Shown here: positions 1-64,000 of the stretch, in pieces
Layout: each line of letters starts with the position of its first letter
How positions within the stretch are numbered: position 1 is the stretch's first letter
Source: Candidatus Nanohaloarchaea archaeon
GTDB taxonomy: Archaea; Nanohalarchaeota; Nanosalinia; Nanosalinales; Nanosalinaceae
Assembly (NCBI GenBank): GCA_042218325.1
Contig: JBDGRE010000013.1
Location: forward strand, 1-64,000
Length of the DNA: 64,000 nt
Reading direction: 5' to 3'
Made by a program: the position numbers and the translations under genes
Notes under the pieces: generated by a model
Databases searched by the model: none
Seen by the model: only the letters and a program-made list of their open reading frames with translations
Told to the model about the DNA's origin: nothing

Positions 1-47
1 GTGGCCGACCATGTAATAGAAGGAGTTCGGGAAGCCAAGAGAAGTTA

Positions 48-61
48 AAAGCCCCGAGAGG
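48..61. repeat. att site, distal copy of the tRNA-Thr 3' end
   Basis: 14/14 match to 17283-17296. Confidence 0.8.
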
Positions 62-94
62 CCCGGATGTCTCAACTGGGGATCGAAGAGATAA

Positions 95-742
95 CTATCC
101 AAAGATTAGCTTCAAGACACCAAACACTATGAAAACAATCGCCAAAATCTGGTATATGATGTTCAGGTAATAGTTGCCCTTTTCTTCATCTTTACCTATC
201 ATATTCTGAATAGTGTTATAGATACCGAGAATTAACTTGAGGGTTCCTCCAAATATACCTATTGAAAGGTACAAGAGTGTATAGTAGAGATTGTATTCTC
301 TGTTGAAAATTATTATATCGTATGATTTTAGCCTATTAACAGTGATTTCAAAGGTAATTTGATCTCTTGCTTGACGGAGGTTTTCTCTACAGGAAGTAAG
401 ATTTTCGTATAATTGGGAGGCGTTTCTTTGACTTTCGGCTAATCTCTCCGAGAGATTTCCTTTAATGTCTCTACAGGATTCTAAATCATTACTCAATCTT
501 TCATTCTCATTTTGACAAGCAGTCAAATCGGAATTACATTCAGATAGATCGGATCTACAAATCTCAAGTTGATCTTGAGTTTCGTTCAAGGTTGCTTGAC
601 AATTTTGATATCTCTCTTTCCAAATGCTATCCTTAACCTGATAACCTCCGATTATTCCTGATCCGAGCATCAAACCTGCCAAACCGAGAATTAGTTTGTA
701 CTCCAGAAGAAAATCAATTATTTGGATATCCCCCAAATCCAT
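95..742 (-). CDS. Membrane protein with Cys-rich coiled coil
   Basis: N-terminal hydrophobic helix, heptad coiled coil with periodic Cys, two C-terminal TM segments. Confidence 0.7.
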   Translation of the reverse strand: MDLGDIQIIDFLLEYKLILGLAGLMLGSGIIGGYQVKDSIWKERYQNCQATLNETQDQLEICRSDLSECNSDLTACQNENERLSNDLESCRDIKGNLSERLAESQRNASQLYENLTSCRENLRQARDQITFEITVNRLKSYDIIIFNREYNLYYTLLYLSIGIFGGTLKLILGIYNTIQNMIGKDEEKGNYYLNIIYQILAIVFIVFGVLKLIFG

Positions 743-847
743 ACGGTAAGGTCTTTTTCTAACTCTTTTGAGTTTGATCCTCTTATCTAACTTGAAGTTC
801 GGATCCGTGACATCCTATATAAGACTGGGGAGCCGGTCTCTGGGACG

Positions 848-2173
848 ATGGCTAATACACCTGACCCGAAAGAGTATTTAGAAAAGAAGTCCAGCGAACT
901 GGACGAAGAAAATCTTCAAGCTCTCGAAGATTTCAGAAATACTTACAAACATAGTGAAGGAACACTTTACACCCACTTGTCTCGACTGTATCGTTTCTTG
1001 GATTTCGCCCCTGACAGTTTTGAGTTATCGAATCCAAAAGAGGAAGAGATATCAGATGCTATTGATAACATAGAGGATGATCCTGAATATGATGCTCGAA
1101 ACAGTCTCCTGAAAGCCTTGAACAAGTTTCTGAATATATACGATGGGGGCAAATACAAAGCTCTTACTGACACATACCAAACGAAGAAAGATGGAGGAGG
1201 TACCAAAGTTGAGAAATATATGATACTGACGGAGGATGAAGTTCAGGAAATAGTTTCACACTGTACCTCAATAAGGGATAAACTCTACATTCGGCTTATG
1301 TACGAAACAGGGAGCACGCCCGGAGAGCTACTTGTGGAGGACAAGGAGTTGGACAAGGAGTACGCACAGGTGAAGGATGTTGACCTTAACGAGGAGACCA
1401 TCTATATCCGAGGCAATAAAGATCACAAGTCACAGACTATGGAACTTCACAACAAGGGACTCCAGTATATGAGAGAGTACCTCCAGATGCATCCCGCTGT
1501 AGATAATATCTATAATACACATTCTGATGCCCCTCTTTTCCTAAAAGAGAGAGCTTTCAGTTGTAAGAACTGTGGTAAGCCGAAACAACCACACGAGGAC
1601 GAAGATCACCCTGACCGCAGTCTTGCTTGTGATAACTATGATCCAAACAGACTTGAAAAAGTAGGCGATGGAGGTATGAGACAGATTTTCAAAAATGCTC
1701 TTGAGAGAAGCTCGATAAATCGTGATATCAAGCAGAAATATATGAGAAAGTCGATCTTGTCAAAACTGGCTACAGAGCTTAAATACGAACAATTATGTAC
1801 TTTTGCGAGATGGGTGCCCGGAAGCTCACAGGCTGAACACTACATTAGACTGGACAATAAGGAGTTGAGAGATGAGATAGCAGGAATTTTCAAGAATAAA
1901 CAAACTGGAGAAAATAAGCAGACAATCACTTGTGGAAACTGTAACTCTCAAAATGACCCTGACAATCTTTCCTGTAAATTCTGTAACCGCCCTCTAAATG
2001 TGGCAAAGTCAGAGAAAATGAAACAGGCAGAAGAGGTAGCAAACCAACTGGCAGATATGAGTGAGGGAGATATGGAAAGATTCGTACAAATAGCACAGAT
2101 GAAAAATGGAGATAGCTCAATTGAAAGTATGGTTGAGGAGATGGTAGAGAAGAAAATATCTGGAGAGGATTAA
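848..2173 (+). CDS. Tyrosine recombinase-family protein with Zn ribbons, degenerate active site
   Basis: RDK..LMYETGSTPGEL box I, KYMRKS box II, RW..GS...HY; CxxC pairs internally and at the C-terminus. Confidence 0.8.
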   Translation: MANTPDPKEYLEKKSSELDEENLQALEDFRNTYKHSEGTLYTHLSRLYRFLDFAPDSFELSNPKEEEISDAIDNIEDDPEYDARNSLLKALNKFLNIYDGGKYKALTDTYQTKKDGGGTKVEKYMILTEDEVQEIVSHCTSIRDKLYIRLMYETGSTPGELLVEDKELDKEYAQVKDVDLNEETIYIRGNKDHKSQTMELHNKGLQYMREYLQMHPAVDNIYNTHSDAPLFLKERAFSCKNCGKPKQPHEDEDHPDRSLACDNYDPNRLEKVGDGGMRQIFKNALERSSINRDIKQKYMRKSILSKLATELKYEQLCTFARWVPGSSQAEHYIRLDNKELRDEIAGIFKNKQTGENKQTITCGNCNSQNDPDNLSCKFCNRPLNVAKSEKMKQAEEVANQLADMSEGDMERFVQIAQMKNGDSSIESMVEEMVEKKISGED

Positions 2174-2769
2174 GTTTCCTCAACAGAAACTATGGTTTGG
2201 GAGTAGTTAAGCTCCTGCTTTAGGGCAGTAGCATAGTCAAGTATTTCCTCGGTTGCGGCTATAGCCTGATTTAGTTCTTCATCCTTTGTCCGAGGAGCAT
2301 CCTTCAATACATACAGGAAATCTTTGTAAAGCATACTTTGAAGATTTGAATCCTCTTTTGATTTCACATAATTCTGGATATGCCATTTAAATACATCTTT
2401 AACTCTTGGATTTCTCTCAAACTCTGATAGATACTTCGAGGGCGCCTCTCTGGATATATCGGCTTTCCTTCCTTTTACTAATTCTTCCTCTTTTGCTTCT
2501 GTTTCTGCTACTTTCTTCTTGACCGATAGTTGCCAGTCTGAAAAGAAATTATCCCAATCTACATAGTAAAGCCTTTTTCGACCGTCTTTTTCGCTTTTGA
2601 CAATTTCTTGTTTTTTTAGTGCTGATAGGGCTGAACTGACATTTCCTTTGTCAATTCCAGTGGCCTCTGAAATACTTGAAGGGTTCCTATTCTCCCCCTT
2701 TGTAATTTCTCTAAACACTCTATAAGGAGTTTTTGGCTCCAGAATTTCGGTTTTTTTATTTAATTCCAT
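2170..2769 (-). CDS. ArsR/wHTH transcriptional regulator
   Basis: PSSISEATGIDKGNVSSALSALKKQEIVKSEKDGRKRLYY winged-HTH pattern. Confidence 0.85.
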   Translation of the reverse strand: MELNKKTEILEPKTPYRVFREITKGENRNPSSISEATGIDKGNVSSALSALKKQEIVKSEKDGRKRLYYVDWDNFFSDWQLSVKKKVAETEAKEEELVKGRKADISREAPSKYLSEFERNPRVKDVFKWHIQNYVKSKEDSNLQSMLYKDFLYVLKDAPRTKDEELNQAIAATEEILDYATALKQELNYSQTIVSVEET

Positions 2770-2771
2770 AC

Positions 2772-2842
2772 ATCAGTATGAGTCATACTTATATTTAAAA
2801 GCCTTTGGTTCTAAATAAGAAATCAGTATGAGCCAAACTGAT
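2772..2842. promoter_or_regulatory. Divergent promoter with two 21-bp palindromic operators
   Basis: ATCAGTATGAGTCATACTTAT (2772-2792) and ATCAGTATGAGCCAAACTGAT (2822-2842) flank TATA-like TATTTAAAA. Confidence 0.75.
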
Positions 2843-2983
2843 AAAACAGATTCAAAAGAAGACCCGGTCAAAATCGTAGAAAAAGCCCTTGAAATACCAG
2901 AAACGATTGTAGAGGAACTTCCTCCAGTTTACAAGCGACAATACAAACGCCTCTGGGACAAGATCAGTGGTGATGAAAAATGA
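2828..2983 (+). CDS. Small 51-aa protein (not in ORF track)
   Basis: ATG at 2828, MSQTDKTDSKEDPVKIVEKALEIPE...GDEK; ATGA overlap with the next gene. Confidence 0.65.
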   Translation: MSQTDKTDSKEDPVKIVEKALEIPETIVEELPPVYKRQYKRLWDKISGDEK

Positions 2984-5235
2984 GTGAAGCTACAAGCAAA
3001 GAACTGGAAGATGGGAAAATATGGATAGAAAACATAAGGAAAGAAAATAATGGTACGAGAGGCGATATAGGGTACAAAGGCTACGATAGAGAAGTAACTG
3101 AAAGAAAAAAGCTCTCTGAAAATGGATTCAAAAGATTCGCAAACCTCGTAGAAGAAGTCGTAGAAGATGTAGATGAAAAAGAGAAAACAGACATTTTCAA
3201 GAACCTATTTCTACTCCGAAACGAAGCAGTAGAACAATCCAATCAGGACAATTCTCTCTTCCAAGAAATCGAGCTTGATCCAGAAATACTTGAGATAGAC
3301 GGACAGGAAATAGCAGTAGAAACTCCTGTCAACATCTTTGTTCAGGAATTAGTGAAAGAGCACAAGAATCTACAACTAACCAAGAGCCAAAGAATGGACA
3401 CAGAGAAGCTATTCAAAATATATAGAGCCACAGACGGAGAAGGCTCCAAACAAAACGATATCTACATCATTACCGATCCAGAGGAAACCATCAGGCTCGG
3501 AAACCAAAGACTACACTTGAAGCCCGTGGATATCAGCAAAGATCCATATAGAGATTACCTCAAAGAGAGATGGAAGGACCTTGACACAGACGGAACTGGC
3601 CTCGGCTTTGACGATTTCATCGATCAGAACCAAGGAAGATATTTGAGAAAAACTTCTGGGCTTCCTCAAGAATCAGAGGAAAAGCTCAAAGAATTAGACA
3701 ACGATGAACTGTGTGATATACTGCTCAAATACTTCCGTGAAAAGGTAGAGCTTGACGAAAAACTGGAACAAGTACTATTCCCTCTCTTCGTGACCCACGA
3801 TAGTACAAAAGTTGACACAGAAGATGTGATGCCATTTGAACCTCACGGCTTCCTTTTCACGAACTCATCTGTCGGAAAATCTACAACAGCCAAAAAGATA
3901 GGATATGTAACCGATGAAGCAACTCCAGCAGGATTAATAGGCTACATATCTGCCGATGAAGGTGTTAAAAGAGGTATAATCCACGGAAGAACCAAGCCAA
4001 TATTTGCTGATGAAATAAACTTCCACGGAGAAACTAAACTCAACGACAATTTACTGGAGCTTCTCGAACAAGGAGAGAATAGACAAGTGAAGGCCGCAAA
4101 AGAAATGAGAACACGATTTTACAGTTCTCTGGTATATATGGGCAATCCCGTAGATGACAGGAGCTTTGCCAATAAACAAGAGCTTGAACCTGTAGAGAGG
4201 TTCCAGATGATGCTTGATTCAGTCGGGAGTAATCTTCAAGCTCTTGGATCAAGACTGGGCTGGATCATCTTCGATCAGGAACTTGACACAGCAGGAGGAA
4301 AAGGCAAGGTCAGACTCAATAGAGAGGAAAGAGAAAAACTCGAAATTGTCACTAATTGGATTAGAAAAGAAGTGTCAGAAGAATACACGAGGATCCACGA
4401 AGAGTTGAGAGAATGGCTCGGACAAAAGTACCCGGAGAGCTACCACGAGAAGATTGACAAGATCGACTTCAACGAAAAGATGGAAAACTTCTGGCAGAAC
4501 CACAAAGAAGCATATAGACACACTCGTGGGCTTGCCTTGAAAGGTGCTGTTCTCAAGAATCTGTCAGATATAATAAACGAGAGCTACAACATCGAAGATA
4601 TCAAGAAAGACGCGGAGGATTGTTTTGAAGATATTCTCGATGTCAACAAAGAGACTATGGCGAAGTTAAACGCAGAAGTGAGCTTTGAACTTGAAAAAGA
4701 ACAGGCAAGAGCCATACTTGAAGATCAAAGGCCTGAATACATCAAACTATTTGTGAAGACAGTGGTAGCTTACGCCAGAGAAAAAGAAATTGAAGAGTAC
4801 ACTTCTGCCAGCGAACTAAAGGCCGTCTGGAGTGATATACGAGAAGACCTTGATGAGGTAAAAGAAGGTTCAAAATATTGGAAATGGAGCAGGATAGAAA
4901 ATAGCGTCAAGGATAATATAGGCAAATCAAATCAGGTCTTGACCGAGAGATACGGCCTGATCTTGAGCAATTCCGAAGATGTACTAATGGTTAAGAGTAA
5001 GGATTTAGGCTTCATCAAGTACAGAAGGTCTGCCAATATCGGAAGTTCTTCTATTTCGGAGGAGAATGGCAGGTACCAAAGGTCACTTGAGTCACAGCAG
5101 GAAGGTGACCGAAGTGACCAACGGAACCAAGCAATCTCTGGTGAAATAGAAGGAGGAAGCGAAGGAACTGATTTGAAGCCAGAAGAAGCGTTGAGAAAGA
5201 GGCTCGAACAGGAAGGTGATGGAGATGGCAATTGA
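2980..5235 (+). CDS. Divergent MCM-family AAA+ helicase (element replication protein)
   Basis: SSVGKST Walker A, TPAGL, FADE Walker B, LLELLEQG..VKA, MGNP, ALGSRL arginine finger, in MCM order. Confidence 0.7.
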   Translation: MSEATSKELEDGKIWIENIRKENNGTRGDIGYKGYDREVTERKKLSENGFKRFANLVEEVVEDVDEKEKTDIFKNLFLLRNEAVEQSNQDNSLFQEIELDPEILEIDGQEIAVETPVNIFVQELVKEHKNLQLTKSQRMDTEKLFKIYRATDGEGSKQNDIYIITDPEETIRLGNQRLHLKPVDISKDPYRDYLKERWKDLDTDGTGLGFDDFIDQNQGRYLRKTSGLPQESEEKLKELDNDELCDILLKYFREKVELDEKLEQVLFPLFVTHDSTKVDTEDVMPFEPHGFLFTNSSVGKSTTAKKIGYVTDEATPAGLIGYISADEGVKRGIIHGRTKPIFADEINFHGETKLNDNLLELLEQGENRQVKAAKEMRTRFYSSLVYMGNPVDDRSFANKQELEPVERFQMMLDSVGSNLQALGSRLGWIIFDQELDTAGGKGKVRLNREEREKLEIVTNWIRKEVSEEYTRIHEELREWLGQKYPESYHEKIDKIDFNEKMENFWQNHKEAYRHTRGLALKGAVLKNLSDIINESYNIEDIKKDAEDCFEDILDVNKETMAKLNAEVSFELEKEQARAILEDQRPEYIKLFVKTVVAYAREKEIEEYTSASELKAVWSDIREDLDEVKEGSKYWKWSRIENSVKDNIGKSNQVLTERYGLILSNSEDVLMVKSKDLGFIKYRRSANIGSSSISEENGRYQRSLESQQEGDRSDQRNQAISGEIEGGSEGTDLKPEEALRKRLEQEGDGDGN

Positions 5236-5851
5236 GAATCCAGAGAGTTTAGAAGACATAGTTGGCCATCAGGACAAGAAACCGACATTTCAGAAGTATA
5301 TTGAAATCGGTGAAATAGTGACAGACCTGATGTTTTCTGGGCCACCCGGAGTAGGTAAATCAGCAATAGCACAAATTCTACAAAAAGAAACTACAAGCGG
5401 TGAAATCAATAGGAGACGGATTGTGTGTGGAGAAACCAAGAATAAAGGGGAAGATAACACCCCTCGAAATGTGAGAGAAAAAATTGGAGACTCGTTGGAT
5501 AAACTGCCGTTAATGAATGATCCTCATAATGTTGTAATACTTGAGGAATTTGATAGCTTCAAGAAAGATGAACAGAAGAAATTCAAGGGCCTATTTGAGA
5601 GGGAAGGAAATGCCAGAATTATCCTCGTTACAAATCATCCAGAGGACATACCTGAACCAGTAAAATCTCGTTTCAAGCAGTTCAGGTTCTCAAATTTGGA
5701 AGATGAGGAAATAAGGGAACTCGCTAAAAGATTTGAAGAAGAAAAAAGTCTCGATGTTGAGGAAAAGACTGTAGAGCTGATAGTTAATAAAGCGGATGGG
5801 GATGCTCGAACAGCAATACAGGAGCTTAAAGAATTGAAGGCTCGTCTGTAA
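5216..5851 (+). CDS. Truncated RFC small-subunit-like AAA+ ATPase
   Basis: PESLEDIVG, GPPGVGKS, ILEEFD, VKSRF, GDARTAIQEL; lacks the C-terminal collar. Confidence 0.8.
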   Translation: MMEMAIENPESLEDIVGHQDKKPTFQKYIEIGEIVTDLMFSGPPGVGKSAIAQILQKETTSGEINRRRIVCGETKNKGEDNTPRNVREKIGDSLDKLPLMNDPHNVVILEEFDSFKKDEQKKFKGLFEREGNARIILVTNHPEDIPEPVKSRFKQFRFSNLEDEEIRELAKRFEEEKSLDVEEKTVELIVNKADGDARTAIQELKELKARL

Positions 5852-5993
5852 GACAATATAAGCTATTCAGAATGTAGAGGGATTTAAGGATCCAGAAGAG
5901 GAAAGTACATAAGATTTGATTACTTCACAATCATTACGGAATAGCGGAAAGCTACGGACATTTTATTTTAAACCGAATATAAAATTGATAATT

Positions 5994-7097
5994 ATGGAAG
6001 CTATGGACAAAAGCGGGTTTTTAGACCTCAAGAACGAGGAGTTTGAGGAAATTGGAGAGTTCACGGAGTTCTTGATAGATCAAAGAGATGTCTCCGAATT
6101 TGACGATACCCTGAAAGTTATCGGCTCAATAACCGATTTTGACAGCCAAGAGGAGTTTGAATCCAGTATAAGGAAAGAGTTTCAGATCAGCAAGAGATAC
6201 GGAAACCTTCTCTTATTGAGAAAAGAGTACTCGGTGAAAGAAGTAGAAAGCTATGTTTTCTTCGACAGAGAGAACAAAGTATCCCTATTCTTCACTCTGG
6301 AGAACAAGACCGACATAATCCCTGACACGATAATCAACTACATAGAAGAAGGAGCCAACATATCGAGCCTCTGGATCAATCCAAGTACTTTAGATGAGAT
6401 ACGAGAGGAAATCGAGAGAGACTACAACAACACCCAGATCACGCAGTTCGTGGCCAAAAGAGAGCTCTACACAGATATTGATTCAAGGTTGAGACCGGGA
6501 CGGAAGAGAACAATCGAATACTACGGAAATGACGCAAAGCAGACTCTAAAAGAAATGAAGCAGATGTACGGAGTTCTGCCAACAGTTTTAGAGTTCAGAC
6601 TGCCGAACAACAACCAGTTCAGAATTGACAGGAAGGGAATATTCACCATAAGAAGAGGGGAATTTGACCTGATATTTGAGATCATTAACAGAGTTCTACA
6701 GAGACTGCTCGACTTGAGAGATGTAGTAAACACCTCTGGATACCAGATAGTGAGAACAGACACCAAGAACAGAAGTTTCGAGGTAGAAAGTAAGGAGCCT
6801 TGGTCTATCCAGTTAAAGAAGAAGATCGAGTACGATGATGTTCCGAAGATCAAAGAGGAAATCGAGGAAGGTGAATGGGGGTTCACCTTTGTTGACAGCG
6901 TGGCTAAAGAAGGCTCGCTGTATCTATCCGCAAGAATCGTAGACACCAGAAAGAACAGGGAAATAGAGATTGTCTCTGACGGCGAAGAAATCAAAGTTTA
7001 CCCGCCAGAGGACGAGGAAATTGGTTCTTCGCTACGGTTCTTCGAGTTCGTACAAGAAACAATTGACCGAAATGCGGAGGCGGTCGAGAGTGTATAA
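5994..7097 (+). CDS. Hypothetical protein, first gene of a two-gene operon
   Basis: Long acidic ORF; ATG at 5994 preferred over upstream TTG; 12 nt from the next gene, which has an AGGAGG RBS. Confidence 0.7.
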   Translation: MEAMDKSGFLDLKNEEFEEIGEFTEFLIDQRDVSEFDDTLKVIGSITDFDSQEEFESSIRKEFQISKRYGNLLLLRKEYSVKEVESYVFFDRENKVSLFFTLENKTDIIPDTIINYIEEGANISSLWINPSTLDEIREEIERDYNNTQITQFVAKRELYTDIDSRLRPGRKRTIEYYGNDAKQTLKEMKQMYGVLPTVLEFRLPNNNQFRIDRKGIFTIRRGEFDLIFEIINRVLQRLLDLRDVVNTSGYQIVRTDTKNRSFEVESKEPWSIQLKKKIEYDDVPKIKEEIEEGEWGFTFVDSVAKEGSLYLSARIVDTRKNREIEIVSDGEEIKVYPPEDEEIGSSLRFFEFVQETIDRNAEAVESV

Positions 7098-7109
7098 GGA
7101 GGGGGATCT

Positions 7110-8189
7110 ATGGAAGAACGAGACGAATATCAGAAACTGAAAGACCAGATCAATACAGACGAACAGAAAGAGTGGTTAGAATCTCTCAAGGAAGAAGAAT
7201 TTGAAGAAGCATTTGATTTCAGAAAGAATGAGATAAAGGAGTCTCTCGAAGATGACGGATTCCATATGGAGATGATACAATCGGTGGCGGCCGCATTTCT
7301 CAAAGGTTCGGACATAAGCGAGGAGACTGGATATAACTTCCTATTTACAGAACCACTTGTGGAGAAGGGAGAAAAGAACTTCGATGTCCTTATCTATAAT
7401 ACAGAATCCAACTCCGCAGTCTTCGTGGAATGTAAGTCCAGTATCAGCGACAGATCGATGAATGGTGTACTGGAAGATACCGAGCAAGCGATTGAAGCGG
7501 TAGAAGAGCACGAAGAATACCTCGAACGGCAGATCGGGGACGATATTGACCACAAAGGATTCGTGCTAATGACAAGTGCGTCAGATATACAGAAACTGAA
7601 AGACAGGGACTGGGAATTTAACGGAGGAGACGATACCTGCCTCTGGTATATCGACATTTTCAAGCAGAAGAAAATCCTTCTGGAGAGAAGCAAAGGAAGT
7701 CACAATCACAAGAAATTAGCCGAGAAGATGAAGAATGGAATCGTTGTTGACGACAGAAGAATCGACATCAAGCTAATCTACAACACGAACAACTACAGAG
7801 CCATAAAGAAAGTCCTGATAGATATTTTGAGAGACAACCAGAAGATGGAGCGGGAAGATCCAAAGGAGTTCGATAAAGAAAGACTCGCAGAAACACTCAC
7901 AGATATGGTGAAAATGGGCACCTCCGATGTAGACGAATTAATGGTTGAGAAGGCTGAAAACTTGGAGGAAATCGCCAAGAAATGCGAGGTTATCAAGGAA
8001 GGAAACGAACTGGACTACAGAATCGTATCAAGCTACTCGAAAGTCAAAGGAATCAGAAAGGACATAGAAAGCAAGCTCATCAACAATATAGCATCTGAAA
8101 GAGCCGAAGAAGACGCCAGAGAAAGAGCAGTAGAGAGATTCAAGAAAGGAGAAGGATCTGGCCAACAAGGTCTCGACTCCTTCAACTAA
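7110..8189 (+). CDS. PD-(D/E)XK nuclease-domain protein
   Basis: TEP....KNFDVLIYN...AVFVECKS motif. Confidence 0.7.
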   Translation: MEERDEYQKLKDQINTDEQKEWLESLKEEEFEEAFDFRKNEIKESLEDDGFHMEMIQSVAAAFLKGSDISEETGYNFLFTEPLVEKGEKNFDVLIYNTESNSAVFVECKSSISDRSMNGVLEDTEQAIEAVEEHEEYLERQIGDDIDHKGFVLMTSASDIQKLKDRDWEFNGGDDTCLWYIDIFKQKKILLERSKGSHNHKKLAEKMKNGIVVDDRRIDIKLIYNTNNYRAIKKVLIDILRDNQKMEREDPKEFDKERLAETLTDMVKMGTSDVDELMVEKAENLEEIAKKCEVIKEGNELDYRIVSSYSKVKGIRKDIESKLINNIASERAEEDARERAVERFKKGEGSGQQGLDSFN

Positions 8190-8229
8190 CATACACTATA
8201 ATTTGATTCATCGAAAAGCAATCTAATAT

Positions 8230-8916
8230 TCAGCTATTTTTATCTATTAATTCAAGTTCGTGGTAGAGTTCGTAGTAAGGGCCTACAAGGAGTCCAGAAG
8301 TGAAGAACCAGATATACTCCTCTATAGGAACTCCTAACCACAACATCCCTGAAAGTTGATCCAATAGGTAAGTCTGTTGGACAAAATCAGGATTATACAG
8401 GAGGAGTATCTGATAACCGACAATCGAGTAAGTAAAGGCTATCAAACCAGTCCCCAGAGACGCCTTAAGCAAATCTCTCCTGTAATAAACGATCAACATA
8501 GCCCCCAAGATGGACGAGATGCTCCAAGAAAGCCAAGACGGAAAACCTGACACAGTATAAGTCACGAAGAAAGAACCCAGAAACAGAGTCAGAACCATTC
8601 TCGTCCTACTCCAACCATCAGAAAACTTATCACTTTCCACTAACTCTTTCTGGAGGAAGAACTCATAACCAGCTATCAGAATACCTCCAATAGCGAAACC
8701 GAATATAAAGTCCTCAACACCGACAATAGTGCCCGTTACTGTCATAGGCCGCCACCAATCCTGCGTCCATAGAAAATATGAAGAACCGATAGACCACAGT
8801 CCTACGAAAACACCGAACTTTCTCATCTGATCCCGAAGATCCGTCCTCTTGTAATAGATTATGCCGTAAATGGCCAGCGTCATCAAACTGCCCAACAGAA
8901 AAGTATACTGATCTAT
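8230..8916 (-). CDS. Lycopene cyclase-domain membrane protein
   Basis: Two repeats ending VGVEDFIFGF and GVPIEEYIWFF; start uncertain (ATA at 8916 behind GGTGA, or TTG at 8895). Confidence 0.7.
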   Translation of the reverse strand: MDQYTFLLGSLMTLAIYGIIYYKRTDLRDQMRKFGVFVGLWSIGSSYFLWTQDWWRPMTVTGTIVGVEDFIFGFAIGGILIAGYEFFLQKELVESDKFSDGWSRTRMVLTLFLGSFFVTYTVSGFPSWLSWSISSILGAMLIVYYRRDLLKASLGTGLIAFTYSIVGYQILLLYNPDFVQQTYLLDQLSGMLWLGVPIEEYIWFFTSGLLVGPYYELYHELELIDKNS

Positions 8917-8918
8917 AC

Positions 8919-10013
8919 TTAATCACCTTTCTTTTCAGCAACTACCAAGATAAAGTTGCCTTTTGTTTTCCACCCATACTCCGGGTTTCCTGTTAAATCA
9001 TCTTCAAACTCTGACCTCTTCCACTTTATATCATATTCCTTTAATTGTTGTTTAAGAAAGTCTCTTGCTTCTTTCTCGGAATAATCCTTTTCTTGAACTT
9101 CTTTCTCCTGTGTATTTGGATATATTCTTTCTATGTCCGTTGCGAAGTCAAATATCAACTTTCCTTCGGTTTTAAGGACTCTGTCAATTTCTTCAAAAAC
9201 CTCTTTCAGAGTTTCTTTACCGAACAAATGTAGTGTTCCCGTACAGAAAACTCCATCGAAGCTATCTTTTTGGAATGGGAAACTTTCGGTCAGATCAAAC
9301 ACATTCTTCTCCAGATTCTCTCGTTGACTTTGCGATAAACTATTTGAGAGTTTGTTAAGAGCTTTCTCGTCTATATCTGTGGCCACCAGCTCGTCTACTT
9401 TTTCAAGTAGTTCAGGGGTGTATCTTCCATCTCCTGCGGCCAAATTAAGCCATTTACCATTTATTTCCTCATTTTCTATTGCTTTTAGGGTTTCTTCATC
9501 TCCTTCTCCCCAGATTGGACTACTTCTAATTTCCACATTTATCCAAGTTTCTGTGCCGAATCTTGGTTCGTCAAAAACCTTGATTTGGTCTGGCTCTATC
9601 TTGTAGAAGATAGAGTCGAGTTCCTCTAATTCTTCCTTGTTGGAGGCAAACTCTCCGAGTTCAGAGTATCTGTCAAGGTAGAGATCCAGAACTTTCTCTA
9701 CTTCTTCTACTTTTTCGGCTTTCCCAAATATTTGGAGACCTTGCTTATCATCCGTCCATTCCTGATGACTATCGTGAACATCCACAGCTACAGAGTCATT
9801 ATTTTCCAAGTTTTCTCCGTGTTCGGTGTCTGGAGGAGTTAGGATATAGAGGTTTAGCTCGTCATCGAAGGTGTAGAAACAGGTGTTGATATGTGGATCT
9901 TCACCTTTTACGGTCGCCATCGACAACAATCTGTTCTTCGATAAGATCTCTCTGATGCTCTCTTCAACCTCTTCTCTTGTCCAGTCGCCTTCATCCAGAA
10001 GCTCTATATCCAT
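8919..10013 (-). CDS. Pyridoxamine 5'-phosphate oxidase-like FMN-binding domain fused to class I SAM methyltransferase
   Basis: LLSMATV..PH..FY..HGENL..QGLQIFG; then WLNLAAGDGRY, ATDID, SFDGVFCTGTLH. Confidence 0.8.
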   Translation of the reverse strand: MDIELLDEGDWTREEVEESIREILSKNRLLSMATVKGEDPHINTCFYTFDDELNLYILTPPDTEHGENLENNDSVAVDVHDSHQEWTDDKQGLQIFGKAEKVEEVEKVLDLYLDRYSELGEFASNKEELEELDSIFYKIEPDQIKVFDEPRFGTETWINVEIRSSPIWGEGDEETLKAIENEEINGKWLNLAAGDGRYTPELLEKVDELVATDIDEKALNKLSNSLSQSQRENLEKNVFDLTESFPFQKDSFDGVFCTGTLHLFGKETLKEVFEEIDRVLKTEGKLIFDFATDIERIYPNTQEKEVQEKDYSEKEARDFLKQQLKEYDIKWKRSEFEDDLTGNPEYGWKTKGNFILVVAEKKGD

Positions 10014-10023
10014 TTGTCTTCAC

Positions 10024-10572
10024 CTAATTATGTCTGCTGTTATGTTCTTCTCCGAGCCCTTTCCTTTCTTCTATTTCTTTAAGTTGTTTCTTGACTGGTT
10101 CTTGTGGTACTTCTGATCTGGTGTAGGCTCCAGATACTTTGTAGATGTTCTCTGATTCTACTTTGAATATTTTCTTTTCAGATTCTCCAGCGTATTTCTC
10201 ATCGTAGTTCTCGAAGTATTCTTTCTGCTTTTCTTCATCTTCGAATCTCTTGCTGAAAAGCGTCCTAACCGAATCTTCCAAGTTTTCGTCCTCTAATATT
10301 TTGGCTTTAGCGTCTATCTGTATTCCATCTGCCTCTTCTGGAGGATTTGTAGAGTTATAGATTGATAAGGCAACCTCGCTGTTCTCTTGTATATATTTGC
10401 CGTGTCGAGAAGTCTTCAAAGAAACAAAGTAGAAGTTTAATTCAGGATCAACAGCATAGTATACAGCCGAGACCCACGGATTATCATCTTGGGAAATCGC
10501 TATATCCATATACCTGTTGTTCAGAAGCATTTCCACACATTTTTCGACCATTTCAGAGTTTTCTTCATTCAT
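10024..10572 (-). CDS. Pyridoxamine 5'-phosphate oxidase family protein
   Basis: PWVSAVYY..FYFVSLKTSRHGKYI..VALSIY..GIQI. Confidence 0.8.
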   Translation of the reverse strand: MNEENSEMVEKCVEMLLNNRYMDIAISQDDNPWVSAVYYAVDPELNFYFVSLKTSRHGKYIQENSEVALSIYNSTNPPEEADGIQIDAKAKILEDENLEDSVRTLFSKRFEDEEKQKEYFENYDEKYAGESEKKIFKVESENIYKVSGAYTRSEVPQEPVKKQLKEIEERKGLGEEHNSRHN

Positions 10573-10576
10573 AGTA

Positions 10577-10999
10577 TCACATAGAAATTTCGTGGTAGTT
10601 TGCTATCAGGTTTTGTAGACTTTCGTTTGAAGATTTCTGAATAAGTTCTTCTGGTGTGAGCCATTCGTAGCTGGTAATGTTTTCGTCTGCTGGATTGTCG
10701 GAAATATCGATTTCCTGCGTATCTATTTCTCCCTCGAATACTGTTAGAACTACTTGATCTCCGTCATCGTCAGCTCCTACAAAGAAATAGTACATTCCGA
10801 CTGGATCTCCTACCTCTACCTGTGTTGATAGTTCTTCCTGAATTTCTCTTTCCAGAGTTTTCACGGGTTCTTCGCCGTATTCGACTTTGCCTCCCGGCAA
10901 CACCCAATATGTTCGATCCTGTGCCTCGGTTTTCAAAACCAAAATTTTGCCGTCCTTCTCAATCAGAGCCTTCACAGCAGGTTTAACATCTCTGCTCAT
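10577..10999 (-). CDS. NUDIX hydrolase
   Basis: LPGGKVEYGEEPVKTLEREIQEELS Nudix box. Confidence 0.9.
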   Translation of the reverse strand: MSRDVKPAVKALIEKDGKILVLKTEAQDRTYWVLPGGKVEYGEEPVKTLEREIQEELSTQVEVGDPVGMYYFFVGADDDGDQVVLTVFEGEIDTQEIDISDNPADENITSYEWLTPEELIQKSSNESLQNLIANYHEISM

Positions 11000-11052
11000 A
11001 AAGGAGAATTGAAATAAGAAATATTATAGAATTTAGGCTTTAAACCGATACT

Positions 11053-11436
11053 ATGGATGGCGTAGTTGTTGTAATTCGAGAAGGAGATAAGTACCTGATG
11101 GTTCAAGATGCCGAAGGCAGTTATGAAGGGAAATGGGCTCCAGTACACGGCTCTCTCGAAGAAGGAGAAACACCAGAAGAAGCAGGAATCCGAGAAGTAA
11201 AAGAAGAAGTAAACCTCGAAGTAGAACTTACTCAAGAAGACAAGATAACTAAAACGCCAGCAGATTACAAGACAGATGAACTCCACTGGTACCTAACAGA
11301 AGAATATAGCGGCGAAATACAGGTAGAGGAAAGAGAAATCAGCGACTACAAATGGATGACTTTAGACCAAATAGAAGAAAGAGAACTGCTCCCACAAGCA
11401 GAAAACTTCTTTCAGGACTACAAACCTCAAAGGTGA
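11053..11436 (+). CDS. NUDIX hydrolase
   Basis: GSLEEGETPEEAGIREVKEEVN Nudix box. Confidence 0.9.
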   Translation: MDGVVVVIREGDKYLMVQDAEGSYEGKWAPVHGSLEEGETPEEAGIREVKEEVNLEVELTQEDKITKTPADYKTDELHWYLTEEYSGEIQVEEREISDYKWMTLDQIEERELLPQAENFFQDYKPQR

Positions 11437-11443
11437 ACACATA

Positions 11444-11934
11444 ATGGACTTCGTCATAAGAACCAATTACTCTCAAGAATTAAAGAACACGATAGATTCA
11501 AAGGCTGAAAATAGACAAGAACTTTCTGAAATAAAGGACGAGTTCTACAAGCCCGAAGAAACTGATCTACCAGATTTCAGTCCACGAGATGTTATCATCA
11601 GAAAACGAACTTTCCCAGATAGGGAGACACTGGTCAAGATAAATATTATCCAGAAACCGACTGGCTACACCGATACAAAAGAAGATTTAGAGAGCCTTGA
11701 GGACTATGAAAAATGGGGCGAGTCGATTCTTACGCCGTAGAATATTAGTTGAAAATAGAGAACGAAGAGATCCCAATTCTCATAGAAACATTTGACTTCG
11801 GCAAGTACATCAAGATAGAATCGCCGTCACCTGAAATACTGGACAGTATTATCCAAGAACTCAATCTTGATGAAGGCGATATATTAGAGAAGAACTCGGC
11901 AGAACTGCTGGCCGAAAATATGAATAAAATTTAA
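11444..11934 (+). pseudogene. Disrupted CYTH-like protein
   Basis: Two consecutive fragments (98 and 61 aa) with DEFY, IRKR, FGKYIKIE; frameshift and TAG near 11720-11748. Confidence 0.45.
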
Positions 11935-11963
11935 GCACGAGTTCAATTTATAGGTCAAAAACT

Positions 11964-12713
11964 ATGGAAAAAGTAAACTTCACCAACAGTCGGGGACTGG
12001 AACTGGTAGGTAATTACTGGGAGTCGGACTCTGATGCCGCAATAGTGATGAGTCACGGATTCACAGGAGATAAGCACGAGGGAGGGTATTTTGATACCGT
12101 AGCAGAGGCACTGAATGAGAGAGGTTATAATGTCCTAACATTTGACTTTTCAGGAAGGGGAGAAAGTCAGGATGATGCGATAACTATAGAAAAAGAAGTG
12201 GATGATCTTGATTCAGCTCTCCAGTATCTTGAGGAAAATAAAAATATAGATAGGATAGGTCTCTATGGATATAGCCTCGGTGGACTTGTTTCGCTACGAA
12301 ATGACAGGCCGGAAATTGAAGCTATAGTATTAACATCTCCTGTTACAGCAGAAATAGAAGCTCTGAAACTCCAAAGTTTTGAGAAAGGTGACACATTCAC
12401 ATATCAAAACGGAGTCTATATCAAGCATAAGGAAGATGAAGTGAGAAAGGAACTCCCGATAGATGAGAAAATATCAGAAGAGGCAAATAAAATAGACCAA
12501 GACCAACTCCTATCAGACATCGAAACTCCTGTGTTGATTATTCACGGAGACCAAGACTCTGTGGTTCCTCTGGGAGACTCCAGAAATGCTGTGGAAAAAC
12601 TGGAACACGGAAAACTCGAAGTAATAGAAGGACTGGATCACAGCTACGACACCCACTACGACCAGATAATACAGAACGCCGAGAACTGGTTCAACCGATA
12701 TATGGAGCCTTAA
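11964..12713 (+). CDS. Alpha/beta hydrolase
   Basis: HGFTG, GYSLGG nucleophile elbow, HGDQDSVVP, GLDH. Confidence 0.9.
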   Translation: MEKVNFTNSRGLELVGNYWESDSDAAIVMSHGFTGDKHEGGYFDTVAEALNERGYNVLTFDFSGRGESQDDAITIEKEVDDLDSALQYLEENKNIDRIGLYGYSLGGLVSLRNDRPEIEAIVLTSPVTAEIEALKLQSFEKGDTFTYQNGVYIKHKEDEVRKELPIDEKISEEANKIDQDQLLSDIETPVLIIHGDQDSVVPLGDSRNAVEKLEHGKLEVIEGLDHSYDTHYDQIIQNAENWFNRYMEP

Positions 12714-12746
12714 TTTATTGAAATTTCGGGCATTAAATCTTTCTTA

Positions 12747-13601
12747 ATGCTTGATTGGATTGCTTTCGCACTGATCGCTACCTTTGCCTTCGGGTTACAG
12801 AATTTTGGTTACAAGATAGCGGCTGAAAGAGGCTGTAACAGTGCCACATTAATGTCCTCATTTATCGGCACCACGATTATTCTTTCTGCTGTAGCTCTTG
12901 TTGTGACTTGGAATTTCTCTATCAATAGCTTGTATCTGTTTCTGGCTTTTGCTGGTATTAACGCCGCATCCTTCGTTGTAAAATTCATACTGCGACAGGA
13001 GGCTTTGAAACTAATTCCACTGGTTATTGGTTTGCCTTTATCGAAGATGAGTGCGGCTGTCGCCGCCGCAATAGGAATACTTTTCTTGGGAGAACAACTA
13101 ACCCTGTTCAACTTCGCAGGAATCCTAATCTCGATGGCCGCCGTCTGGATACTATCGCAGAAAGATGATGGCGATGATATCAAGGACTTCAAGAAAGGAA
13201 TAACTTTGATGCTGGTAGTTGTACTGGCTGCGGCAATAGGTGACTTGGCGATCAAACTTGCTTCAACCGAAGGCAACAACTTCCTGTTCATAGTCACAAC
13301 CTACGGGATGATGTTCTTCCCGGCCCTGATGCTTCAAGAAAGGTTCAGCAGTATAGAGGAAGCGACCCAGAAATCTTCTTTGAAATGGGGAATAATTATC
13401 GGAGTTATCAACTTTGTCAGTTTCTCCTCGCTTTTAGCCGCCCTCCAAACAGGGCCTATGGCAATCATCTTCCCGATGACAACACTCGGAATCGCACTAT
13501 CAGTCGCATTAAGCGTAGGAATCCTGAAAGAAGAACTAACCCGGAAAAGACTCACAGGATTAATACTCGCCCTGATAGCTTTAATCCTGCTCAACCTCTA
13601 A
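12747..13601 (+). CDS. EamA/DMT family transporter
   Basis: About 10 TM helices in two repeats; ILFLGEQLT and ILKEELT motifs. Confidence 0.85.
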   Translation: MLDWIAFALIATFAFGLQNFGYKIAAERGCNSATLMSSFIGTTIILSAVALVVTWNFSINSLYLFLAFAGINAASFVVKFILRQEALKLIPLVIGLPLSKMSAAVAAAIGILFLGEQLTLFNFAGILISMAAVWILSQKDDGDDIKDFKKGITLMLVVVLAAAIGDLAIKLASTEGNNFLFIVTTYGMMFFPALMLQERFSSIEEATQKSSLKWGIIIGVINFVSFSSLLAALQTGPMAIIFPMTTLGIALSVALSVGILKEELTRKRLTGLILALIALILLNL

Positions 13602-13966
13602 ACATTCTCAACTAATTCAGAAAGAATTTCGACCAATTCTCCCTCTCCCTCATAACTAACGACTGTATCGGTAACTGCCGATAGCGAGCTTGAAGGATCA
13701 GCACTTTCTTGATAAATACATATTACAGGAACATCGTACATATCAGCCCAGCCAAGCTCTATGCCTAAACCAGTAGATGGCTCTGAAACCTCTCCTATCA
13801 TTAGATCACATTCTTCTCGGAGAAAAGTCTTGGAATCGAAGATTCCCTCCGAATCCTCGTGAGGAAAAACCAGATTGTGCTCCTCATACAACTTGCTATC
13901 CTTCAAAGGCTGGTAGAGACTGCTCTTGTAGTCAATACTGCTGGAATGCCCGACATAAATCTCCAT
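13598..13966 (-). CDS. Nucleoside 2-deoxyribosyltransferase/RCL-like protein
   Basis: IYVGHS..CDLMIGEVSEPSTGLGIELGWA. Confidence 0.75.
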   Translation of the reverse strand: MEIYVGHSSSIDYKSSLYQPLKDSKLYEEHNLVFPHEDSEGIFDSKTFLREECDLMIGEVSEPSTGLGIELGWADMYDVPVICIYQESADPSSSLSAVTDTVVSYEGEGELVEILSELVENV

Positions 13967-14021
13967 AGAAAAACACTTTAGAAACGAAATATTATAGGAA
14001 TTTCTGAATAAAAACTGTGTT

Positions 14022-14624
14022 ATGGCGGTCGGAACTGTTGACGCAATAGTATTCTACAAAGCCAGAGAAGAAGACAAAGAGTTCTTCCAAGAACTCAAAC
14101 AACAAGACAAAGAAAGACTGGCAGAACTTGGTGTAGACCTGACCGACTACGGCGAACCCGGAATCTACACCGTCCTAATCGAGAGAGGAAAAACACCATA
14201 CAAAGAAATGTTAGCCACAGCAGGAGGACACATAGAAAACGGCGAAACACCTACAGAAGCGGCAATAAGAGAACTAAAAGAAGAAACAGGAATCCAGACA
14301 GAACATCTCGAAACAGTAACAGAAGCAAAGGAAAACTTGGAACTTGTATTCGACCCAAGATACGATCCAGAAGACAAACTGCCCGAAGACGAGCCAGAAG
14401 AAATCTACCTGATCGATGGACTGGAAGACAGAGACGGAGAAGACTTCCACTACTACACCGCCGTATTTGACTACCAGCCAGAAAACCCTGACAGACGAAA
14501 CTTCCAGCTAAAAGGAGAGACAGACGCCGAAAAATCATTCTGGGTTCCATTACAGGAATTGCCGAAAATGGCTTTCACACAGCACAGAATCGTAGAATGG
14601 GGTAGAAAACAGTATGAAAGATAA
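14022..14624 (+). CDS. NUDIX hydrolase (ADP-ribose pyrophosphatase-like)
   Basis: TVDAIVF, VLIERG..PY, GGHIENGETPTEAAIRELKEETG, MAF..H. Confidence 0.85.
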   Translation: MAVGTVDAIVFYKAREEDKEFFQELKQQDKERLAELGVDLTDYGEPGIYTVLIERGKTPYKEMLATAGGHIENGETPTEAAIRELKEETGIQTEHLETVTEAKENLELVFDPRYDPEDKLPEDEPEEIYLIDGLEDRDGEDFHYYTAVFDYQPENPDRRNFQLKGETDAEKSFWVPLQELPKMAFTQHRIVEWGRKQYER

Positions 14625-15300
14625 AGAGTACAACGCAGTAATTTTCGATGTAGACGGCGTCATAGCCCAGACAACAGAAGACTGGGAATGGATGGACAAA
14701 GTATACCGACAACACTTTCCACAACCCGATAAAAACGGCTACAGCGACTGGGAAGAATACCTACAGGCATACGGCAAAATATTCAGAACTCTACACACAG
14801 AAACCGAAGACGGAGTATTCGAGGAAGTAGGGCTGGAAAATGAACAGGTGCTCGAAGCGTATAGTCAGGTTCAGGATAAGAAGAACCGTATAATGAACCA
14901 GTTTTCAGTCTACTCTGACGCTGTAGAACTATTGGAATACTTGAACGAAGAGGATTACACGGTAGCGGCTGTCAGCAACGCCAGAGAAGATAATGTCGAA
15001 CTATTCTTGGAGCAAAACGATTTGCTGAAATACTTTGACTATGTAACAGGAGTAAAGCTCGAAGACTTCAACAGTTTCAAACAGAGAAAGAAACCTAACC
15101 CTGCTATGCTTCAAGAAGCAATCCAAGAACTCGACCTCAACCCAGAAACAACAGTAATGATAGGAGATTCCTCAACAGACCGAGACGCCACCCGAAAAAT
15201 AGAACAACTCGACTACATCCATCTCAATAGAGGAGTGGAAGTAGATCCTGATGGAGAACAGACAATAGAAAACTTGAACGAACTCAAGGAGGTTCTCTAA
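14614..15300 (+). CDS. HAD-family hydrolase
   Basis: FDVDGV, VSN, KPNP, IGDS..D motifs. Confidence 0.9.
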   Translation: MKDKEYNAVIFDVDGVIAQTTEDWEWMDKVYRQHFPQPDKNGYSDWEEYLQAYGKIFRTLHTETEDGVFEEVGLENEQVLEAYSQVQDKKNRIMNQFSVYSDAVELLEYLNEEDYTVAAVSNAREDNVELFLEQNDLLKYFDYVTGVKLEDFNSFKQRKKPNPAMLQEAIQELDLNPETTVMIGDSSTDRDATRKIEQLDYIHLNRGVEVDPDGEQTIENLNELKEVL

Positions 15301-15303
15301 CCT

Positions 15304-15909
15304 ATGATGGTCAGCACCCATATTCTAATCGGGGGACTAATAGGATACCTTTTCTCAACTGCCATCTCTGTAAATCCAGTTACTCTTGCTTTAGCAGGAA
15401 TGTTAGGAGGTCTTATACCCGAACTTGATTTTCTGATAGGACACCACAGGAAAACACTCCACTTCCCATACAGCTATTTCCTCCTGTCAATACCTGTTCT
15501 CATTCTGATCCCTTTCTTTCAGGCAGAACTTTTGATATTGCTTGCTACCGTGTTAGTGTCGGCTGGCGTTCATTCGTTTATGGATATTTTCGCTGGAGCC
15601 GAACTCCGTTCTTGGGACGAATCCGAGTGGGAAGATACAGCAGTATATGACCATATCAGAGATAAGTGGATTCAACCCCAAAGAATAGCTTACGGAGGAT
15701 CTATGAGAGACTTTCTGCTCTCAACTATCTGCTTTTTCTCGACTATCTACCTGATAAATGATCCAAAAATTCTCCTTATCGCAACTGGACTGATAGTTTT
15801 CTCTGTAGCCTATACTATGGGAATCAAGAAAGCATCAGACGAAATAATAGATGGAAAATATGCTACTCTGAATGGATTTATACGATCAAAATTGAAGGCT
15901 CTTCTATAA
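15304..15909 (+). CDS. Membrane-bound metal-dependent hydrolase
   Basis: STH, IPELD, HRKTLH, HSFMD motifs with TM helices. Confidence 0.85.
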   Translation: MMVSTHILIGGLIGYLFSTAISVNPVTLALAGMLGGLIPELDFLIGHHRKTLHFPYSYFLLSIPVLILIPFFQAELLILLATVLVSAGVHSFMDIFAGAELRSWDESEWEDTAVYDHIRDKWIQPQRIAYGGSMRDFLLSTICFFSTIYLINDPKILLIATGLIVFSVAYTMGIKKASDEIIDGKYATLNGFIRSKLKALL

Positions 15910-15966
15910 TCTTTCAGAACTGCCGTGCCGCTCTTTTAAGCGGCTAAAAAATATATTTTCTTGAAG

Positions 15967-17010
15967 ATGACCGCTGACGACCTTCACGAGCTTGTCGACT
16001 ACTACGAGGAACAGGAGAAGTACCAGCCAATCACTGTTTACCTTCACGGGTTTGTGAATCACTACAAGGGTGACCTGTCCAAAGGGAGTATTGTACAGTA
16101 TCTGCGGTACTTGGCCTACCTTGACTTCGATCCTCTGGACGAGAATCCCGAACCAGAAGATGTCAAGATCGAAGATTTTCACCTTGACAGGCTACAGGAA
16201 TGGACAAGAGCCAAAGCCCGGAAACGGTTCGGAGAGTCAGGCGAGAAACTCAACTCCCGTAATAGGTTTGCGTATATGACATATTTGGCCTTGAAAAAAT
16301 ACTTGAAAATGGCAGATCCCTCGCTGTTGCCATACCTTCCAGACTCCGAACAGTTCGAGAAACCCTACAGTCAACCAAAGACGATATACTACAGCGAGAC
16401 ACAGATCCAAGACCTGATGATGGCGTCAGAGAACCGAAAGGTCTTCCTATCTATAGCCCTAATGTACTACGCAGGACTCCGTAGTTACGAGCTACTTCAC
16501 TTGACACCAGAATGGCTGGAGTTCAAAACTGATAGGATTGAGATAGAAATACCGCCGAAGTATGCCAAAGGTCAGAAAAATAACCAGACCTCTGAAATCA
16601 CTTTCCTCAAGAAAATCTATGGAGAAGACCTCAAGCAACACATTAAGGATCAACATAACTATGACGGAGACTATCACCAACTGGTGTCACAGTTGGTGGA
16701 TCAGGAGAGCTTCCAGCCCGTCTTCAACTACAAGGAAAACTCCCAGAAATCCTACAGGGAACTGATGAAGGAGAGATACGAACTGAACCAGAAGTTGAAA
16801 GAAACCGCCAAGAAAGCAGGATTCAACAAAGCCGAGAAAATATCCAGCCATAAACTACGCAGATCATTCATTCGGAAAGTCTATGATTCAACCAAGGATC
16901 TTTCCCGAACGGCACAGGTAGCCAGACACAAAAGTCCTGAAACCACACAGCAATATCTACATCTGGATAAAGAAGAGCAATTAGAGACCTACCAAGAAGC
17001 ATTTCTCTGA
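15967..17010 (+). CDS. Tyrosine recombinase/integrase with intact catalytic residues
   Basis: AGLRSYEL, AKG, HKLRRS, ARH, QQY; ends ~270 nt from the att site in tRNA-Thr. Confidence 0.9.
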   Translation: MTADDLHELVDYYEEQEKYQPITVYLHGFVNHYKGDLSKGSIVQYLRYLAYLDFDPLDENPEPEDVKIEDFHLDRLQEWTRAKARKRFGESGEKLNSRNRFAYMTYLALKKYLKMADPSLLPYLPDSEQFEKPYSQPKTIYYSETQIQDLMMASENRKVFLSIALMYYAGLRSYELLHLTPEWLEFKTDRIEIEIPPKYAKGQKNNQTSEITFLKKIYGEDLKQHIKDQHNYDGDYHQLVSQLVDQESFQPVFNYKENSQKSYRELMKERYELNQKLKETAKKAGFNKAEKISSHKLRRSFIRKVYDSTKDLSRTAQVARHKSPETTQQYLHLDKEEQLETYQEAFL

Positions 17011-17284
17011 AACTATATCGGTGTGAAATCCACAATATTCCTATATACAACGTAGGAAGTAGAGTCAAATAACGCTGATATTATGAGTCGGAAACCGAGT
17101 GGTCTAATATAAGTCATAATTGAAAAACTAAACAACGCTGATGACTCTTTCTACCTGAAAAAATATACGAAGAAGTTCTATAGTCATTATTTTAGGCTAA
17201 ATGACTGATTAAAGTAGAAAATCCAAATCAGACAAGACAGAGGATTTCTCTAAATTATCTCTTCGACCCCCAGTTGAAAGTGAA

Positions 17285-17436
17285 AGCCCCGAGAGGGATT
17301 TGAACCCTCGACCTGCCCCTTGCTTGCGACCAGTTATATTCCCGAAAGCCATGTAAAGCATGGCTTAAAGCGCGCCGCACGGCGCTTTGGCTGGCGGTAC
17401 AAGGGGGCCGCTCTAGCCAGACTGAGCCATCGAGGC
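17285..17436 (-). tRNA. tRNA-Thr(UGU) with 77-nt intron at 37/38 (17321-17397)
   Basis: Acceptor GCCTCGA/TCGGGGC, anticodon arm GCCCC-CTTGTA|A-GGGGC, TTCAAAT T-loop, BHB helix CTTG/CAAG. Confidence 0.95.
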
Positions 17437-17492
17437 ACTGTTTTCGTGGTCGCGGAGAATAGTTAAATAACTGGAGCCTCCTCTCACCGTTC

Positions 17493-18458
17493 ATGCGGGA
17501 AGACCTTCATGTAACGTCAGACCTCTCGGATATAACGCCGGGGAAGATGAAAGGTTCTCGCGTCGCGGTCGGTTTCCGGCCCTCGGGAGAACTACACGTC
17601 GGCAACCTGCTTTCCATCGCCTACGCGGCGGTTATAGCTTCCGAGCTGGACCTGGAGCTCGACCTGATGTGCTGTGATACGGACTGGAGCGCGCATATCC
17701 ACGAGCAGCATATGCCCGGAGAGAGCGATGTCATGCGTCTGTTTTTCATGCGCGATTGCCCGTGCAACAGGCATGATGACATCGCGGAGCACCGTGTTGA
17801 GGAAATCGAGCCGTTTCTCCGCGGCCTGGAGCGGGAAACCAGCGGGGATGCGACTCCCGGCTACCTGTCAGACTTGCGCGGCGATGAGGGTTACAACAGG
17901 GCTCTCAGAGAGGTCTTGGAGAACATGGAACAGTTTGACAGGGTGTTCGGCGGCGGTTTCCGCAGGCGATACGTTTCCCCGGTCGTACCTGTCTGCGACG
18001 GCTGCGGCAACAGCCACGCGAAGGGCGCCGCGTACTCCCATGAATCAAGGGAACTGGTCGCGGCGTGCCGGAACCCGGACTGCCATAGGGCGTTCATAAG
18101 AGGGAGCTTAGAGGATGAGATAGGGGTTTACTACTTGGTCGACCCGGTAAGGGATGTGTCACGCGACGTGGCTGTCCATGTTTTCGGCGGCGATTACCGG
18201 GTCGCGGAGAAAGAGCAGAAGACCTCGAAGGTCGCGAAGGTGGCGAAGTTAACAGAGCTGGCCACGGGTGAAACGCCGGCCTACTTCCTCGCCCCCATGA
18301 CATCGGACAGCGAGGGCAAGCCTCTATCGAAGTCGAAGGGAACAGGCAGGACGGTCTCGGATATCGAAAATCTCGAAGGTTACGGCCGCGAGCTCGCGGA
18401 AAAGGTCTTGGGCTGGCTGGAAGAGGAAAAGAAACACGTCCAGCAGTCAAATATCTAA
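17493..18458 (+). CDS. Class I lysyl-tRNA synthetase-like protein, catalytic domain only
   Basis: RPSGELHVGN (HIGH), PVVPVCDGCG, GGDY, PLSKSKG (KMSKS); 321 aa with no anticodon-binding domain. Confidence 0.7.
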   Translation: MREDLHVTSDLSDITPGKMKGSRVAVGFRPSGELHVGNLLSIAYAAVIASELDLELDLMCCDTDWSAHIHEQHMPGESDVMRLFFMRDCPCNRHDDIAEHRVEEIEPFLRGLERETSGDATPGYLSDLRGDEGYNRALREVLENMEQFDRVFGGGFRRRYVSPVVPVCDGCGNSHAKGAAYSHESRELVAACRNPDCHRAFIRGSLEDEIGVYYLVDPVRDVSRDVAVHVFGGDYRVAEKEQKTSKVAKVAKLTELATGETPAYFLAPMTSDSEGKPLSKSKGTGRTVSDIENLEGYGRELAEKVLGWLEEEKKHVQQSNI

Positions 18459-18766
18459 GTTAAATCGACATCGGCGTCGTCGATGTCTGCGTCTGGCCCA
18501 CGGTCCTTGATCTCTCGCTTGGCCGCGTCCTTGATGCGCTTGACGTTGTTGCTGCGCCCGCATTCCGGGCATTCGATCCACCACGGCCGTGAACCCAGCT
18601 CCTCGCTGCGTTCGAACTCGTGGCCGCAGTACGGGCATTCCATGTGGTAGTGGAAAGTCTCGTTGTCGTACGAGAACATCTTGATACGTCCGGTCTCTTC
18701 GCCTTCGTCGTTCTCCAGCTTCCTGTTCGTGACGTACTCCGCCCGCTCGTAGTCTATTTCTTTCAT
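18455..18766 (-). CDS. Zn-ribbon protein
   Basis: CPYCG...CPECG. Confidence 0.7.
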   Translation of the reverse strand: MKEIDYERAEYVTNRKLENDEGEETGRIKMFSYDNETFHYHMECPYCGHEFERSEELGSRPWWIECPECGRSNNVKRIKDAAKREIKDRGPDADIDDADVDLT

Positions 18767-18807
18767 CCTATCAACACTTCCCCCAGGTTAGTTTTAAGTT
18801 TTTCATC

Positions 18808-19287
18808 TCAGTCCATCATCTCCCGGTAGACTGTATCTACCTCATCGCTATCCAGTTCTACCTCGATCTTCTCCGTACTTTCCGAGTCGAACAGCGCTTT
18901 ATCGATCCCGAGCTCCTCACGCGGCCCGGAGAACTTCAGGTGCTTGATGTCCGGGTTGTATCTCTTCAGGTTCCGGTAGTCCCATTCCCGTGATGTATCC
19001 AGCACCCGGAGGTCGTAACCCATGACTGTCGCGAGGAACGCCCGGACCGCGTCCTCTCGCGACTCTATACGGGCGTAGGCCTGCTCCCCGACCGGTTTAC
19101 CTCCGAGTCCGTCTTTCTCCTTGCCTTCGACTGTGAAGCTCTCTATACCGGGTGTACGTAACAGGACGTCTGCATCCTCCACTTCCACCACTATCATCTC
19201 TTCTTTTACTTCGACTTCCTCGACCCGTTTCTCCAGGTTCTCGGCGAGTTGCTTTTTCTGCTTTACAGGTTTTATCTCGGCTCTCAT
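18808..19287 (-). CDS. Hypothetical protein
   Basis: Acidic ORF with host-like codon usage. Confidence 0.65.
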   Translation of the reverse strand: MRAEIKPVKQKKQLAENLEKRVEEVEVKEEMIVVEVEDADVLLRTPGIESFTVEGKEKDGLGGKPVGEQAYARIESREDAVRAFLATVMGYDLRVLDTSREWDYRNLKRYNPDIKHLKFSGPREELGIDKALFDSESTEKIEVELDSDEVDTVYREMMD

Positions 19288-19342
19288 GTTTTGTTACCTG
19301 TCCGCAAAAGCTTTTATGTGAGGCAACCGAAGCTCTATCCAG

Positions 19343-19741
19343 ATGAAACTGTTCGACAAGATATCTGACGAGGGCGAGGAGGTAGAGATAGACTCCTCGG
19401 CGGCAGTGGAGGAGGAAACCGCGGAAGTAGAGGAGAGCCGCCTGAAGAACCAGGTGGAGGACGAGATAGTCGACGGGAGCACAGGTTCCGGGAGCGCCAG
19501 CGATACTTCCTCAGGTCTGCCGGGCATGGGTTCTTCAAGTACCGGTGACTCAGGGTCGACAGGCTCCAGTTCTTCGACCACATCAGGTTCCTCGCTACCC
19601 GGTATGAGCTCTTCAGATTCGACCTCGTCGAGGACGGGCGACCGCGATATCGATATCGAAGACGTACACAGCCAGAACGAAAAGATAATATCGCTTCTTG
19701 AGGATATAAGGTCAGAGGTGAGAGATGATGGGGTACTATGA
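19343..19741 (+). CDS. Ser/Gly-rich low-complexity protein with C-terminal helix
   Basis: Acidic ORF, S/G/T tract, QNEKIISLLEDI. Confidence 0.7.
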   Translation: MKLFDKISDEGEEVEIDSSAAVEEETAEVEESRLKNQVEDEIVDGSTGSGSASDTSSGLPGMGSSSTGDSGSTGSSSSTTSGSSLPGMSSSDSTSSRTGDRDIDIEDVHSQNEKIISLLEDIRSEVRDDGVL

Positions 19742-20219
19742 CAACGTCAAGGACTCGGTGGAGGACCAGGACTCCCGCGACAGGGCCAACTTCGAGTCGC
19801 TGAGGAAAGCCGCGGAAGAAACCTCTGAAGAAGAACAGGAGGGTGACGACACTAGTATCGAGGTCCTTGAGGAAGGTATCTCCCGGGAAGCTCCGGGGAA
19901 GACGCAGAAAGAGAAAAGGAAAGAACAGGAAGGCCAGGGTGATAAAGAGCAGGCCTCCGCAGCATCGGGTTCGCAGGACCTGATGCCCTCTTCTGGTTCG
20001 ACAGGAAGTTCCGGTGGAGCCTCTTCTGGTAAAACGGCTGCCGGTAGCGGTTCCAGCCCCGGTGGATCCCTGGGCGGCACGTCGCTGGGACAGGATCCGG
20101 GCCACCAGGAGGGTTCAGGCTCGAGCGGAGAAGAACTTTCCTCGGTAGAGGAGAAGCTCGACAGGATAATCGAGCAGAACGACCGTATGATACGCATCCT
20201 CGAGAGCTTCGGTAGCTAG
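19728..20219 (+). CDS. Ser/Gly-rich low-complexity protein with C-terminal helix
   Basis: GAGGTGA RBS, overlaps the previous gene, EKLDRIIEQNDRMIRILE. Confidence 0.7.
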   Translation: MGYYDNVKDSVEDQDSRDRANFESLRKAAEETSEEEQEGDDTSIEVLEEGISREAPGKTQKEKRKEQEGQGDKEQASAASGSQDLMPSSGSTGSSGGASSGKTAAGSGSSPGGSLGGTSLGQDPGHQEGSGSSGEELSSVEEKLDRIIEQNDRMIRILESFGS

Positions 20220-20261
20220 TTCTCTACCCGTTGATACAAGGAGCTGGAAGCTTCTGTTATC

Positions 20262-20537
20262 TTAAACTACCTTGACAGGTATCTTCCTGCGTCCTTCTTC
20301 CGTGCTCTCCATCTCTTCGATGAGCTTGATGTCGAGCTCCAGCTGCTTGCGGCTGCCTGACTCGAAGAACTCCATCTCGAGCTGGTTGTCCTTGTTGGGC
20401 TCGATTTCCACCTCTTCACGGCCCTTGAAGCTGAGGCCGACTTCGCCCTCTCGAAGTTTATCGGCGAAGTTTTCCAGGAAGTTGGCGAGCTCATCATTGG
20501 AGAACTCGAAATCGAGTTCAAGTTCCTCTGTTGACAT
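20262..20537 (-). CDS. Amphi-Trp-like domain protein
   Basis: ELANFLENFADKL..GEV...LELDIKL pattern. Confidence 0.6.
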   Translation of the reverse strand: MSTEELELDFEFSNDELANFLENFADKLREGEVGLSFKGREEVEIEPNKDNQLEMEFFESGSRKQLELDIKLIEEMESTEEGRRKIPVKVV

Positions 20538-20573
20538 ATTATCTTTCTCCGGCGGTCACTGTTTTATTTTTTG

Positions 20574-20843
20574 TTACTCCTCTTCGGTTTCTCCGTTTTT
20601 CTCGAGCTTCCGGGCGAGGAAGTGGTCCTTCTCCTCGAGTTCACGTATGGATTCGACGGCGAACAGGTAACCGGTCCCTATCATCAGCAGGCCGAGGGTC
20701 GCCGGCGCCATGTCGACTATGCCGACAAGCGGCAGCATGTTGGCTATCACGAGAAGCGAGCCGAGCGTGAAAAGCGTGAAAGAGGCCGCGACTTCCTGGT
20801 TTGTGCTCAGTTTTTTAAGTCCGAACCGGTCTGTTTCCGTCAT
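20574..20843 (-). CDS. Small two-TM membrane protein
   Basis: Two hydrophobic segments; overlaps the oapC stop. Confidence 0.65.
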   Translation of the reverse strand: MTETDRFGLKKLSTNQEVAASFTLFTLGSLLVIANMLPLVGIVDMAPATLGLLMIGTGYLFAVESIRELEEKDHFLARKLEKNGETEEE

Positions 20844-21223
20844 TCTAGCTCCTCCGTTTCCAGCTTCGCGTCTTCAGGGTTGAAGGCCGACGGAAGCTGT
20901 ATGTAGTAGTTGCCCTCCTCCCGCCTTATAACTAATGGTATCTCCTTGAGCAGACGGGAAACGTTTATCTGGTAGACGCCTTCCTCCTGTATGCTTATGG
21001 AGTCCAGGTCGAACTCGAACTTGATGTTCTCTCTTTCCTCGACGCCCTCGCGGGCCATCTCCTGTATCTCCTCGGTGACCTCCTCCCGTTCTTCCTCGGA
21101 CATCTCCCGGGCCCCGGCCTCCTGCTCGTACATGAAAAGCGAGGAACCGCACTCGCAGCCGTCGATAAGCTCGTCGCTCCCGTCGTCGTACATCTTGCCG
21201 CAGTTCATACATCTATGGGGCAT
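20840..21223 (-). CDS. oapC: Zn-ribbon protein OapC (DUF2072)
   Basis: MPHRCMNCG..GCECGSSLF, GVYQINV; synteny with oapAB. Confidence 0.85.
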   Translation of the reverse strand: MPHRCMNCGKMYDDGSDELIDGCECGSSLFMYEQEAGAREMSEEEREEVTEEIQEMAREGVEERENIKFEFDLDSISIQEEGVYQINVSRLLKEIPLVIRREEGNYYIQLPSAFNPEDAKLETEELE

Positions 21224-21375
21224 TCAAAGACCACCTCCGCGGTCTTTTGCAAGAAGCAAATTTCTGATTTGCGTCATCAGGCTGCACCTCGTGCTGTCTG
21301 ATTAAGGAAATCTTGTATTCGAAGATTCGCCTGAATCTTCTGCAAGAAAATTCCTTGAATTTTCATTTTCGTTAC
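21224..21375 (-). other. Multi-hairpin structured intergenic element
   Basis: Four consecutive stem-loops within 152 nt inside an operon. Confidence 0.6.
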
Positions 21376-21765
21376 CTAGTTCTCTTCTTCCATCTTGGCC
21401 AGGAACGAGACGGTGTCCGGCTCTTCCTTGATTTTCTCCATCACGCGCGAGTTTCCCACTATCGTGAGGCCGCGCCGGTATCTCTCGTTCAGGAACCGGT
21501 CGTAGAACATGCTCTTCATCTTCTCGATGCGGGAGGCCTGTGCGTCGAAACCCATGAACTCCACGCCGGGGAAGTCCTCGTCGGCCTCCTCGACAGAGCT
21601 CTCGATAAGCTGGCGCTTTTCCTCCGGGGTCCAGGCTTCCTCCAGGACCAGGACGGCGTTCTCCTTGACCTTCTCGAGGACGAATTCCAGCTTGTCGTTG
21701 AACTCCTCCTCATCTGACAGCCTCTCCTTCGAGAGGAACTCTATAGTAACGCCGTCCTCGGACAT
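21376..21765 (-). CDS. oapB: OapB (DUF2073)
   Basis: LVLEEAWTPEE..LIE..DFPGVE..GLTIVG. Confidence 0.85.
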   Translation of the reverse strand: MSEDGVTIEFLSKERLSDEEEFNDKLEFVLEKVKENAVLVLEEAWTPEEKRQLIESSVEEADEDFPGVEFMGFDAQASRIEKMKSMFYDRFLNERYRRGLTIVGNSRVMEKIKEEPDTVSFLAKMEEEN

Positions 21766-22392
21766 CTAACTCAACCTTTCGACTATTTCCTCATAAAGTT
21801 TGTCTATATTGTCTCCCTCCTTTGCCGAGATCTCTATCACAGGGTGCTGCGGGAACGCGTCGCGTACACGCTGAGGGTCAGCCTCGTCCAGGTCGATCTT
21901 GTTCGCCACCACGAGGATGGGTATGTCCTTTGCCTCGAGGTTGCCGATGATGGTCACGTTTACCTGCGTGTACGGGTCCTCCGTCGCGTCGAATATCACA
22001 AGGCACGCGTCGACGTTGTCGAGGTACTTGATGGCCTCCACGATTCCCTTCGTGGCTTCTTTCGCGCGGCCCTTCGCCTCTTCCTCCTCCAGGCCGTGCT
22101 CGGTGAAGTCCTTGAAGTCGACGTTGGTGGAGATACCGGGCATGTCAAGCAGGTTCATCTCGATGCTCTGGCCGTCGGCCTCTATCGCGACCTTCTCCTT
22201 TTTCTCGACCGCCCGGGTCTCGTGCGGGACTTCCGATACGTTGCTCATCTCGTCACCCGTCAGGTCGAGCGATATCTGGTTCGCCAGCGTGGATTTCCCT
22301 GCGTTGGGCGGTCCGTAGATACCTATCGATATGTCGTCCTTTTCCGAGCTGCTGAAGAAGCTGTTCAGGAGTTCCCTTAGCCTCTCTATCAT
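21766..22392 (-). CDS. oapA: Era-like GTP-binding protein OapA
   Basis: IGIYGPPNAGKSTLAN, PHETR, DMPG, NKID, ISA. Confidence 0.9.
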   Translation of the reverse strand: MIERLRELLNSFFSSSEKDDISIGIYGPPNAGKSTLANQISLDLTGDEMSNVSEVPHETRAVEKKEKVAIEADGQSIEMNLLDMPGISTNVDFKDFTEHGLEEEEAKGRAKEATKGIVEAIKYLDNVDACLVIFDATEDPYTQVNVTIIGNLEAKDIPILVVANKIDLDEADPQRVRDAFPQHPVIEISAKEGDNIDKLYEEIVERLS

Positions 22393-22490
22393 TTTGACAC
22401 CGGTTAATGATAAATCCGGCTCTTAAGTATAAAAACTATGCCCCTGTCGGCCCCGCGAGAATAAAAAATACGGAGCACAAAAGCCGGGAT

Positions 22491-22922
22491 ATGAGAACTG
22501 AAAAGGGCGTGATGGTGGTCGCGTACAAGCAGAAGAACGCGCCGAGGTACCTGGTCCTGAAGCGGGAGAAGAACTGGAAGGGCTGGGAGACACCGAAAGG
22601 CCACCTCGAGGACGGCGACTACCGGGCCACGGTGAAGGAAGAGCTCTGTGAGGAGGCAGGTATCGACGAGGACGAGATACTCTCGATCGAGGACATGGAC
22701 GAGACTGTCGAATGGACCTTCGAGGACGACGGCGAGAAGGTGAAGCGGGAGTACCGCGGCTACCTCGTAGAGATTTCTCCCGATGTGCACGTCGACGTTT
22801 CCGGCAATCCTCACGACGAGCACGAGCACGGCTTCTTCTTCAGCTACAGGGATGCCCACGACATAGTTACGCATGACAATAACCGCAAGCTGCTTGAGAA
22901 AGCTCACCGGGAAGTAAGCTGA
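22491..22922 (+). CDS. NUDIX hydrolase
   Basis: WETPKGHLE....EELCEEAG. Confidence 0.85.
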   Translation: MRTEKGVMVVAYKQKNAPRYLVLKREKNWKGWETPKGHLEDGDYRATVKEELCEEAGIDEDEILSIEDMDETVEWTFEDDGEKVKREYRGYLVEISPDVHVDVSGNPHDEHEHGFFFSYRDAHDIVTHDNNRKLLEKAHREVS

Positions 22923-22954
22923 CGGATTTAAACATTGACCTGTATCATGCGAAC

Positions 22955-23206
22955 ATGACAGAACCAGACGAGATGCTGGAGCTCTACCAGTTCGAGGGCT
23001 GTCCTTTCTGCTCTAAAGTAAGGGAAAAGATGACGGAACTCGGCCTCGACTTTATCGCGCGCCAGGTCGACCCGAAAGGCGACCGCTCCCGCGTCGAGGA
23101 GGTCTCAGGCCAGACAGGCGTCCCTGTACTGGTCGACCCTAACCGCGACGTGGTTATGCCGGAGAGCGACGATATCGTGGAGTATCTCGAGGAGCACTAC
23201 GGTTGA
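22955..23206 (+). CDS. Glutaredoxin / GST N-terminal domain protein
   Basis: CPFC, VPVLVD, ESDDIVEYL. Confidence 0.9.
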   Translation: MTEPDEMLELYQFEGCPFCSKVREKMTELGLDFIARQVDPKGDRSRVEEVSGQTGVPVLVDPNRDVVMPESDDIVEYLEEHYG

Positions 23207-23536
23207 TTATTCCAGCTCTCCCTCAAGGGCCTGCCTGAGCTCCTCTTCGCTCAGTTTCTCCTCGGTGAGGTCGAGCCCGGAAGCTGAAAGTCTGGCGAAC
23301 AGGGCCGCGCTCTCGGCGTCCTCCCGGTTTTCATCCTCTACCTCTACGTATTCGACCACCGACTGGTAGAACTCGGCTGCTGCCTCGGCTTTTTTCCCGT
23401 CCCTCCCGCGCATGTTCGCCTGCCTGTAGAACGCCTCATAGGATTCGTAAACGTCGTCGAAGTTGTCCTCTCCAAACAGGCCGAAATCTGGTATATATCT
23501 CTCGAGGCTTACGGGTATCAGGTCTGTGACCGCCAT
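23207..23536 (-). CDS. Hypothetical protein
   Basis: Acidic ORF with upstream TATA-like sequence. Confidence 0.6.
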   Translation of the reverse strand: MAVTDLIPVSLERYIPDFGLFGEDNFDDVYESYEAFYRQANMRGRDGKKAEAAAEFYQSVVEYVEVEDENREDAESAALFARLSASGLDLTEEKLSEEELRQALEGELE

Positions 23537-23757
23537 GGTGACATTTAAAACAGAAACGGATTTTTATGGCTTTCGGATGACAACTTGTATTTTGGTCCCG
23601 AAGAGATAGTATGTTCATGGACCGGCCCTCAACCAGAGCTAATGCTCAACACGCCCTCTTCAGAGGCTCTTCAAGCTTTGTAGCCTTTATCAGGGTTAGT
23701 AGTATTTATAAGGCTAACCTTTTGTCTCGTCTGGAATTGAGGTGAAAATCCTACTTG

Positions 23758-24354
23758 ATGGAAATTCTTTTACTCATTTATCTGCTATTCCTGTGTATAG
23801 GTAGGGAAAGACGAAACGAACCTGAAGTAGAAGATATCAACCTTGAAGAGATACCCAGGTTCGGAATTCCTATAATCGGGATCTTTCTGGTTTATGCAGC
23901 TGTATCGGTCGGATTGAATGATTTGATGTTAAATCTGGTAATTGGTGGTGCTGGAGTTCTTCTGATAGTTATATTCGGTGTTCTATTCGGTAAAAAGTAC
24001 CAGGAAGAAGGTTTACAGGAAGCTATAGATTACGCTGTTACAGCACCTATAGAAGAGAAAGAAACGGAAAGTAAGTCTCAACCACAAGGTCAAACAACGG
24101 AGAAAACTCCCCCGGCACCTGAAAGTTTGAAAAATGAACTCTACTTTGAAAGAGCGGATAAGCAGTGTGAATGGTGCGGCAAGGACATAGATTCGCCCGA
24201 TGTTCACCACATTAAACCGCGAGAAGAAGGCGGACCTAACAAACCTTCTAATTTAATCGTTCTATGTCCGAACTGTCACAGAAAAGCTGATAGCGGAGTT
24301 ATCAGCCGTTCAAAACTAAAATACCAGGTAAGGAAAAATAGAGGCGAGGAATAG
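23758..24354 (+). CDS. Membrane-anchored HNH endonuclease
   Basis: TM helices then CEWCG..HHIKP..GGPN..SNLIVLCPNCH. Confidence 0.85.
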   Translation: MEILLLIYLLFLCIGRERRNEPEVEDINLEEIPRFGIPIIGIFLVYAAVSVGLNDLMLNLVIGGAGVLLIVIFGVLFGKKYQEEGLQEAIDYAVTAPIEEKETESKSQPQGQTTEKTPPAPESLKNELYFERADKQCEWCGKDIDSPDVHHIKPREEGGPNKPSNLIVLCPNCHRKADSGVISRSKLKYQVRKNRGEE

Positions 24355-24359
24355 ATACT

Positions 24360-24602
24360 ATGGGAGTTGTCAAACGTGATGGGAAATGGCGTCTCGAGAA
24401 GAAAAAGAAAGGTGTCTACCTAGTTACCGAGAGAGGTCAGCAAAAAGCTAAAATCATAACAGGAGACTATGAACCAGACGGACCTATGAATGATAAAAGA
24501 GATGACATGATGTCAAACGTAATAGAGGTCAAGGATTTTAACGAGGCCAAGAAAGAATTCCGTAGTTTCGTAGAAGGTGGTTCATCTCCAGGATTCTTCT
24601 GA
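24360..24602 (+). CDS. Hypothetical protein
   Basis: ORF in tandem after the HNH gene. Confidence 0.6.
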   Translation: MGVVKRDGKWRLEKKKKGVYLVTERGQQKAKIITGDYEPDGPMNDKRDDMMSNVIEVKDFNEAKKEFRSFVEGGSSPGFF

Positions 24603-24606
24603 TAAA

Positions 24607-24798
24607 ATGAGTAAAGATCCAGTTGAGACTGTTATTGAAGCAATTTCTGCCATCTTGATACTTGTAGTTGGACTAAAGATATTGTCGGGATTATTAGAGC
24701 AGGCTTCTATCTCTTCAGGTCTAAAATTGCTGATTCTAGGAGCACTCATTGTAGCAATTATTTCTGTTATCGCCGAGGCGATAGGTGAGGTGTCATAA
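24607..24798 (+). CDS. Small two-TM protein
   Basis: MSKDPVE.. with two hydrophobic helices. Confidence 0.55.
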   Translation: MSKDPVETVIEAISAILILVVGLKILSGLLEQASISSGLKLLILGALIVAIISVIAEAIGEVS

Positions 24799-24992
24799 TG
24801 GTTAGAGATATTTCTACCAAGACGCTTGCAGTCAGTCTTTTAGTGGCTGTAGTGGGAGGTCTCGTGGTTTCTATTGTAAGTGAGGTCGAATTAATTTTGA
24901 GAGCTGTTATTTTGGATTTGATTATTACTATTGCCTTGGCGGTTTACATCTTGTCAGAACCTTGGAACGATGATGAAGAATCGGAGACATAA
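24798..24992 (+). CDS. Small two-TM protein
   Basis: GAGGTG RBS, TAATG coupling, two hydrophobic helices. Confidence 0.6.
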   Translation: MVRDISTKTLAVSLLVAVVGGLVVSIVSEVELILRAVILDLIITIALAVYILSEPWNDDEESET

Positions 24993-25041
24993 TATCAGCT
25001 TTCAAAATTATTCCTTATGGGAATAATTTTGGTTCCGGGTT

Positions 25042-25470
25042 TCAGGATTTATCCAGTTCTTTCTCCACTTTCTCCTCCAGCCGGTCTATGATTTCTTCTA
25101 TTGTTTCTTCGTTCCTGTCGAGATAGTCTTGGTCTAGGAATTCTCGCCTGTAGTCGATGTCGTTTCTTAAACGCCGGAGCTGGTCCATCAGTTCGAGTTC
25201 GGACTGTGAGAAGTCATGGAACTCTTCCATGAAGCTTATCAGGCATTCTTGCGAGTAGGATTTGTAGCCTTTTAGGTTGACGAGTGCGGTTACGAGCTTT
25301 TTGATGACCTCCCAGTATGATTCGACTATGAGCGAGATGTTTTCCTCGTTGCGTTCCCGTCGATTGTTGTCCTCCAGTCTTATTCCTGCCATCTTAAGAA
25401 GTGACTCAGCTTCTTCGGGGTTAGGAGATCTTTCGTGGACTTTCTCTTATAGGCATTCTTCCCAGTTCAT
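25042..25470 (-). pseudogene. HEPN-like toxin with a 1-nt frameshift near the N-terminus
   Basis: ATG at 25470 overlaps the MNT stop; MNWEECL then TAA, and removing one base gives KRKVHERSPNPEEAESLLKMAG..; RNDIDY motif. Confidence 0.65.
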
Positions 25471-25994
25471 CTTTTCACCTTCAGGAAGCCTTTCAAGGTT
25501 ATTCCGTTCGCGGCACTGTTCGCGAATTCTGTGTTCGCGGCAAGTTCGTCCTCGGTCATGAACTGCAGGTTAATTTCTCTGTTGAAAGCTCCTTCGTATT
25601 CCGTGGTGTCGAACTCTTTCTCTCCTGCTACAATCAGGATGTCGATATCGCTTTCCTCTGTGTCTTCTCCGTTGGCTGCGGAGCCAAATAGCACTATACT
25701 GTTGGGATGGAATTTTTTCTCAATTTCTTCTACCAGGCCGGTTTCGTGGAGTTTTCTGACCTTTTCCAGTTTCTTGTATAATTTGAACCTCTCGCTCTTA
25801 CTGGCCTTGTAGCCGGGATAAGTTCCCTCTTCAACTTTCTCAAGGAAATCTTCCTCGGCCAGTTCGTTTACGTAATCTCTTACGGTGGGGAGAGATATTT
25901 CTGTTTCTCTGGATATTTCTCTCAACTGATGCTTGGTGGTAGGCTCCTTGAAGAAGGGCTGGAGAACCCTGTGTTTTGTGAAATCATCAAACAT
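25467..25994 (-). CDS. HTH plus minimal nucleotidyltransferase (MNT) antitoxin
   Basis: N-terminal wHTH; LFGSAANGEDTEESDIDILIV. Confidence 0.9.
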   Translation of the reverse strand: MFDDFTKHRVLQPFFKEPTTKHQLREISRETEISLPTVRDYVNELAEEDFLEKVEEGTYPGYKASKSERFKLYKKLEKVRKLHETGLVEEIEKKFHPNSIVLFGSAANGEDTEESDIDILIVAGEKEFDTTEYEGAFNREINLQFMTEDELAANTEFANSAANGITLKGFLKVKR

Positions 25995-26051
25995 GTTAGA
26001 AAAATATAACACATGTTATAAAAATCTATCGGCTGTTAGTTTTTGCTAACA
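25991..26051. promoter_or_regulatory. Palindromic operators upstream of MNT-HEPN
   Basis: TGTTAGAAAAATATAACA (25994-26011) and TGTTAGTTTTTGCTAACA (26034-26051), plus a degenerate middle copy. Confidence 0.6.
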
Positions 26052-26066
26052 CTATGTGTTCGTTTG

Positions 26067-26222
26067 TCAGCTCTCTACTCTTTCCTTGAACTCTTCGGCG
26101 TCGATATCGCTCCAGGAACCGGCGGCTTCATTAAAACGCTTCTTATCTCTAGATATCCTTCTCTTCACAGCTTCTAATTCTCTCTCAATATTCGTTATCT
26201 TAGGGATTACGTCCGAAGCCAT
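26067..26222 (-). CDS. Small VapB-like antitoxin (51 aa, not in ORF track)
   Basis: MASDVIPK...EAAGSWSDIDAEEFKERVES. Confidence 0.5.
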   Translation of the reverse strand: MASDVIPKITNIERELEAVKRRISRDKKRFNEAAGSWSDIDAEEFKERVES

Positions 26223-26369
26223 AGTTCAGATTTGCTGACACAAAGACTTATAGCTATGGGTAACGCAACGGGACTGGTTCGTTAAGGGGTCGGGTTCCAG
26301 CTGCTAACAGGCGGTCTTTTGGCCGGGAGCTGCCGGAGAACGGATAGTGTGTTGAACATGTAGTGGGAG

Positions 26370-26579
26370 TGGACCGGCCCGGATTTGAACCGGGGATCTC
26401 CACGTTCCTGACGAACTTCTGAACTCGAAGACCGTAAAATCTTCTGTGACCAGCAACCTGAAGGTTGCGGGAGTTCGATCATCAAAAGCGGCGTTCGAGC
26501 AGAGCTCTCAACCGCTTTTGTGCGTTAGTTGGTGATTCGGTATCAGCGTGGCGCTCTAACCGAGCTAAGCTACCGGTCC
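26370..26579 (-). tRNA. tRNA-Ile(GAU) with 135-nt intron at 37/38 (26406-26540)
   Basis: Acceptor GGACCGG/CCGGTCC, CCACG-CTGATA|A-CGTGG, TTCAAAT, BHB helix CTGA/TCAG. Confidence 0.95.
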
Positions 26580-26666
26580 CTCTAATATCCCTGAACTCAG
26601 GAGCTATTTTAATAAATCGCCCTGTTTCCAGGCAGGACTTTTATTCCGGTAATTAAAAGTAACGGT

Positions 26667-27146
26667 GTGGCGCTCGACAGCTACCGGGATGAGGTCGAGG
26701 AGATAGGCTCTTCGCTTGAGTCGCACCTGTCCCGCAGCCAGGCCTACCGCATGAAGACCGCGCTCGACAGTGTGATGCCGGTCGTCCTGCTCTTGGTAGG
26801 GTTCGTACTCGTGTTCGAGTTCTTCCTCTCTATCACGCCCGCGATGGCCCGGTGGATAACCTGGGCTAACTGGGCGCTCATACTTTACTTCGCCACCCGG
26901 CTCGCGGTCGCCTATCGTCTTTCGACGAACCACGACCGGTTCATACAGCAACACTGGCTTGACATACTGCTTGTCGTACCTGTGTTCTCCGTTATGCAGG
27001 AGGCCAGGGTCGCGAAGCTGGTGCCGGCGCTCGACGACCTGCCGGTCTTCAGGCGGGGCGTACTGTACGCTTTCCAGGGAGGTACGGCCGCCGAGAACGC
27101 CGCGAAACTGACTCGTATAACACGGATAATCAAGAAGAGCGTGTGA
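26667..27146 (+). CDS. Ion-transport S1-S4-like membrane protein without pore domain
   Basis: TM helices, FIQQHWLDILLVVP, basic repeat KLTRITRIIK. Confidence 0.55.
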   Translation: MALDSYRDEVEEIGSSLESHLSRSQAYRMKTALDSVMPVVLLLVGFVLVFEFFLSITPAMARWITWANWALILYFATRLAVAYRLSTNHDRFIQQHWLDILLVVPVFSVMQEARVAKLVPALDDLPVFRRGVLYAFQGGTAAENAAKLTRITRIIKKSV

Positions 27147-27225
27147 TTTTGGTGGCTCGACAGGGTTTGAGGTCGAGAATTCAGGATTTTCTCGGACAAA
27201 TACCGTCTCAACCATTCCGAAGGAA

Positions 27226-27357
27226 TGGGCCCGACGGGATTTGAACCCGCGACAACCGGCTGTCCTTGCAAAGATCGGGATCTTCTAGGTCGACCGCCTC
27301 TTGCGAGGAACCCGACGCCTAAAAGGCCGGCGCTCTACCAGACTGAGCTACGGGCCC
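27226..27357 (-). tRNA. tRNA-Lys(UUU) with 58-nt intron at 37/38 (27262-27319)
   Basis: Acceptor GGGCCCG/CGGGCCC, CCGGC-CTTTTA|A-GCCGG, TTCAAAT, BHB helix CTTT/AAGG. Confidence 0.95.
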
Positions 27358-27432
27358 GTAGCTCATGTAACATAGTTTTCCGATAGAACTGTTTTAAACC
27401 GTTTCTCGTTTTGGAGGTCTAACGGCTATAAA

Positions 27433-27648
27433 CTACACTGTTTCCTGTTCGAACTCTCCGTGCTGCACGTTCTCCACGGAGCTGTAGGGTACGAAAACTG
27501 TCTCGGCCTGTACTTCCTGTGCCTTCTCTTCCTCGTTTATCACGTGCGGAGAATCCAGTTCGATGCCTTTCTCCTGCTGATGCAGTTGAGATCCTTCCTC
27601 GACCAGGTAGTCGCCGGTCGTCGTCAGAACTATAGCCTCGAACTTCAT
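27433..27648 (-). CDS. Small hypothetical protein
   Basis: ATGA-coupled to rpl37e; VFVPYSSVENV. Confidence 0.65.
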   Translation of the reverse strand: MKFEAIVLTTTGDYLVEEGSQLHQQEKGIELDSPHVINEEEKAQEVQAETVFVPYSSVENVQHGEFEQETV

Positions 27649-27809
27649 TTTTTCCGGGGCTTGGCGGTGTCGAAATCCTCTCGCTTAGATGTTTTCCCGA
27701 AGCCGCAGTTCGCACATACGCGCTTGCGGAGGTGCAATGACTTCTGTCCGCAGCGCCTGCACTTGCCGTGGGACTTCTTGTTTCCGTCTCCGAGTTCAGA
27801 TCCGGTCAT
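27645..27809 (-). CDS. rpl37e: 50S ribosomal protein L37e (not in ORF track)
   Basis: HGKCRRCG..SLH....CANCGFG; directly downstream of Lsm, a conserved synteny. Confidence 0.9.
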   Translation of the reverse strand: MTGSELGDGNKKSHGKCRRCGQKSLHLRKRVCANCGFGKTSKREDFDTAKPRKK

Positions 27810-27816
27810 GGTTGAC

Positions 27817-28053
27817 TCACTCCGGGCTTACAACGATGACGTTGTCTCCCCTGACGAGCAGCTTGCCGTAGTCGGTCTTCTCGCCGTCGCTCGTCCTTGA
27901 GGCGTCTTCGAGCCACATGTTGAGGTGTAGGTCGAATGCCCTGAGTTTTCCTGTAACTGTGGAACCTCCCTTGAGTTCTGCGATGACTCTGTCGCCTTTC
28001 GCCCTGTCGAGAACGTCAAGGGGTCTTTTGCCGTCGTCGTTGTCTCCCATCAA
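27817..28053 (-). CDS. Lsm/Sm-like protein
   Basis: RPLDVL, GKLRAFDLHLN, VRGDNV. Confidence 0.95.
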   Translation of the reverse strand: MMGDNDDGKRPLDVLDRAKGDRVIAELKGGSTVTGKLRAFDLHLNMWLEDASRTSDGEKTDYGKLLVRGDNVIVVSPE

Positions 28054-28170
28054 AAATGCACCTATACCAAGGCCTGCTTGAAAAAACTATATAAACCCCA
28101 CTGGGGCCTCTGCCGGGTTCTGTTCCGGTCCGGCCACTTTTTATAAAGTTTCAAGTCGCCGGAGTTGTAC

Positions 28171-28545
28171 ATGGCAGTACGACATGACCGTTCCCAGACC
28201 AAGAAGACCGGAGGCCGCACGAGGCCGTACAGGAAGACAAGGAAATACGACCACGGCTCCGAGTTCTCGGCCCCGGAGCTCGGGGAGAACAGGGTCGAAA
28301 AGAGGGACGGGCGTGGAAACACCGAGAAAAATGTTGTAAGACGCTCAGAGACGGTGAATCTTTCGGTCGACGGCGAAGTGAAGAACGTCGAAATCGAGTC
28401 CGTCGAGAAGAACCGTGCCAACCCGAACTACGTCCGTCGTTCACTTCTCACGAAGGGCACTGTCATCGAGACTTCCGAGGGCAGGGCGGTCATCACTTCG
28501 AGGCCCGGCCAGGACGGAGTGGTCAACGCGAAGTTAACCGATTAG
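28171..28545 (+). CDS. rps8e: 30S ribosomal protein S8e
   Basis: KTGGR, RGN, NPNYVRR..LTKG, SRPGQDGVVNA. Confidence 0.95.
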   Translation: MAVRHDRSQTKKTGGRTRPYRKTRKYDHGSEFSAPELGENRVEKRDGRGNTEKNVVRRSETVNLSVDGEVKNVEIESVEKNRANPNYVRRSLLTKGTVIETSEGRAVITSRPGQDGVVNAKLTD

Positions 28546-28576
28546 ACCGCGGCTCCGGTAGAATTTTACCTTTTGC

Positions 28577-29041
28577 ATGCTATCCAAGCCTATGGTGTAC
28601 GAGAACACTGCCAGGAGCGCTGTTTACACTGTCTTCGGTGGAGACATATCCGGGCTGGCGGAGAAGGTGACCGATTTCTGCCACGGCGAGTATGGCGACC
28701 GGTGCGAGTTCTATACAGTGGCTGTCGAGCGACATCACCCGGACGGGAACTCTTGGACTGTCCACGGATTCGACAGTTTCGATGAAAACGCAGCGAGAGC
28801 CGTGGAGAACCATCTCAGGGCGCGGCGGGACGTGGTCAAGCTACGTTTCGGCGCTTCCGGCACGGACTATTCGCTTGATTTCATTATCTGTCCGGCCAGG
28901 AACACAGCCCAGCTGGCTCGCTACGTGAAGAAAGAGCATCTTGAGTCTTTTCAAGACGACGATCTCGTGGTCCTCAGCGTGGAGAGAAAGCGGGGCGAGA
29001 TAGATTCCGAGCAGAGAAGGATGCTGGAGGAGCTGGAATAA
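28577..29041 (+). CDS. Hypothetical protein
   Basis: ORF with host-like codon usage. Confidence 0.55.
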   Translation: MLSKPMVYENTARSAVYTVFGGDISGLAEKVTDFCHGEYGDRCEFYTVAVERHHPDGNSWTVHGFDSFDENAARAVENHLRARRDVVKLRFGASGTDYSLDFIICPARNTAQLARYVKKEHLESFQDDDLVVLSVERKRGEIDSEQRRMLEELE

Positions 29042-29062
29042 ATAAAAACTCGAGGTGGGTCG

Positions 29063-29185
29063 CTAACCTCTTACCGTCCTTCTTACAGCCCTGAAGGGCT
29101 TGAAGAGGACGGATATCACTGACTTGCTGCTGAACTCGACCGGGATTTGGTGGCCGGTCTCGTCCACGAAATCAGTATCCATCAT
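29063..29185 (-). CDS. Possible 40-aa peptide
   Basis: MMDTDFVDETGHQIPVEF..; TATAAAA ~25 nt upstream. Confidence 0.35.
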   Translation of the reverse strand: MMDTDFVDETGHQIPVEFSSKSVISVLFKPFRAVRRTVRG

Positions 29186-29186
29186 G

Positions 29187-29363
29187 CTACCGTTCGCCTC
29201 CCAACGCTTTTATACCGTTCCCACGAGAAAGGTTTATGCCCTCTATAATGGCTTCAGCGGCGCTCTCGACCTCTTCTTCCTCGATAGATATCTCTCTCAG
29301 GGCTTCCCTCTCTTTCTTGGGCAGGTATTCCATGTGATCCTCGTAGCGGGTGATGTCTCGCAT
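29187..29363 (-). CDS. Possible 58-aa acidic protein
   Basis: MRDITRYEDHMEYLPKKEREALREISIEEEE..; TTTATAA ~25 nt upstream. Confidence 0.5.
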   Translation of the reverse strand: MRDITRYEDHMEYLPKKEREALREISIEEEEVESAAEAIIEGINLSRGNGIKALGGER

Positions 29364-29425
29364 ACTCTGCTATTCCAGCTACTCGGTTTATAAAGAATCG
29401 AAGACCGTTCCGCGAAGACCGGTAG

Positions 29426-30442
29426 TCACTCCTGGACTGTGTACTTCCGCCAGCGACCCTCTCCTTCTGTTTCGATTAAGCGGTAGTGGTCCATCTTGTT
29501 CAGGTACTTACGCAGCGTGCGGTCCACCTTCGGCTCCTCCACCTCTTCCCGGTAATGCTCGTAGAGGTCCCCGGGCTCTACGCGGCCTTCTTCCTCTATT
29601 ATGTCGTAGAGTACTTTCTGGTGGTGGTTGAGTTTGTCAAGCGACTTCGACTTGTTCTGTTTCTCAGCCTCGGGCAGCGCCTCCTCCACTACTTCCTCCT
29701 CTATCTCCTCGAGGCCCTGTGACTCTGCCTCCTCCGCCGCGATACGCAGCGAGTTGATTGCCACCCGTGCATCCCCGTCGGCACGGTTCGCGATACGGTG
29801 CAGCAGCGAAGTCTCTACGGCGCCACTTTCGAGCCCCCATTCCCTGCGGTCCTCCAGTATATCGACCAGCTCCTCGGTCGAGTACGCGGGGAAGTGTATC
29901 TCCTGCGTACCCTCCAGCGAGGAGCGGATCCGGTCGTCGAGGTTGTAAAGCGCGGTCTCCTTGTTGGCTATCATTATGAGTGCGACGTCCTCCCGTGCGA
30001 AGTCGTACAGTATCCGCTCCTCCTCGATCTGGTCGACCTCGTCCAGTATCACAACGGTCTTTCTCCGGCCGGCCTTTGTCCGGAACTTGTCCACCAGCTC
30101 GTCGGTAGGCGTACCGGTCCGGTGTATCAGGTTGACGCCGAGGTCCTGCAGCAGGTTGTAGTAGACCTTGAACCTGCTTGGATACCGCCAGCAGTTGACG
30201 CTGCCGGAAACTACCTCGGAGGAGTGCTTCTGCATCTCGTCGATGACGTACTCTGCCATAGTCGACTTCCCGGTTCCAGGAGGCCCGTACAGCAGCATGT
30301 TTCTCGGGCTGCCAGACTCCAGCAGCGGCTGCAGGTTCCGCTTTATCTCCTGCACTTGGTTGTCCCTGTGCACCATCCTCCTCGGGATGAAGCCCTCACG
30401 CAAGACGCGGGCGTCCTCGATTATCGCGTTACGGGTTCTCAC
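29426..30442 (-). CDS. cdc6: Cdc6/Orc1 family protein
   Basis: FIP..HRD, GPPGTGKS, VNC, ILDEVD, GDARVAI, C-terminal wH. Confidence 0.95.
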   Translation of the reverse strand: MRTRNAIIEDARVLREGFIPRRMVHRDNQVQEIKRNLQPLLESGSPRNMLLYGPPGTGKSTMAEYVIDEMQKHSSEVVSGSVNCWRYPSRFKVYYNLLQDLGVNLIHRTGTPTDELVDKFRTKAGRRKTVVILDEVDQIEEERILYDFAREDVALIMIANKETALYNLDDRIRSSLEGTQEIHFPAYSTEELVDILEDRREWGLESGAVETSLLHRIANRADGDARVAINSLRIAAEEAESQGLEEIEEEVVEEALPEAEKQNKSKSLDKLNHHQKVLYDIIEEEGRVEPGDLYEHYREEVEEPKVDRTLRKYLNKMDHYRLIETEGEGRWRKYTVQE

Positions 30443-30454
30443 GGAAAGACTATG

Positions 30455-30561
30455 CTTCCGCTACTTTAAAAGAGATTTACGCAGGGTTCCGCTACTTCCG
30501 CTAACAGCGGTCGTTCTGACACCTTTCAATAGGAACGGTGTGTTCCGCGACTTCCGCTAAC
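30455..30561. repeat. Iteron-like direct repeats upstream of cdc6
   Basis: GTTCCGCTACTTCCGCTAAC (30486-30505), GTTCCGCGACTTCCGCTAAC (30542-30561), CTTCCGCTACTT (30455-30466). Confidence 0.7.
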
Positions 30562-30574
30562 GGTGGTCTCTTGC

Positions 30575-31887
30575 TCAGTGCCTCGTGTTCTCCGGTAATA
30601 TGCTGCTGACCTGGCCTTCCAGCTCTTGGAGGGCATCCGGTCTTTCCCGGTCGACCTCTTCCTCGTAGGCCGTTACCAGGCCGTAGGCAGAGTAGAACGC
30701 CTCCAGTCTTTCGTATCCTAGTTCGCCGGCGTCCACTTCTCTTACCTGCGGCAGCAGCTGCTCCGCCTCGTACCTCGCGCCTTCTACAGGGTCCCGGCTC
30801 TCCAGCATCTTCAGGTGGCGCTCCACTCCTCGTGGAAGTTCGGCACCCCAAGCATTTCCAGGGAGCTTTCGATGATGCCCTCGACACCTCTCGGTGTCGT
30901 GGCGACGTTCGCCATCAGCTCCCGTGCCATCTGCCTTCCGGCCTCGTCACCGTGTTCATGCCGGAGCGCGAGATCCACGAGCGCGGCCTCGGTCATGCCG
31001 AGCGTATAGGGGTCGCTGTAGAGGCTGTCGTTGTCGCCGGAGGTATCCATGAGATACGCGAGCTTTTCAGCGAGGCCGAGGGGATCCTCTATCTCTTCCT
31101 GGAGACTCTCTACTGCCTGGAGGTCGCCCTCGAACTGGGAGAGGTCTTCGATCGATGCGCGCCTGACATCGGAGCTATACTCTTCCTGGCCCTCGGTGGT
31201 TGAGGATACATGTCTGGAAAGCTGCTTCAGTCCTGGGTTCAGAAGGTACTGGATGCTATGAGTGTATTCGTGTGTCGAGGTCCCTCTCGGGTCTATCCTG
31301 TTCCCGTCTCTCTCGAAGGGTTCTGAGAGTTCCAGTCCCGGCCCGATTTTCTTGAAGAGAACCGGTGGAAGCCGGATCTTTCGTTCACCGTAGCTGTTGA
31401 GGCGATGCCGGTTTCCGGCTCCTCTATGGCTGTTGAAAGCCCTGACGGAAGCTCGTAGTCACTGGCGGCCGAGGAGGTCATGTCTCGGACCTTCCAGTTC
31501 TTCGTGTAGCTCGCCCATGAGAAAATCGTGAAGAGTTATCTTGTACGCTTTCTTCAGGTTCCGCGGCTCCGATGTGAATCCTGGTGACGCATGGAGTACG
31601 AACTTCTCTCTTTCCTGGTCGAACTCTGTTTCTGAGAACAGCGGGGGTGAGGTATCTTTCTCGACCATTACTGGACCCGGGATGTCCAGCGAGGCTCCTA
31701 TCTCGTCATCCAGTTCCTCGACCGCCTTACTGAAGATATGCGGAAAATATCTTTCGTCGGCCTGTTCCATCTGCATGACAGGGTCGACTTTGATGCCCTC
31801 AACGTCTAAGTGTGACGCGGTACGGTCCCATTCTGGCTCGCTCTCCGGGCTGTCATCTCCGGAAAGCAACCTGGAAACCAGGTTCAT
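30575..31887 (-). pseudogene. Fragmented gene with HExxH (zincin-like) motif
   Basis: Four abutting minus-strand fragments; THEYTHSIQY near 31245-31275 in frame with 30811-31050. Confidence 0.5.
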
Positions 31888-31922
31888 GTGTTATGGGGCC
31901 CTCATAAATGTTTTAGCCTTTT

Positions 31923-33011
31923 TTAGACGTGCCGGAGGTTCAGCTCCAGTATATCCTCGTCCATCAGCTCGTGGTTCTCGCCGACTTCCTGTTTCGGGAA
32001 CTCGGCGCTGTCGCCGGTCACCCTCGCGGCCTTGAATCTATCCTTCATATCGCCGGGCAGCTCGTCGAGTGCGTCCCCGACCGTGTCGCCCTCCCTGAGG
32101 ATCAGCGGCTCGTCTTTATCGGGCTCCTCGCCCTTTTTCTTCATGTATACTCTTATGAGGCCCAGCTCGTCGAACAGGGTGTCCTTCAGCTCGTCGAGGT
32201 TCTCGCCTGTCTCCGCCGAGACCACGAGGTCGTATTCCTGCCTGTATTTTTCCTGCTCTTCGCCGCTGACGGTGTCTATCTTGTTGACCGCGGCCACCAT
32301 CGGCACGTACTTCCGGTTGTCCATCAGGCCGTCGATGAACCTGTCCACGTCAACCTGCTCCCGGATGACGACCTTTGCGTTGGTGTAGCCGTTCTGTTTC
32401 ATGACCTCGCGGATGGTCTCCTCCTCTATGTCGAGGTCAACGGTCGATGAGACCTGTATCCCTCCGCGGCCTTTTTTCTCCACCTTCATGTCGGGAGGAC
32501 TCGAGTTGACGCGGATGTCGGCCCTGTAAAGCTCTCGGGTTATCTCGTCGTACCGCATCTCCTCAGGGTCGAGCAAAACGAGCACGAGGTCGGCGTTCCT
32601 GACAACCGAGAGAACCTGCGTCCCGTCGCCACGCCCCTCTGCGGCTCCTCCTATCAGTCCGGGGACATCGAGCATCTGTATCTTTGCTCCTTTGTGATCC
32701 AGCATCCCCGGCTCGACGTCGAGCGTTGTGAACTCGTATTCGCCTGTCTCGGAGTCGGCGTTGGTTATCTCGTTGAGAAGCGTCGACTTTCCGACCGATG
32801 GAAAGCCTACGAGCGCGACGGTGGCGTCGCCCCGTTTCTTGACGGCATAGCCCGATGTGTCGCCGGTGCCTTTCTGCTTCTGCTGCTTCTCCTCCTTCAG
32901 CTCCGCGATACGGGCCTTCAAACGGCCTCGCTCGGTCTCGGTCGACTTGTTGACAGGTGTCTCCCTCAGCTTCTCCTCCAGCTCCTCTAAGCGTTCCTCG
33001 ATTCCTCCCAT
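31923..33011 (-). CDS. DRG/OBG family GTPase with TGS domain
   Basis: GFPSVGKST, YEFTTL, DVPG, NKID. Confidence 0.95.
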   Translation of the reverse strand: MGGIEERLEELEEKLRETPVNKSTETERGRLKARIAELKEEKQQKQKGTGDTSGYAVKKRGDATVALVGFPSVGKSTLLNEITNADSETGEYEFTTLDVEPGMLDHKGAKIQMLDVPGLIGGAAEGRGDGTQVLSVVRNADLVLVLLDPEEMRYDEITRELYRADIRVNSSPPDMKVEKKGRGGIQVSSTVDLDIEEETIREVMKQNGYTNAKVVIREQVDVDRFIDGLMDNRKYVPMVAAVNKIDTVSGEEQEKYRQEYDLVVSAETGENLDELKDTLFDELGLIRVYMKKKGEEPDKDEPLILREGDTVGDALDELPGDMKDRFKAARVTGDSAEFPKQEVGENHELMDEDILELNLRHV

Positions 33012-33063
33012 CTGGATAAAAAAGGCTCCGGGAAGAGTTAAAATCCTTTCAGTCCGGCAGAAT

Positions 33064-33360
33064 CTACTCTACAGGCTCGATGTTGCCGTCCCGGCCTATG
33101 TTCAGCTGGATGTCGTCCGCCCATTCCCGGACGTACGCACCGGTTATCTGGACCTCGTCACCTTCCTCGACGGCGTCGATCTCTTCCTCCCAGAGCGTCA
33201 GGTCGATATCGCCGGTATCGTCCTCGAAAGTACAGGTAACGATTTTCTTCTGGCCGTACTGGGTGGAAACTGCGCGAGGAGTAGGGAGCTCCTTGATGGT
33301 CCCCGTGATTTCGACGTCGTCGTCTTCGGGTCCGAGTTCCTCAACGGTCTTCTCTACCAT
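33064..33360 (-). CDS. Single OB-fold ssDNA-binding protein
   Basis: DDTGDIDLTLW..GDEVQI.GAYV.EW. Confidence 0.9.
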   Translation of the reverse strand: MVEKTVEELGPEDDDVEITGTIKELPTPRAVSTQYGQKKIVTCTFEDDTGDIDLTLWEEEIDAVEEGDEVQITGAYVREWADDIQLNIGRDGNIEPVE

Positions 33361-33464
33361 GATACCACGTAGAGACTATCTCTACCAGTTTTAAATTATT
33401 TCTCCTCATGTGCTTAGAGCCCGGTAACCAAGCGGTTAAAACTCTCGCGCCGCAAACACCGGGC

Positions 33465-34340
33465 ATGAAGCTGCCATGGCGGAGGAAAATCGAGGAGAAA
33501 GAGAACCGGATAGAGGAGCTCGAGCAACGGGTAGAAGAGCTGGAACAGCAGCTTGATTCCTGCCGGGAAAGGTTCGAGGCGGAGAAGGAGCGCCGCTCGG
33601 AGCTCGCCCGGAAGAAACAGGAGGCCGAGGAAGAGCTGAACCGGCTGGAGGACAGGCTTGAAACACGCGAGCATGAGGAAGAAACGCTGGAGGAAGAGGA
33701 GAAACAGCTCGAGAGCCTGGAGTTCCGGGATGCGCTCAGGCTGCTCCAGAAGCTTGCAACGGTCGAATCCCCCGAGGAAGACCTTCTCACGGTTTACTCG
33801 CCGGAGAGGGTCGACGAAGTGGATGACTTCCGCGGCCTGAAGAACGCGGTCACGCCCGGCCAGCTGGAAGAACTGGAGCAGAAGGAGTCCTTTGCGGCTT
33901 TTATCGATCCCGACCGCGAGACCGTGGTGCTGAAGACACGGCCGTTCTTCACGGACGGCTGGACGCTGGAGGACAGGTTCGATGTCTCACCGCTCCTCGA
34001 GTTCATCGAGGCCGAAAAGGTTTTTGCGCTGGTATCCGCCGGTGAAACCTCCATATACAGGGAAAGCGAGGGAGAGTACGAGGAGCTGGACCGTGTAAGT
34101 TCCCGGGTCGACCGGAAGCACTCGAAGGGCGGCTTCTCCCAGGACCGGTTCGAGCGGAAGCGGGAGGAACAGGTCGAACAGCACCTCGACGAAGTGGAGG
34201 ACGCTCTCGAGGACCGGGAAAATGTCTACCTGCTGGGCGATCGTTCTCTCTGCAAGGAGCTACCGGGCGAGTACCTCGGAGGTTTCGACCCGAACCTCGG
34301 GAAACCTGAAGTATTTTACAGTTTCCAGCAGGTTTCCTGA
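33465..34340 (+). CDS. Vms1-like (VLRF1) release-factor family protein
   Basis: N-terminal coiled coil; KHSKGGFSQDRFER. Confidence 0.85.
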   Translation: MKLPWRRKIEEKENRIEELEQRVEELEQQLDSCRERFEAEKERRSELARKKQEAEEELNRLEDRLETREHEEETLEEEEKQLESLEFRDALRLLQKLATVESPEEDLLTVYSPERVDEVDDFRGLKNAVTPGQLEELEQKESFAAFIDPDRETVVLKTRPFFTDGWTLEDRFDVSPLLEFIEAEKVFALVSAGETSIYRESEGEYEELDRVSSRVDRKHSKGGFSQDRFERKREEQVEQHLDEVEDALEDRENVYLLGDRSLCKELPGEYLGGFDPNLGKPEVFYSFQQVS

Positions 34341-34342
34341 AC

Positions 34343-34993
34343 ATGGGTGAAGAAGAGAAAATCCGGGATATTAACCAGTGGCTGCTTGACAGGTACGGCG
34401 AGCCGGAGGAACCCGCGGATATAGAGCCGGTGGAGCTTGTTATCCGGGTCATACTGTCGCAGAACACCAATGACATCAACCGCGACAAGGCCTTCCAGAA
34501 CCTGAAGGACAGGTACGGCCTCGACTACGGCGAGATAGAGAACGCAGACCTCGACGAGCTGACCGATACCATCCGGGTCGCGGGTCTCGGGCCGACGAAG
34601 GCGGAACGCATACAGGGCGCGCTGGAGATAATAAGGAAGGAATCAGGAGCTTACGAGTTGGAGTTCCTTGAGGACATGAGCGTGGAAGAGGCCAAGGACT
34701 GGCTGACGGAGATACCGGGCATCGGGCCGAAGTCCGCGGCGGTCATCCTCTGCTTCGGCTTCGGCAAACCGGTGTTCCCGGTCGACACCCACGTCCACCG
34801 CCTCTCGAAACGGTACGGTCTGGTGCCGGAGAACGCCTCAAGAGAGAAGACGCACGACATCATGGAGGAGAAGGTGCCGGACGACATCAAGTACGAGTTC
34901 CACCGCAACCTGATAGAGCACGGCCGCGAAGAATGCGCCGCGAGAAAGGAGAACTGCGACTGCACGCTGTGTGAACGCTATGGCGATGAGTAG
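34343..34993 (+). CDS. Endonuclease III / HhH-GPD glycosylase
   Basis: ILSQNT, IPGIGPKSA, FPVDTHV, C-terminal Cys cluster. Confidence 0.9.
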   Translation: MGEEEKIRDINQWLLDRYGEPEEPADIEPVELVIRVILSQNTNDINRDKAFQNLKDRYGLDYGEIENADLDELTDTIRVAGLGPTKAERIQGALEIIRKESGAYELEFLEDMSVEEAKDWLTEIPGIGPKSAAVILCFGFGKPVFPVDTHVHRLSKRYGLVPENASREKTHDIMEEKVPDDIKYEFHRNLIEHGREECAARKENCDCTLCERYGDE

Positions 34994-35828
34994 ACGCGAA
35001 AAACTGGAAACGGTGCTCCGGGTACCCCGGCCGGCCCTGGTCGTCATGATAGTCGTTGGCATGGTCGCCGGCATCGAATCCATGGGTGCTCTAACACCGG
35101 TGAATTTTGCGGCCGCGGTTTACCTCTCCGTTACCTCCTGCTACTCCATCTTCGGCATCAACGACTACTACGATAGGGAGACTGACAGGGCGAATGACAG
35201 GAAGGGAGGCCTGCAGGGAGAGGTCGCAACCGGTGGGAGACGAGAGATGGTGAAGTACTCCGCGATAGCCGGGACGCTGCTTCTCGCGGCCTCCACGTTT
35301 TTCCTCTCCGGCCTGGCCCGGTACGCGGTTATCGGGATGACGGCGTTCTCGGTCGCCTACTCAGTCCCTCCCGTAAAGCTCAAGGGCCGGCCACCTCTCG
35401 ATTCCATCTCTAACGGTTTCTGGGTCTTCACGGTCTTCGCCGCAGGAATAGGTCTCGCGGGAGGAAGCTTCTCGTCGATAATCCCGGGCGCGTACTGGTT
35501 CTCCGCGATAATCGCGGGCGCCCACGCCGTCGCCTCGCTGCCGGATATCGAGGCCGACAGGAAGGCAGGGATAAAGACGACCGGCATGGTTCTCGGCTGG
35601 CGGCCCACCGTCTCGCTGCTGCTTGCCGTGATCCTCGCATCTCTATACTTCGTTAACTGGAGCGACCTGACCGCGGGCTACCTCGCCGGCTCCGCGCTCA
35701 TCCTCTCGACCATACTCCTGGAGCCGGACAGGCAGCGCTGGTACCGCTCTATGACCGCGTTCTACTTGTTCTCGTTCATCTACGGAGTGTACTGGATAAC
35801 ATGGAAAGCAGGTGTAGCGGTGCTGTAG
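34986..35828 (+). CDS. UbiA-family prenyltransferase
   Basis: NDYYDRETD, YSVPP.KLK, PDIEADRKAGIKT. Confidence 0.9.
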   Translation: MSRREKLETVLRVPRPALVVMIVVGMVAGIESMGALTPVNFAAAVYLSVTSCYSIFGINDYYDRETDRANDRKGGLQGEVATGGRREMVKYSAIAGTLLLAASTFFLSGLARYAVIGMTAFSVAYSVPPVKLKGRPPLDSISNGFWVFTVFAAGIGLAGGSFSSIIPGAYWFSAIIAGAHAVASLPDIEADRKAGIKTTGMVLGWRPTVSLLLAVILASLYFVNWSDLTAGYLAGSALILSTILLEPDRQRWYRSMTAFYLFSFIYGVYWITWKAGVAVL

Positions 35829-35900
35829 AAAGAGTATAAGAAGAAAAAGTGTGGGAGAAGGAGCCGAAAACGGGAAAAAGAACTTCCCGACTTCCGAACT

Positions 35901-36134
35901 TTACTCCTCGTTGTCTTCCAGTTCTTCGGCTAGTTCTTCAGGCGCAGCGCCTCCCTGCTGCTCCTGCATCTCCTCGACGATCTCCTGTGCCTTCTCGTTG
36001 ATAGTGTCCTGGTCGATCATGTCTTCCTCGTCCAGAACGGCGAGAAGAGCGTGGACTGTCAGCTCGAGGTTTCCTAGCTTCTGCTGGAACATCTGCATCA
36101 TCTGCTGAGAGTTCATCTCAGGTTGTTCTGCCAT
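35901..36134 (-). CDS. Small acidic hypothetical protein
   Basis: GGTGA RBS; 5' leader contains hairpin GCAGGT/ACCTGC. Confidence 0.7.
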   Translation of the reverse strand: MAEQPEMNSQQMMQMFQQKLGNLELTVHALLAVLDEEDMIDQDTINEKAQEIVEEMQEQQGGAAPEELAEELEDNEE

Positions 36135-36287
36135 TGTCTAAATCACCTTGAAAGGTAGAAGCAGGTAATCAACCTGCCATCTCTACACCTATCCCACTGA
36201 TAACCTACAACTCTTATAAATGGGTCGACCGTCGCGGTTTCTATCCTCGCTAATCGGCTAAATCCCGTAACCCTCGGACAGGTCGTC

Positions 36288-36683
36288 TTAGTCGTCGAAC
36301 CCCTGCTCCGCCAGGTCTTTTACGGTCACCCGCCTGCTGAAAAACAGAACGTCTCTCAGGAAATCCTTTACGCCGTCCTGCTCGGTGTCCGCCACCCCGT
36401 ACGAGACCCTTTCCCGGGCCCCGACCCTTTCGCTGCCTGACAGGGCTGCCGCGGCCGCGACGCCTATATTGTAAGCTGCCTGCCCCCTACCGAGACCTTT
36501 TTCGACGGCGTCCCTGTAAGCCCTCCGGGAGGTCTGCTCGATAGCCGCCAGGTCACCGTCCATCACCTCGAAATCCTTCCGGGCCTCACTCAGGAAATCC
36601 TCGTCAAGCTCCCTCGCCGGCAGGCTGTAGGCCAGCGGCGTTTTATCGCCGAGCCACCTTCCAAGACGGTCCCAGTCCACCAT
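36288..36683 (-). CDS. Hypothetical protein
   Basis: MVDWDRLG.. follows aIF2-beta. Confidence 0.55.
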   Translation of the reverse strand: MVDWDRLGRWLGDKTPLAYSLPARELDEDFLSEARKDFEVMDGDLAAIEQTSRRAYRDAVEKGLGRGQAAYNIGVAAAAALSGSERVGARERVSYGVADTEQDGVKDFLRDVLFFSRRVTVKDLAEQGFDD

Positions 36684-36691
36684 CGAAAAGA

Positions 36692-37099
36692 TCAGTCCTC
36701 CATCGGCGTCCGGGCACCACAGGCCTGGCACTTCATGATCTCCACGCCCTTCTCCTTGATTATCTCGGTGTCCGGCCGCTCACACTTCGGGCAGAACACG
36801 TACTCGTCCGCGAACTGCTGGACCTTCGCCTGGACGTTGCCGCGCCGGAACTCACCGTTCAAAACCAGCTCGTCGCCGTCGATATGGCCTGCCGTCCCGA
36901 GCTCGTTCTGGATGTAATTCGACACCCGCTTCTGCTCCCGCGAAAACGCATCAACTATCTCCTTGAAATTAGTTATAACCGTCGAAGAACCCGACTTCTT
37001 CGTCTCCGCAACAGGAACCTCGAAACGCTCCTCGGTCTCCTCGACCTCCGGCACCTCATCCATACCCTTCTCCAAGAGATCTTCGTAATCGTCAGTCAT
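36692..37099 (-). CDS. eif2b: Translation initiation factor aIF2 beta
   Basis: ERFEVP, ELGTAG, YVFCPKCERPDT..CQACGA. Confidence 0.95.
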   Translation of the reverse strand: MTDDYEDLLEKGMDEVPEVEETEERFEVPVAETKKSGSSTVITNFKEIVDAFSREQKRVSNYIQNELGTAGHIDGDELVLNGEFRRGNVQAKVQQFADEYVFCPKCERPDTEIIKEKGVEIMKCQACGARTPMED

Positions 37100-37253
37100 A
37101 CCGCAGTATTAAGGCGTGAGTTTCTTAACTTGGGTTGTCTCTGCCGAACATTTCGTCTCGCAGTTTTTTAGCTTTCTTTCGATTTTCTATTTTCGCAAGA
37201 GCGGCTATTGAAAGGACTGCTTCGTAAAGGATTCTGGAGTGGAAAAATATTTG

Positions 37254-37646
37254 TTAGAATATTGAGACTGATGTAAAGATGGCAAGCTCCAATTGCCATC
37301 CGAGTTCAAGGTTATCCCAAATAAGGAAAAGAGAGGCAATAGAGAGCACGAAAAGAATTAATGCTGTAGCTACTTCTGCGGCCTTTAGCGGACTTCTAAA
37401 TACATCCTTGAAGACACGCATTCCTTCTATTCCGGCGTTCGAAGGTTTCTCTCCTTCGATGGAATTCAGGTCCTCGTCCTCGCTTGATAGAACAGCCGCG
37501 GCACCTACCATGAAGACGTAGATTATTCCCCAGTTAAACGGGCTCAGTAAAGGGGTTTTGATGCCCTGAAAAGATAAAATTGCGAAGTTAGTTGATATTA
37601 GGAACAGGATTTTCTCGTTTTCATCAGGATTGAACGCTGGTATCAT
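37254..37646 (-). CDS. AT-rich membrane protein
   Basis: Several TM segments; composition differs from neighbours. Confidence 0.45.
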   Translation of the reverse strand: MIPAFNPDENEKILFLISTNFAILSFQGIKTPLLSPFNWGIIYVFMVGAAAVLSSEDEDLNSIEGEKPSNAGIEGMRVFKDVFRSPLKAAEVATALILFVLSIASLFLIWDNLELGWQLELAIFTSVSIF

Positions 37647-37649
37647 TAC

Positions 37650-38393
37650 CTACAGCTTCTTGATCTTCCCTGGCTTTGGCTCATAGAAGGTGCCCTCGCT
37701 TAACAGAGAATTAATCGTGTCTTCGAGCTGGTCTTCGGGGGCGTCGACTTCTTCCGCGATGTCGCTGTAGTCCGCTCCCTCTTCCGTGTCCATGCGTTCG
37801 ACGGCGTCTATGACCTTCCGCTCCAGGTTCTCCCTGTTTTCCTGCTGGGAGGTGTCGAACTGTTCGCCGAACGACTGGAGCAGCGCATCCACTTCTTCTT
37901 CCTCGAGCTTGCCGGCCATCTCCTTCTCTATCTCGTCCTGTGATTTCCCGCTTTCCTTCAGCTGCTTGACCGTGTTCCTTATGGACTGCCATTCCTCCTC
38001 GGATCTCCTGTACCTGAGCTGGTGGAGGAACTCCCGCTTCACGTCCCGGTCGACGAGTATCTCGGCGTTCATGTATATCTGGCCCTGGTACTCCCGGACC
38101 TTGCCGACCGCTTCCACGATGTCGCCTATCTCGTGCTCGTCCATCGGTTCGAGCTCGTTGAAGAACTTGACCTGTACCGTGTCGGTGCCGTCGTCGAGGG
38201 TTATCGAGCCGTAGGTCTCGTCCTCGTTCTTGAACTTGTCGACGACCGTGGCGACGACGCGGCCCCGGGAGATGCGGCGGCCTTCCGGCGTGAGAAGGTA
38301 GTTTGGTGTGAATCCTTCCTTCTGGAAGTACTTGCCTGTGTTGAGTTCTTCTGCCGTCGTCAGCTTTGCTGTCTGTCTTTTCTGCTGTGGCAT
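37650..38393 (-). CDS. RPA2-like OB-fold plus winged-helix protein
   Basis: TLDDGT, VGKVREY, C-terminal YEPKPG. Confidence 0.85.
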   Translation of the reverse strand: MPQQKRQTAKLTTAEELNTGKYFQKEGFTPNYLLTPEGRRISRGRVVATVVDKFKNEDETYGSITLDDGTDTVQVKFFNELEPMDEHEIGDIVEAVGKVREYQGQIYMNAEILVDRDVKREFLHQLRYRRSEEEWQSIRNTVKQLKESGKSQDEIEKEMAGKLEEEEVDALLQSFGEQFDTSQQENRENLERKVIDAVERMDTEEGADYSDIAEEVDAPEDQLEDTINSLLSEGTFYEPKPGKIKKL

Positions 38394-38416
38394 ATTGTTA
38401 TCACGGGGTACGAATT

Positions 38417-38896
38417 TTAAGAAGTTGCTCTCTCGTCGGCCTCTTCTTCCAGTGCTTTTCCGTACAGGCCGTCCTCCCTTTCGGCGCGTTTCCGGACCTG
38501 CATCTCGGTCATGTCCTGTGCCTCGGCATCGACTATCTCCTGGAGTCCCTCGTATAGCTGGCCCGTGAAGGTGTCGACCGCCTGCAGGGTGGCGTAGCCT
38601 CTCTCCGTGAGCCCCCAGCCGTTTGGACCTCTTTCTGCGTATCCCCTGCGCTCGAACTCCTCGCCTATCTTCATGACCGAGGGCGTGTCTTCGTCGAGTG
38701 CATCGGCGATGTTCCGGAAGGTCGGTGTGGACCTGTGGCCTATCCCGAGGAAGACCTGGTAGCCGAGACCGTTTCCCTGTCCGAGCAGCGAGAATATCTC
38801 CCCTGGCTCGGCGTCCTGCGAGTCGTGTAGTTCCTCACTGAAATCCTCGTAGCTCGGTACCCTGAAAAGTCCGTCTTCGTCGCGGTAGCTGCTCAT
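38417..38896 (-). CDS. Hypothetical wHTH-like protein
   Basis: TFRNIADAL...GYAE...WGLTERG. Confidence 0.6.
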   Translation of the reverse strand: MSSYRDEDGLFRVPSYEDFSEELHDSQDAEPGEIFSLLGQGNGLGYQVFLGIGHRSTPTFRNIADALDEDTPSVMKIGEEFERRGYAERGPNGWGLTERGYATLQAVDTFTGQLYEGLQEIVDAEAQDMTEMQVRKRAEREDGLYGKALEEEADERATS

Positions 38897-38900
38897 GTCC

Positions 38901-40892
38901 TTACACCTGCTGGATGTGGCCGGGTTGCGGCTCCCAGAGGTCTCCCTCGCGTTTCATGCGCTGGATTATCTCCTCAGCCTTGTCGCGGTCCAGGCCCTGG
39001 TCCTCCGCGGCCTCGATGACCGAGTCGACCTCGACCGCGGAGTCGTCGCCGCCCTCGCTCCTGATTATCTGTTTCATCGTCTGCAGCCGGTTGCGCTGCG
39101 ACGAGGAGACGCCGGATTCTATCATGTCGATGTCGTAGTCACCGGTCTCCGGGTCGACCCCTATCTGCTTCAGGCAGTAGGTGAGTATGTCGATGGCGCG
39201 CTGGGAGTCCTTCTCCACGACCTCGTCCCGCAGCTCGGCCCGTGCACTCGCCTCCGCGACACGCACGAGCGCCTCGAGCTGTCTCGCTGTTATCGGTACG
39301 GAATCGCCTTCTTCCGACCCTGATTCACGCATGGATACGTAGAACTCCTGTATGTGATCCGCCGCCTCCTGTGTCAGCTGCGGCCGGAGGTTCTTCTTGG
39401 CATAGGCGACGTACTTCCTCAGCGTATCCGCGTCGATGGCCGCGTCAAGGTTCTCCGGCTCGATGTGGTTCTGGAGCACCTGAGAGGAGAGCTTGGTGTC
39501 CTTCTCCTTGTCCGGCTCGTCCTTTACCGGGAAGATGAAATCGAACCGGGACAGCAGCGTGTCGCCCAGGTCTATCTGCTGCGGTATCGGCTCATACGGG
39601 TCGAACCGGCCGAGCTTCGGGTTTCCTGCGGCGAGGATCGATGTCTGGGCGTTGAGCGTGGCCTGGATGTTCGCCTTCGCCACGGATATCTGCTGCTGCT
39701 CCATCGCCTCGTGCATCGAGGAGCGGTCCTCGGAGGACATCTTGTCTATCTCGTCGACCGCCGCAAGACCTTTGTTCGCGAGCACGATGGCGCCGGCCTC
39801 CAGCTCGAACTCGCCGGTCTGCTCGTTCCTTACCGCCGCTGCAGTCAGGCCTGCTCCGGTCGAGGATTTTCCGACCACGTAACGACCCTTCGGCGCGAGC
39901 TCTCCGGCGAATTTGAGTATCTGCGACTTTCCTGTTCCCGGCTCACCGATCAATAGTATGTGGAGGTCTCCCCGGGACTTTACGCCGTCCTCTCGTGTCT
40001 TCTTCACTCCGCCGAACAGCTGGAGAGCGACCGCCTCCTTTATCTTGTCGTGGCCGTAGATAGAGGGTGCTATGGAGTCAGCTATCTTCTGGAATATCTC
40101 CTCGTCGCTCGACAGCTGCTTGATGCGCTCGATTTCCTCGTCGTCGAGCTCCAGCTCCTCGAACTCCTGCTCGGTCGGGTCGAGGTAGTTGGCCTCCATG
40201 TAGATATCGTACTTCTTCGAGTTCTTCTGGAACGGTTTTTCTCTGAGTACTCCTGTTATCGCGGCGACGTTACCCGGCACCACCTTCTTCTGGAAGTCGG
40301 GGTCGACCAAGTCGCCCTCCAGCCGGACGTTCAGGTTCGCCGGCTGCTCGCTGCCTTCCCGTGACTCCGGGTTCTCCTCCAACACGACGTTCTGGGTGTC
40401 GGTCATCTTTTTCTCCGCGACCTCGAACTTGCGGGAGCCGCACTCGCACTTGTACGGCGACTTGAGCTCGGTGGAGTCCTGCTCCTTCACGTGCAGGTCG
40501 CCGCACTGTGTGCACTCGAACTCCGCCTCTGTCAGCTCCGGCTTCACCTGCGACGCGCGCTTTATCATGCCCTCGATGGGGACGAAGTTGCCGATGTGCT
40601 CGGAGCGCAGGTTCTTCAGCTTGACGAAGTCTTCCTCCGGCATCCCCGTGAACCTGATCTGGAACTCCTCGTCGGAGACTATGTCGACGCCGAGCACTCC
40701 TTCGGAGGCGGCTTCCAGCGCGCTGTCCGGGCTTTCGCGGAGGTAGTCCGCGAGCTCAGGGTTGAAGACGTCCAGCTCCTGGAACTCCACGACTACCGAG
40801 TCCTCGCCCTCCTGGACAGCTTCAGCTACTTTTTCGTACCATTTCTGGGAGAAGAACTCTTCGAACTCCCTTACCGCCTCCCCGAACTCCAT
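38901..40892 (-). CDS. mcm: Replicative helicase MCM
   Basis: IAPSIYG, GEPGTGKSQ, VDEIDKM, HEAMEQQ, LLSRFD, TARQLE. Confidence 0.98.
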   Translation of the reverse strand: MEFGEAVREFEEFFSQKWYEKVAEAVQEGEDSVVVEFQELDVFNPELADYLRESPDSALEAASEGVLGVDIVSDEEFQIRFTGMPEEDFVKLKNLRSEHIGNFVPIEGMIKRASQVKPELTEAEFECTQCGDLHVKEQDSTELKSPYKCECGSRKFEVAEKKMTDTQNVVLEENPESREGSEQPANLNVRLEGDLVDPDFQKKVVPGNVAAITGVLREKPFQKNSKKYDIYMEANYLDPTEQEFEELELDDEEIERIKQLSSDEEIFQKIADSIAPSIYGHDKIKEAVALQLFGGVKKTREDGVKSRGDLHILLIGEPGTGKSQILKFAGELAPKGRYVVGKSSTGAGLTAAAVRNEQTGEFELEAGAIVLANKGLAAVDEIDKMSSEDRSSMHEAMEQQQISVAKANIQATLNAQTSILAAGNPKLGRFDPYEPIPQQIDLGDTLLSRFDFIFPVKDEPDKEKDTKLSSQVLQNHIEPENLDAAIDADTLRKYVAYAKKNLRPQLTQEAADHIQEFYVSMRESGSEEGDSVPITARQLEALVRVAEASARAELRDEVVEKDSQRAIDILTYCLKQIGVDPETGDYDIDMIESGVSSSQRNRLQTMKQIIRSEGGDDSAVEVDSVIEAAEDQGLDRDKAEEIIQRMKREGDLWEPQPGHIQQV

Positions 40893-40944
40893 GTCTATTG
40901 ATTGGTCGGAAAGAGTGAAAAAACGTGCAGGACCAGCACTTACC

Positions 40945-41241
40945 GTGACCGGCGAGAGACTTTCGGACGACGAGGTAGAAGAGGCCCTGAGAGACCTCGA
41001 GATATGGGGCGTGCAGTTCGAAAAGCTGGCTACCCGGGTGGAGTTCGACAGCTACGAGAACTCGGTGCTCTTCGCGAACAGGGTGTTCACGCTTGCCGCG
41101 GATACGGAATCGAAGCCGGAGGTCACCGTCTCGGGCGATGCGGTGGAGATAGACATATGGACGCCGGACACCGGGATAACCTCCCGGGATGTCGAGTTCG
41201 CCAGGAGCATCGAGCAGGAGCTGAGAGAACTCGACCTTTGA
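40945..41241 (+). CDS. Pterin-4a-carbinolamine dehydratase-like protein
   Basis: LSDDEV..W..EF..FANRV..A..P..GITSRDVEFA. Confidence 0.65.
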   Translation: MTGERLSDDEVEEALRDLEIWGVQFEKLATRVEFDSYENSVLFANRVFTLAADTESKPEVTVSGDAVEIDIWTPDTGITSRDVEFARSIEQELRELDL

Positions 41242-41247
41242 TAACCG

Positions 41248-43505
41248 TTATTCTTCCATATAGGCGGCAGCTACCGCGGAGAGGAGGATGCCCATGAGCA
41301 GCAGCGCACCCCCGGCTATCGCCGCGGGGACTACCGCGCTCTTCCTCGGGTACTTGTACTCGTCGTAACCCGCGGTGTGGCCCGGAACGTTGGAGACCTT
41401 CCCGTCGCCTTCCCCGACCTTCAGCTGGGCCTTCATGCCTTTCTGCTGGTGCTGGGGGACGCCGCAGTGGACCCTGAAGGTCTCGTCCTGCGCCGGAAGG
41501 ATGAAAGTGCCTGTCTCGCTGCCCGGGCCGGTGACCTCGATGGTGAACATGCCGCCGGGGTAGACGTTCCAGGGAAGGCCGTGGACCATCCACTGGTGCC
41601 TCACCGAGTCGTTGTTCACGAAAGTCACGGTCAGCTTCGTGCATTTCTCGAACTTGAGCGTCCTCTCGTCGTAGGTAAACGTCTTGCCGTTGAACTGCTG
41701 CGCGTACTCCCGCCCTTCGTGGACCGTTATGTTCTTCCAGCCGCTGATTGAGTCGCAGTTCGTCGGGAGCTCGTCCGGGTTCCCGTTCATCACCATCGAC
41801 ACACCGGGCGCTGACAGCACCGTCACCAGCAGAGCCGCGAGCAGGGATTTACGCATCCCTGTCACCCATCTCTTTCTCGCTGTGTAACCGGCACCGAGAC
41901 CTATAATCAGTCCGGCAACCGCTATAGCGGCTATCACCGGCCCGGACGGGGGCAGCATAGCGATATCCCCGAACAGGCCGGTCGGGTCGTAACTGTTCCA
42001 GACCGGTACTTCGCGCTCGTAGTAGGCCTCCGTGAAGTATGGCTTCCAGGACACGCCCTTCATCTCCGGCTCGCCGTTTGGCTTCAGGTAGGACCTGTAG
42101 GTGATGGTCGACAGGTCTCCCCCCGGCGCTATACCGTCGGTAGTGACCGCGTTCTCCCTGTGGTTGTGCATCAGCCAGACGCCGGGGCCGTATGAGTCGA
42201 GGCCGTTGTCGGTCGTGTTGATGACGAGGTCGAGCCGCTGGAAAGCACCGAGCTTGAACACGTCGCGCTGTATCTGCCGGGACCTGACGCCGTCCCTGTG
42301 GGTCGCGGTCGGCTTGTGGCCGTGCATGTGCAGGTCGATATCCTGCTTGCCTGTGTTGATAACCCGGAGCTTGACCTGCTGGTTCTTCTCCACCATTATC
42401 TGGGACTCCCTCTCGGTGTACGGGAACGATTTGCCGTTGAGGAGGAAGTAGTCCGCGGTCCGCTCCGTCACGTCTTATCCCCGGTTTATCATCTTCGAGA
42501 CCACTCGCGGGTCGTTGGACATCTCGACTATCTCGTGCAGCTTCCGGTCCACGTCCTGGTAGATGTAGTCGTACTCTTGGTCGTATTCTTTCTCCACGGG
42601 TTTCGACGGGTTCCTCACCTTGCCGCCGCCGATGTTGAAAGTCTGCAAGGTGTTGTTCTCCGCCTCCGGCGATATGACGAACATGCCGTTCAGGCCCATG
42701 AGGACGTGGCTCTGCGGCTGGACGTGGCAGTGGTACGCCATCGTGCCGGGCTGTCTTGTTTCTATCTCGTAGGTCCCGGACTCGCCCGGCATCACGGGTT
42801 CCTCCGAGGTCTGCGGCACCCCGTCGTTGCCTTCACCGCCTGACGTGAAGCCGTGGTCGACGCCGTGGAAATGTATGGTGTGCGGCATGTAGTGCGTGTT
42901 CTCCAGCTCCACGCTCACGTGGTCGCCCTGCTCGACACGCAGGGTCGGTGACGGCACCCGTATCAGCTCGGATGGGGTGCTGCCCTCGGAGGCCATACCC
43001 CGCGTCTTGGGGCAGAAGACCCAGAAGCCGGGAGCTATACCCGGCGCTATCTCCTGCCTGACAGTATTTGTTCGGCTGCCCGAAGGCTTCTTGCCGTTTA
43101 TCTCCGAGACCTCCAGCGTGATGTTGATGACGTCAGGATCTCCGTCGCCGTCGAGGTCGCGGCCTTTCTCCACCGCGTCCTCCGCGAGACCTGTCTCCAT
43201 CAGCGCGCTCATGGGCACGTTGTTTGTGCCTCTTGTCGCCGCCGCTACGACTTTCGGGTTGTCGGGCCTGCAGTTCCTGTCCTGCTGTATCTCCACGCCG
43301 AGCACTTCCTGCGCGGGCCTCCAGTCACTCCAGGTCGAATTCTTCGGGCAGAACTCCTCCGCGCGGATAAGTCGATCTTTTCCTCTGTAGGCGGCGCTTC
43401 TGTATAAACGGGTGGCGGCCTCTGGTTCGCTCCGCTGGAGTGGGCTGCCGTACTCCCGGCCAGGAGGATCACAAGGATCAAGGCCTGTATCTCTGGAGAC
43501 TCCAT
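41248..43505 (-). pseudogene. Disrupted multicopper oxidase plus cupredoxin locus
   Basis: HTIHFHG, YHCHVQP, HMHGH, MHNH motifs; frameshift near 43370; in-frame TAA at 42475; C-terminal cupredoxin HCGVPQH....M. Confidence 0.8.
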
Positions 43506-43532
43506 GTACTACCAGAGGCAGTTCTCTTTTGG

Positions 43533-43991
43533 TTAGTTAAATTTTTCCCGGAGATCTTCTGTCCGCGATATCGGCACGGTTCCTCTTTCCTCTACTATCT
43601 CCAGCATCCGGCTCCTGTTCTCCTTCCGTAGCTCCATCTCTCGGAGTTCACTTATGGAGAAAAAGCCGTAGTCCAGTATCTCGCCGTCGAAATGGTTATC
43701 CGGCTCGCCTTCACTTTCCAGCTCCACTTCGACAAGGAAGACGATGACAGGGTATTCGGTCGTGTCGGACTCCTCGATGAACGTCCCGTAGAGGCCGTTC
43801 GCCTTGACGCTTTAGCCTGTTTCCTCTTTTACCTCACGCTCGACGCATTCTTTCACTGATTCGTCTTGCTCCAGTCCGCCGCCGGGAAAATCCCAGAGAC
43901 CGTATACGTGGTCCTTGCCCTCCTGTACCATCAGTAACTCTCCTGAGTCGTACCTGCAGACAGCGAGGGTCGCGGAGATGAAACCAGCCAT
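43533..43991 (-). pseudogene. NUDIX hydrolase with in-frame TAA at 43812-43814
   Basis: WDFPGGGLEQDESVKECVEREVKEETG*SVK continues in frame. Confidence 0.8.
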
Positions 43992-44024
43992 GGTAAAAAT
44001 AAAGAGAAAAGAGATAGGAAGGGT

Positions 44025-44597
44025 TTACTCGAGAGCCCCGATCTCCCTGAGGTTCTCTTTCAGCTTGGAGATACCTTCCTGTACGTCGTCGTATGTCCTT
44101 CCACCGGTGCAGACGATGCGCCCTGAGGAGAACAGCAGGAACACAACGTTCGGCTCGTCAAGCCTGTAGACGAGTCCTGGGAACTGTTCCGGCTCGTACT
44201 CTGTACCGACGAGCTCGAACGCGATACGGTTGAGGTTGAGCGTCTGGCCAAGTTCCGAGGACGCGACCATGTTCTGGACCGTGATGTCCGGCTTGGTCTC
44301 GATGTCGACGTCCGCTTCACGCAGCTCGTCGATGATCTTGTGGACCGCGTCCTTTGCCATCTCCGGGCTCTGGGTTCCGGTACATACTACCTTGCCGGAT
44401 CCGAAGATGAGGGCTGCGGCCTTCGGGTCCTCGAGCCTGTAGACGAGTCCCGGGAACTGTTCCGGCTCGTACTCCGTGTTCTCGAGGTAGATAGCGATGC
44501 GGTCGAGCGGCATCCGCCTGTCCAGCGTTGTGGAGGCGACGACGTTCTCAATTTTGATGTCTTCATCCTTTTTGATGTCGTGTTCTTGTTCGGCCAT
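44025..44597 (-). CDS. tbp: TATA-box binding protein
   Basis: Two YEPEQFPGLVYR repeats. Confidence 0.98.
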   Translation of the reverse strand: MAEQEHDIKKDEDIKIENVVASTTLDRRMPLDRIAIYLENTEYEPEQFPGLVYRLEDPKAAALIFGSGKVVCTGTQSPEMAKDAVHKIIDELREADVDIETKPDITVQNMVASSELGQTLNLNRIAFELVGTEYEPEQFPGLVYRLDEPNVVFLLFSSGRIVCTGGRTYDDVQEGISKLKENLREIGALE

Positions 44598-44731
44598 GAG
44601 TATCACGTTGAAAGCACAAGAGTTTGCTTATAAACTCTTTAAATAGGGTTTAAAAGGGAAATCTTATAAAGGTATTTATAAACCGGCTCCGGGAGGGTCA
44701 CTTCAAAAACGTCCGCGGCTTAAAACTCTGC

Positions 44732-44953
44732 ATGGAGACGTTCCAGCGGCAGATGTTGCTCCTCGTGGGTTTCATGACTTTGCTGGCGACGGTGTTCCTG
44801 TTCCTGTTCGTCTACGCGCCGGATCCACTGAGTCCTCCCTCTATGGCCAGTTTCCTGCCTGACCCCGTGAACGATGCTGTCAACGCGACGGTCCAGGGCT
44901 GGGAGGCGCTCTTCGAGGACCTGGGTAGTGCGAAAGACATAGGGACAAGCTAG
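44732..44953 (+). CDS. Small membrane protein
   Basis: N-terminal TM helix. Confidence 0.5.
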   Translation: METFQRQMLLLVGFMTLLATVFLFLFVYAPDPLSPPSMASFLPDPVNDAVNATVQGWEALFEDLGSAKDIGTS

Positions 44954-45288
44954 TTCTCAAGGGACTCGAGAGTCCCGGATACGCCCGTGACCTGTATGAA
45001 GCCTTTCTCGCCGCCTATCTCGTCTATGAGCGCGAGCGCGGCCCTCAGGTCGTCCTCTGCCTGGCGGTTGACTCTGATGACTCCTTCCTGTTTTTCCTCC
45101 TCGAAACGGTTGCCTATTATCCAGAAATCAGCGTTACTGGAGCCTTTCGAGCCAAGGAAACCGAGCGCAGCGTCCCAGACCGCGTCTACCACCTCGCCGA
45201 GATCCCTCGGCTCTTCACAGTGGACCCGGAACCCGAGGTAGCGCTGTTTCTCCTGTATCGCTGGCGGCAGCCGCTTAATCGCTATCAC
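44950..45288 (-). CDS. rnp2: RNase P protein Pop5/Rpp14
   Basis: LPP...EKQRY, VSGT; adjacent to Rpp30. Confidence 0.9.
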   Translation of the reverse strand: MIAIKRLPPAIQEKQRYLGFRVHCEEPRDLGEVVDAVWDAALGFLGSKGSSNADFWIIGNRFEEEKQEGVIRVNRQAEDDLRAALALIDEIGGEKGFIQVTGVSGTLESLEN

Positions 45289-45898
45289 CTCCTATCTCGA
45301 CGCCGGGCCTGACCACGGAGCCGTCGTTCGCCTTTTTCGCCCTCTCGATTATGCCTGCGGGGAAATCGGAGACCGCCTTCTTCCCGCTATAGCCGAGCGA
45401 GTCGATGATCGCCTTGAGCTCTCTCGGCGCCCGCATCTCAAGTTTTTCCCGGGCCGAGGAGGTTACCAGGTAAGGGGTGTCGTATTTCTCGCACAGTCTC
45501 AGGTTGCGGTGCCAGTGCTTCAGGACATGGCTCTGCCTTTTCCCGTCCCCGGGCAGCTGCTGCAGGTCGAGGCCTATCGCCACCCGGTTCTCCGCGGCCT
45601 TCTCCGCGACTACGTGGTCGATACCGGAGTCCTTCCGGCTCTTTTCCGGGTGCATTATGACGTCGACGCGGGGATCGCCTGCGGCCTTCCTGTTCAGCTC
45701 CTCGTCGCCGCCCTCGAAAACCAGGACGTCGCAATGCTCCCGTTTCTCTCCTATCTTCTGCTTGAGCTCGCCCCAGTCTTCCGCCTCTATGAATACGGTC
45801 TCGTACCGGCAGTTGGTGGAGTCCCAGCCGAGTTCCTCCGCGAACTCCTCGATATTGCTGGAGGTATCTCTCAGGCAGATATCGTGGAAACCCGTCAT
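45275..45898 (-). CDS. rnp3: RNase P protein Rpp30
   Basis: LNRKA..VDVI, GIDHV..AAEN.VAI, RAPRE. Confidence 0.9.
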   Translation of the reverse strand: MTGFHDICLRDTSSNIEEFAEELGWDSTNCRYETVFIEAEDWGELKQKIGEKREHCDVLVFEGGDEELNRKAAGDPRVDVIMHPEKSRKDSGIDHVVAEKAAENRVAIGLDLQQLPGDGKRQSHVLKHWHRNLRLCEKYDTPYLVTSSAREKLEMRAPRELKAIIDSLGYSGKKAVSDFPAGIIERAKKANDGSVVRPGVEIGGDSD

Positions 45899-45931
45899 GC
45901 TGAAAAATATCTATCCGCAAAGTTATCAATT

Positions 45932-46082
45932 GATGGCCGAACACCGGATGTCCGAGGCTCTGGTCGACGAGCTTGTCATGGAGGAAGAAGATGAACTGCT
46001 ACTTTACGACAGGGAAGGCAAAACCGGTGCGTGGATAGCTTCGGACCTCGAGACCGCATACGATACACGCGATTTCCGGTAG
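45932..46082 (+). CDS. Small acidic protein (start approximate)
   Basis: MAEHRMSE...LLYDREGKTGAWIASD. Confidence 0.45.
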
Positions 46083-46658
46083 TTACTTGCCCTTGCAGTC
46101 GTTCGCGCCCTGCGATGGCCGCAGCTTCTCCGCACCCTTGCCCTTGTTGTCCAGGCCTCGAGACTTTTTTGCGGCTGGTGTGAGGCCTCGCTCGACGCGG
46201 TCGCGCTGGTCGCAAATGAAGTTCAGGTCGTCGTCGCTCTTTATCTGCGGGTGCTCTGGGTCGACCATTATGATTTCGAACCAAGTGTAGGTCCCGTCTT
46301 CGGCCACCCAGTAGCTGTTCAGTACCTCGAGGTTGTCGTACCTGGCGGATGCCCGACTTTCCGCGATAACGCGGTTCGACTTCTTCGGCGAGAAACGGTT
46401 CTGGCCCGCACGCTTCGGTCTTCGTCCCGCGGTGAGGCGTTCGCGCTTCGAGTTACCTTTTCTTATCCTCGTACGCACGACTATGAATCCTTCCTTCGAC
46501 TTGTATCCCTGTGATCGGGCCTTTGGTATCCTTGTCGGGTTGTCTATCTTTACTATCGCGTCTTGGTCTCTCCACTCGACAAGGCGTTCCTGCCACAGCT
46601 CGTCCAGGTTCTCCTTCGGCTGCTCGTACTGCTCGCGTGCGTACTTGTAAAGTGTCAT
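46083..46658 (-). CDS. rpl15e: 50S ribosomal protein L15e
   Basis: PTR..KAR..GYK, GRRPKR, LNSYWV.EDG, RGLT. Confidence 0.95.
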   Translation of the reverse strand: MTLYKYAREQYEQPKENLDELWQERLVEWRDQDAIVKIDNPTRIPKARSQGYKSKEGFIVVRTRIRKGNSKRERLTAGRRPKRAGQNRFSPKKSNRVIAESRASARYDNLEVLNSYWVAEDGTYTWFEIIMVDPEHPQIKSDDDLNFICDQRDRVERGLTPAAKKSRGLDNKGKGAEKLRPSQGANDCKGK

Positions 46659-46801
46659 GGTATCTATACCTACAAAACTCGGGAAAATATTATAAACATC
46701 TTCCTTGGCTCCCCATTTGCAAGCTTCTGTTGAGCGGTGTTTCGGCCTCAGCCCAGCGAAACGTATAAAACAGCTATCTGTTATCATCACTGTGTGATAC
46801 C

Positions 46802-47152
46802 ATGCATCCAGCACTTAAGATACTGATAGGAGCGCTGATGGTGGTCGTTGGAGTCTACTCCTCGGTCACGTTCTGGAACGAGCTTCTGCTGGTCGTTAAG
46901 GCCGGAATCGGACCTCTCCTCGTACTCGTGGGAGCGTTCATCGTCTGGCTGGAAAGCGACGAGTGGAAGATGCGCCGTGAACAGGAAGAGAGCGGAGTCC
47001 AGAGAAGTCTTGAGACCGAGGCAGGTATGGAAGAAGTCCAGGAAGAAGTGACACAGGAAGAGGAAGAAGAGGGCTTCACCTGCGAAGAGTGCGGCAAGAC
47101 TTTCGACACCCAGAGAGGGCTCAGCATCCACCAGGCACAGAAGCACGAGTGA
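46802..47152 (+). CDS. Membrane protein with C2H2 zinc finger
   Basis: Two TMs; CEECGKTFDTQRGLSIHQAQKH. Confidence 0.75.
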   Translation: MHPALKILIGALMVVVGVYSSVTFWNELLLVVKAGIGPLLVLVGAFIVWLESDEWKMRREQEESGVQRSLETEAGMEEVQEEVTQEEEEEGFTCEECGKTFDTQRGLSIHQAQKHE

Positions 47153-47196
47153 TCCGTGCGCCACATTTCACCTTATCTTTCTTTTTGTTTTCCTGT

Positions 47197-48876
47197 CTAG
47201 GTCTGTTCCTGCTGCTGGTATAGACGCTCGACCTTCTCCAGTGAGTCGGCCTCGTCCTTCTCGTCGCGGAAGCTTTTCAGCCTCGGGAACCGGAGCGCGT
47301 AGCCCGAGGAGTAGGTAGGACTTTCCTGTATCTCCTCGTACTCCACCTCGACGATGACCTTCGGCCGCACCTTCACGTCCCGGCCGTCTTCTTCGACTAT
47401 CAGAGGTTTCAGCCTCTCGGTTATCTCCTGCAGCTGCTCGTCGGTCAGTCCTGTAGCCATCTTGCCCGTCTGCAGGTGTTCCTGTTTCTGCTCATCGTAG
47501 CAGCCGAGCTCGAGGCGCGACAGCCAGTCGCTCCGCCTGCCTTCTCCCCATTTCGCCCCGATTATCGCCAGGTCGAGCGTCTCCATGACAGGTTTCAGTT
47601 TCACCATGTAGCCGACGCGTGAACCCGGCCTGTACTCCGCGTCTGGGTTCTTCATCATGATTCCCTCGTGGCCGTCCTCAAGAGATTTTTGCTGCAGCGC
47701 GCTGACCTCTTCCTCCTCAGCGGTTACTATCCTGTCCGCCAACCTCAGCTCGTGCTCCTGTTCCTCGACTATCTCCTGCAGCTGCTCGAAACGCTCATAG
47801 TAGTGTTCCTGTATCATCGAGCCCTCGAGATACAGCAGGTCGAAAGGCCTGACTTCGACGGGTATCTTCTCCCGCATCTCCGCGATGTCGTACTTCCTCT
47901 TGACCCTCCGGGAAAGCTGTTGGAAAGGTATGGTAGATCCATCCTCCGGGTCGTAGGCAGTGACCTCCGCGTCTATGATGAAGTTGTCCGCATCCACGTG
48001 CTCCTCGACGAACTCTGCCACGTCCGGGAACTGCTCGGTAACGTCTTCGAGCCGGCGGGTGAAGACCTTCACCTCGCCGTCCCTGCAGTGTACTTGGGCC
48101 CGGAAGCCGTCGTACTTGTAATCGACCGCGGCCGGCCTCCCGACCTCCTCGAAACCGTCTTCTATCGATTCGACCTTCTTCGCCAGCATCGACTTGATGG
48201 GCCGGAAAAGCTCGATTTTCAGATCCTCCAGCTCTTCCACTCCGTCCCGGCAGGCGGCGGCGACCTCCCGGAAGTCGTTGGTCAGGTCGTAAGCCCTCTG
48301 TATCTCGTCCGCATGCTCGCCGTCGAAGAAAGCCTCTGCGAGTGCATCGCGCACGATACCCTCGCCGACGCCGAGCCTCAGGTTCTCGATGAACGTCCTC
48401 ACGACGTACTTCGCCTCGCCGGGCGTGGAGTCGTTGAGCAGGGCCGCGACCTCTTTCTTCTTCTTGTCCATGGAGACCGAGCCGAGTGATTCCTCATCCA
48501 TCTTCGCGACCTTCTCCAGCTTGTCGTTCACCCTCTCTACGGTCAGTTCCTGCTGCATCAGGCTCTGCTGGCCTCCACCGCCTTCGAGTATATTTTCGGC
48601 GGCGGAGCCGAGGTCTCCCTCTTCTTTCCACGCCTCCTCTATCTCCGCCTCGCTCCTGCCAGAGGCCTCTTTGATGATGTCGACCATCGTCTTGCTGGAG
48701 ATCCCGAGGTCAAGGTCCTGCCAGCTGGGAAAAGCGCGGCCCATAGACAGGAGGACCACGTCTTCAAGCTCGTCTCCTGCAGCAGAGAAAAGCTCCGCGA
48801 GGATATCCGTTTTCTCGAGGGTCGCCTGGGTCGATTCCAGCTTCCTGTAGGTTTCTACGAGTTCAGAGTAGTTCAC
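47197..48876 (-). CDS. lig: ATP-dependent DNA ligase
   Basis: KYDGFRAQVH, EGIMMK, ALRFPR. Confidence 0.97.
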   Translation of the reverse strand: MNYSELVETYRKLESTQATLEKTDILAELFSAAGDELEDVVLLSMGRAFPSWQDLDLGISSKTMVDIIKEASGRSEAEIEEAWKEEGDLGSAAENILEGGGGQQSLMQQELTVERVNDKLEKVAKMDEESLGSVSMDKKKKEVAALLNDSTPGEAKYVVRTFIENLRLGVGEGIVRDALAEAFFDGEHADEIQRAYDLTNDFREVAAACRDGVEELEDLKIELFRPIKSMLAKKVESIEDGFEEVGRPAAVDYKYDGFRAQVHCRDGEVKVFTRRLEDVTEQFPDVAEFVEEHVDADNFIIDAEVTAYDPEDGSTIPFQQLSRRVKRKYDIAEMREKIPVEVRPFDLLYLEGSMIQEHYYERFEQLQEIVEEQEHELRLADRIVTAEEEEVSALQQKSLEDGHEGIMMKNPDAEYRPGSRVGYMVKLKPVMETLDLAIIGAKWGEGRRSDWLSRLELGCYDEQKQEHLQTGKMATGLTDEQLQEITERLKPLIVEEDGRDVKVRPKVIVEVEYEEIQESPTYSSGYALRFPRLKSFRDEKDEADSLEKVERLYQQQEQT

Positions 48877-48930
48877 GTCGCTGGTTTTCTGGCTGAAAGG
48901 TTTAAACCATAGCCCGACAAAATCCTCCTT

Positions 48931-49572
48931 ATGTCTGCATTTGAACAGATAAGAGAGCTCCCTTCTTTCCGGAAGGCCCGGGATGAGGTCATCTCGAGGA
49001 AGGTCGTCGGCAAGGTAGTGGAGGCCGGTCGCAACGCGCCTTCCCCCGGCAACGTGCAGAGCGCAGAGTTCATAGTGGTGGAGGATTCCGGCCAGAAAGA
49101 GGCGCTTTACCGCGCGACACAGGACGAACGGGTGCGGGAGGCTCCGACCGCTGTACTCGTGGTCGCGGGCTTCGACAGGATGCAGCGCCGGGTGGGCGAG
49201 GACGCAGAGAAGGCCGCCTACTCCGAGGCGGCGACAGCGGTGCAGAACATGCGTATCGTCGCCGCTGAGCAGGATGTCGCGTCGGCCTGGCTCGGCGGTT
49301 TCGACGAGCGGGCTGTCAGCGAGAAGTTCGGTGTGCCTGAAGGAAGGAGAATCGTGGCGGCCGTGCTGCTCGCGTACACCGACAACCCTGTATACACGGA
49401 GCAGAGGTTCGACATCGACGAGGTCGTGTTCTACGACAAGTATGATAACCAGATCAACAGTTTCTGGGACGAGCCGGGCTGGCGGGGCCTGAGGACGGAG
49501 TCACGCATCCATGGCAAGAAGGCGGAGGGTTTCTTCCAGAAGGTCAGGAGGAAACTTGACCATCTTTTATAA
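48931..49572 (+). CDS. Nitroreductase family protein
   Basis: APSPGNVQ, QNM..A, WLGGF. Confidence 0.85.
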   Translation: MSAFEQIRELPSFRKARDEVISRKVVGKVVEAGRNAPSPGNVQSAEFIVVEDSGQKEALYRATQDERVREAPTAVLVVAGFDRMQRRVGEDAEKAAYSEAATAVQNMRIVAAEQDVASAWLGGFDERAVSEKFGVPEGRRIVAAVLLAYTDNPVYTEQRFDIDEVVFYDKYDNQINSFWDEPGWRGLRTESRIHGKKAEGFFQKVRRKLDHLL

Positions 49573-49691
49573 GTTTGCAGGAATAATAATTGTTCACCGG
49601 GCGATGGTAAAAGCCTCTGGGCTGGTGTGGAAAACCGCCTGAAAAGGTTTATAACTGCCCGATATGATAGTTTTAACATGAAGGTGTGAAA

Positions 49692-50543
49692 ATGGTAGCG
49701 AGCCAAGAAACTCTGGACAAGCTCGAAGACATCGGACTAAACATGTATGAGAGGAAGATTTACTCCGCCCTCCTGGGTAGAGGTACTTCCACTGCGGGCG
49801 AACTGTCCGAGATGACGAACGTTCCGCGTTCGAGGGCCTATGATGTCCTCGAGTCGCTGGCCGAGAAAGGTTTTGCTGTTATCAAGTCCTCCCAGCCGAT
49901 GGAGTACGTTTCTATCCCCCCACAGCAGGCTATAGAGAATATCAAGAAGCAGCACCAGAAGGAGCTGGAGGAGAAGCTGGACAAGCTTGACAGCTTCAAG
50001 GATTCCGAAGCCGTGAACGAGCTGGAGGAGCTGTACGACCAGGGTGTAGAGCTTGTAGACCCCGCGGACATGTCTGGCTCGCTGCAGGGTCGCCACCAGA
50101 TACACCAGCACATGGGAACCATGTTCCAGGAAGCCGAAGAGGCTATCAAGATAGTGACCTCAGAGGAAGGTCTCAACGAGATAGCAGATAACCACGCCGA
50201 CCTGCTAAGGGAGGCGAGAGAGGAAGGTGTCAATGTAAAGGTCCTCGCACCTGTAACAGATAACAACCGTAACTCCTACGAGGCGCTGAAGGATTCAGCG
50301 GAGATAAGACACCTCGAAGACCGTGAAGAGTTCGAGATGCCTAACTCCCGTTTCGCCATCGTCGACAACGACGCGGTTACTGTGGCGATGACCGAGGAGG
50401 ACGTCCATTCCACACAGGACACTGCTTTCTGGACCAAGAGCGACCACATGGCCGAGAACACGATGGAGCCTGTTTTCGACATGCTCTGGCATCATTCTGG
50501 AAAGCCGGAGGGCCCGAAGGGCGGTCCTGATCCTGAAGAATAG
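49692..50543 (+). CDS. TrmB family transcriptional regulator
   Basis: GLNMYE..Y, VPRSRAYDVLESLAEKG. Confidence 0.9.
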   Translation: MVASQETLDKLEDIGLNMYERKIYSALLGRGTSTAGELSEMTNVPRSRAYDVLESLAEKGFAVIKSSQPMEYVSIPPQQAIENIKKQHQKELEEKLDKLDSFKDSEAVNELEELYDQGVELVDPADMSGSLQGRHQIHQHMGTMFQEAEEAIKIVTSEEGLNEIADNHADLLREAREEGVNVKVLAPVTDNNRNSYEALKDSAEIRHLEDREEFEMPNSRFAIVDNDAVTVAMTEEDVHSTQDTAFWTKSDHMAENTMEPVFDMLWHHSGKPEGPKGGPDPEE

Positions 50544-50550
50544 TTCTTTT

Positions 50551-51393
50551 TTACCGGAAGGAAGATCTCAGGGGAGACTGTAGATCGAACCCGATTCCCA
50601 GGTCCGTGGCCAGTAACGACAGCAAGCTGAAGTCGGGATGGCCCTGTACTTCCTGGACTTTCAGCTCTTTATCCGTCATGTTCTCCGCTACCTCGACCGC
50701 TTCCTTTCTTCCGCCGAGGCTGTCCACGAGGCCGAGCTCTTTGGCCTCCGTCCCCAGGAACGCCTCGCCGGTTTCGACTTCCTGGACCTGCTCCGCAGTC
50801 AGGTTCCTGTTCTCGCTGACGAGACGGATGAACTGGGTGTGAACCTGCTCTATCTTCTGCTTGAGCAGCTTCCTCTCCTCCTCAGTGATGTTCCGGTAAC
50901 GCGAGCCGACGTCCTTGCGGCTGCCGGCAGTGATGTTGACGTACTCCACGCCGAACCTCTCCAGCAGCCCGGAGAACTCGAGGTAGGATGCTTTCACGCC
51001 TATGCTGCCGGTCAGGGAGGCAGAGTCCGCCACTATCCTGTCACAGCCGAGAGAGGCGAGGTAGGCGCCGGAGGCCCCGATGTCGCGGATGCGGCAGACG
51101 GTCGGTTTCTCCACGCTGTCGATGGCTCTCATTACCTCCTTGGACGCGACCACCGCTCCGCCGCCGGAGTTGATCTCGTATATCACGGCGTCAGGGTTCC
51201 TGTTCAACGCCCTGTCGGTGAGGTCACGCACCTGCTCCGGTGTTATGCCGCTGCTCGACAGGCCCTGTGAAGAGGGCTGTATCGTGCCCGAGAGTTTTAC
51301 AACCGCGGCGGTCCCCTCCGATTCGAAAAGGCTGAAACCGGTCGCGGAGGCCGTCAGCAGCAAGACGGACAGCAACAGTATCTCTGTTTTCAC
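50551..51393 (-). CDS. sppA: Signal peptide peptidase SppA (S49)
   Basis: INSGGG, ASGAY, TGSIGV, GLVD. Confidence 0.9.
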   Translation of the reverse strand: MKTEILLLSVLLLTASATGFSLFESEGTAAVVKLSGTIQPSSQGLSSSGITPEQVRDLTDRALNRNPDAVIYEINSGGGAVVASKEVMRAIDSVEKPTVCRIRDIGASGAYLASLGCDRIVADSASLTGSIGVKASYLEFSGLLERFGVEYVNITAGSRKDVGSRYRNITEEERKLLKQKIEQVHTQFIRLVSENRNLTAEQVQEVETGEAFLGTEAKELGLVDSLGGRKEAVEVAENMTDKELKVQEVQGHPDFSLLSLLATDLGIGFDLQSPLRSSFR

Positions 51394-51445
51394 ATGTTTT
51401 TCCGCGCGTCTGTTACTTTTAACTTTTCACACAGAGTTCCTGCGT

Positions 51446-53020
51446 ATGAGCCTCCAGGAACTTTCCCGTACGATAGTTGACGAGATAGAGTCAGGCGACC
51501 TCGAGTCGAAGGAGGAGATAGAGCAGCGGAAGAAGGAACTCTGCGGCGAGCTGGAGTTCGACGGCATGCCCAAGAACTCGGACATACTCAACTTCGTGGA
51601 CGAAGATGAAAGCGAGGCGAAGCAGCTGCTGAAGACCAAGCCGATGCGTACCATCTCCGGCATCGCCAACATCGCCATAATGGCCCGCCCCGCGCCGTGC
51701 GGCGGCGGATGCATATACTGCCCGAAAGGCGAGGACGCGCCGCAGAGCTACACAGGGAAAGAGCCGGCGACCAGGAGGGCTATACGGAACCAGTACGACC
51801 CGTACGACCAGGCGCAAGACCGGCTGGAGCAGTACAAGAAGAACGGCCACGAGATTGACAAGTCGAAGCTGATAATCATGGGCGGCACGTTCCCGTTCCA
51901 GGACCCGGAGTACCAGCGCGAGTTCATGAAGGAGGCGTTCAATGGCTTTAACACATACGACAGCGAGGAAGAGAGAGTCGATACCCTCGCGGAGGCCAAG
52001 GATATCAACGAGACCGCGGAGGTGCGGTGCGTCGGTGTCACGTTCGAGACCCGGCCGGACATCTGTGAGACAGAGCACATCGACCGTCTGCTCGAGTTCG
52101 GCGGGACCAGGGTGGAGATGGGTGTCCAGACAGTCTTCGACGAGACCCACGAACGGACCAACAGGGGCCACGGCATGGACCGCGTGATAGAGGCGACAAA
52201 GAGGCTGAAAAACGCGGGCTTCAAGGTAGCCTACCACCTTATGCTCGGGCTTCCGGGAGAGGGCTACGAGGACGATATCGAGAAGTTCAGGGAAGTGTTC
52301 TCCAACGCAGATTACCAGCCGGATGAGATCAAGATCTATCCTTGTGAGGTCATACAGGGCACCGAGCTGTACCGGCATTATGAGGAGGACGAGTTCGACC
52401 CTATCAGCGACGGGGAGGCGAAGGAGCGCCTGAAGGAAGTGCAGAAGAACGTGATACCGCCACACGTCAGGATAAAACGCGTGATGCGCGACATCCCGTC
52501 GACAGAAGTCGATGCGGGGCCGCAGCTCACCAACATGAGGCAGATGGCGTTGCAGGAACTGGAAGAAGAGGGCGAGCGCTGTCGCTGCATCCGGTGCCGC
52601 GAGGTCGGTCACGTGAAACAGAAGCGTGGAGAGGAGCCGGAGGACATCGAGCTTATCGAGAGGACCTACGACGCCTCGGGCGGGAAAGAGTTCTTCATCA
52701 GCTATGAGGATACAGAAAAAGATATCATACTCGGCTTCACCCGTCTACGGGCCCCGTCGGAGAGCTTCCGGCCGGAAATCGACGATGACACGTTGATAGT
52801 CAGGCAGCTGAAGGTTCTCGGCAGCTCGGCTGCGATAGGTGACAGCGGGGAGGTCCAGCACCAGGGCTTCGGGAAGTCGCTGATGCAGAAGGCAGAAGAG
52901 AAGGCGCGGGAGCTCGGCCGCAGAAAGGTCGCGGTCATCTCTGGCGTCGGAACACGGGAGTACTACCGGAAGCTCGGCTATGAACAGGAAGGCGTCTACA
53001 TGGTCAAGTCGCTTGACTAG
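51446..53020 (+). CDS. elp3: Elp3 tRNA U34 acetyltransferase (radical SAM plus GNAT)
   Basis: RTISG, CGGGCIYCP, ETRPD, QHQGFG, REYYRKLGY. Confidence 0.97.
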   Translation: MSLQELSRTIVDEIESGDLESKEEIEQRKKELCGELEFDGMPKNSDILNFVDEDESEAKQLLKTKPMRTISGIANIAIMARPAPCGGGCIYCPKGEDAPQSYTGKEPATRRAIRNQYDPYDQAQDRLEQYKKNGHEIDKSKLIIMGGTFPFQDPEYQREFMKEAFNGFNTYDSEEERVDTLAEAKDINETAEVRCVGVTFETRPDICETEHIDRLLEFGGTRVEMGVQTVFDETHERTNRGHGMDRVIEATKRLKNAGFKVAYHLMLGLPGEGYEDDIEKFREVFSNADYQPDEIKIYPCEVIQGTELYRHYEEDEFDPISDGEAKERLKEVQKNVIPPHVRIKRVMRDIPSTEVDAGPQLTNMRQMALQELEEEGERCRCIRCREVGHVKQKRGEEPEDIELIERTYDASGGKEFFISYEDTEKDIILGFTRLRAPSESFRPEIDDDTLIVRQLKVLGSSAAIGDSGEVQHQGFGKSLMQKAEEKARELGRRKVAVISGVGTREYYRKLGYEQEGVYMVKSLD

Positions 53021-54162
53021 ACCCGCAGATCCTCGTGCATCGAGTTGAAGTTCTCGTACCCGTTCTCAGTTACCAGTACCATGTCCTCGATCCTGACACC
53101 GCCGGTGTCGCCGTAGTACAGTCCTGGTTCTATGGTCAGGACGTTTCCGGCCTCGAGTTCCGTGTCGCTGTCCGCTATCCGTGGGGGCTCGTGCAGCCCG
53201 AGGCCGACTGCATGGCCTGTCGAGTGGATGAACCCTTCTTCCGCTCCGCTCCTCATGGTGTCGAAGCCGTGCTCCTCCAGCACGTCGCATACCGCCGAAT
53301 GCACCTCGGCTGCCTTTACACCGGCCTCTATCTCCTTTAACGCGGCCTCCTTCGCCTTCTTTACGGCGTTATGCATGTTCTCCGTCTTCTCGCCTGGCTC
53401 TCCCTTCACGAAGGTCCGGGTCATGTCTCCGAAGTACCTGTTCCCGTGCCTGGGGAATATGTCGACCACGACGGGTTTTCCTCCCTCAAAGACGCCGCTG
53501 CCAAGGGAGTGCGGCTTCGCGCCGTCTTCTCCGCAGGCGACTATCATGCCCTCCGGCGTCGTGCAGTCGTGTTCGAGCAGAAACACCTGCAGTTTTCTAC
53601 GCGCTCTCTCCGAGGTCAGGGGCTCATCTTCGAGATAAAGCTCTCCGTTCCTGCTCTTGGCTTCTCCAAGGATCCGTTCCATCTCCTGCATCGCCTCTTC
53701 GGTCACGGACTGCGCCTCTTCCAGCTTCTCAACCTCGGACTCCGTCTTCAACTTCCGGGCCTCCATTACACGGTTCTCGACCGGTTCGATATCCATTTTT
53801 CCGGAGAGCTCCTCCGTCAGGCCGAGAGGGAAGTCTTCCGGGACCGCGAGTCTTTGGATACCGTAACGCTCCAGGAAGCCTGCTATCATGTCGGCCCTGC
53901 CTCCTTCACCCCGGCCCTCGCCGTCCACGAACTCCGAGGTGCTGATGACCTCGTCGACATCTGAATCCTCTTTCGCCCGTGAAAACTCGAGCTGCGGCAC
54001 CAGCAGGATGCTCTTGCCGCCGGTTCTCAGGTAGATGAAAGGGTCGGAGGCCTCGAAACCTGCCAGGTAGTACATGTCCGGGTCGGAGGAGTCACCACGC
54101 ATGAGAAATCCGTCAAAGTTCTCTTCTTCGAGCAGGTCGTCGAGAGGCCCTGTTCTTTCCAT
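53017..54162 (-). CDS. Xaa-Pro peptidase (M24)
   Basis: GDMTRT, HSTGHAVGLGLHEPP, TIEPG, RIED. Confidence 0.93.
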   Translation of the reverse strand: MERTGPLDDLLEEENFDGFLMRGDSSDPDMYYLAGFEASDPFIYLRTGGKSILLVPQLEFSRAKEDSDVDEVISTSEFVDGEGRGEGGRADMIAGFLERYGIQRLAVPEDFPLGLTEELSGKMDIEPVENRVMEARKLKTESEVEKLEEAQSVTEEAMQEMERILGEAKSRNGELYLEDEPLTSERARRKLQVFLLEHDCTTPEGMIVACGEDGAKPHSLGSGVFEGGKPVVVDIFPRHGNRYFGDMTRTFVKGEPGEKTENMHNAVKKAKEAALKEIEAGVKAAEVHSAVCDVLEEHGFDTMRSGAEEGFIHSTGHAVGLGLHEPPRIADSDTELEAGNVLTIEPGLYYGDTGGVRIEDMVLVTENGYENFNSMHEDLRV

Positions 54163-54186
54163 GGGTCTGGATTGTACTGCTGTTTC

Positions 54187-54579
54187 TTATATCTTGGACA
54201 GGTCGTCGAAGACGATAGTTTCAAGCTCGACGGAGGCGATCTCGCAGGCCTCCCTGATGCAGTCACGGTACACCTTTCTTTCACCCTCTACAGGCCGGGT
54301 GAAGTACCTGGCCTCCTCGATGCCGTGTTCTTCCAGGTAATCCGCTGCGTCTTCCGCGACCTGCTCCATGTTTTCATCGGCCAGTAACTGGTCGTAGGAC
54401 GGAACTTCCTCATCCGGCTCCACGAGCCCGAACTTGCCGGAGAGTACTGCGAACGGCTCATCTTCCTCCCCGGCCAGCTCGTTAACCCGGTCTATCCGCG
54501 CAGAATCGTACCTCTCCGATGCTGTGAGGCCTTCACCGCGTTTCTTCTCTCCGCTGCAGTAGGTTACGTGGAGTGTCAT
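54187..54579 (-). CDS. DUF6884-like protein
   Basis: CSGEK, VLSGKFGLV.P....YD. Confidence 0.65.
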   Translation of the reverse strand: MTLHVTYCSGEKKRGEGLTASERYDSARIDRVNELAGEEDEPFAVLSGKFGLVEPDEEVPSYDQLLADENMEQVAEDAADYLEEHGIEEARYFTRPVEGERKVYRDCIREACEIASVELETIVFDDLSKI

Positions 54580-54713
54580 ATGTTATCGAACCGGTATCTC
54601 TTGGGTGCATGCTCGAAAATTCCGGGAGAATTTTCTCATACCGGCAGCGCTACACGCAACCGGTGGAAAGAAAATCGACGGTCCCCTCCCCCGAGACTCG
54701 CCGATGAGGACTT

Positions 54714-54995
54714 TCAGTTGGAGTGTCGCTGCTTGAGTGTCTGCCAGCGGTCCGCGAACTCGTCTTTCATTTCTTCCAGCGCGATCCTTTCCTCGTCGCT
54801 GAGGTCGTTGGATTCGACGATGTTCCTGTAGATCTTGTAAGGGTGAGTCGGTACGTCCTGGTTCATGTTGTTCCGGAAACGGTCCTCGAACTTGTCCCGG
54901 TGCTGTTCTACTTTGTCCTTCAGGACGCCTTCTTCCTCCCATTCATCGGCGAGCTTTTCCTTGGAACTCTTGCCGATGTCCCACATGCTCGCCAT
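54714..54995 (-). CDS. Hypothetical protein
   Basis: Acidic ORF. Confidence 0.65.
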   Translation of the reverse strand: MASMWDIGKSSKEKLADEWEEEGVLKDKVEQHRDKFEDRFRNNMNQDVPTHPYKIYRNIVESNDLSDEERIALEEMKDEFADRWQTLKQRHSN

Positions 54996-55189
54996 ATCTC
55001 AGGTTCTTTAGCCAACCCTTATTAACCTTGTGCCTGTCTAAAATCGGCCCTACAGTCCTGAACAGTCATTTGTGTATCTGATGGCTGATAACAACAGTTC
55101 AAAGAAAGTGTGCGGTCTTGAAACCCCGCGAGCGAACGGTAGAGCTCTCAGGTCAGTTTTAACAGGCTGGCCCCGCTATACCGTGACGT

Positions 55190-55889
55190 GATGCCGAGTA
55201 TTATCAATGTTTTGAAAGACAGCTTCCGGCTGCTGCGGCAGCAACCACGCTTCTTCACGCCGAAGCTGGTCTCCGCTTCCGTAGGCGCTGCATGGTTCAT
55301 AGGGCTTTTCTCGGGTACCGGGCCGCTCTATCTTTACGCTGCTACAGGGCCGCTACTGGCGTTGCTTGCGCTTTTCGTCTCCGTGATGCTTGCCGCGATG
55401 GTGGAGAAGAAGGAGTCCGGCAGTGTGCTGAGGAAGGGATTCGTCGATGCGGGCAGGAAGTGGCGGAAGATACTGCTGTCGTTCCTCGCCTTCACGCTGG
55501 CTGCGGTCGTTATCTACATACCTTTTCTGGCTGGTTTCTCCCTTTACTACATGCTCGGGGGAGCGTTTTTCTTGGCTGCGGGAGCCTTTCTCAGCCTGTT
55601 GCTGCTCGTAGTTTTCAGCTTCCTGTCCTACTTCTTCCCCATCAGCCTGCTGCAGAAGGGATCTGTCAGTGGAGGGTTCATGGATTCGGCCTCGACCGCG
55701 GTCTCGAACTCGCGCGAGGTCGTACCGCTGACACTGCTGTCTTTCGCGCTGCTTGTCGCTGCCTCGCTGACGCCGGACGCCGGTATGAAGGTGCTTGGGT
55801 ACGCCGGCTTCTTCGCAATGAGAATCGTGTCGGCTATCGCGACGACCTATATATTTGTAGTAAGCCCGAACTATTACCTGCGGTCGTAG
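55190..55889 (+). CDS. Multi-pass membrane protein (start approximate)
   Basis: About six TM helices. Confidence 0.7.
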
Positions 55890-55963
55890 TTTGGTGGCGG
55901 GGATGCAGCGGGGCAGTGATAAGTGCAGGTTTTTATGTAAGAGCCACTGAAAATTTGGATTAT

Positions 55964-56383
55964 ATGCCAAGATATACTGTTTTTACGATAGAGTTCAAAT
56001 CAGGTGAGGATGTTATGGATGCTGGTGAACTGCCTCCTGAATTACAAGGCATAACCAGAAGCAGTAGAGATCACGGTAGATATTTATCTTTGTTAAAGAA
56101 TCGACAAACGGATCTGACATATGAAGATATAGTTTCTAGACTTTTTGGTTTGCCTGACGTGAAACGTATCTCTGCCTGCTTTTGTGATGACACCAGTGAT
56201 ACGGCTTTTTTCCGACTCTTTAAGTACGATAATGGTATATGGGAGATTGATAACAGGTATGATTCAGATTCCTTTGAGGAGGAAGAAACAGGAACCTTCG
56301 GTAAGCCAGCAAGAAAGTACCTCAAGCAGAAATATGATTTCGATGGCTGGACAATCTGGCAATTTTGGGAGTCTAAAGAGTAG
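55964..56383 (+). CDS. AT-rich hypothetical protein
   Basis: MPRYTVFTIEFK..; composition differs from neighbours. Confidence 0.6.
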   Translation: MPRYTVFTIEFKSGEDVMDAGELPPELQGITRSSRDHGRYLSLLKNRQTDLTYEDIVSRLFGLPDVKRISACFCDDTSDTAFFRLFKYDNGIWEIDNRYDSDSFEEEETGTFGKPARKYLKQKYDFDGWTIWQFWESKE

Positions 56384-56467
56384 TTTGTCTGCAAACCTCT
56401 TCCTGGTAAATTTCCAGGTGTTATATATTGAAATCTAATACGCATCTCCGCTCTTAACTTCTATTTT

Positions 56468-57037
56468 TCATCCTCTGAGGGTCTCGACGAGTTCTTCGGC
56501 AGCTTTCTCCGCCTTGCTCTCCTCGTTGTCGATGACCTTGAAGAAGGCTCCGGACAGGACTGCACAGGTGGAGGCCATCTCGTGGCCGACGTCCTGGTAC
56601 TCCCTTATGTCTGCAGGCGACTCGTGCTCCCGGTCCCTGCTCTCGTCGCCCTGTGTCCGGGACCAGATGGCTTCCGGGTCTGCCCTCAGCATGATTATCT
56701 TCGATGGTTCGAGGTTCTCGACGGTCCACTTCGGGAGGCCGGGAAGGTAGCCGAACGGTGTTTTTATCGCAGCGTGCGTGTCTACTATGATGTCTTTTTC
56801 CTCGGCTTCTTCCTGTATGGAGTCTGCGGCCTCTTTCTGTATCCGCCTGTTGGTCTCCGAGTCGAGCTCCTTTAGCTCGTCTCTGCTGTCGACGAGACCT
56901 TCTTCCTTCGCGGTTTCCAGCATCCTGTCGCCGTAGTTTATGACCTCGTACTCCCTGTCGGCGAGCAGCATCGCCTCCTCGAGTACAGTTCCTTTTCCGA
57001 CTCCTGAAAGACCTACCACTATGTTGACCTCTCCCAT
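56468..57037 (-). CDS. adkA: Archaeal adenylate kinase
   Basis: GLSGVGKGT, NYGD.M, VDTH, GYLPGLP. Confidence 0.95.
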   Translation of the reverse strand: MGEVNIVVGLSGVGKGTVLEEAMLLADREYEVINYGDRMLETAKEEGLVDSRDELKELDSETNRRIQKEAADSIQEEAEEKDIIVDTHAAIKTPFGYLPGLPKWTVENLEPSKIIMLRADPEAIWSRTQGDESRDREHESPADIREYQDVGHEMASTCAVLSGAFFKVIDNEESKAEKAAEELVETLRG

Positions 57038-57038
57038 G

Positions 57039-58388
57039 TTATTCTTGCCTCCGTATCCTGAGTTTTTTCGCAAGATACTTTAACCATTCCTCCGTCCCGC
57101 AGGCCGCGTTGACGAAACTGTAGTCCTGTAGCTCGGCAGCGACCCTGTCCGGGATACCTTTCTGCTCGAGTTCGCCCGCGAGGAAGTGTTTCATGTACTC
57201 TTTCGCATCCGTGAACTCGCGTTCTGTCTTGGCGTACACGCGGTCATCCTTCACGAACACGTTGTCGTACTTCGAAGTGAACTGCTCTATGTGCTCGCTG
57301 CCGTGGAACACCTTCGGACCCTGTAGCTCCTCGACTTCGGGAAGTTTCTGGTCCAGCTCGAAGAAGAGCCGGGTCTTCTCGTCTCCCACGTGGAAGCCTG
57401 ACTCGAACAGCCTGAAATTCCGGTTCTCGAGCACGTCCTCGAACCTTGATAGTGTTTTCCTCATCTGTGGATACACCACGTCTTCCACGCCTTCAGGCCT
57501 GTCGAACTCGATAACTAAGAAGTCGCCACGCTGCTCTATCTCGTGCTTCACGTCGAACTCCGCGACCCTGAGATCTTTCTCCTCGTAGAGGTGTATGCCT
57601 GGTTCCTGCTGGAACTTCCAGCACCGGTAGATGAACCGGGCGAAGTTCTCTCTCGAAAGCACCGAGGCGACGTTCCTTTCCGGGTCGACCGGGTCGATCA
57701 CCACGAAAGGTTCGTCCGTGAACTTTTCCTCCAGCTTCTCCGGCAGCTTTTCGTGGTGGTCTTCCGGATCGATGAGCTCATCCTCTCTCCAGTCGACTGC
57801 GGCCTCCACGAGCTGCCTGAAGCCGCCGTAGTGCGCGACAAGGACCTCGCACAGGTAGCCCGAGAAACCTCTCGTTTTCAGCGACGAGCCGTAGATATCC
57901 GCGGCCCTCAGGAAGGTTTTCAGCAGGACCACGTCGCGGCGCTGCTCCTCATCTAGGTTCTCCTTCACCCACCTCGAGTGGTGGGGAGTCCGGTCGACCG
58001 CACTCTTGATGTTCCCGGGCCCGACGTCGTAACACGGAACTATCTCGACCTCGTGCCCATTGATAACGCCCCGGGTGTAGGGGTGCTCGGCGTACTCTAT
58101 CTCGTGTTCTCCCGAGAACTCGTCGAACACCTTTTTCCCGAACTCGAGGCCACGGTCCTCCAGCTCCTGCCGCCCGGTCTCCTCCGGGAACAGGACGAAG
58201 ATGTCGATGTCGCGGTCGCCCTTCATGCAGGTCCCGCGGCCGCTCGAGCCGGCGAAATGTGTCTCCCGGGAGAACTCGTCCTCGATAAAATCCGATATCT
58301 CCCTGTACTTCTGCCGTGTCTCCTCCAGTTCTTCCTCAGAAGGGTAGTACTCGTCGAGGATCTTCTCCCTCAGGCGTTCGAAGTCCAT
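57039..58388 (-). CDS. cca: CCA-adding enzyme, class I
   Basis: GSSGRGT..DRDIDIF, YAEHPY, SAVDRTPHH, GFSGYLCE, IDPVDPERNVA. Confidence 0.97.
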   Translation of the reverse strand: MDFERLREKILDEYYPSEEELEETRQKYREISDFIEDEFSRETHFAGSSGRGTCMKGDRDIDIFVLFPEETGRQELEDRGLEFGKKVFDEFSGEHEIEYAEHPYTRGVINGHEVEIVPCYDVGPGNIKSAVDRTPHHSRWVKENLDEEQRRDVVLLKTFLRAADIYGSSLKTRGFSGYLCEVLVAHYGGFRQLVEAAVDWREDELIDPEDHHEKLPEKLEEKFTDEPFVVIDPVDPERNVASVLSRENFARFIYRCWKFQQEPGIHLYEEKDLRVAEFDVKHEIEQRGDFLVIEFDRPEGVEDVVYPQMRKTLSRFEDVLENRNFRLFESGFHVGDEKTRLFFELDQKLPEVEELQGPKVFHGSEHIEQFTSKYDNVFVKDDRVYAKTEREFTDAKEYMKHFLAGELEQKGIPDRVAAELQDYSFVNAACGTEEWLKYLAKKLRIRRQE

Positions 58389-58441
58389 AAGAAAGGTTGC
58401 GGGGCGACAGGTTTTAATCTTTCCAGCCTATAACGGGGATT

Positions 58442-58789
58442 GTGGAACTGGATTTTGTCTCGCTTACAGTAAAGGATATGGACCGCGCAGTGGGGTTCTA
58501 TAGCGATTTGCTCGGGGAGGAACCGGAGCGAAAAGACTCCAGGCTATCTTTCTACGACCTGGGGAACATACGCCTGAGTCTGTGGAACGCTTCGGCGGAT
58601 GATATGGATGTGGATTTCGGTGATAACTGCGTCGCGACATTCCGGACTGAGGATATCGAGCAGGAGCGTGAGCGAGTCAAGCAGCTGGCTTCTGAGGTCG
58701 AGGAGATAAAGGATGCCGGGGGCTACCGGCTGTTCCATTTCAGGGATACAGAGGGTAACTTGGTCGAGGTATACGAGGGAGAGAAGTAG
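58442..58789 (+). CDS. VOC/glyoxalase family protein
   Basis: VKDMDRAVGFY..LLG, FRDTEGNLVE. Confidence 0.9.
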   Translation: MELDFVSLTVKDMDRAVGFYSDLLGEEPERKDSRLSFYDLGNIRLSLWNASADDMDVDFGDNCVATFRTEDIEQERERVKQLASEVEEIKDAGGYRLFHFRDTEGNLVEVYEGEK

Positions 58790-58810
58790 CTCTGACCGAC
58801 GGAATCCTGT

Positions 58811-59185
58811 CTATCGGTTCTCTTCTTTTACAGTGTTTCCGTGTTCATCAACGTACCTGACGTGGACTTCCTGGTCCTCGTTCCAGGGTGGCTGTGATAT
58901 CAGGAGGATTTCCAGCTCGCCGAGGTAGTAGACTTTGGTCCCAGGTTCTGCGAACACCACATCACCTGCCTCCACCTCGGTTTCTTCCCTGTCAAGGAAG
59001 AAGCTGCCCTCACCTTCGATGATGTAGTAGTAGAACGTGCACTCTTGGTTGTAATACTCCTCCAGGTGGCCTTTCTCAGTCTTTTCCCGGAGGATTTCGA
59101 GGTCATCCGCTTCCTCGCCGAAGTAATCCCAGAACTTGACCCCGAACTTCTCGAAGCGGTTGGCGTCTTCGCTGGAGATCTTCAT
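58811..59185 (-). CDS. Cupin domain protein
   Basis: YYIIEGEG, VEAGDVVFAEPG. Confidence 0.85.
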   Translation of the reverse strand: MKISSEDANRFEKFGVKFWDYFGEEADDLEILREKTEKGHLEEYYNQECTFYYYIIEGEGSFFLDREETEVEAGDVVFAEPGTKVYYLGELEILLISQPPWNEDQEVHVRYVDEHGNTVKEENR

Positions 59186-59189
59186 CGAT

Positions 59190-59573
59190 TCAGCCTTTCA
59201 GTCCCTTCACGAGCTTCCGGTCCTCGATGACCCAGTACTTTATCTCGTCGCCCTCGTGAGCGTCGAGATCCTCTGGAAGCTCCATCTCCTCGGTCTCGTA
59301 AGTGTCCATGTCCATGACCTGGGCGATGTTGCCCTCTCTGGAGACTACCTGGCCGACCTTCTTGTCTATGTCCGGCGACATCATCATGGAGTCACCGGGT
59401 TTCGTTATGTGCCTGTCCTTGTCGTCGAAGACTCCGCGCGCCTTTATCTTTATCTTGGCGCTGCCGTGCTTTCCTGGACTGGATTTAGAAGTACTTCTTA
59501 CCTCGCAGGGCTCTCCGTCGATTATAACGTAGCGCCCGGACTTCAGACTTGATGCTTCGACTTGTTTTGCCAT
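59190..59573 (-). CDS. eif5a: Translation factor aIF5A
   Basis: SSPGKHGSAK hypusine motif. Confidence 0.97.
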   Translation of the reverse strand: MAKQVEASSLKSGRYVIIDGEPCEVRSTSKSSPGKHGSAKIKIKARGVFDDKDRHITKPGDSMMMSPDIDKKVGQVVSREGNIAQVMDMDTYETEEMELPEDLDAHEGDEIKYWVIEDRKLVKGLKG

Positions 59574-59588
59574 TATGTGTTCACCTGT

Positions 59589-59795
59589 TTACTGTGTCGC
59601 GAGTTCGACGTCTTCTTTTTTAACAGTGTTTCTGCCGGCATGGTCCGCCATCTCGATGGCTTTCCTGCCGATATCCTTCCCTGCGTCCTCGACCGCATCC
59701 TTGAGTTCTTCTATAGCGTCCTCAGAGACCCGGTCGGCTCCTGCTTTCCTGATTATCCTCTCTATCGGTGCCTTGGGCAGACTCGTATCGCTCAC
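59589..59795 (-). CDS. Archaeal histone
   Basis: [31 protein letters not shown]. Confidence 0.95.
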
Positions 59796-59878
59796 GTTGA
59801 AACTATCCGAGCCAAGTTTTAATATGTGAACGGTAGTTCTCGCCAGCCTTTTAGTTATAGGGCAGCACCAGTAACTCT

Positions 59879-60325
59879 ATGAGAGCGGTGGTCGACGCGA
59901 ACGTCTTCATGAGAGGGCCCGGCCCGGGTTACGACAGCTACCTCACCGTTCCGGAGGTGATGGAGGAACTGGAAAGCGGGTCCTCCCGCCTCAGCTTCGA
60001 TACCTCGAGCGTCGAAGTCAGGGAGCCGTCCACGGACAGCATCGAGACGGTAGAACAGAAATCAGGGGAGATAAACGCGGAGACCTCTGAAACTGATGAA
60101 AGGTTGCTGGCGCTCGCCCTCGAGCTCGACGAGGTCATCGTCACGGACGATCTCGGGCTGCAGAACCTCGCCGCCCACCTCGGCGTGGAGTTCGAGTCGT
60201 ACCTCGGGGACGAGATAGAGGAGCGGAGGGCGTGGACGCTTGTATGCGCGAACTGCGGCCGTGAGGTCGACGGGGAGAAGTGTTCCGCGTGCGGCTCTAC
60301 TGGGGTGGAGAGGAAACCAGGTTAG
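59879..60325 (+). CDS. nob1: Nob1-family PIN endonuclease
   Basis: VVDAN, S.TD..LLALA, TDD..LQN, C-terminal Zn ribbon. Confidence 0.9.
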   Translation: MRAVVDANVFMRGPGPGYDSYLTVPEVMEELESGSSRLSFDTSSVEVREPSTDSIETVEQKSGEINAETSETDERLLALALELDEVIVTDDLGLQNLAAHLGVEFESYLGDEIEERRAWTLVCANCGREVDGEKCSACGSTGVERKPG

Positions 60326-61334
60326 TGTAGTTCTGGATGAACTCCTTCGTAAGTATCAGGAGCAGCGGCCCCAGGATGACTCCTTTCAGCCCGAGGGTCA
60401 GCGGGCCGGCGATGAAACCGGTGAATATTATCAGGGGGTGCTCGTCCATCTGCCGTGACCCGATGTACGGCCGGATAAATATTTCGGGCAGGATGTTCAG
60501 GACGATTATCCCGAACACGATTATCAGCGAGCCCTTGACAGGTTCGCCTGTTATCATGTAGAACAAGCCTATCGGCCCGTAGAACATGAAGGCCGCGACT
60601 ATCGGTAAAAGGGCCGCGATTCCGATCAGGAACGCCCACAGCGGTATCAGCGGCATCGGAGAGGTCACCAGCGAGATGGCGTAGAACCCAATCCCGGATA
60701 CAAGGCCGAGTATCGCCGCGACCAGGAACTGCGTGACGAAGACACCGCGGAAAATGGAGTCCATGGAGCGGATAAGAGACTTGATTATCTTCTTCTCGTT
60801 GTCAGGCAGGTTCTCCACGACCTCGCTGATATCGCTCTCTATCTTGCTACCGTCCTTGTAGAGGTAGATAGCCGTTACGACGAAGATGGCGAGGTCGATG
60901 AACAGCGAAGGTATCTTGGTGAAGACATCGACGAGCCAGTCCGTGGCTCTTCCGGAGATCGAGTCTATGACATTGACGGCGTTCTGCTTGAAGCTCTCCG
61001 GCAGCTGCAGCACCTCTATTATGTTTACCAGGCCCTGCCTCAGGGAGCCCGTAAGTGTGTTCAGGCCGCTGAGTATGTCAACGAAGTTGTTTATGAAGAA
61101 GTATATGCCGAGCCCGAGTAACGCGAATACGCTTGATATGATTATTATGCTGGAAACAGTCTCATTATTTATCCTGCTGTTAAGCGCCTGATGCGCGAAC
61201 CTGAGCAGGTAAGAAGTCGCTACCGCGAGTATTATGGCGTCAAGGAAAGGGTACAGTACAAATATGCTGCCGAGTGAGAGCAGGAGAGCGACCCCGAGAA
61301 TCTCCCGCTTGAAACGCAGTTCCTCTTCGGCCAT
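60297..61334 (-). CDS. AI-2E family transporter
   Basis: Multi-TM; IRP...HPLIIF.G.IAG....G.KGVILGP. Confidence 0.9.
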   Translation of the reverse strand: MAEEELRFKREILGVALLLSLGSIFVLYPFLDAIILAVATSYLLRFAHQALNSRINNETVSSIIIISSVFALLGLGIYFFINNFVDILSGLNTLTGSLRQGLVNIIEVLQLPESFKQNAVNVIDSISGRATDWLVDVFTKIPSLFIDLAIFVVTAIYLYKDGSKIESDISEVVENLPDNEKKIIKSLIRSMDSIFRGVFVTQFLVAAILGLVSGIGFYAISLVTSPMPLIPLWAFLIGIAALLPIVAAFMFYGPIGLFYMITGEPVKGSLIIVFGIIVLNILPEIFIRPYIGSRQMDEHPLIIFTGFIAGPLTLGLKGVILGPLLLILTKEFIQNYTNLVSSPPQ

Positions 61335-61468
61335 AAAGGTATTTTGTGCCCGATGCTGTTTTATTAACTGTGGCGGCCATGTTGCTACCGCCGCGTCAAC
61401 CCGTAAACCGAAACTTATATAAGAGTGGGGGCTACATGGATGGGTGTCGGGGGGGGAAACGACTCCTT

Positions 61469-62593
61469 ATGCCGGAAAAGGATACTATGTCAGAGCAGGA
61501 ACACGTACCGCGTCGCGAATTCGACTCTTACCAGGTTCCCGAAGAATGGGAGGCTGAAGAAGAGGAAAAACCAGAAGAAGATCCACAGGATTCTCCGGAA
61601 GCCGGGGCCGAAGAGATAGACGAGGAAGCCGTCGCTGAAGGAGAGGGATACACTGTAGTACAGGAAGAGGCCGAAGAGGGCGACATGGTCCTCACCTGTC
61701 CCGAGTGTGGGGCACAGCGTTTCGAGGAGGACTCTGCTGAAGGACAGCTCGTCTGCGTCGAGTGTGGACTCATCGTCGACGAGAACCGTATCGACGAATC
61801 CGCGGAATGGCGCGCCTTCAACCAGGAGGAGCGCGAGAAGAAGGCCCGTGCCGGACAGCCGCTAACTTATACCAAGCACGACATGGGCGTATCCACGGAG
61901 ATAGGAAAGGGTTCGGGAGAGCTCTACAAGGTCTCGGGGAACAAGCGCGCACAGTACTACCGCCTGAGGAAGTGGCACAAGCGCCTTACCAAGTCGAAGG
62001 ACCGTAACCTCGGGTTCGCCCTCTCGGAACTGAACTCGATGGTCTCCAACCTGAACCTTCCTGAATCTGTGCACGAGGAGGTCGCCCGGCTATACGAGAA
62101 GGCGGTCGACAAGGGCCTCGTCCGCGGCCGTTCCATGGAGTCCATCATCTCCGCGCTGCTCTACATCGTCGCGCGGAAGCAGGGAACGCCGAGGACCCTG
62201 GACGAGATCTCCGAGGCATCGGGCATCGAGAAACGCGAGATCGGCCGCGCATACCGTTACGTTGCGAGGGAACTCGGTCTCCGCATCCTGCCCGCCAAGC
62301 CGCAGGACTACGTACCGCGGTTCGCTGGAAAGCTCCAGCTATCCGGAGAAGTCCAGGCCCGGGCGCGCCAGATACTGAAGGAGGCGCGCGAGAAGGACCT
62401 GCTCTCCGGTAAAGGCCCGACAGGCCTCGCCGCAGCCGCGCTCTACATCGCCGCGGTGCTCGAAGGCGAAAAAAGGACGCAGCGCGAAGTCGCTGACGTC
62501 GTCGGAGTGACGGAAGTCACCATCCGGAACCGCTACAAGGAGCTAGCGGAGAAGCTCGGCCTCGAGGACGAACTCGAGGAGAAGAGTAACTGA
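61469..62593 (+). CDS. tfb: Transcription initiation factor TFB with acidic N-terminal extension
   Basis: CPECG..CVECG, EWRAF, GRS, PRTLDEI, VTEVTIRNRYKEL. Confidence 0.97.
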   Translation: MPEKDTMSEQEHVPRREFDSYQVPEEWEAEEEEKPEEDPQDSPEAGAEEIDEEAVAEGEGYTVVQEEAEEGDMVLTCPECGAQRFEEDSAEGQLVCVECGLIVDENRIDESAEWRAFNQEEREKKARAGQPLTYTKHDMGVSTEIGKGSGELYKVSGNKRAQYYRLRKWHKRLTKSKDRNLGFALSELNSMVSNLNLPESVHEEVARLYEKAVDKGLVRGRSMESIISALLYIVARKQGTPRTLDEISEASGIEKREIGRAYRYVARELGLRILPAKPQDYVPRFAGKLQLSGEVQARARQILKEAREKDLLSGKGPTGLAAAALYIAAVLEGEKRTQREVADVVGVTEVTIRNRYKELAEKLGLEDELEEKSN

Positions 62594-62670
62594 TTCTGGC
62601 CGCTGGCCCGGCTGCATTTCCTCTTATTTCTCTTATTCTTGTTCCTTCGCTTAAATCGACATTCCTACAT

Positions 62671-62752
62671 CCCGGGTCAGATCCATAGAAAATCCGCAGG
62701 GATTTTCTGGTGATGCAGAAACTCTATCGAGTTTCGAATCCGGGTCCTGCCA
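62671..62752 (+). other. tRNA-like 3' fragment (T-arm plus acceptor strand) interrupted by a 57-nt two-hairpin insert
   Basis: CCCGG-[insert]-TTCGAAT-CCGGG-TCCTGCC-A; no D or anticodon arm upstream. Confidence 0.5.
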
Positions 62753-62880
62753 ATTGCATTTCTCCACATTTGATAGGAATGCGGGAACTGCCGAGAAACT
62801 TTTCAAGTGGTTGGATTATATTACTGTGCTATTCTTGCAAATTCGATTCGGGTAAAAAGAAGAAAGAGTAAATGTTGATG

Positions 62881-63552
62881 TTAGCTAAAGAAATTGTTCA
62901 AAAGGTTTGAGACGATTCCAGGGTTTCTTTCCTGAGCTTGTTCATTTCCCGGTGTTCCGTTAACCGCTTCTTCAGCATTTTGAGATGACCCTTCTCGTTC
63001 AACTTCAGCTTCAGTCTCTGTTTCATTGTCGTCTGTTCTCTGTTCTACTTCTGCCTCTGTTTCCTGTTCACCAGACTCTCGTTCAACTTCAGCTTCAGTC
63101 TCTGTTTCGGCATTCCTTCTTTCGAACTCTACTTCGCTCTCTGAATCAGCTTCTGAATCTTCTGATTCAAGCTCGGCAACTTCTCTTCTCAGGTCCATCA
63201 CCATTCCTCGAAGCTCATCGATTCTGTCCTTGGCTTGTTCAAGGTTCTGAACTTCTATTTGTTCAAGCTCTTCTACTTCTGATTCGTTCTCCTCTTTGCC
63301 TTCTGTTTCTGCCGCTTCTGATTCGTTGATAGAGAGTACTGTGCTGTTGTCGGTTTTTTCCATCTCTAAATCGTCTTCTGTCTCATTCTCTTCCTGTTCT
63401 ATGACTTCTTCGGTTTCATTTTCTTCATACTCTGCTTCTTCTGTCTCTTCCTCGTCATCCGAGTCGTCTTCTGGAACATCTGAATCATCTTCCTCCGTCT
63501 CATTCAAATGTTCATCAGCCATTACAGGAGCCAATGCCAACATCAAGACCAT
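62881..63552 (-). CDS. Very acidic secreted protein with ETEAEVE repeats
   Basis: Signal-like N-terminus, short coiled coil, three ETEAEVE units; AT-rich. Confidence 0.7.
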   Translation of the reverse strand: MVLMLALAPVMADEHLNETEEDDSDVPEDDSDDEEETEEAEYEENETEEVIEQEENETEDDLEMEKTDNSTVLSINESEAAETEGKEENESEVEELEQIEVQNLEQAKDRIDELRGMVMDLRREVAELESEDSEADSESEVEFERRNAETETEAEVERESGEQETEAEVEQRTDDNETETEAEVEREGSSQNAEEAVNGTPGNEQAQERNPGIVSNLLNNFFS

Positions 63553-63681
63553 TGCAAGTGCTAAAAACTTGCCTTTGCTTGATACCTAAAATTGGAATTA
63601 ATTCTCTTGTTATAAATAATAACCGATAATTCGGGCCCTGCCAATATTTATATTTTTTTTAAAGGAAAATGTTAATGATCA

Positions 63682-64000
63682 ATGAAAATATCCAATAATA
63701 TTTTTTTTGGCATTTGCTCTCTTCTTAGGCATTTTTCTTGTTATTCAATATCAGGTTTCTAGTCATGATATTAAGATTGTAACAGGTTCGGGAAAAAACA
63801 CCTCTTCGGTAAATCCGGAACATACCTCTTCGATAAGTCCTGAAAACCCCCAATCTTCTGTTCTTGAAGTAAATGTGTTGAAGGCATCAGATTACTCGGG
63901 TTTTTCAAAAGGGGATGATATCCGTTTAAAAATTAAGTATTATACTAATCCTCCTCCTTCCCTAAAGTTTCTGTCATCTCTTAATAATTTAACTGAAGGA
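63682..64000 (+). CDS. Partial membrane-anchored protein running off the window
   Basis: Open frame KYPIIFFLAFALFLGIFLVIQYQ.. to the window end; ATG at 63682 is out of frame by one base. Confidence 0.4.

Follow-up and report, generated by a model that had tools for sequence, protein, structure and literature searches.

A probable plasmid-like integrative element with two tyrosine recombinases and an MCM-like helicase at a nanohaloarchaeal tRNA-Thr gene

Results

Boundaries of the island and the target tRNA

The window, that is, the whole 64-kb stretch of DNA analysed here, begins at a contig end in the 1.07-Mb genome of an intron-rich, acidic-proteome archaeon from salt-lake metagenomes. A search of the window that permitted up to one mismatch gave two copies of a 14-bp repeat and no more, one at 48-61 and one at 17283-17296, and 0 of 100 shuffles of the window gave two or more matches. 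The distal copy (48-61, attL-type junction) has the sequence of a tRNA-Thr 3′ end and is touched by the stop codon (46-48) of a convergent host gene, and the proximal copy (17283-17296, attR-type junction) lies within and just beyond the tRNA's own 3′ end, comprising its final 12 nucleotides (nt) and 2 nt more. The block of identity is limited to these 14 bp. With up to three mismatches the whole window gave 19 matches against 8.9 expected, and the only one inside the island, at 16213 with three mismatches, is at chance level; no convincing internal third copy was found in the island even at this threshold.

The two cores bracket DNA with a G+C content of about 41%, compared with 56% for the genome. 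G+C was 0.38-0.45 in all 1-kb bins from 1 to 17000 and 0.52-0.56 immediately to the right. Similarly, the tetranucleotide distance from the genome mean was at the 97th-100th percentile in 4-kb windows from 56 to 16055, at the 94th in the one straddling the right end (14056-18055), and at the 33rd-64th in the flanks, including 12 kb leftward on the neighbouring contig C1. Both signatures are even throughout the island, and all 20 of its main ORFs are open. The island bracketed by the 14-bp repeat at tRNA-Thr is confirmed as foreign AT-rich DNA.

The target gene is intact and lies on the minus strand, where Rfam placed a tRNA at 17285-17436 (48.4 bits), with the 5′ exon at 17436-17398, a 77-nt intron at about 17397-17321 and the 3′ exon at 17320-17285. 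Contig joints 17320>17398, at the exon boundaries, are present in assembled sequencing runs. Default ARAGORN missed this tRNA, and with introns permitted the program returned Ala(TGC), interrupted by a 77-nt intron. Alanine identity was rejected because the acceptor stem does not have G3:U70, which both Ala tRNAs of the genome have. The sequence is close to the Thr(CGU) gene of the same genome and closely similar to the tRNAs at the syntenic position in two relatives, where the anticodon loop has CTTGTA, and these likenesses together with the missing G3:U70 identify it as tRNA-Thr(UGU) with a 37/38 intron. Judged by these comparisons, the Ala label is an artefact of intron placement. The initial annotation had proposed both att copies, an intron-containing tRNA-Thr targeted at its 3′ end, one recombinase gene close to either end and a compositional jump after the tRNA, all of which agree with the present results.

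Just inside the cores, a pair of 23-bp inverted arms was found at 72-94 (10 bp from the left core) and 17255-17277 (5 bp from the right core). The arms are complementary at 22 of 23 positions, a score matched by 0 of 200 shuffles, and have no further copies in the genome. With the ends joined, they would lie on either side of the core with a 29-bp spacer, and they are probably bound by a recombinase or by the winged-helix protein described below. Casposons produce target-site duplications around 14 bp, and a 14-bp direct repeat together with inverted repeats near both ends could suggest a transposon with inverted repeats at its termini, whether casposon-like or of another type. However, the arms do not abut the repeats, a scan of 23 ORFs revealed neither Cas1 nor a transposase, and the repeat is the exact 3′ end of a tRNA, the classical target of tyrosine integrases, of which the island has two; a transposon is therefore very improbable.

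Two tyrosine recombinases

Int-441 (848-2173, plus strand) resembles tyrosine recombinases and has a zinc ribbon at its C terminus. It retains Glu-I, Lys, Arg-II, Trp-III and Tyr of the active site but has Thr for Arg-I and Lys for His-II, and it belongs to a tiny family in which Thr replaces the catalytic Arg-I. Int-349 (15961-17010, plus strand) has the canonical R...HxxR...H...Y set, and the 3′ end of its gene faces the tRNA's 3′ end, 272 bp from the core. Homologues of Int-349 were found in 8 of 70 genomes of the order, this genome included, and fragments of relatives in G067 and G055 are convergent with tRNA-Thr(GGU) and tRNA-Gly(UCC), respectively; the closest homologue (64%, in G020) is not adjacent to a tRNA. 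Because of its canonical catalytic set and its orientation toward the tRNA, as in the fragments of relatives, Int-349 is most likely the recombinase behind the insertion. The recombinase gene directly adjoining the tRNA is of the Int-441 type in a second island of the same genome (on contig C30) and in metagenome contig L037.

Replication genes and a recurring core

Convergent with Int-441 lies a gene for a winged-helix (MarR/TrmB/ArsR-like) DNA-binding protein (2170-2769, minus strand), a position kept in related elements, followed by a gene for a 751-aa protein (2980-5235, plus strand). The latter has Walker A and B motifs, as read by eye from the translation, and gave no match to the Pfam MCM model at E 0.01. 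When its AlphaFold2 model (pLDDT 77.3) was searched with Foldseek, the top matches were all MCM, with E down to 1.8e-11, and structural alignment gave Z 20.1 with an rmsd of 3.8 over 293 residues (VIA-align) and Z 19.9 with SsoMCM (6mii_B). The predicted structure identifies the protein as a divergent MCM-like helicase. It has 329 representative homologues, and among the 23 scanned, nine have N-terminal Toprim/DnaG-type primase domains and one a Prim-Pol domain. The next gene (5216-5851, plus strand) encodes a short RFC-small-subunit-like (clamp-loader-like) AAA+ protein (PF00004; phrog_168, 1.8e-33), which reached 111.9 bits with NF001679, under the cut-off of 303 bits.

The order of integrase, opposite-strand ORF and MCM-like gene was observed in four of the four loci with an MCM-like homologue (C5, the contig of the window; G000:C30 in the same genome; G056:C33; and G056:C40 in another genus). 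A 16-bp repeat of the 3′ end of tRNA-Arg(GCG) marks the limits of the C30 island, which has this core; counterparts of the inverted arms are absent from it. We infer that a family of nanohaloarchaeal elements has the Int-441, winged-helix and MCM-like genes as its conserved backbone.

Immediately after the AAA+ gene lies a two-gene cassette encoding a 393-aa protein of PHROG 24372, a group of unknown function (5916-7097, plus strand; Atlas lead MJECL33/AF_0896_M-like), and a 359-aa partner (7110-8189, plus strand; Atlas structural lead MJECL32-like), the latter possibly PD-(D/E)XK-like in its N-terminal region, as judged by eye only. In G020, a genome with no MCM-like homologue, no more than 9 kb separates the Int-349 homologue from homologues of the AAA+, 393-aa and 359-aa proteins; conversely, the C30 island has no homologue of these three or of Int-349. 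Since the relationship between the two recombinases is also distant (25% over 192 aa), the island might be a composite of two elements, one with the Int-441, winged-helix and MCM-like genes and the other with Int-349 and the AAA+ and cassette genes, brought together through recombination or through nested or tandem integration and now moving or resident as a single unit. Against this, there is no third att copy within the island, its composition is even, and a single pair of inverted arms lies at its two ends. We consider a composite origin possible but doubtful.

Cargo and other genes

The remaining genes, apart from that of a 215-aa coiled-coil protein at the left end (95-742, minus strand; weak coiled-coil-type matches only), lie to the right of the cassette, and most were assigned by profile matches. 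On the minus strand there are a lycopene-cyclase-domain membrane protein (8230-8895), a fusion of a PNPOx-like domain with a SAM methyltransferase (8919-10013), a PNPOx-like protein (10024-10572) and a first NUDIX hydrolase (10577-10999), and on the plus strand a second NUDIX hydrolase (11053-11436), a 98-aa protein of unknown function (11444-11740), an alpha/beta hydrolase (11964-12713) and an EamA-type transporter (12747-13601). They are followed by a weakly nucleoside 2-deoxyribosyltransferase-like protein (13598-13966, minus strand; 19.5 bits, under the 28.8-bit cut-off), a third NUDIX hydrolase (14022-14624, plus strand), a HAD-family hydrolase (14614-15300, plus strand) and a weakly YdjM-like membrane protein (15304-15909, plus strand; 22.3 bits, under the 29-bit cut-off).

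The island has DNA matches in 15 of 70 genomes, this one (G000) included. In G056, of another, low-GC genus, 13981-15293 is matched at 93% and 11052-11932 at 84%, and at the protein level the G056 versions are 81% (second NUDIX), 86% (the 98-aa protein, beside the second NUDIX there too), 92.5% (third NUDIX) and 93% (HAD) identical. Cargo genes encode functions that the host also has, at 48-54% identity; the PNPOx-methyltransferase fusion, for example, has a 48%-identical copy elsewhere in the genome. The right two-thirds of the island, with three NUDIX, two PNPOx, HAD, hydrolase, transporter and other genes, appears to be cargo from low-GC nanohaloarchaea.

Capsid, spike, portal and packaging genes gave no match in Pfam (23 ORFs) or PHROGs (12 ORFs), and conjugation genes were not recognized in the Pfam and PHROG searches. 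No defence system was recognized either, since PADLOC gave generic or candidate single-protein matches only. The replication and cargo modules of the initial annotation, its statement that capsid and conjugation genes are not recognizable, and its suggestion of a DPANN-like host are consistent with these data, the nearest relatives of the island being in nanohaloarchaeal MAGs, but its defence module is not supported by them.

A provirus with structural genes too divergent for recognition was considered as well, because the temperate pleolipovirus Harhisp1 also has the 393+359 cassette, the C30 island has a weak terminase-large-subunit-like ORF, and nucleotide-metabolism auxiliary genes are described for nanohaloarchaeal viruses in part of a preprint (10.1101/2025.02.15.638363). 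In Harhisp1, however, the cassette adjoins an Orc1-type replication gene outside the virion module, and no relatives of the MCM-like protein or Int-441 were found in IMG/VR contigs. Together with the lack of virion-gene matches in Pfam and PHROGs, these results make a provirus improbable.

Flanks, relatives and assembly

The initial annotation had named AT-rich island genes left of position 48 and the same genes at this locus in relatives among the observations that would speak against a self-contained element, and neither was found. Host DNA left of the core inside the window amounts to 47 nt, and the link to contig C1, which ends in GC-rich, host-like DNA, consists of a 55-nt identical overlap with positions 1-55 of the window contig together with synteny. 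In the relative G005, the left-flank gene, 587 bp, tRNA-Thr(UGU) and the right-flank gene are contiguous; the 0.6 kb contains no integrase or island, and the ORF filling it has no detectable homology to the counterpart ORF in this genome. In G001, of the same genus, the left-flank gene is about 2.1 kb from the orthologous tRNA on one contig, and the interval holds small ORFs with no integrase-sized ORF and no island.

Because a contig break lies 8 nt inside the left core and many foreign contigs share the tRNA, giving loose ends at 17283-17285 and a tRNA-bin depth of 27.8-89.8, an island of another organism could have been joined at the conserved tRNA by assembly or binning. Such a chimera is, however, highly unlikely: an independent (Logan) assembly of the probable source run gave one 17,287-nt contig spanning 26-17312, which crosses both junctions as the MAG contig does, at depth 18 compared with 15.7-15.9 for the flanking contigs; the left 47 nt run into a host contig syntenic in relatives; and exact, low-depth pieces of island and flank co-occur in runs X2 and X4. 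An unexplained alternative continuation after position 55 is also present in the source run.

Neither the circular junction (17296 to 62) nor the empty site (61 to 17297) was found in the assembled contigs of four runs, and assemblies drop rare forms. This result would suit a fixed relic, inserted site-specifically, which has lost excision and whose genes are retained for their cargo, as would the missing Arg-I of Int-441, the duplicated host functions and a 2.75-kb islet that lies at tRNA-Ile in the same window and has no integrase, showing that such relics exist here. On the other hand, rare forms cannot show in contigs, both att copies are perfect, the arms are nearly so, and every main ORF is open, including those of the recombinases and the helicase. 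We allow for fixation, but doubt it.

Discussion

The evidence above makes it likely that 62-17282 is a horizontally acquired, plasmid-like integrative element inserted at tRNA-Thr(UGU) by conservative site-specific recombination. The 14-bp core of the circular element would recombine with the identical last 12 nt of tRNA-Thr(UGU) plus 2 nt, most likely with Int-349 as the recombinase, keeping the tRNA intact and leaving at the far end a partial copy of 14 bp, and the Int-441/winged-helix/MCM-like backbone may supply replication of the excised circle.

Archaeal integrated plasmid- or virus-like elements with MCM and a tyrosine integrase at tRNAs include pT26-2/TKV of Thermococcales and the MCM islands of Methanococcales. 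The present island resembles them in combining integrase and MCM, in restoring the tRNA, in its variable cargo and in lacking a conjugation apparatus (in part described in PMC8371274). It differs from them in its host, a member of Nanohaloarchaeota (DPANN), which the review (PMC8371274) does not mention under either name, in an MCM beyond the reach of the Pfam model at E 0.01, in integrases that are not suicidal and in a backbone-integrase subfamily without Arg-I.

In its insertion, the island is similar to SNJ2-type integration of haloarchaeal pleolipoviruses and other mobile elements. In the provirus SNJ2 of Natrinema sp. J7-1, 14-bp direct repeats form the att core at a tRNA 3′ end and the integrase gene stays intact with its 3′ end facing the core (PMC5861418), and the habitat is likewise hypersaline. 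The likeness of Int-349 to the SNJ2 integrase is one of gene layout, and the integrase of the pleolipovirus Harhisp1 has no similarity to Int-349. Unlike SNJ2-type elements, the island has two recombinases and an MCM-like helicase, and no pleolipovirus virion genes or Orf2/Orf3-like accessory genes were identified in it. SSV-type integrases of fuselloviruses share with Int-441 the Lys at His-II (KxxR; Table 1 of PMC5861418), but the SSV1 integrase has Arg-I, and SSV-type genes hold the att site and are split on integration, whereas both genes of the island are intact with the core outside. Nanohaloarchaeal viruses and the ANPV-1 provirus come from the same host phylum and habitat, and a figure legend of the preprint lists RFC subunits, nucleoside 2-deoxyribosyltransferase and nucleotide-metabolism auxiliary genes among their genes, but these viruses, unlike the island, have recognizable morphogenetic modules (10.1101/2025.02.15.638363). 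The preprint has the word "integrase" once, and among the 12 of its 23 matched passages that were examined, none describes a tRNA-integrating plasmid-like element.

The island is of a well-known kind, a tRNA-targeting mobile element, and its Int-441 recombinase is unusual. New here are the 23-bp inverted arms, the MCM-like identity of the helicase, the recurring core of integrase, winged-helix and MCM-like genes, the recombinase family without Arg-I and the cargo with 84-93% DNA identity.

Boundaries of the island and its target tRNA

The 14-bp sequence proposed as attachment core in the initial annotation is present at exactly two places in the 64 kb of the window (48-61 and 17283-17296), and two matches were obtained in none of 100 shuffles. 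No credible third copy was found inside the island (62-17282) when three mismatches were allowed, and the longer 25-mer of the tRNA end is present in a single copy. The core consists of the last 12 nt of a tRNA gene, located by Rfam at 17285-17436 on the minus strand, plus 2 nt beyond it. ARAGORN with default settings detected no tRNA here and found it once introns were allowed, labeling it Ala(TGC) because of where the program places a 77-nt intron. This label is ruled out by the acceptor stem and the orthologues. The acceptor stem of this tRNA has C3-G70, and both Ala tRNAs of the genome start with GGGCTC; the sequence is nearly base-for-base like the Thr(CGU) gene of the same genome, and the anticodon loop of the syntenic tRNAs in two relatives is CTTGTA as well. 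The target is therefore tRNA-Thr(UGU) with a canonical 37/38 intron, in agreement with the annotated identity. Over the whole genome, approximately two thirds of the 43 tRNA calls of ARAGORN had introns (48-143 nt), in a list that is noisy and includes one 2.9-kb "intron", one "Stop" tRNA and one tRNA of undetermined type.

The G+C content is 0.38-0.45 over 1-17000 and 0.52-0.56 immediately rightward. In tetranucleotide distance from the genome mean, the 4-kb windows from 56 to 16055 rank in the 97th-100th percentile, the one straddling the right end in the 94th, and the flanks (12 kb on the left and 8 kb on the right) in the 33rd-64th. The window begins contig C5, one of 35 contigs of a 1.07-Mb genome (96% complete), and its first 55 nt match the terminal 55 nt of contig C1 without a difference. 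The final 1.5 kb of C1 is GC-rich coding DNA, and its last gene has its stop codon at window 46-48. Thus, AT-rich genes do not continue to the left of position 48, which had been named as an observation against an integrative element; the DNA there is GC-rich and typical in tetranucleotide composition, and the jump in composition at both ends gives the island two sharp edges.

A 23-bp inverted repeat, with 22 of 23 positions complementary, was found just inside the cores, at 72-94 (10 bp from the left core) and 17255-17277 (5 bp from the right core). None of 200 shuffles gave a repeat as good, and no further copy exists in the genome. If the ends of the element were joined, the arms would flank the core with a 29-bp spacer. 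The combination of inverted repeats and a 14-bp direct repeat raised the idea of a casposon, which was rejected, as no Cas1 was found among 23 ORFs and the arms are offset from the cores instead of abutting them.

Comparison with relatives

Among 41 genomes searched, including the present one, the right flank was matched in 38 and the left-flank gene in six. One contig of G005, a genome of the same family with 98% completeness, carries in succession the left-flank gene, an interval of 587 bp, the intron-containing orthologue of tRNA-Thr(UGU) and a right-flank gene. In G001, of the same genus, approximately 2.1 kb of small ORFs lies between the left-flank gene and the tRNA on one contig, and no integrase-sized ORF was found in this interval. 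Both relatives lack the element at this site, which is an empty attB; only these two of the 40 relatives searched had the left-flank and tRNA-Thr matches adjacent on one contig. A third relative, G040, has a strong match to the left-flank gene. For the small ORF to the left of the core, no homologue could be detected in either G005 or G001; it is not conserved, and for this reason the site is described as empty at the level of synteny. Its tblastn matches are due to the upstream gene, in an overlapping frame.

Two dissimilar recombinases

A tyrosine recombinase gene lies near each end of the island. The right one, Int-349 (15961-17010, plus strand), has the complete catalytic set of R (AGLR), HxxR (HKLRR), H (ARH) and Y (QQY), and matches PF00589 with 54.2 bits. 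Its family gave 11 matches at E 1e-10, one of which is the protein of the window itself, and its distribution is patchy, with homologues in 8 of the 70 genomes of the order. Fragments of the Int-349 type are convergent with tRNA-Thr(GGU) in G067 and with tRNA-Gly(UCC) in G055, the same geometry as in the window, and the closest full homologue, in G020, has no adjoining tRNA. No inverted arm or core above the chance level was found near the Int-349 homologues of other genomes, except for a 45-nt stretch shared with G020. This stretch, located over and just past the stop codon (window 17011-17035; 1016-1060 of G020 locus L051), is 87% conserved; the rest of the DNA downstream of Int-349 differs from G020, and the stretch may be a conserved terminator or binding site.

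The left protein, Int-441 (848-2173, plus strand), belongs to a family with only eight matches among 5.8 billion proteins, and no relative was found in IMG/VR. Profile alignment to XerA of P. abyssi (4a8e) and T. acidophilum (5hxy) and to XerD of E. coli (1a0p) places Thr at Arg-I, so that the canonical R...HxxR...Y tetrad fails at this position. All six close members of the family have this Thr, together with Lys at His-II, and keep Glu-I, Lys, Arg-II, Trp-III and Tyr. Arg-I is kept in all eleven families listed in Table 1 of the report on SNJ2 (PMC5861418). Since the more distant members of the clade, which have zinc-ribbon tails and include two proteins encoded beside MCM-like genes in G056, have the canonical residues, the Thr of Int-441 is derived and conserved rather than a one-off defect.

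In an SSV-type suicidal integrase element, att is located within int and the gene is split on integration. The present island differs in that the ORFs of both recombinases are uninterrupted (441 and 349 aa), the cores being located 786 bp and 272 bp outside them. We favor Int-349 as the enzyme that made this insertion because it occupies the tRNA side, with the block of integrase, winged-helix and MCM-like genes, hereafter the backbone, at the end far from the tRNA.

A divergent MCM-like protein

The 751-aa protein encoded at 2980-5235 (plus strand) has no family in Pfam, NCBIfam or PHROG at the thresholds used, and no match was found among PDB sequences (E 1), in phage records or in IMG/VR. 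In the translated sequence, Walker A and B motifs can be recognized by eye. A word-indexed search gave two relatives and an exhaustive search 329 representatives. When 23 of these relatives were scanned, nine had N-terminal Toprim/DnaG-type primase domains, one had a Prim-Pol domain and 12 had no family. Many relatives (P0015-P0026, P0088) are 1000-1250 aa long with an N-terminal module of zinc ribbon, DnaG_N and Toprim primase, that is, a DnaG-type primase fused to an MCM-like helicase.

The AlphaFold2 model, built from 30 sequences, had a pLDDT of 77.3, and the top Foldseek matches were MCM chains only, with E values down to 1.8e-11. Alignment by VIA-align gave Z 20.1 and an rmsd of 3.8 Å over 293 residues (model 124-564), and Z 19.9 for the archaeal SsoMCM. 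By this similarity, the model is assigned the MCM fold, defined as an OB-containing N-terminal domain together with an AAA+ domain, and the protein is regarded as an MCM-like protein of the replicative helicase type. Together with the clamp-loader-like protein encoded at 5216-5851, it would support autonomous replication of the excised circle.

Gene content and origin of the cargo

Twenty main ORFs fill the island. The left part encodes a coiled-coil protein, Int-441, a convergent winged-helix protein (2170-2769, minus strand) and the 751-aa protein. A short AAA+ protein like the RFC small subunit (5216-5851, plus strand) and a pair of 393-aa and 359-aa proteins (5916-7097 and 7110-8189, both plus strand) are also encoded. 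The cargo consists of a lycopene-cyclase-domain protein, two PNPOx-like proteins (one fused to a methyltransferase), three NUDIX hydrolases, an alpha/beta hydrolase, an EamA transporter, a weakly supported deoxyribosyltransferase-like protein, an HAD hydrolase and a weakly supported YdjM-like protein, and Int-349 is the last main ORF, on the tRNA side. Sixteen of the 20 proteins are acidic (pI 4.05-5.12), and the other four have a pI of 6.0-8.7.

The 393-aa and 359-aa proteins have no match in local Pfam; Atlas points, as leads only, to MJECL33-like and MJECL32-like families of unknown function, respectively. The pair shows 24-26% identity to two adjacent hypothetical genes of the temperate pleolipovirus Harhisp1, which adjoin an Orc1-type replication gene. 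No capsid, spike or packaging gene was recognized in Pfam (23 ORFs) or PHROGs (12 ORFs), where divergent structural genes could escape, and no conjugation gene was recognized in the same searches. A defence module, which had also been proposed, was not substantiated: PADLOC found no complete system in 19 ORFs, its matches being a NUDIX protein as candidate PDC-S07, generic matches for a methyltransferase and for AAA proteins, and an HTH protein as Csa3.

DNA of the element was matched in 15 of 70 genomes, including its own, and nearly all the matches fall in the cargo block. In G056, which belongs to another genus with approximately 43% G+C, 13981-15293 is matched with 93% and 11052-11932 with 84% nucleotide identity. 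G020, of the same genus as G056, has the AAA+, 393-aa and 359-aa genes in addition to the closest Int-349. Paralogues of several cargo genes, at 48-54% identity, are present in the GC-rich DNA of the host itself. The composition of the island and its nearest relatives suggest that it came from a low-GC nanohaloarchaeal lineage.

Related elements and other AT-rich regions

Homologues of the MCM-like protein were found in two of the 70 genomes of the order, with two copies in the present genome and two in G056, and the order of integrase, opposite-strand ORF and MCM-like gene is the same at all four loci. The second copy in the present genome is located in a 22.6-kb AT-rich island on contig C30 (2397-24991; loci L027 and L028), between 16-bp repeats of the 3′ end of tRNA-Arg(GCG). 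The gene for the Int-441 homologue there, which has 46% identity, begins at a distance of 60 bp from the tRNA, and its product is the sole PF00589 protein among 15 ORFs scanned. On metagenome contig L037, another homologue of Int-441 starts 43 bp after a tRNA. No inverted arms were found at the C30 island. Its cargo differs from that of the window island and is read by us as restriction- and defence-type, with GmrSD, PLD-SNF2, two methylases (one Eco57I-like and one C5), ParB_N and an ORF with weak similarity to terminase. An MBL-fold gene is located in one block with GmrSD, PLD-SNF2 and the Eco57I-like methylase. Positions 1-2396 of C30, left of the left repeat, are AT-rich too.

In the window, the backbone is located at the end far from the tRNA and Int-349 is on the tRNA side, an arrangement that leaves a composite origin of the island as a live rival explanation. 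With regard to integration, the reading of the island as an integrative element describes a real feature and is essentially right.

Other regions of the genome have similar properties. A 2.75-kb AT-rich islet with small ORFs only (window 23618-26380; G+C 0.38-0.48) lies directly downstream of an intron-containing tRNA-Ile(GAU) (26369-26579, minus strand) and has an 11-bp copy of the tRNA 3′ end at either border (23618 and 26370). The islet resembles a relic that has lost its integrase, although the 11-mer alone is weak evidence. Contig C13 (19,685 bp; G+C 0.54) has identical 55-nt ends and contains, in a 403-aa frame, the genome's highest-scoring match to PF00589 (68.7 bits). It looks circular and may be a free plasmid or virus, or the carrier of the host Xer gene; a search of the contig for tRNA-derived cores gave none. 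Further AT-rich stretches are found in C24 (approximately 29000 to the end), C26, C3, C33 and C5 (63001-66000, and 76001 to the end); a paralogue of Int-349 (43% identity) is encoded on C24, and a relative of Int-441 (24.5% identity) on C26. These stretches and the seven PF00589 matches indicate that a sizeable share of the 1.07-Mb genome is island-like.

Metagenome contigs

Parts of the stretch are contained in seven runs, all from salt-lake or unlabeled metagenomes, and four of them (X1-X4) were compared as assembled contigs. In the probable source run, X1, one 17,287-nt contig spans 26-17312 and crosses both junctions. The depth of this contig was 18 and that of the flanking contigs 15.7-15.9, values not usable as copy number. 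Neither the circular junction (17296 to 62) nor the empty site (61 to 17297) was found in the assembled contigs of the four runs; because assemblies drop rare forms, this result has no bearing on excision. X2 and X4 contain exact low-depth pieces of island and flank. Pieces in X3, from another study, are 90-99% identical to the island, indicating that variants of the element exist elsewhere.

One further contig of X1 agrees with the window through position 55, which is the eighth nucleotide of the left core, and then switches to unrelated sequence, at a point that coincides with contig breaks of both assemblies. The continuation, sought by short motifs, had no match in the MAG or in IMG/VR. 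It is neither the empty site nor a circle, and could stem from a co-existing strain that has a different insert at this site.

Relation to known elements and significance

The closest mechanistic precedent is SNJ2, which has 14-bp cores at a tRNA 3′ end (PMC5861418) and with which the present element was compared in att geometry. The element belongs to a known class, the archaeal tRNA-integrating, MCM-encoding elements. Such elements seem little described in the host phylum: a 2021 review of archaeal tyrosine recombinases (PMC8371274) has no mention of DPANN or Nanohaloarchaeota, and a 2025 preprint (10.1101/2025.02.15.638363) describes nanohaloarchaeal viruses, one integrated pleomorphic provirus and small satellites. 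In the titles and opening lines of abstracts searched, no plasmid-like tRNA-integrating element of Nanohaloarchaeota was found, and one may yet be in print. The most unusual part is the putative recombinase family without Arg-I.

A more far-reaching proposal, which we offer tentatively and consider rather unlikely to hold in full, is that Int-441 and its five close relatives, which have Thr in place of the otherwise universal Arg-I, are nevertheless active integrases, perhaps helped by an invariant Arg eight residues upstream, and that together with the winged-helix protein and the very divergent MCM they constitute an undescribed plasmid-like integrative lineage specific to Nanohaloarchaeota, which shuttles genes for nucleotide housekeeping and other metabolic functions among genera of DPANN archaea with reduced genomes.

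The mobile elements of DPANN archaea are barely charted, and this locus offers a cleanly delimited element, a second one in the same 1.07-Mb genome and a conserved integrase, winged-helix and MCM backbone. The nucleotide identities of 84-93% are DNA-level evidence that metabolic cargo moves between genera of very different G+C content. The locus also provides a divergent MCM clade, many members of which are fused to DnaG-type primases, and a natural test case of a tyrosine recombinase family without Arg-I.

Follow-up and report, generated by a model that had tools for sequence, protein, structure and literature searches.

According to PMC12988326, archaea, and the DPANN lineages above all, have few recognized defense systems beyond CRISPR and restriction-modification (RM). 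RdgC, the recombination-associated DNA-binding ring of E. coli (2owl/2owy), a toroidal dimer around DNA, and the phage RdgC-like proteins are built from TBP-like alpha/beta modules, and RdgC acts by itself, with no nuclease as partner. Restriction enzymes of the DpnI type and of methylase-less Type IV restriction join a nuclease to a winged helix, and these too have no partner protein. The XisH/XisI pair of cyanobacteria controls excision; XisH, of about 130 aa, belongs to a mobile element and acts together with its partner gene. KELShedu, reported as a Shedu variant with a DNA-binding partner, and Upx combine a DNA-binding or sensing partner with a PD-(D/E)XK effector. The large plasmid of Methanocaldococcus jannaschii carries two adjacent genes of unknown function (PF25924 and PF27326), the first for a bigger unknown protein and the second for a protein with H...PD...ECKS; we take these two CDS to be MJECL33 and MJECL32, numbering them by gene order from the histone gene. 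Here we describe a pair of genes, A and B, in a nanohaloarchaeal window (the whole stretch of DNA analyzed, 64,000 nt long), which we regard as a credible candidate for a new defense system.

The two genes follow each other on the forward strand (Table 1). Gene A ends with a TAA stop at 7095-7097, and the 12-nt spacer GGAGGGGGATCT, as read from the letters themselves, separates it from gene B; ORF coordinates and sequence thus confirm the tight operon with a 12-nt gap and an AGGAGG that had been proposed for this locus. The AT-rich stretch upstream of gene A is possibly an archaeal TATA-type promoter, in which case the A-B transcript would have a short leader or none. Scans with sigma-70 promoter and terminator models, which are unsuited to archaea, gave nothing above chance (four sigma-70 sites; mean of shuffled sequences, 4.5). 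The claim that the operon contains no methyltransferase, ATPase or helicase holds for the two genes themselves, but not for their surroundings, where a gene for an RFC-like AAA+ protein lies a short distance upstream. We rejected this gene as a third component, since it occurs near the pair at 2 of 23 loci and a gene on the opposite strand intervenes in one of them (G448).

Table 1. Features of the window, numbered from its first letter; the Shine-Dalgarno-like and promoter elements were read from the sequence
Feature	Position	Strand	Remarks
attL core	48..61	+	AAAGCCCCGAGAGG; exact copies within the window only at 48-61 and 17283-17296
Terminal inverted repeat, 19 nt	72-90		pairs with 17259-17277, 1 mismatch
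Integrase gene	848-2173		element core
wHTH gene	2170-2769		element core
Gene of 751-aa P-loop protein			element core
RFC-small-subunit-like AAA+ gene	5216-5851	+	element core; ends 142 nt upstream of gene A
Possible promoter, AT-rich	5962..5993	+	TTTATTTTAAA ... ATATAAAA; immediately 5' of the gene A ATG
Gene A	5994..7097	+	367 aa; within ORF 5916-7097, start at first ATG
Shine-Dalgarno-like AGGAGG	7097..7102	+	in the A-B spacer, 7 nt 5' of the gene B ATG
Gene B	7110..8189	+	359-aa ORF
Predicted nuclease domain of B	7296..7739	+	residues ~63-210; H52, E81, D92, E107-x-K109
Predicted winged-helix domain of B	7785..8039	+	residues ~226-310
Element cargo	8230-15909
attR core	17283..17296	+	overlaps 3' end of intron-bearing tRNA gene; repeat family D6
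Intron-bearing tRNA gene	17285-17436	minus	Rfam tRNA, 48.4 bits, E 8.6e-8

The carrier of the pair is an integrative element of 17.2 kb, which sits in a tRNA gene in a nanohaloarchaeal genome of about 1.07 Mb. It lies in an island of 40% GC in a genome of about 57% GC, and the GC content of the window rises from about 0.40 to about 0.55 near 17 kb. The tRNA gene was found with the Rfam model (Table 1), while ARAGORN reported no tRNA in the window. When we compared the insertion with the genome of a relative of the same genus (G434) in search of the empty site, identity in the orthologous tRNA region was only ~75-90%, and no match was obtained for the left flank of 47 nt. Within the element, the core genes lie 5' and the cargo 3' of the pair, which agrees with the earlier placement of the pair between the two.

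Motif and modeled fold together show protein B to have the make-up of a PD-(D/E)XK DNA nuclease, joined in one chain with a DNA-binding winged helix. The FDVL and VECKS motifs named in the original prediction are present (residues 91-94 and 106-110), and the helical flanks described with them appear in the AlphaFold2 model (pLDDT 94.4, pTM 0.90) as long N-terminal (17-62) and C-terminal (312-346) helices around the core. Protein B has an acidic residue in strand 2, a (D/E)-x-K in strand 3 and a restriction-endonuclease-like alpha-beta-beta-beta-alpha-beta core, by which the PD-(D/E)XK superfamily is defined. Its family comprises 306 representative clusters at E<=1e-3; among the 107 members aligned, D92 is conserved in all 107, E107 in 99 and K109 in 98, therefore the motif is not a chance match. 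Structural comparison of model residues 47-209 using VIA-align placed the nuclease domain of Upx on top (9wuf_A, Z 9.7, rmsd 2.9, 124 aligned), followed by XisH-like 2okf_B (Z 9.3), AF2093 (2ph7_B, Z 9.0) and NucS (2vld_B, Z 7.9), with the cleavage domains of FokI (Z 7.5), BstEII, BsmI and McrC at Z 6.7-7.5. Residues 226-325 matched the winged helices of Hel308 and of the JetABC kleisin (both Z 7.3), and those of MukF and Cdc6/ORC (Z 6.1-6.5). In a Foldseek search of the PDB, the top matches all had the PD-(D/E)XK fold, none at E<=1e-3. No Pfam or NCBIfam family matched protein B at E<=0.1, hence neither NucS_C, PDDEXK_1 nor any other curated family of these collections, and PHROGs gave no more than an HTH family at E 0.0065.

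Protein A, in which no motif had been recognized before, turns out to be a member of two catalogued families of uncharacterized proteins, namely, phrog_24372 (PHROGs E 1.4e-72, residues 5-365) and PF27341 (AF_0896_M; PF27341.1), the latter precomputed for protein A and all 23 homologues. A Pfam model set without PF27341 gave no family at E<=0.1, including RdgC (PF04381), and NCBIfam and PDB sequence searches returned no match for either protein. The protein is mildly acidic, even when it comes from non-halophiles (pI 5.3), which we count against the function proposed below for the pair. Its model (pLDDT 84.9, pTM 0.84) has three tandem TBP-like/helix-grip domains at residues ~40-124, 127-240 and 265-367. 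A Foldseek search, which had been proposed as a check, returned RdgC (2owl_A) as the best whole-chain match (E 5.3e-5, probability 1.00, ~300 columns), followed by RnlA and TBP; this likeness is a loose one, with a TM of only 0.28-0.34 and an rmsd of 4.9-11 A. VIA-align matched protein A to a KA1 domain (Z 8.1), CENP-N (Z 7.7) and RdgC (Z 7.2, 185 aligned, rmsd 4.9 A), and phage RdgC-like 'recombination-associated' proteins were among its fold matches in BFVD. From its model, protein A is predicted to be a chain of three TBP-like domains, arranged in a manner similar to RdgC. Since the fold matches are middling (Z 7-8, and the low TM to RdgC), DNA binding by protein A is proposed by analogy only.

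The two proteins are predicted to form a complex. The A-B prediction scored 0.79 (runs 0.80, 0.79 and 0.76), while the best of three controls scored 0.00, all of these values expressing model confidence rather than measured binding; the runs had at least 92% of contacts in common and a partner pLDDT of at least 82. Among 80 solved complexes, 58 attained the score mark, as did 2 of 110 mismatched pairs; this calibration is only rough because our own alignments were used. In the models, the third domain of A would dock on the face of B formed by the nuclease and winged-helix domains, and 10 of the 14 invariant or near-invariant positions of A between residues 257 and 312 fall in this predicted interface, which spans residues 250-339 of A and residues 47-98, 142-145 and 215-245 of B. 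D92, E107 and K109 of B are not among the residues reported in it.

Gene A is present in 15 of 401 Halobacteriota genomes, in all 15 of which a full-length gene B follows directly downstream on the same strand. It is also present in 3 of 70 nanohaloarchaeal genomes, including that of the window, B following A in the other two as well, whereas a genome of the same genus (G434) lacks it. The A-B order is kept in the pleolipovirus Harhisp1 (a Haloarcula hispanica provirus), in two haloarchaeal plasmids, of which pHLAC01 of Halorubrum lacusprofundi is a natural carrier of the pair, and in 3/3 testable further contig loci; the B homologue of Harhisp1 was found by its position beside A and then by pairwise BLASTP. 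According to our ORF calls, the A-B spacer is at most 12 nt, or is replaced by a 4-nt overlap, at 20 of 22 loci. Pairwise identities of A correlate with those of B over 22 pairs (Pearson 0.95), a value reached by none of 2000 Mantel permutations. The conservation of the pair, which had been suggested as a check, stands without exception among full-length copies. A tblastn search of a phage collection with protein B gave no hit at E<=1e-3, and among viral contigs scanned with the A alignment, 55 stretches matched the pattern and none was confirmed. We describe A-B as a self-contained unit of two genes that spreads horizontally, its carriers being viruses and plasmids of archaea as well as archaeal chromosomes.

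Of the 23 B proteins that we aligned, 7 have a degenerate catalytic triad, among them the one from the active virus Harhisp1. Well-supported branches force at least two independent losses of the triad, and the pair has been retained regardless; therefore, a role in DNA cutting cannot hold for the whole family. Three of the seven nuclease-dead copies lie near a gene for a membrane-anchored pentapeptide-repeat protein, a fold that elsewhere acts as a DNA mimic.

Many copies of the pair are on viruses, plasmids or integrative elements and near replication genes; at 12 of 23 loci we found an integrase, Orc1 or IS elements nearby, or the carrier is itself a plasmid or virus. The proposed proximity to defense islands proved mixed. 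At 7 of 23 loci, counting as 6 independent ones, recognized defense genes are found within ~7 kb, an association to be taken as qualitative. Type I RM genes adjoin the pair at two of these (L049, L050) and an OLD/HEC-01A-like ATPase gene at another (L057), while type II RM and PIN genes (L063), a dGTPase gene (L003), a RhuM/PDC-S05 gene (L006) and DrmA/DrmC-like genes (L048) lie near it elsewhere. On the other hand, at least five loci (L004, L005, L051, L053 and L064) have only housekeeping or unknown neighbors.

In our reading, A-B is a mobile module for a heteromeric nuclease, with defense or conflict between mobile elements as its most likely function; we give this account an even chance of being right. 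The products of the two genes would assemble into a heteromeric nuclease, with A as the sensing or licensing subunit that would bind DNA or a foreign protein and control when or where B cuts; the whole would be a DNA-targeting conflict system without a methyltransferase, for virus defense or for the exclusion of rival mobile elements. In the window, A and B would be accessory genes of the integrative element, served by a promoter region of their own. The original prediction of a sensor or scaffold plus a nuclease effector, matching no system that could be named, gains from the two-gene unit and its co-occurrence elsewhere, the lack of a PADLOC fit, the predicted binding and the RM and other defense neighbors, but in its simple form it is at odds with the degenerate triads, the carriage near replication genes and the loci without defense neighbors. 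A bolder form of this reading, which we think improbable, would make the pair the founding example of an unrecognized immune system common to archaea and bacteria, in which an RdgC-like, TBP-fold A binds invading DNA or its ends and licenses the docked B with neither methyltransferase nor ATPase, the dead viral and plasmid copies being virus-side derivatives that serve as decoys or anti-defense factors against the active system. Unlikely, in our judgment, is that the pair is an accessory of mobile-element maintenance or of replication and recombination, in which an RdgC-like, DNA-binding A and a resolvase- or NucS-like B with its winged helix would work on the DNA of the element itself, for instance by processing replication or recombination intermediates, modulating the host recombinase or aiding segregation. 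The pair does adjoin an Orc1-type rep gene in Harhisp1, has two Orc1/Cdc6 genes nearby in another locus (L047), and directly follows the P-loop and RFC-like AAA+ genes in the window, an RFC-like gene being present in the G448 element as well; the whole-chain folds closest to A, those of RdgC and phage RdgC-like proteins, and the retention of nuclease-dead variants by viruses and plasmids also fit such a role. However, none of the replication genes is a constant neighbor of the pair, the RFC-like gene being as rare beside it as noted above, the RM adjacency has no obvious place in this scheme, and at four loci (L004, L005, L051 and L053) the pair stands alone amid housekeeping genes with no replicon or integrase near.

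Lone insertion between housekeeping genes is also seen with selfish cassettes, and the pair may, with low probability, be selfish itself, an addiction module resembling a toxin-antitoxin or restriction system in which B would be a toxic nuclease and A its stoichiometric inhibitor; loss of the pair would kill the cell, and the carrier DNA would thereby be stabilized. The strict pairing, the translational coupling by 4-nt overlaps, the carriage on plasmids, viruses and islets, and the tight contact of A that is predicted on the nuclease domain of B are all consistent with this, but the catalytic residues are missing from the reported interface, A is kept beside a nuclease-dead B, and with three conserved domains it is as large as B, far beyond the needs of an inhibitor. 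Furthermore, neither protein matched a type II toxin-antitoxin family in Pfam, PADLOC or NCBIfam. That the pair is a lineage-restricted housekeeping pair for DNA repair seems to us very improbable: the nuclease domain of B does resemble NucS/EndoMS, and repair genes do adjoin the pair at some loci (DinB and EndoIII at L004, a UvrD-PDDEXK gene at L058), but such a role is hard to reconcile with the occurrence in so few genomes, the absence from the same-genus relative, the carriage on viruses and plasmids, and the low-GC island that holds the window copy.

The pair is useful for study, having a predicted heterocomplex of high confidence, no PADLOC match and natural carriers in tractable haloarchaea (Harhisp1, pHLAC01). 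If our preferred reading of defense or exclusion is true, A would be a new partner fold for nuclease-based immunity, and nanohaloarchaeal integrative elements and pleolipoviruses would carry such a system; if the pair serves the DNA metabolism of its element, it would represent a function of mobile elements in archaea that is conserved yet has escaped study. In both cases, the existence of active alongside nuclease-dead lineages provides a ready natural experiment.

The proposed check for a known system agreed with the original prediction in that no PADLOC model fits the pair: in PADLOC-DB v2.0.0, protein B matched no family at E<=1 and protein A only HEC-01B (E 0.0015, 16.5 bits, residues 30-115). 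The text of the papers found on Harhisp1, MJECL33/AF_0896/PF27341/PF25924, RdgC-like defense and archaeal defense candidates contained nothing on these genes. We rejected membership of A or B in KwaB/DUF4868, XisI or Shedu, for which there were no HMM matches in Pfam or PADLOC. Protein A has, in its model, TBP-like modules as RdgC does, but it is always paired with B. Protein B shares with the DpnI-type and Type IV enzymes the order of nuclease and winged-helix domains and an operon without methyltransferase (DpnI, VIA-align Z 6.3, only 69 residues aligned over model range 50-306), and any dependence on DNA modification would be pure conjecture; unlike those enzymes, B needs, or at least always has, its partner A. 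XisH, the second-best structural match of the nuclease domain, differs from B in having neither a winged helix nor long helices, and no XisI-like match for protein A was among the Foldseek and VIA-align matches listed. The logic proposed for A-B is that of Upx and, as reported, of KELShedu; Upx has the nuclease domain most similar to that of B in structure, and SduA of Shedu is among the weak Foldseek matches of B (E 0.099-0.43), but neither A nor B is matched by the models for these systems in PADLOC or Pfam, and to the extent that they can be compared, the partner proteins have unrelated folds. The MJECL33-MJECL32 pair, a putative distant relative, has the same adjacency and gene order as A-B. 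Its sequence similarity is marginal, for MJECL32 and B with the H, D and ECKS aligned (hhalign E 0.0011, probability 20%, 69 columns), and for MJECL33 and A at E 0.065 (probability 0.9%). In the ESM Atlas, protein A adjoins clusters carrying PF25924/PF27341 and protein B a PF27326 cluster (TM 0.56/0.61, 270 residues), with these families on 19-72% of the members of the neighbor clusters. On its plasmid, the M. jannaschii pair lies between VapBC, ATP-dependent endonuclease (OLD-type), PIN, EVE and type I RM genes.

Genes A and B, which encode a partner protein and a PD-(D/E)XK nuclease with a winged helix, respectively, are carried on an integrative element at the 3' end of a tRNA gene (see the table). 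The G+C content is ~40% in bases 1-17,000 of the window versus ~55-60% beyond; a repeat search found exact copies of a 14-nt direct repeat at only two places in the window, the second overlapping the 3' end of the intron-bearing tRNA gene; and a 19-nt inverted repeat with one mismatch lies just internal to each direct repeat. These features therefore delimit an element of ~17.2 kb, which has two different tyrosine-recombinase genes, one per end. The tRNA gene was missed by ARAGORN, which reported none in the whole 64-kb window, the first part of contig C5 in a genome of 1.07 Mb (35 contigs, 96% complete). The genome's size, its acidic proteins and the 70 relatives searched in its phylum are in keeping with a nanohaloarchaeon. 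The gene order, namely, integrase, wHTH protein, 751-aa protein, RFC-like protein, A, B and cargo, agrees with the original prediction in placing the pair between the element core and its cargo. The 751-aa protein matches no family in Pfam, NCBIfam or PHROGs; its gene overlaps by 20 nt that of the RFC-like protein, which has no C-terminal collar region, and the two genes may constitute the element's replication module. A related element in genome G448 (locus L063) has an integrase that is 64% identical, and also an RFC-like gene that has diverged to 24% identity. The cargo looks metabolic, not viral: it encodes three NUDIX hydrolases, two PNPOx proteins, one of them fused to a methyltransferase, and HAD, alpha/beta-hydrolase, EamA-transporter and lycopene-cyclase-like membrane proteins. 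Elsewhere in the window, a second low-GC patch (~41-45%) encodes a 199-aa membrane protein with a terminal HNH-like CxxC...H motif, and an adjacent gene pair that looks like a nucleotidyltransferase and a small helical partner, HEPN/MNT-like by eye; at the end of the window the G+C content falls again to 0.39, which may mark the edge of another island.

Features of the element, the remaining window and other loci that carry or resemble the pair
Feature	Coordinates	Strand	Remark
Integrative element	48-17296		~17.2 kb
Direct repeat, first copy	48-61		14 nt
Integrase	848-2173		tyrosine recombinase; C-terminal zinc-ribbon-like CxxC pairs
wHTH protein	2170-2769	minus	
751-aa protein	2980-5235		GKS/T P-loop read by eye
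RFC-small-subunit-like AAA+ protein	5216-5851		211 aa
Putative replication module	2980-5851		751-aa and RFC-like genes
Gene A	5994-7097		367 aa from first ATG
Gene B	7110-8189		359 aa
Metabolic-looking cargo	8230-15909		
Second integrase	15961-17010		tyrosine recombinase
Direct repeat, second copy	17283-17296		14 nt
tRNA gene, long intron	17285-17436	minus	Rfam, 48.4 bits
Second low-GC patch	23755-26012		
Window end	63001-64000		
Pentapeptide-repeat gene	L059:9368-10888		near pair
Pentapeptide-repeat gene	L066:5339-6805		near pair
Pentapeptide-repeat gene	L001:6242-7558		near pair
Conflict-gene run	L070 (NC_001732) 17149-37339		around putative MJECL33-MJECL32 pair

The tight operon described originally was recovered from the two ORFs and their 12-nt spacer, with AGGAGG ending 7 nt upstream of the ATG of B. 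Between the RFC-like gene and A lie 142 AT-rich nucleotides with TATA-like runs directly upstream of A's ATG, suggesting a putative separate promoter for the pair. Both FDVL and VECKS are found in the translation of B, which had no match by Pfam, NCBIfam, PADLOC or PDB sequence search, and no PADLOC v2.0.0 model fits the pair. The two genes, their tight operon and the motif are real, as is the absence of a match to a known system.

The AlphaFold2 model of B is confident (pLDDT 94.4, pTM 0.90). By VIA-align, residues 47-209 resemble the PD-(D/E)XK nuclease domains of Upx (Z 9.7), XisH-like proteins (Z 9.3), AF2093 (Z 9.0), NucS (Z 7.9) and FokI (Z 7.5), and residues 226-325 the winged helices of Hel308, the JetABC kleisin, MukF and Cdc6/ORC (Z 6.1-7.3). 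Judging from this model and these matches, B comprises a long helix, a nuclease domain, a winged helix and a second long helix, in line with the helical extensions noticed earlier. Foldseek returned no row for B at E<=1e-3, and its top rows were all restriction-endonuclease-like. A profile search of 1.84 billion representatives gave a family of 306 clusters at E<=1e-3, most of them 350-390 aa long. Every row of a 107-row alignment has D92; H52, F63, P82, L83, E107, K109, W179 and L203 are each kept in at least 90% of the rows, and 96 rows have the complete D/E-E/D-K catalytic triad. All five of H52, E81, D92, E107 and K109 are present in the window's B.

Protein A, originally said to contain no recognizable motif, indeed has no match in our local Pfam copy; however, it does belong to catalogued families of unknown function. 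It matches phrog_24372 end to end (E 1.4e-72), and PF27341 is precomputed for A and every homologue in the large protein collection; this family is named AF_0896_M in the Atlas, where neighbouring clusters carry PF25924 (MJECL33). The model of A has three alpha/beta modules (pLDDT 84.9, pTM 0.84). The best Foldseek match is RdgC (E 5.3e-5, probability 1.00, ~300 columns, TM ~0.3), followed by RnlA, TBP and CENP-L/Iml3, while VIA-align gives a KA1 domain (Z 8.1, 41-124), CENP-N (Z 7.7, 263-367) and RdgC (Z 7.2, 36-240), and the BFVD matches are phage RdgC-like proteins and viral TBPs. These are resemblances at the level of the fold and of middling strength. A would comprise three TBP-like domains in tandem, in an arrangement like that of RdgC; we do not assign it to the RdgC family.

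Beyond the original prediction, the pair proves strictly conserved and also widely mobile: it occurs in a pleolipovirus and in plasmids as well as in Halobacteriota and nanohaloarchaea. Among 401 evenly sampled Halobacteriota genomes, A was found in 15 and B matches in 23. Of these B matches, 15 are full-length; they come from the genomes that contain A, and in each B is the next gene downstream on A's strand. The others comprise three fragments (one with a stop codon, one a 114-aa ORF and one at a contig edge) and five weak partial matches (E 4e-4 to 5e-6), which cover just the winged helix or the nuclease domain. Four loci, in Methanosarcinales and Methanophagales MAGs, came out of a pattern scan across 185,579 species genomes; A lies directly upstream of B in all three that are testable, and in the fourth only 266 nt separate the start of B from the contig end. 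In the window's own phylum A occurs in 3 of 70 genomes including the window's, B follows it in both others, and the pair is absent from a same-genus genome. Among 50,697 phage records A matches only the pleolipovirus Harhisp1, whose HarHp1_105 (25% identity, E 5e-50) overlaps by 4 nt HarHp1_100, which aligns to B over its full length (24% identity, pairwise E 3e-9) and is followed by an Orc1-type rep gene. Seven haloarchaeal plasmid records contain A, and in the two inspected, pHLAC01 and one Haloarcula plasmid, a B-like gene annotated as hypothetical lies 1-2 nt downstream. Identities among the A proteins and among the B proteins correlate across 22 pairs (Pearson 0.95), a value reached by none of 2000 permutations, although plain linkage would give the same result.

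A further addition is the high-confidence prediction of an A-B complex, scored at 0.79 (runs 0.80, 0.79 and 0.76) versus 0.00 for the best of three controls; at least 92% of contacts recur between runs, and partner pLDDT is at least 82. Of 80 solved complexes, 58 reach the score mark, against 2 of 110 mismatched pairs; these rates are approximate, own alignments having been used. We take the prediction as support for binding, short of proof. The predicted interface involves the third domain of A (250-339, 366-367) and, in B, the nuclease sheet edge (47-98, 142-145, 183-187), the linker (215-220) and the winged helix (230-245, 268-270). Of the 14 A positions in the 257-312 range that are invariant or nearly so, ten fall among the predicted contact residues, an independent point consistent with binding.

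We viewed 23 loci with the pair, ~7 kb on either side, judging association by eye and without a background rate. Twelve have mobile-element markers or a virus or plasmid as carrier: the window, Harhisp1, the two plasmids, and loci with two Orc1/Cdc6 genes (L047), integrases (L048, L055, L063), an SSV-type integrase (L057), a TnpB-like gene (L054) or IS remnants (L056, L058). Recognized defence genes occur at seven loci, six of them independent: an adjacent type I RM system in L049 and L050, which share synteny; a C5-methylase with an NgoPII-type enzyme and a PIN gene in L063; an adjacent OLD/HEC-01A-like ABC ATPase in L057 (E 3.6e-34); a dGTPase in L003 (E 2.4e-74); RhuM/PDC-S05 in L006; and weakly matching DrmA/DrmC-like genes in L048. 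In contrast, at least five loci (L004, L005, L051, L053, L064) have only housekeeping or unknown neighbours within ~7 kb per side. Harhisp1 has a RelE/CopG pair two genes from A-B.

Based on this architecture and these neighbours, a role in defence or inter-element conflict is the most likely reading, with about an even chance of being right. The pair might instead serve maintenance or recombination of its carrier, which we consider unlikely, or act as an addiction module, which seems rather improbable; a function in DNA repair is very improbable. The triad counts against the simple nuclease story: alignment to the family profile shows it missing in 7 of 23 B proteins (Harhisp1, L047, L053, L054, L055, L059 and the Haloarcula plasmid), and its repeated loss calls for explanation under every reading, defence or conflict included. 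The maximum-likelihood tree needs three changes of triad label, at least two of them forced by well-supported branches, and A is kept beside all seven triad-less copies. A pentapeptide-repeat gene neighbours the pair in three of these seven loci and in none of the 16 with an intact triad. In L059 and the Haloarcula plasmid it lies directly next to the pair in divergent orientation; in Harhisp1 it lies two genes away and is annotated with a C-terminal transmembrane domain.

Our literature search under the family names found no relevant report, and the parts of the Harhisp1 paper available to us do not discuss HarHp1_105 and HarHp1_100. The nearest named relatives of A and B are the function-unknown Pfam families MJECL33 and MJECL32, names which we take to denote two neighbouring genes on the M. 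jannaschii large plasmid (L070). Hhalign matches B weakly to the second of these (E 0.0011, probability 20%), bringing the H, D and ECKS motifs into register, and the match of A to the first (E 0.065) is not convincing. The dense conflict-gene run around this putative MJECL33-MJECL32 pair includes VapBC, an ATP-dependent endonuclease, an EVE-domain protein, a PIN protein, a type I RM system and two AAA ATPases, and the two genes so assigned are adjacent and overlapping, putatively in the same order as A and B.

Follow-up and report, generated by a model that had tools for sequence, protein, structure and literature searches.

A short protein family related to the class I lysyl-tRNA synthetase catalytic domain in Nanohaloarchaeota and other DPANN archaea, and its possible role in amino acid activation

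Introduction

What might the catalytic domain of a class I lysyl-tRNA synthetase (LysRS-I) do on its own, in a genome that also encodes the full enzyme? The question is raised by a 321-aa open reading frame (ORF) from a Candidatus Nanohaloarchaea archaeon, that is, from the DPANN archaea, whose minimal genomes have discarded nearly all non-essential genes. Synthetase paralogs without an anticodon domain have led to new chemistry more than once before: glutamyl-queuosine was reached through GluQRS, the lysylation of EF-P through EpmA and mycothiol through MshC. For the ORF studied here, a first-pass annotation of the window (the whole stretch of 64,000 nucleotides that was analysed, contig JBDGRE010000013.1) considered either a new amino-acid ligase or one half of a split synthetase. 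The ligase is, to our minds, the best reading, given the ATP motifs that are kept, and we put at roughly 0.55 the probability that the protein is a stand-alone, ATP-dependent, aminoacyl-adenylate-forming enzyme which came from the LysRS-I catalytic domain and has changed its substrate and acceptor.

Results

The gene and its flanks

The features of the locus are as follows.

17493..18458, + strand: gene for a stand-alone class I LysRS-like catalytic core (ORF list; ATG start, 321 aa)
17595..17606, + strand: HIGH-type motif H35-V-G-N38 (alignments A1 and A2)
17994..18083, + strand: predicted four-Cys finger C168, C171, C192, C197 in the connective-peptide insertion (A1, A2 and the LysRS-I alignment)
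18321..18335, + strand: KMSKS-type motif P277-L-S-K-S281 (A1 and A2)
17437..17492, no strand: 56-nt spacer between the ORF and a divergent tRNA-Thr (sequence)
17463-17470, no strand: AT-rich box TTAAATAA in the spacer (position from sequence)
17285-17436, - strand: intron-bearing tRNA-Thr(UGU) (cmscan, 48.4 bits)
18455..18766, - strand: convergent ORF, the Zn-ribbon neighbour (4-nt overlap with 17493..18458)

The start codon as annotated is backed by alignment with 23 homologs. From S281 of the KMSKS-type motif the translation runs on for 40 residues and ends within the 4-nt overlap, which confirms the earlier description of a 321-aa product that stops about 40 aa past KMSKS and is closed by an overlapping convergent gene. 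Equally correct was the placement of the gene divergent from tRNA-Thr: in the cmscan alignment the anticodon loop reads CUUGUA, which identifies the tRNA as Thr(UGU), and the intron measures 79 nt. This tRNA, which ARAGORN missed in default mode and miscalled Ala(tgc) in intron mode, is kept also in genomes without the short gene. The centre of the TTAAATAA box is ~27 nt away from the ATG on one side and ~30 nt from the 5' end of the tRNA on the other; the box might be a TATA element common to the gene and tRNA-Thr, and the mRNA may be leaderless.

The GC content of the gene (58.8%) resembles that of the core genome; the island upstream has 41.5%. Downstream, the Zn-ribbon ORF (18455-18766) and a 159-aa neighbour form part of a conserved block that is the same in three genomes without the gene (G032, which belongs to the same genus as this genome, G039 and G065) and is retained in a further one (G028), where the Zn-ribbon ORF was not recovered in the ORF map. 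Since the Nanohaloarchaeota downstream block is unchanged in genomes without the short gene, it is uninformative on function, and in view of its presence in G032, G039 and G065 we reject the Zn-ribbon ORF and the 159-aa protein as dedicated partners.

A family held at short length

Of 159 homologs, the best 120 have lengths of 300-345 aa and identities of 55-100%, and they come from Nanohaloarchaea wherever named. One exhaustive HMMER search over 1.84 billion representatives gave 68 matches, made up of 53 proteins of 306-407 aa, 13 fragments below 300 aa, one protein of 489 aa and one of 495 aa, the last being a canonical LysRS. Relatives at 21-34% identity (306-407 aa) are found in Woese-, Pace-, Nano- and Aenigmatarchaeota. 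Every close homolog, then, and nearly every distant one is short, and to judge from these lengths the 321-aa protein is a member of a family held at short length across DPANN and not a local truncation. N-terminal extensions, free of Pfam matches where examined, were seen on a 417-aa protein (locus L043) and on the 489-aa protein (P0173). Two apparent fusions (586-aa and 377-aa frames at L054 and L051) are probably artefacts of ORF calling, to judge from an upstream sequence that is of low complexity, rich in Arg/Gly and in a frame of high GC. In the ESM Atlas, candidate short PF01921 clusters also occur in bacteria, including Saccharimonadota; phages and plasmids gave no tblastn match to P0124 or P0147.

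Within Nanohaloarchaeota, 28 of 70 genomes have the gene (30 matches, not one with a stop or frameshift). It is missing from the other 42, three complete single-contig genomes, one of them of the same genus, included, and a tblastn search of the genomes without the gene for a remnant gave no match below E 6. In this group the distribution is patchy and the gene dispensable. In two complete genomes (contigs of 1046238 and 948351 bases) identity is 68% and 62% for the short form and 65% and 74% for LysRS; by this comparison of two genomes, the short form changes at about the same slow pace as the essential LysRS with which it shares a genome.

Coexistence with a full set of synthetases

A search of the genome for a full LysRS and for a separate anticodon-domain gene found the former, a class I enzyme of 539 aa (393.8 bits on PF01921, E 1.7e-120 to 1IRX), and not the latter. 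As a query, the C-terminal 210 aa of this LysRS matched only LysRS itself in the genome; a PF19269 search of the genome for an anticodon domain was blank, a weak result in that it missed the genome's own LysRS too. LeuRS, CysRS, TrpRS, TyrRS, ValRS, MetRS, ArgRS, GluRS and IleRS bring the class I set to ten with LysRS, and GatB, GatE and two PF00152 (Asp/Asn-type class II) enzymes are present as well. GatB, GatE and PF00152 enzymes also occur in all four complete relatives tested, one with the gene (G058, which has one PF00152 enzyme and not two) and three without it (G032, G039, G065). Likewise, each of five other DPANN genomes with a short form has a full LysRS, of class I in three and of class II in two (G071, G073). 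Going by the class I set, GatB, GatE and PF00152 enzymes inventoried, ordinary tRNA charging does not need the short protein. Two odd ARAGORN calls apart, no suppressor or unusual tRNA was found in the genome; an ARAGORN 'tRNA-Stop(tta)' considered as an odd client tRNA reads as an intron-containing tRNA-Leu(UAA).

Homology and predicted fold

On PF01921 (tRNA-synt_1f) the short protein scores 37.3 bits (E 2e-9, cut-off 27), with residues 22-291 aligned to positions 24-296 of the 360-position profile, and therefore its likeness to class I LysRS is beyond chance. An hhalign comparison with the LysRS-I profile (probability 99.4, E 8.4e-22, 275 columns) places residues 17-307 on LysRS 21-310. Identity to the genome's own LysRS is 24% over 176 aa, and the LysRS equivalog TIGR00467 (EC 6.1.1.6) scores 18.1 bits, below its cut-off of 147.55. 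The GluQRS models TIGR03838 and NF004315 give 12 and 18.2 bits, below cut-offs of 250-277; NCBIfam models of BshC and MshC gave no match at E up to 10, and a PDB sequence-profile search returned marginal matches only (best E 0.06).

The AF2 model (pLDDT 77.5, pTM 0.81) falls below a confidence of 50 at residues 63-86 and 236-243, both of which adjoin the active site. Its best structural match is LysRS-I 1IRX (Z 18.8, rmsd 3.3 over 268 residues), followed by BshC 4WBD (Z 15.9 over 268 residues, 6% identity), GluQRS 4A91 (Z 13.2) and GluRS 1J09 (Z 13.1), with a second GluQRS structure, 1NZJ, at Z 11.2 and MshC (8HFN) among the Foldseek matches. Each of the best 50 matches in both of two structure searches is either a class I synthetase or a class I-like ligase. 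By profile and by predicted fold, LysRS-I is the nearest family, and the protein, whose model matches the LysRS-I catalytic domain, appears to belong to no characterised short family. A maximum-likelihood tree, albeit a quick version with two outgroups that both have long branches, separates all 45 short proteins (SH-aLRT 89) from 10 LysRS-I of the same lineages (99); in it the Nanohaloarchaeota short forms make up a single clade (100).

ATP motifs kept, pocket residues exchanged

The HVGN, LSKS and LysRS-like Cys motifs reported earlier are all present in the translation. H35, G37, D221, G232, D234 and K280 are invariant in A2 (36 sequences at 19-31% identity), and N38 in all 24 Nanohaloarchaeota sequences of A1 (the ORF product and 23 homologs). 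The KMSKS-type loop reads PLSKS in Nanohaloarchaeota and KMSKS in other DPANN members. C168, C171, C192 and C197 (CxxC...CxxxxC), invariant in A1 and at least 90% conserved in A2, form a predicted Cys4 finger that aligns to the CxxC...CxxC of LysRS-I (C177, C180, C200, C203 in the genome's own LysRS).

The amino-acid pocket was compared through a 12-sequence LysRS-I alignment, in which R44, E45, W221, K241, H243 and Y271 (numbering of the genome's own LysRS) are all invariant; these we take to be the lysine-contacting residues of LysRS (1IRX). Where the hhalign alignment is gapless, R44 corresponds to L40, E45 to S41 (S/T in A1) and Y271 to A267/G. W221 is matched by Y214, at a variable position, and H243 and K241 are replaced under both possible registers. 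In the short protein S/T41, Y235, A/G267 and D221 would line the putative pocket. In these alignments, the ATP motifs are retained and LysRS-invariant residues beside the amino-acid pocket are exchanged. Together with the short homologs and the full LysRS alongside, the exchange bears out the first-pass view of a paralog with a new role, free of frameshift or truncation.

Gene context and surface charge

Among 17 other DPANN loci, 11 have a translation gene no more than three ORFs away, a raw count that comes from tiny genomes dense in translation genes and includes several loci that are close kin. These neighbours are gatD/gatE/aspS, gatB/gatD, aIF5B with a PUA protein, L13/S9, S2/aIF2-alpha/Nop10 and GluRS; adjacency to aIF5B recurs among members only 23-31% identical. 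The gene context leans weakly towards translation. No biosynthetic partner gene recurs over the 17 other DPANN and 12 Nanohaloarchaeota loci, and no thiol-pathway genes were seen adjoining the short gene at the loci examined. Median pI is 6.3 for 52 family members and 9.0 for 115 neighbouring DPANN proteins; since the family is not basic, pI lends no support to a nucleic-acid-binding surface. Deoxyhypusine synthase (PF01916) is encoded by 48 of the 70 genomes (among them the present genome and, of 49 others in the main family, 44) independently of the short gene, so that aIF5A lysylation as a replacement for hypusine is not indicated.

Discussion

From computed features (intactness, length conservation, coexistence with synthetases, homology, fold and motifs) we infer catalysis, a change of amino acid and the kind of acceptor. 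The short family would have split long ago from the LysRS-I catalytic domain, having retained its Rossmann core, both ATP motifs (HIGH and KMSKS) and the Cys4 finger but lost the stem-contact, anticodon-binding and C-terminal domains. With pocket residues exchanged and the anticodon domain gone, the enzyme would most likely activate an amino acid other than L-lysine with ATP, or bind L-lysine differently, and pass it to an acceptor picked without anticodon reading. The amino acid probably ends up on something other than ordinary tRNA-Lys. As acceptor we prefer, tentatively and by analogy, an RNA of the translation apparatus. This could be a tRNA base that carries a modification, the target of GluQRS, or else the 3' end of a tRNA reserved for the enzyme, the case of CysRS*. 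An acceptor of another type, small molecule or protein, is almost as probable.

The latter would make the protein a ligase that works without tRNA, like MshC/BshC or EpmA, and passes the adenylate to the side chain of a protein or to an amine or hydroxyl of a small molecule (sugar, thiol precursor, lipid head group). We regard this as somewhat unlikely. BshC 4WBD is the second-best structural match and MshC is found by Foldseek, the family lacks a basic bias, the gene is dispensable and unevenly distributed, a pattern common in accessory metabolism, and sugar-nucleotide or glycosyltransferase genes lie near some loci (an epimerase at L027, a GT2 and a GDP-mannose dehydratase at L039), yet across all the DPANN and Nanohaloarchaeota loci no biosynthetic partner recurs, and the closest sequence and fold are those of a true synthetase, whose connective-peptide finger is retained. 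For a protein acceptor, the most obvious idea, aIF5A lysylation, is removed by the presence of deoxyhypusine synthase regardless of the gene. It is improbable that the protein has no transfer step at all and just makes adenylate or dinucleoside polyphosphates or senses ATP and an amino acid. The connective-peptide insertion of class I synthetases faces the acceptor end, and strict conservation of its four cysteines is therefore hard to explain without an acceptor. For such a role speak the retained ATP motifs, with an acceptor-binding module not evident, and precedents given in passages of a 2022 review, in which LeuRS-I makes leucyl-adenylates and LysU has roles outside translation, Ap4A synthesis included (PMC9437257).

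More remote still are two readings that stay with ordinary tRNA charging. A replacement for a lost synthetase, for instance a new GlnRS, AsnRS or CysRS, might be suspected from three related Woese/Pacearchaeota loci where the gene sits among gatD, gatE/gatB and aspS, but all ten class I enzymes are present in this genome along with GatB, GatE and a pair of Asp/Asn-type class II enzymes, and GatB, GatE and PF00152 enzymes accompany its four complete relatives with or without the gene, which makes this very unlikely. Least probable of all is a degraded or split LysRS, whether through local truncation, decay to a pseudogene or division of the enzyme into two pieces of which this is the catalytic one. 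The protein does consist of a catalytic domain only and goes by lysyl-tRNA synthetase class I in some sources; against this, the best 120 of 159 homologs are all short, frames are intact in all 30 matches from 28 genomes, the full 539-aa LysRS is present and only distantly similar (24% over 176 aa), and the equivalog score is far from its cut-off. The split-half part of the first-pass proposal fails in particular on the LysRS C-terminal query, which finds LysRS alone, and on the class II LysRS that coexists with the short form in two of the five other DPANN genomes (G071, G073).

If the preferred reading, an adenylate-forming enzyme with an RNA acceptor, is extended, the family might be a DPANN-wide, first class I LysRS-derived paralog family whose rebuilt pocket takes a non-lysine amino acid and hands it to a translation factor, to a base within a tRNA or to a tRNA reserved for it, a proposal to which we give somewhat less than even odds. 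If true, it would mean that the translation apparatus of ultra-small symbiotic archaea carries an aminoacyl modification not described so far. The family is kept under constraint in minimal DPANN genomes, and its patchiness among close relatives provides strains with and without the gene as natural controls. By source names, the cultured Nanohaloarchaeota co-cultures with the gene include Ca. Nanohalobium constans, Nanohalococcus occultus and Nanohalovita haloferacivicina, and because such co-cultures have it, the question is directly testable. For annotation, the label 'lysyl-tRNA synthetase class I' that some sources use is almost certainly wrong for the short proteins.

Comparison with known systems

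In the duplication/paralog table of the 2022 review, LysRS relatives are class II-derived only (LysU, PoxA, LysX) (PMC9437257). Our literature search found no published account of a short family derived from class I LysRS, which apparently is undescribed so far. With LysRS-I itself (LysK; 1IRX; TIGR00467; PF01921) the short protein has in common the Rossmann catalytic fold, PSGxxHxGN, DxD, GCH...EH, the Cys4 finger, DPxR and the KMSKS-type loop, but it lacks ~200 C-terminal residues, that is, all beyond the catalytic domain, and the short family is a separate clade in the quick tree, is patchy and has LysRS-invariant pocket-side residues replaced.

EpmA (PoxA/GenX), as described in passages of the same review, is LysRS-derived, has no anticodon domain, works alongside a real LysRS and beta-lysylates EF-P (PMC9437257); its fold is class II, whereas the modelled fold of the short protein is class I. 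According to passages of another report, CysRS* of Desulfobacterales is a second CysRS without an anticodon-binding domain that serves selC* tRNA-Cys whatever its anticodon (PMC5389517). CysRS* adjoins its own tRNA and selB*, whereas the short gene adjoins only an ordinary tRNA-Thr that is present also without the gene. BshC and MshC (4WBD, 8HFN), the cysteine-adding ligases of bacillithiol and mycothiol synthesis, act on a small-molecule substrate and do not use tRNA; they resemble the short protein in their class I synthetase-like Rossmann cores, although BshC has ~540 aa with extra domains and 6% identity to it. GluQRS (YadB), the glutamyl-queuosine tRNA-Asp synthetase, is bacterial, derives from GluRS and not from LysRS, and acts on queuosine, which to our knowledge archaea are not known to have. 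What GluQRS (4A91, 1NZJ) shares with the short protein is a ~300-aa class I core with a metal finger, the absence of an anticodon domain and a full synthetase alongside.

A stand-alone class I LysRS-like core

The short protein displays every feature that the first-pass annotation had reported for it, i.e. signature motifs, cysteines, an end at 321 aa, convergent overlap and a divergent tRNA-Thr.

Features of the short gene and its surroundings
17493..18458, + strand: short LysRS-like gene, ATG-started ORF of 321 aa
within 17493..18458, + strand: HIGH-type motif H35-V-G-N38 (translation)
within 17493..18458, + strand: KMSKS-type motif P277-L-S-K-S281 (translation)
within 17493..18458, + strand: four cysteines C168, C171, C192, C197 (translation)
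18455..18766, - strand: convergent zinc-ribbon ORF, 103 aa; its stop overlaps that of the short gene by 4 nt
17285-17436, strand opposite the short gene, upstream: tRNA-Thr, UGU anticodon, 79-nt intron (cmscan 48.4 bits, alignment)
15961-17010: tyrosine recombinase gene (PF00589 at 54 bits), beside tRNA-Thr, ending the low-GC block

In translation, the stop codon lies 40 residues past the KMSKS-type motif. The Pfam class I LysRS catalytic model matches residues 22-291 on its positions 24-296 of 360 with 37.3 bits (cut-off 27 bits), and the NCBIfam LysRS equivalog scores 18.1 bits, below its cut-off of 147.55. Aligned with a profile built from 12 LysRS-I sequences, the family profile scored a probability of 99.4 (E 8.4e-22, 275 columns), with short-protein residues 17-307 pairing with LysRS residues 21-310. 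For the AlphaFold model (pLDDT 77.5, pTM 0.81; residues 63-86 and 236-243 below 50) the nearest structure is 1IRX with both Foldseek (E 1.9e-11) and VIA-align (Z 18.8, rmsd 3.3, 268 residues), the latter followed by BshC (4WBD, Z 15.9), GluQRS (4A91, Z 13.2), GluRS (1J09, Z 13.1) and, further off, CysRS, GlnRS, MetRS and TyrRS at about Z 11.

The short gene is not a truncation. Of 159 homologs from a word-indexed search, the best 120 are 300-345 aa long at 55-100% identity, so that the local truncation weighed in the first-pass annotation is contradicted. Among 1.84 billion cluster representatives, exhaustive HMMER searching matched 68: 53 of 306-407 aa, 13 fragments, one of 489 aa and one of 495 aa, the last a canonical LysRS with anticodon domain. 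Six-frame scanning of 70 genomes of the phylum located the gene in 28 of them (in 16 of the 28 high-quality ones), with zero internal stops among the matches, and a pattern scan of species genomes added 17 loci labelled Woesearchaeota (8), Nanoarchaeia (2), Pacearchaeota (1), Aenigmatarchaeota (1), uncultured Methanosarcinales MAGs (4) and Campylobacterales (1). Since the short protein of the Campylobacterales locus (L037) is 82% identical to that of the Aenigmatarchaeota locus (L035) and gene order is common to both, the bacterial label probably stems from faulty binning. One distant member (L043:2996-4249) carries a ~140-aa N-terminal extension, helix-turn-helix-like by eye, which may be a genuine fusion or result from reading through an upstream ORF. 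Relatives were absent from the phage and plasmid collections searched.

In a quick maximum-likelihood tree of 57 catalytic cores, 45 short proteins (SH-aLRT 89) stand apart from the LysRS-I group (99), 10 sequences from Nanohaloarchaeota and other DPANN; among the short DPANN proteins, those of Nanohaloarchaeota make up a single clade (100). As the tree is a quick version and its outgroups are long branches, we take only the early split from it, which would predate LysRS-I diversification in these lineages.

Residues kept and replaced

Common to LysRS-I and the short family are PSGxxHxGN, GCH...EH, the Cys4 finger, DPxR, the KMSKS loop (canonical KMSKS in most DPANN members, PLSKS in Nanohaloarchaeota), the proline ahead of its strand and a DxD pair (D62/D64 in the short protein, D71/D73 in LysRS-I). 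Across 36 members, 19-31% identical to the window protein except for another Nanohaloarchaeota row at 59%, H35, G37, D221, G232, D234 and K280 are invariant, and the four cysteines, P30-S31-G32, D62, R220, H229 and Y235 are at least 90% conserved.

Residues invariant within the 12-sequence LysRS-I set are replaced. R44 and E45, right after the HIGH motif, become L40 and S41 in gap-free alignment (S41 being S/T in the 24 Nanohaloarchaeota sequences), and Y271 becomes A267, also gap-free and G in most short members. K241 and H243 of GK(D/E)H lie opposite GGDY where the alignment is gappy, and neither register retains them; the position opposite W221 is variable. By alignment, the 1IRX equivalents are E41, Y268, H240 and W218, which we take to line the lysine pocket. 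Judged from these alignments, the short family keeps its ATP machinery but has lost the residues specific to LysRS around the substrate site.

Synthetases and tRNAs of the genome

The genome (1.07 Mb, 35 contigs, 96% complete), placed in the Nanohaloarchaeota by the names its homologs bear, has the window as contig C5 and on contig C31 encodes a 539-aa LysRS (PF01921 393.8 bits; 1IRX E 1.7e-120 over the whole length) that is 24% identical to the short protein over 176 residues. This full enzyme rules out a housekeeping LysRS role. Half of a split synthetase, as the first-pass annotation had ventured, is not supported either: searched with the C-terminal 210 aa of LysRS, the genome yields LysRS alone, no separate anticodon-domain gene being found with this query, and the full LysRS coexists with the short form. 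The Pfam anticodon model gave zero matches in the genome, missing LysRS itself. Full LysRS also occurs in all five other DPANN genomes with the short form (class I in G070, G072 and G074; class II in G071 and G073).

We largely reject a stand-in for a lost synthetase, given LeuRS (bacterial type), CysRS, TrpRS, TyrRS, ValRS, MetRS, ArgRS, GluRS and IleRS (motif screen, then NCBIfam), GatB, GatE and two Asp/Asn-type enzymes, in an inventory of the class I set, Asp/Asn-type class II enzymes and LysRS. Four complete relatives, one with and three without the short gene, each have GatB, GatE and at least one Asp/Asn-type enzyme. The complete genome G058 carries a single PF00152 (Asp/Asn/Lys-type class II) gene, lacking the ~480-500-aa copy; G000 (the window's genome), G032, G039 and G065 have two. 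The LeuRS gene (G000:C1:17699-20473, L065) scores 1047.9 bits with the bacterial-type model vs 316.8 bits with the archaeal one.

By default, ARAGORN called zero tRNAs in the whole window, missing that at 17285-17436, which its intron mode called Ala. With introns allowed it yields three, all intron-bearing: 17285-17436 (Thr UGU) and the following two.

26369-26579: tRNA-Ile GAU with intron
27226-27357: tRNA-Lys UUU with intron

Introns of 48-143 nt occur in many of the genome's 43 tRNA calls. A tRNA-Ile with UAU anticodon and long intron (G000:C18:22222-22411) suggests AUA is decoded without the agmatidine route.

Constraint and neighbourhood

Identity to the counterparts in two complete relatives is 68% and 62% for the short protein and, for the same pairs, 65% and 74% for LysRS; the short protein is therefore under about the constraint of an essential enzyme. 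Of 70 genomes, 42 lack the gene, among them single-contig G032 (same genus), G039 and G065, where the downstream block (zinc ribbon, 159-aa protein, OapC-like, OapB-like, GTPase, NUDIX, glutaredoxin) is intact despite its absence. No remnant was found by tblastn at the block edge of genomes without the gene, and tRNA-Thr(UGU) marks that edge whether the gene is present or absent. Thus, the Nanohaloarchaeota neighbourhood reflects shared ancestry and is no functional clue.

20840-21223, - strand: OapC-like gene (PF09845)
21376-21765, - strand: OapB-like gene (PF09846)
21766-22392, - strand: small GTPase gene, in a row with the two Oap-like genes
38904-40892: MCM helicase gene

This row resembles the origin-associated Oap genes of haloarchaea, and a replication origin may lie near the Oap and MCM genes. 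GC content is 58.8% in the short gene, 54.6% in the core to its right and 41.5% at positions 1-17010, which resemble a mobile element or provirus integrated at tRNA-Thr; as the gene matches the core and the low-GC block ends at the recombinase, it sits on the host side of this putative element. The remainder of the window is at ~55%, with a second dip (43.1%) at 24001-26000 inside a 53-56% region. In other relatives, the recombinase side of the short gene carries different genes.

Elsewhere in DPANN, ORFs were mapped in the 17 loci. Around the gene, these and four divergent Nanohaloarchaeota loci have 100 ORFs no more than three positions away; 96 were run through Pfam, the other four being the aIF5B and PUA ORFs of L033 (scanned separately) and L034 (BLAST clustering). 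A translation gene lies within three positions in 11 of 17 loci, a raw count from genomes rich in translation genes.

Translation genes near the short gene in other DPANN loci
L027: gatD, gatE-like gene, aspS
L029: gatB, gatD
L030: GatB_N protein
L031: L13, S9
L032, L033, L034: aIF5B and PUA-domain protein
L040: aIF5B
L035, L037: S2; L035 also aIF2-alpha, Nop10
L043: GluRS

The aIF5B neighbour recurs among short members only 23-31% identical, and we lean, weakly, towards a context pointing to translation.

Proposed function

Motifs and fold suggest the short protein to be an ATP-dependent aminoacyl-adenylate-forming ligase, whose amino-acid specificity, given the replaced invariant residues, has probably shifted off lysine. 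It lacks an anticodon domain and would have to select its acceptor without one. By analogy with GluQRS or CysRS*, this acceptor may be an RNA of the translation apparatus, to which we assign a probability of about 0.4. Against an RNA client speak a short-family median pI of 6.3 (n = 52) vs 9.0 for 115 neighbouring proteins, and genome tRNA calls in which no unusual tRNA was found. A small molecule or protein acceptor, as with BshC, MshC or EpmA, is to our minds nearly as likely as an RNA, and minor alternatives jointly share what probability remains. EpmA lysylates EF-P; an analogous lysylation of aIF5A is rejected, deoxyhypusine synthase being kept where the short gene is present (the synthase occurs in 48 of 70 genomes, among them the window's own and 44 of the 49 others of the main family).

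No description of a paralog derived from class I LysRS turned up in the literature, subscription papers being outside our scope. A 2022 review of synthetase duplication has LysU, PoxA and LysX as its only LysRS entries (PMC9437257), and LysRS-I is handled as one family in AARS Online (PMC11580382). Were the acceptor an RNA of the translation apparatus, as we prefer, the short protein would resemble GluQRS or CysRS*, the latter described as a synthetase without anticodon domain (PMC5389517).
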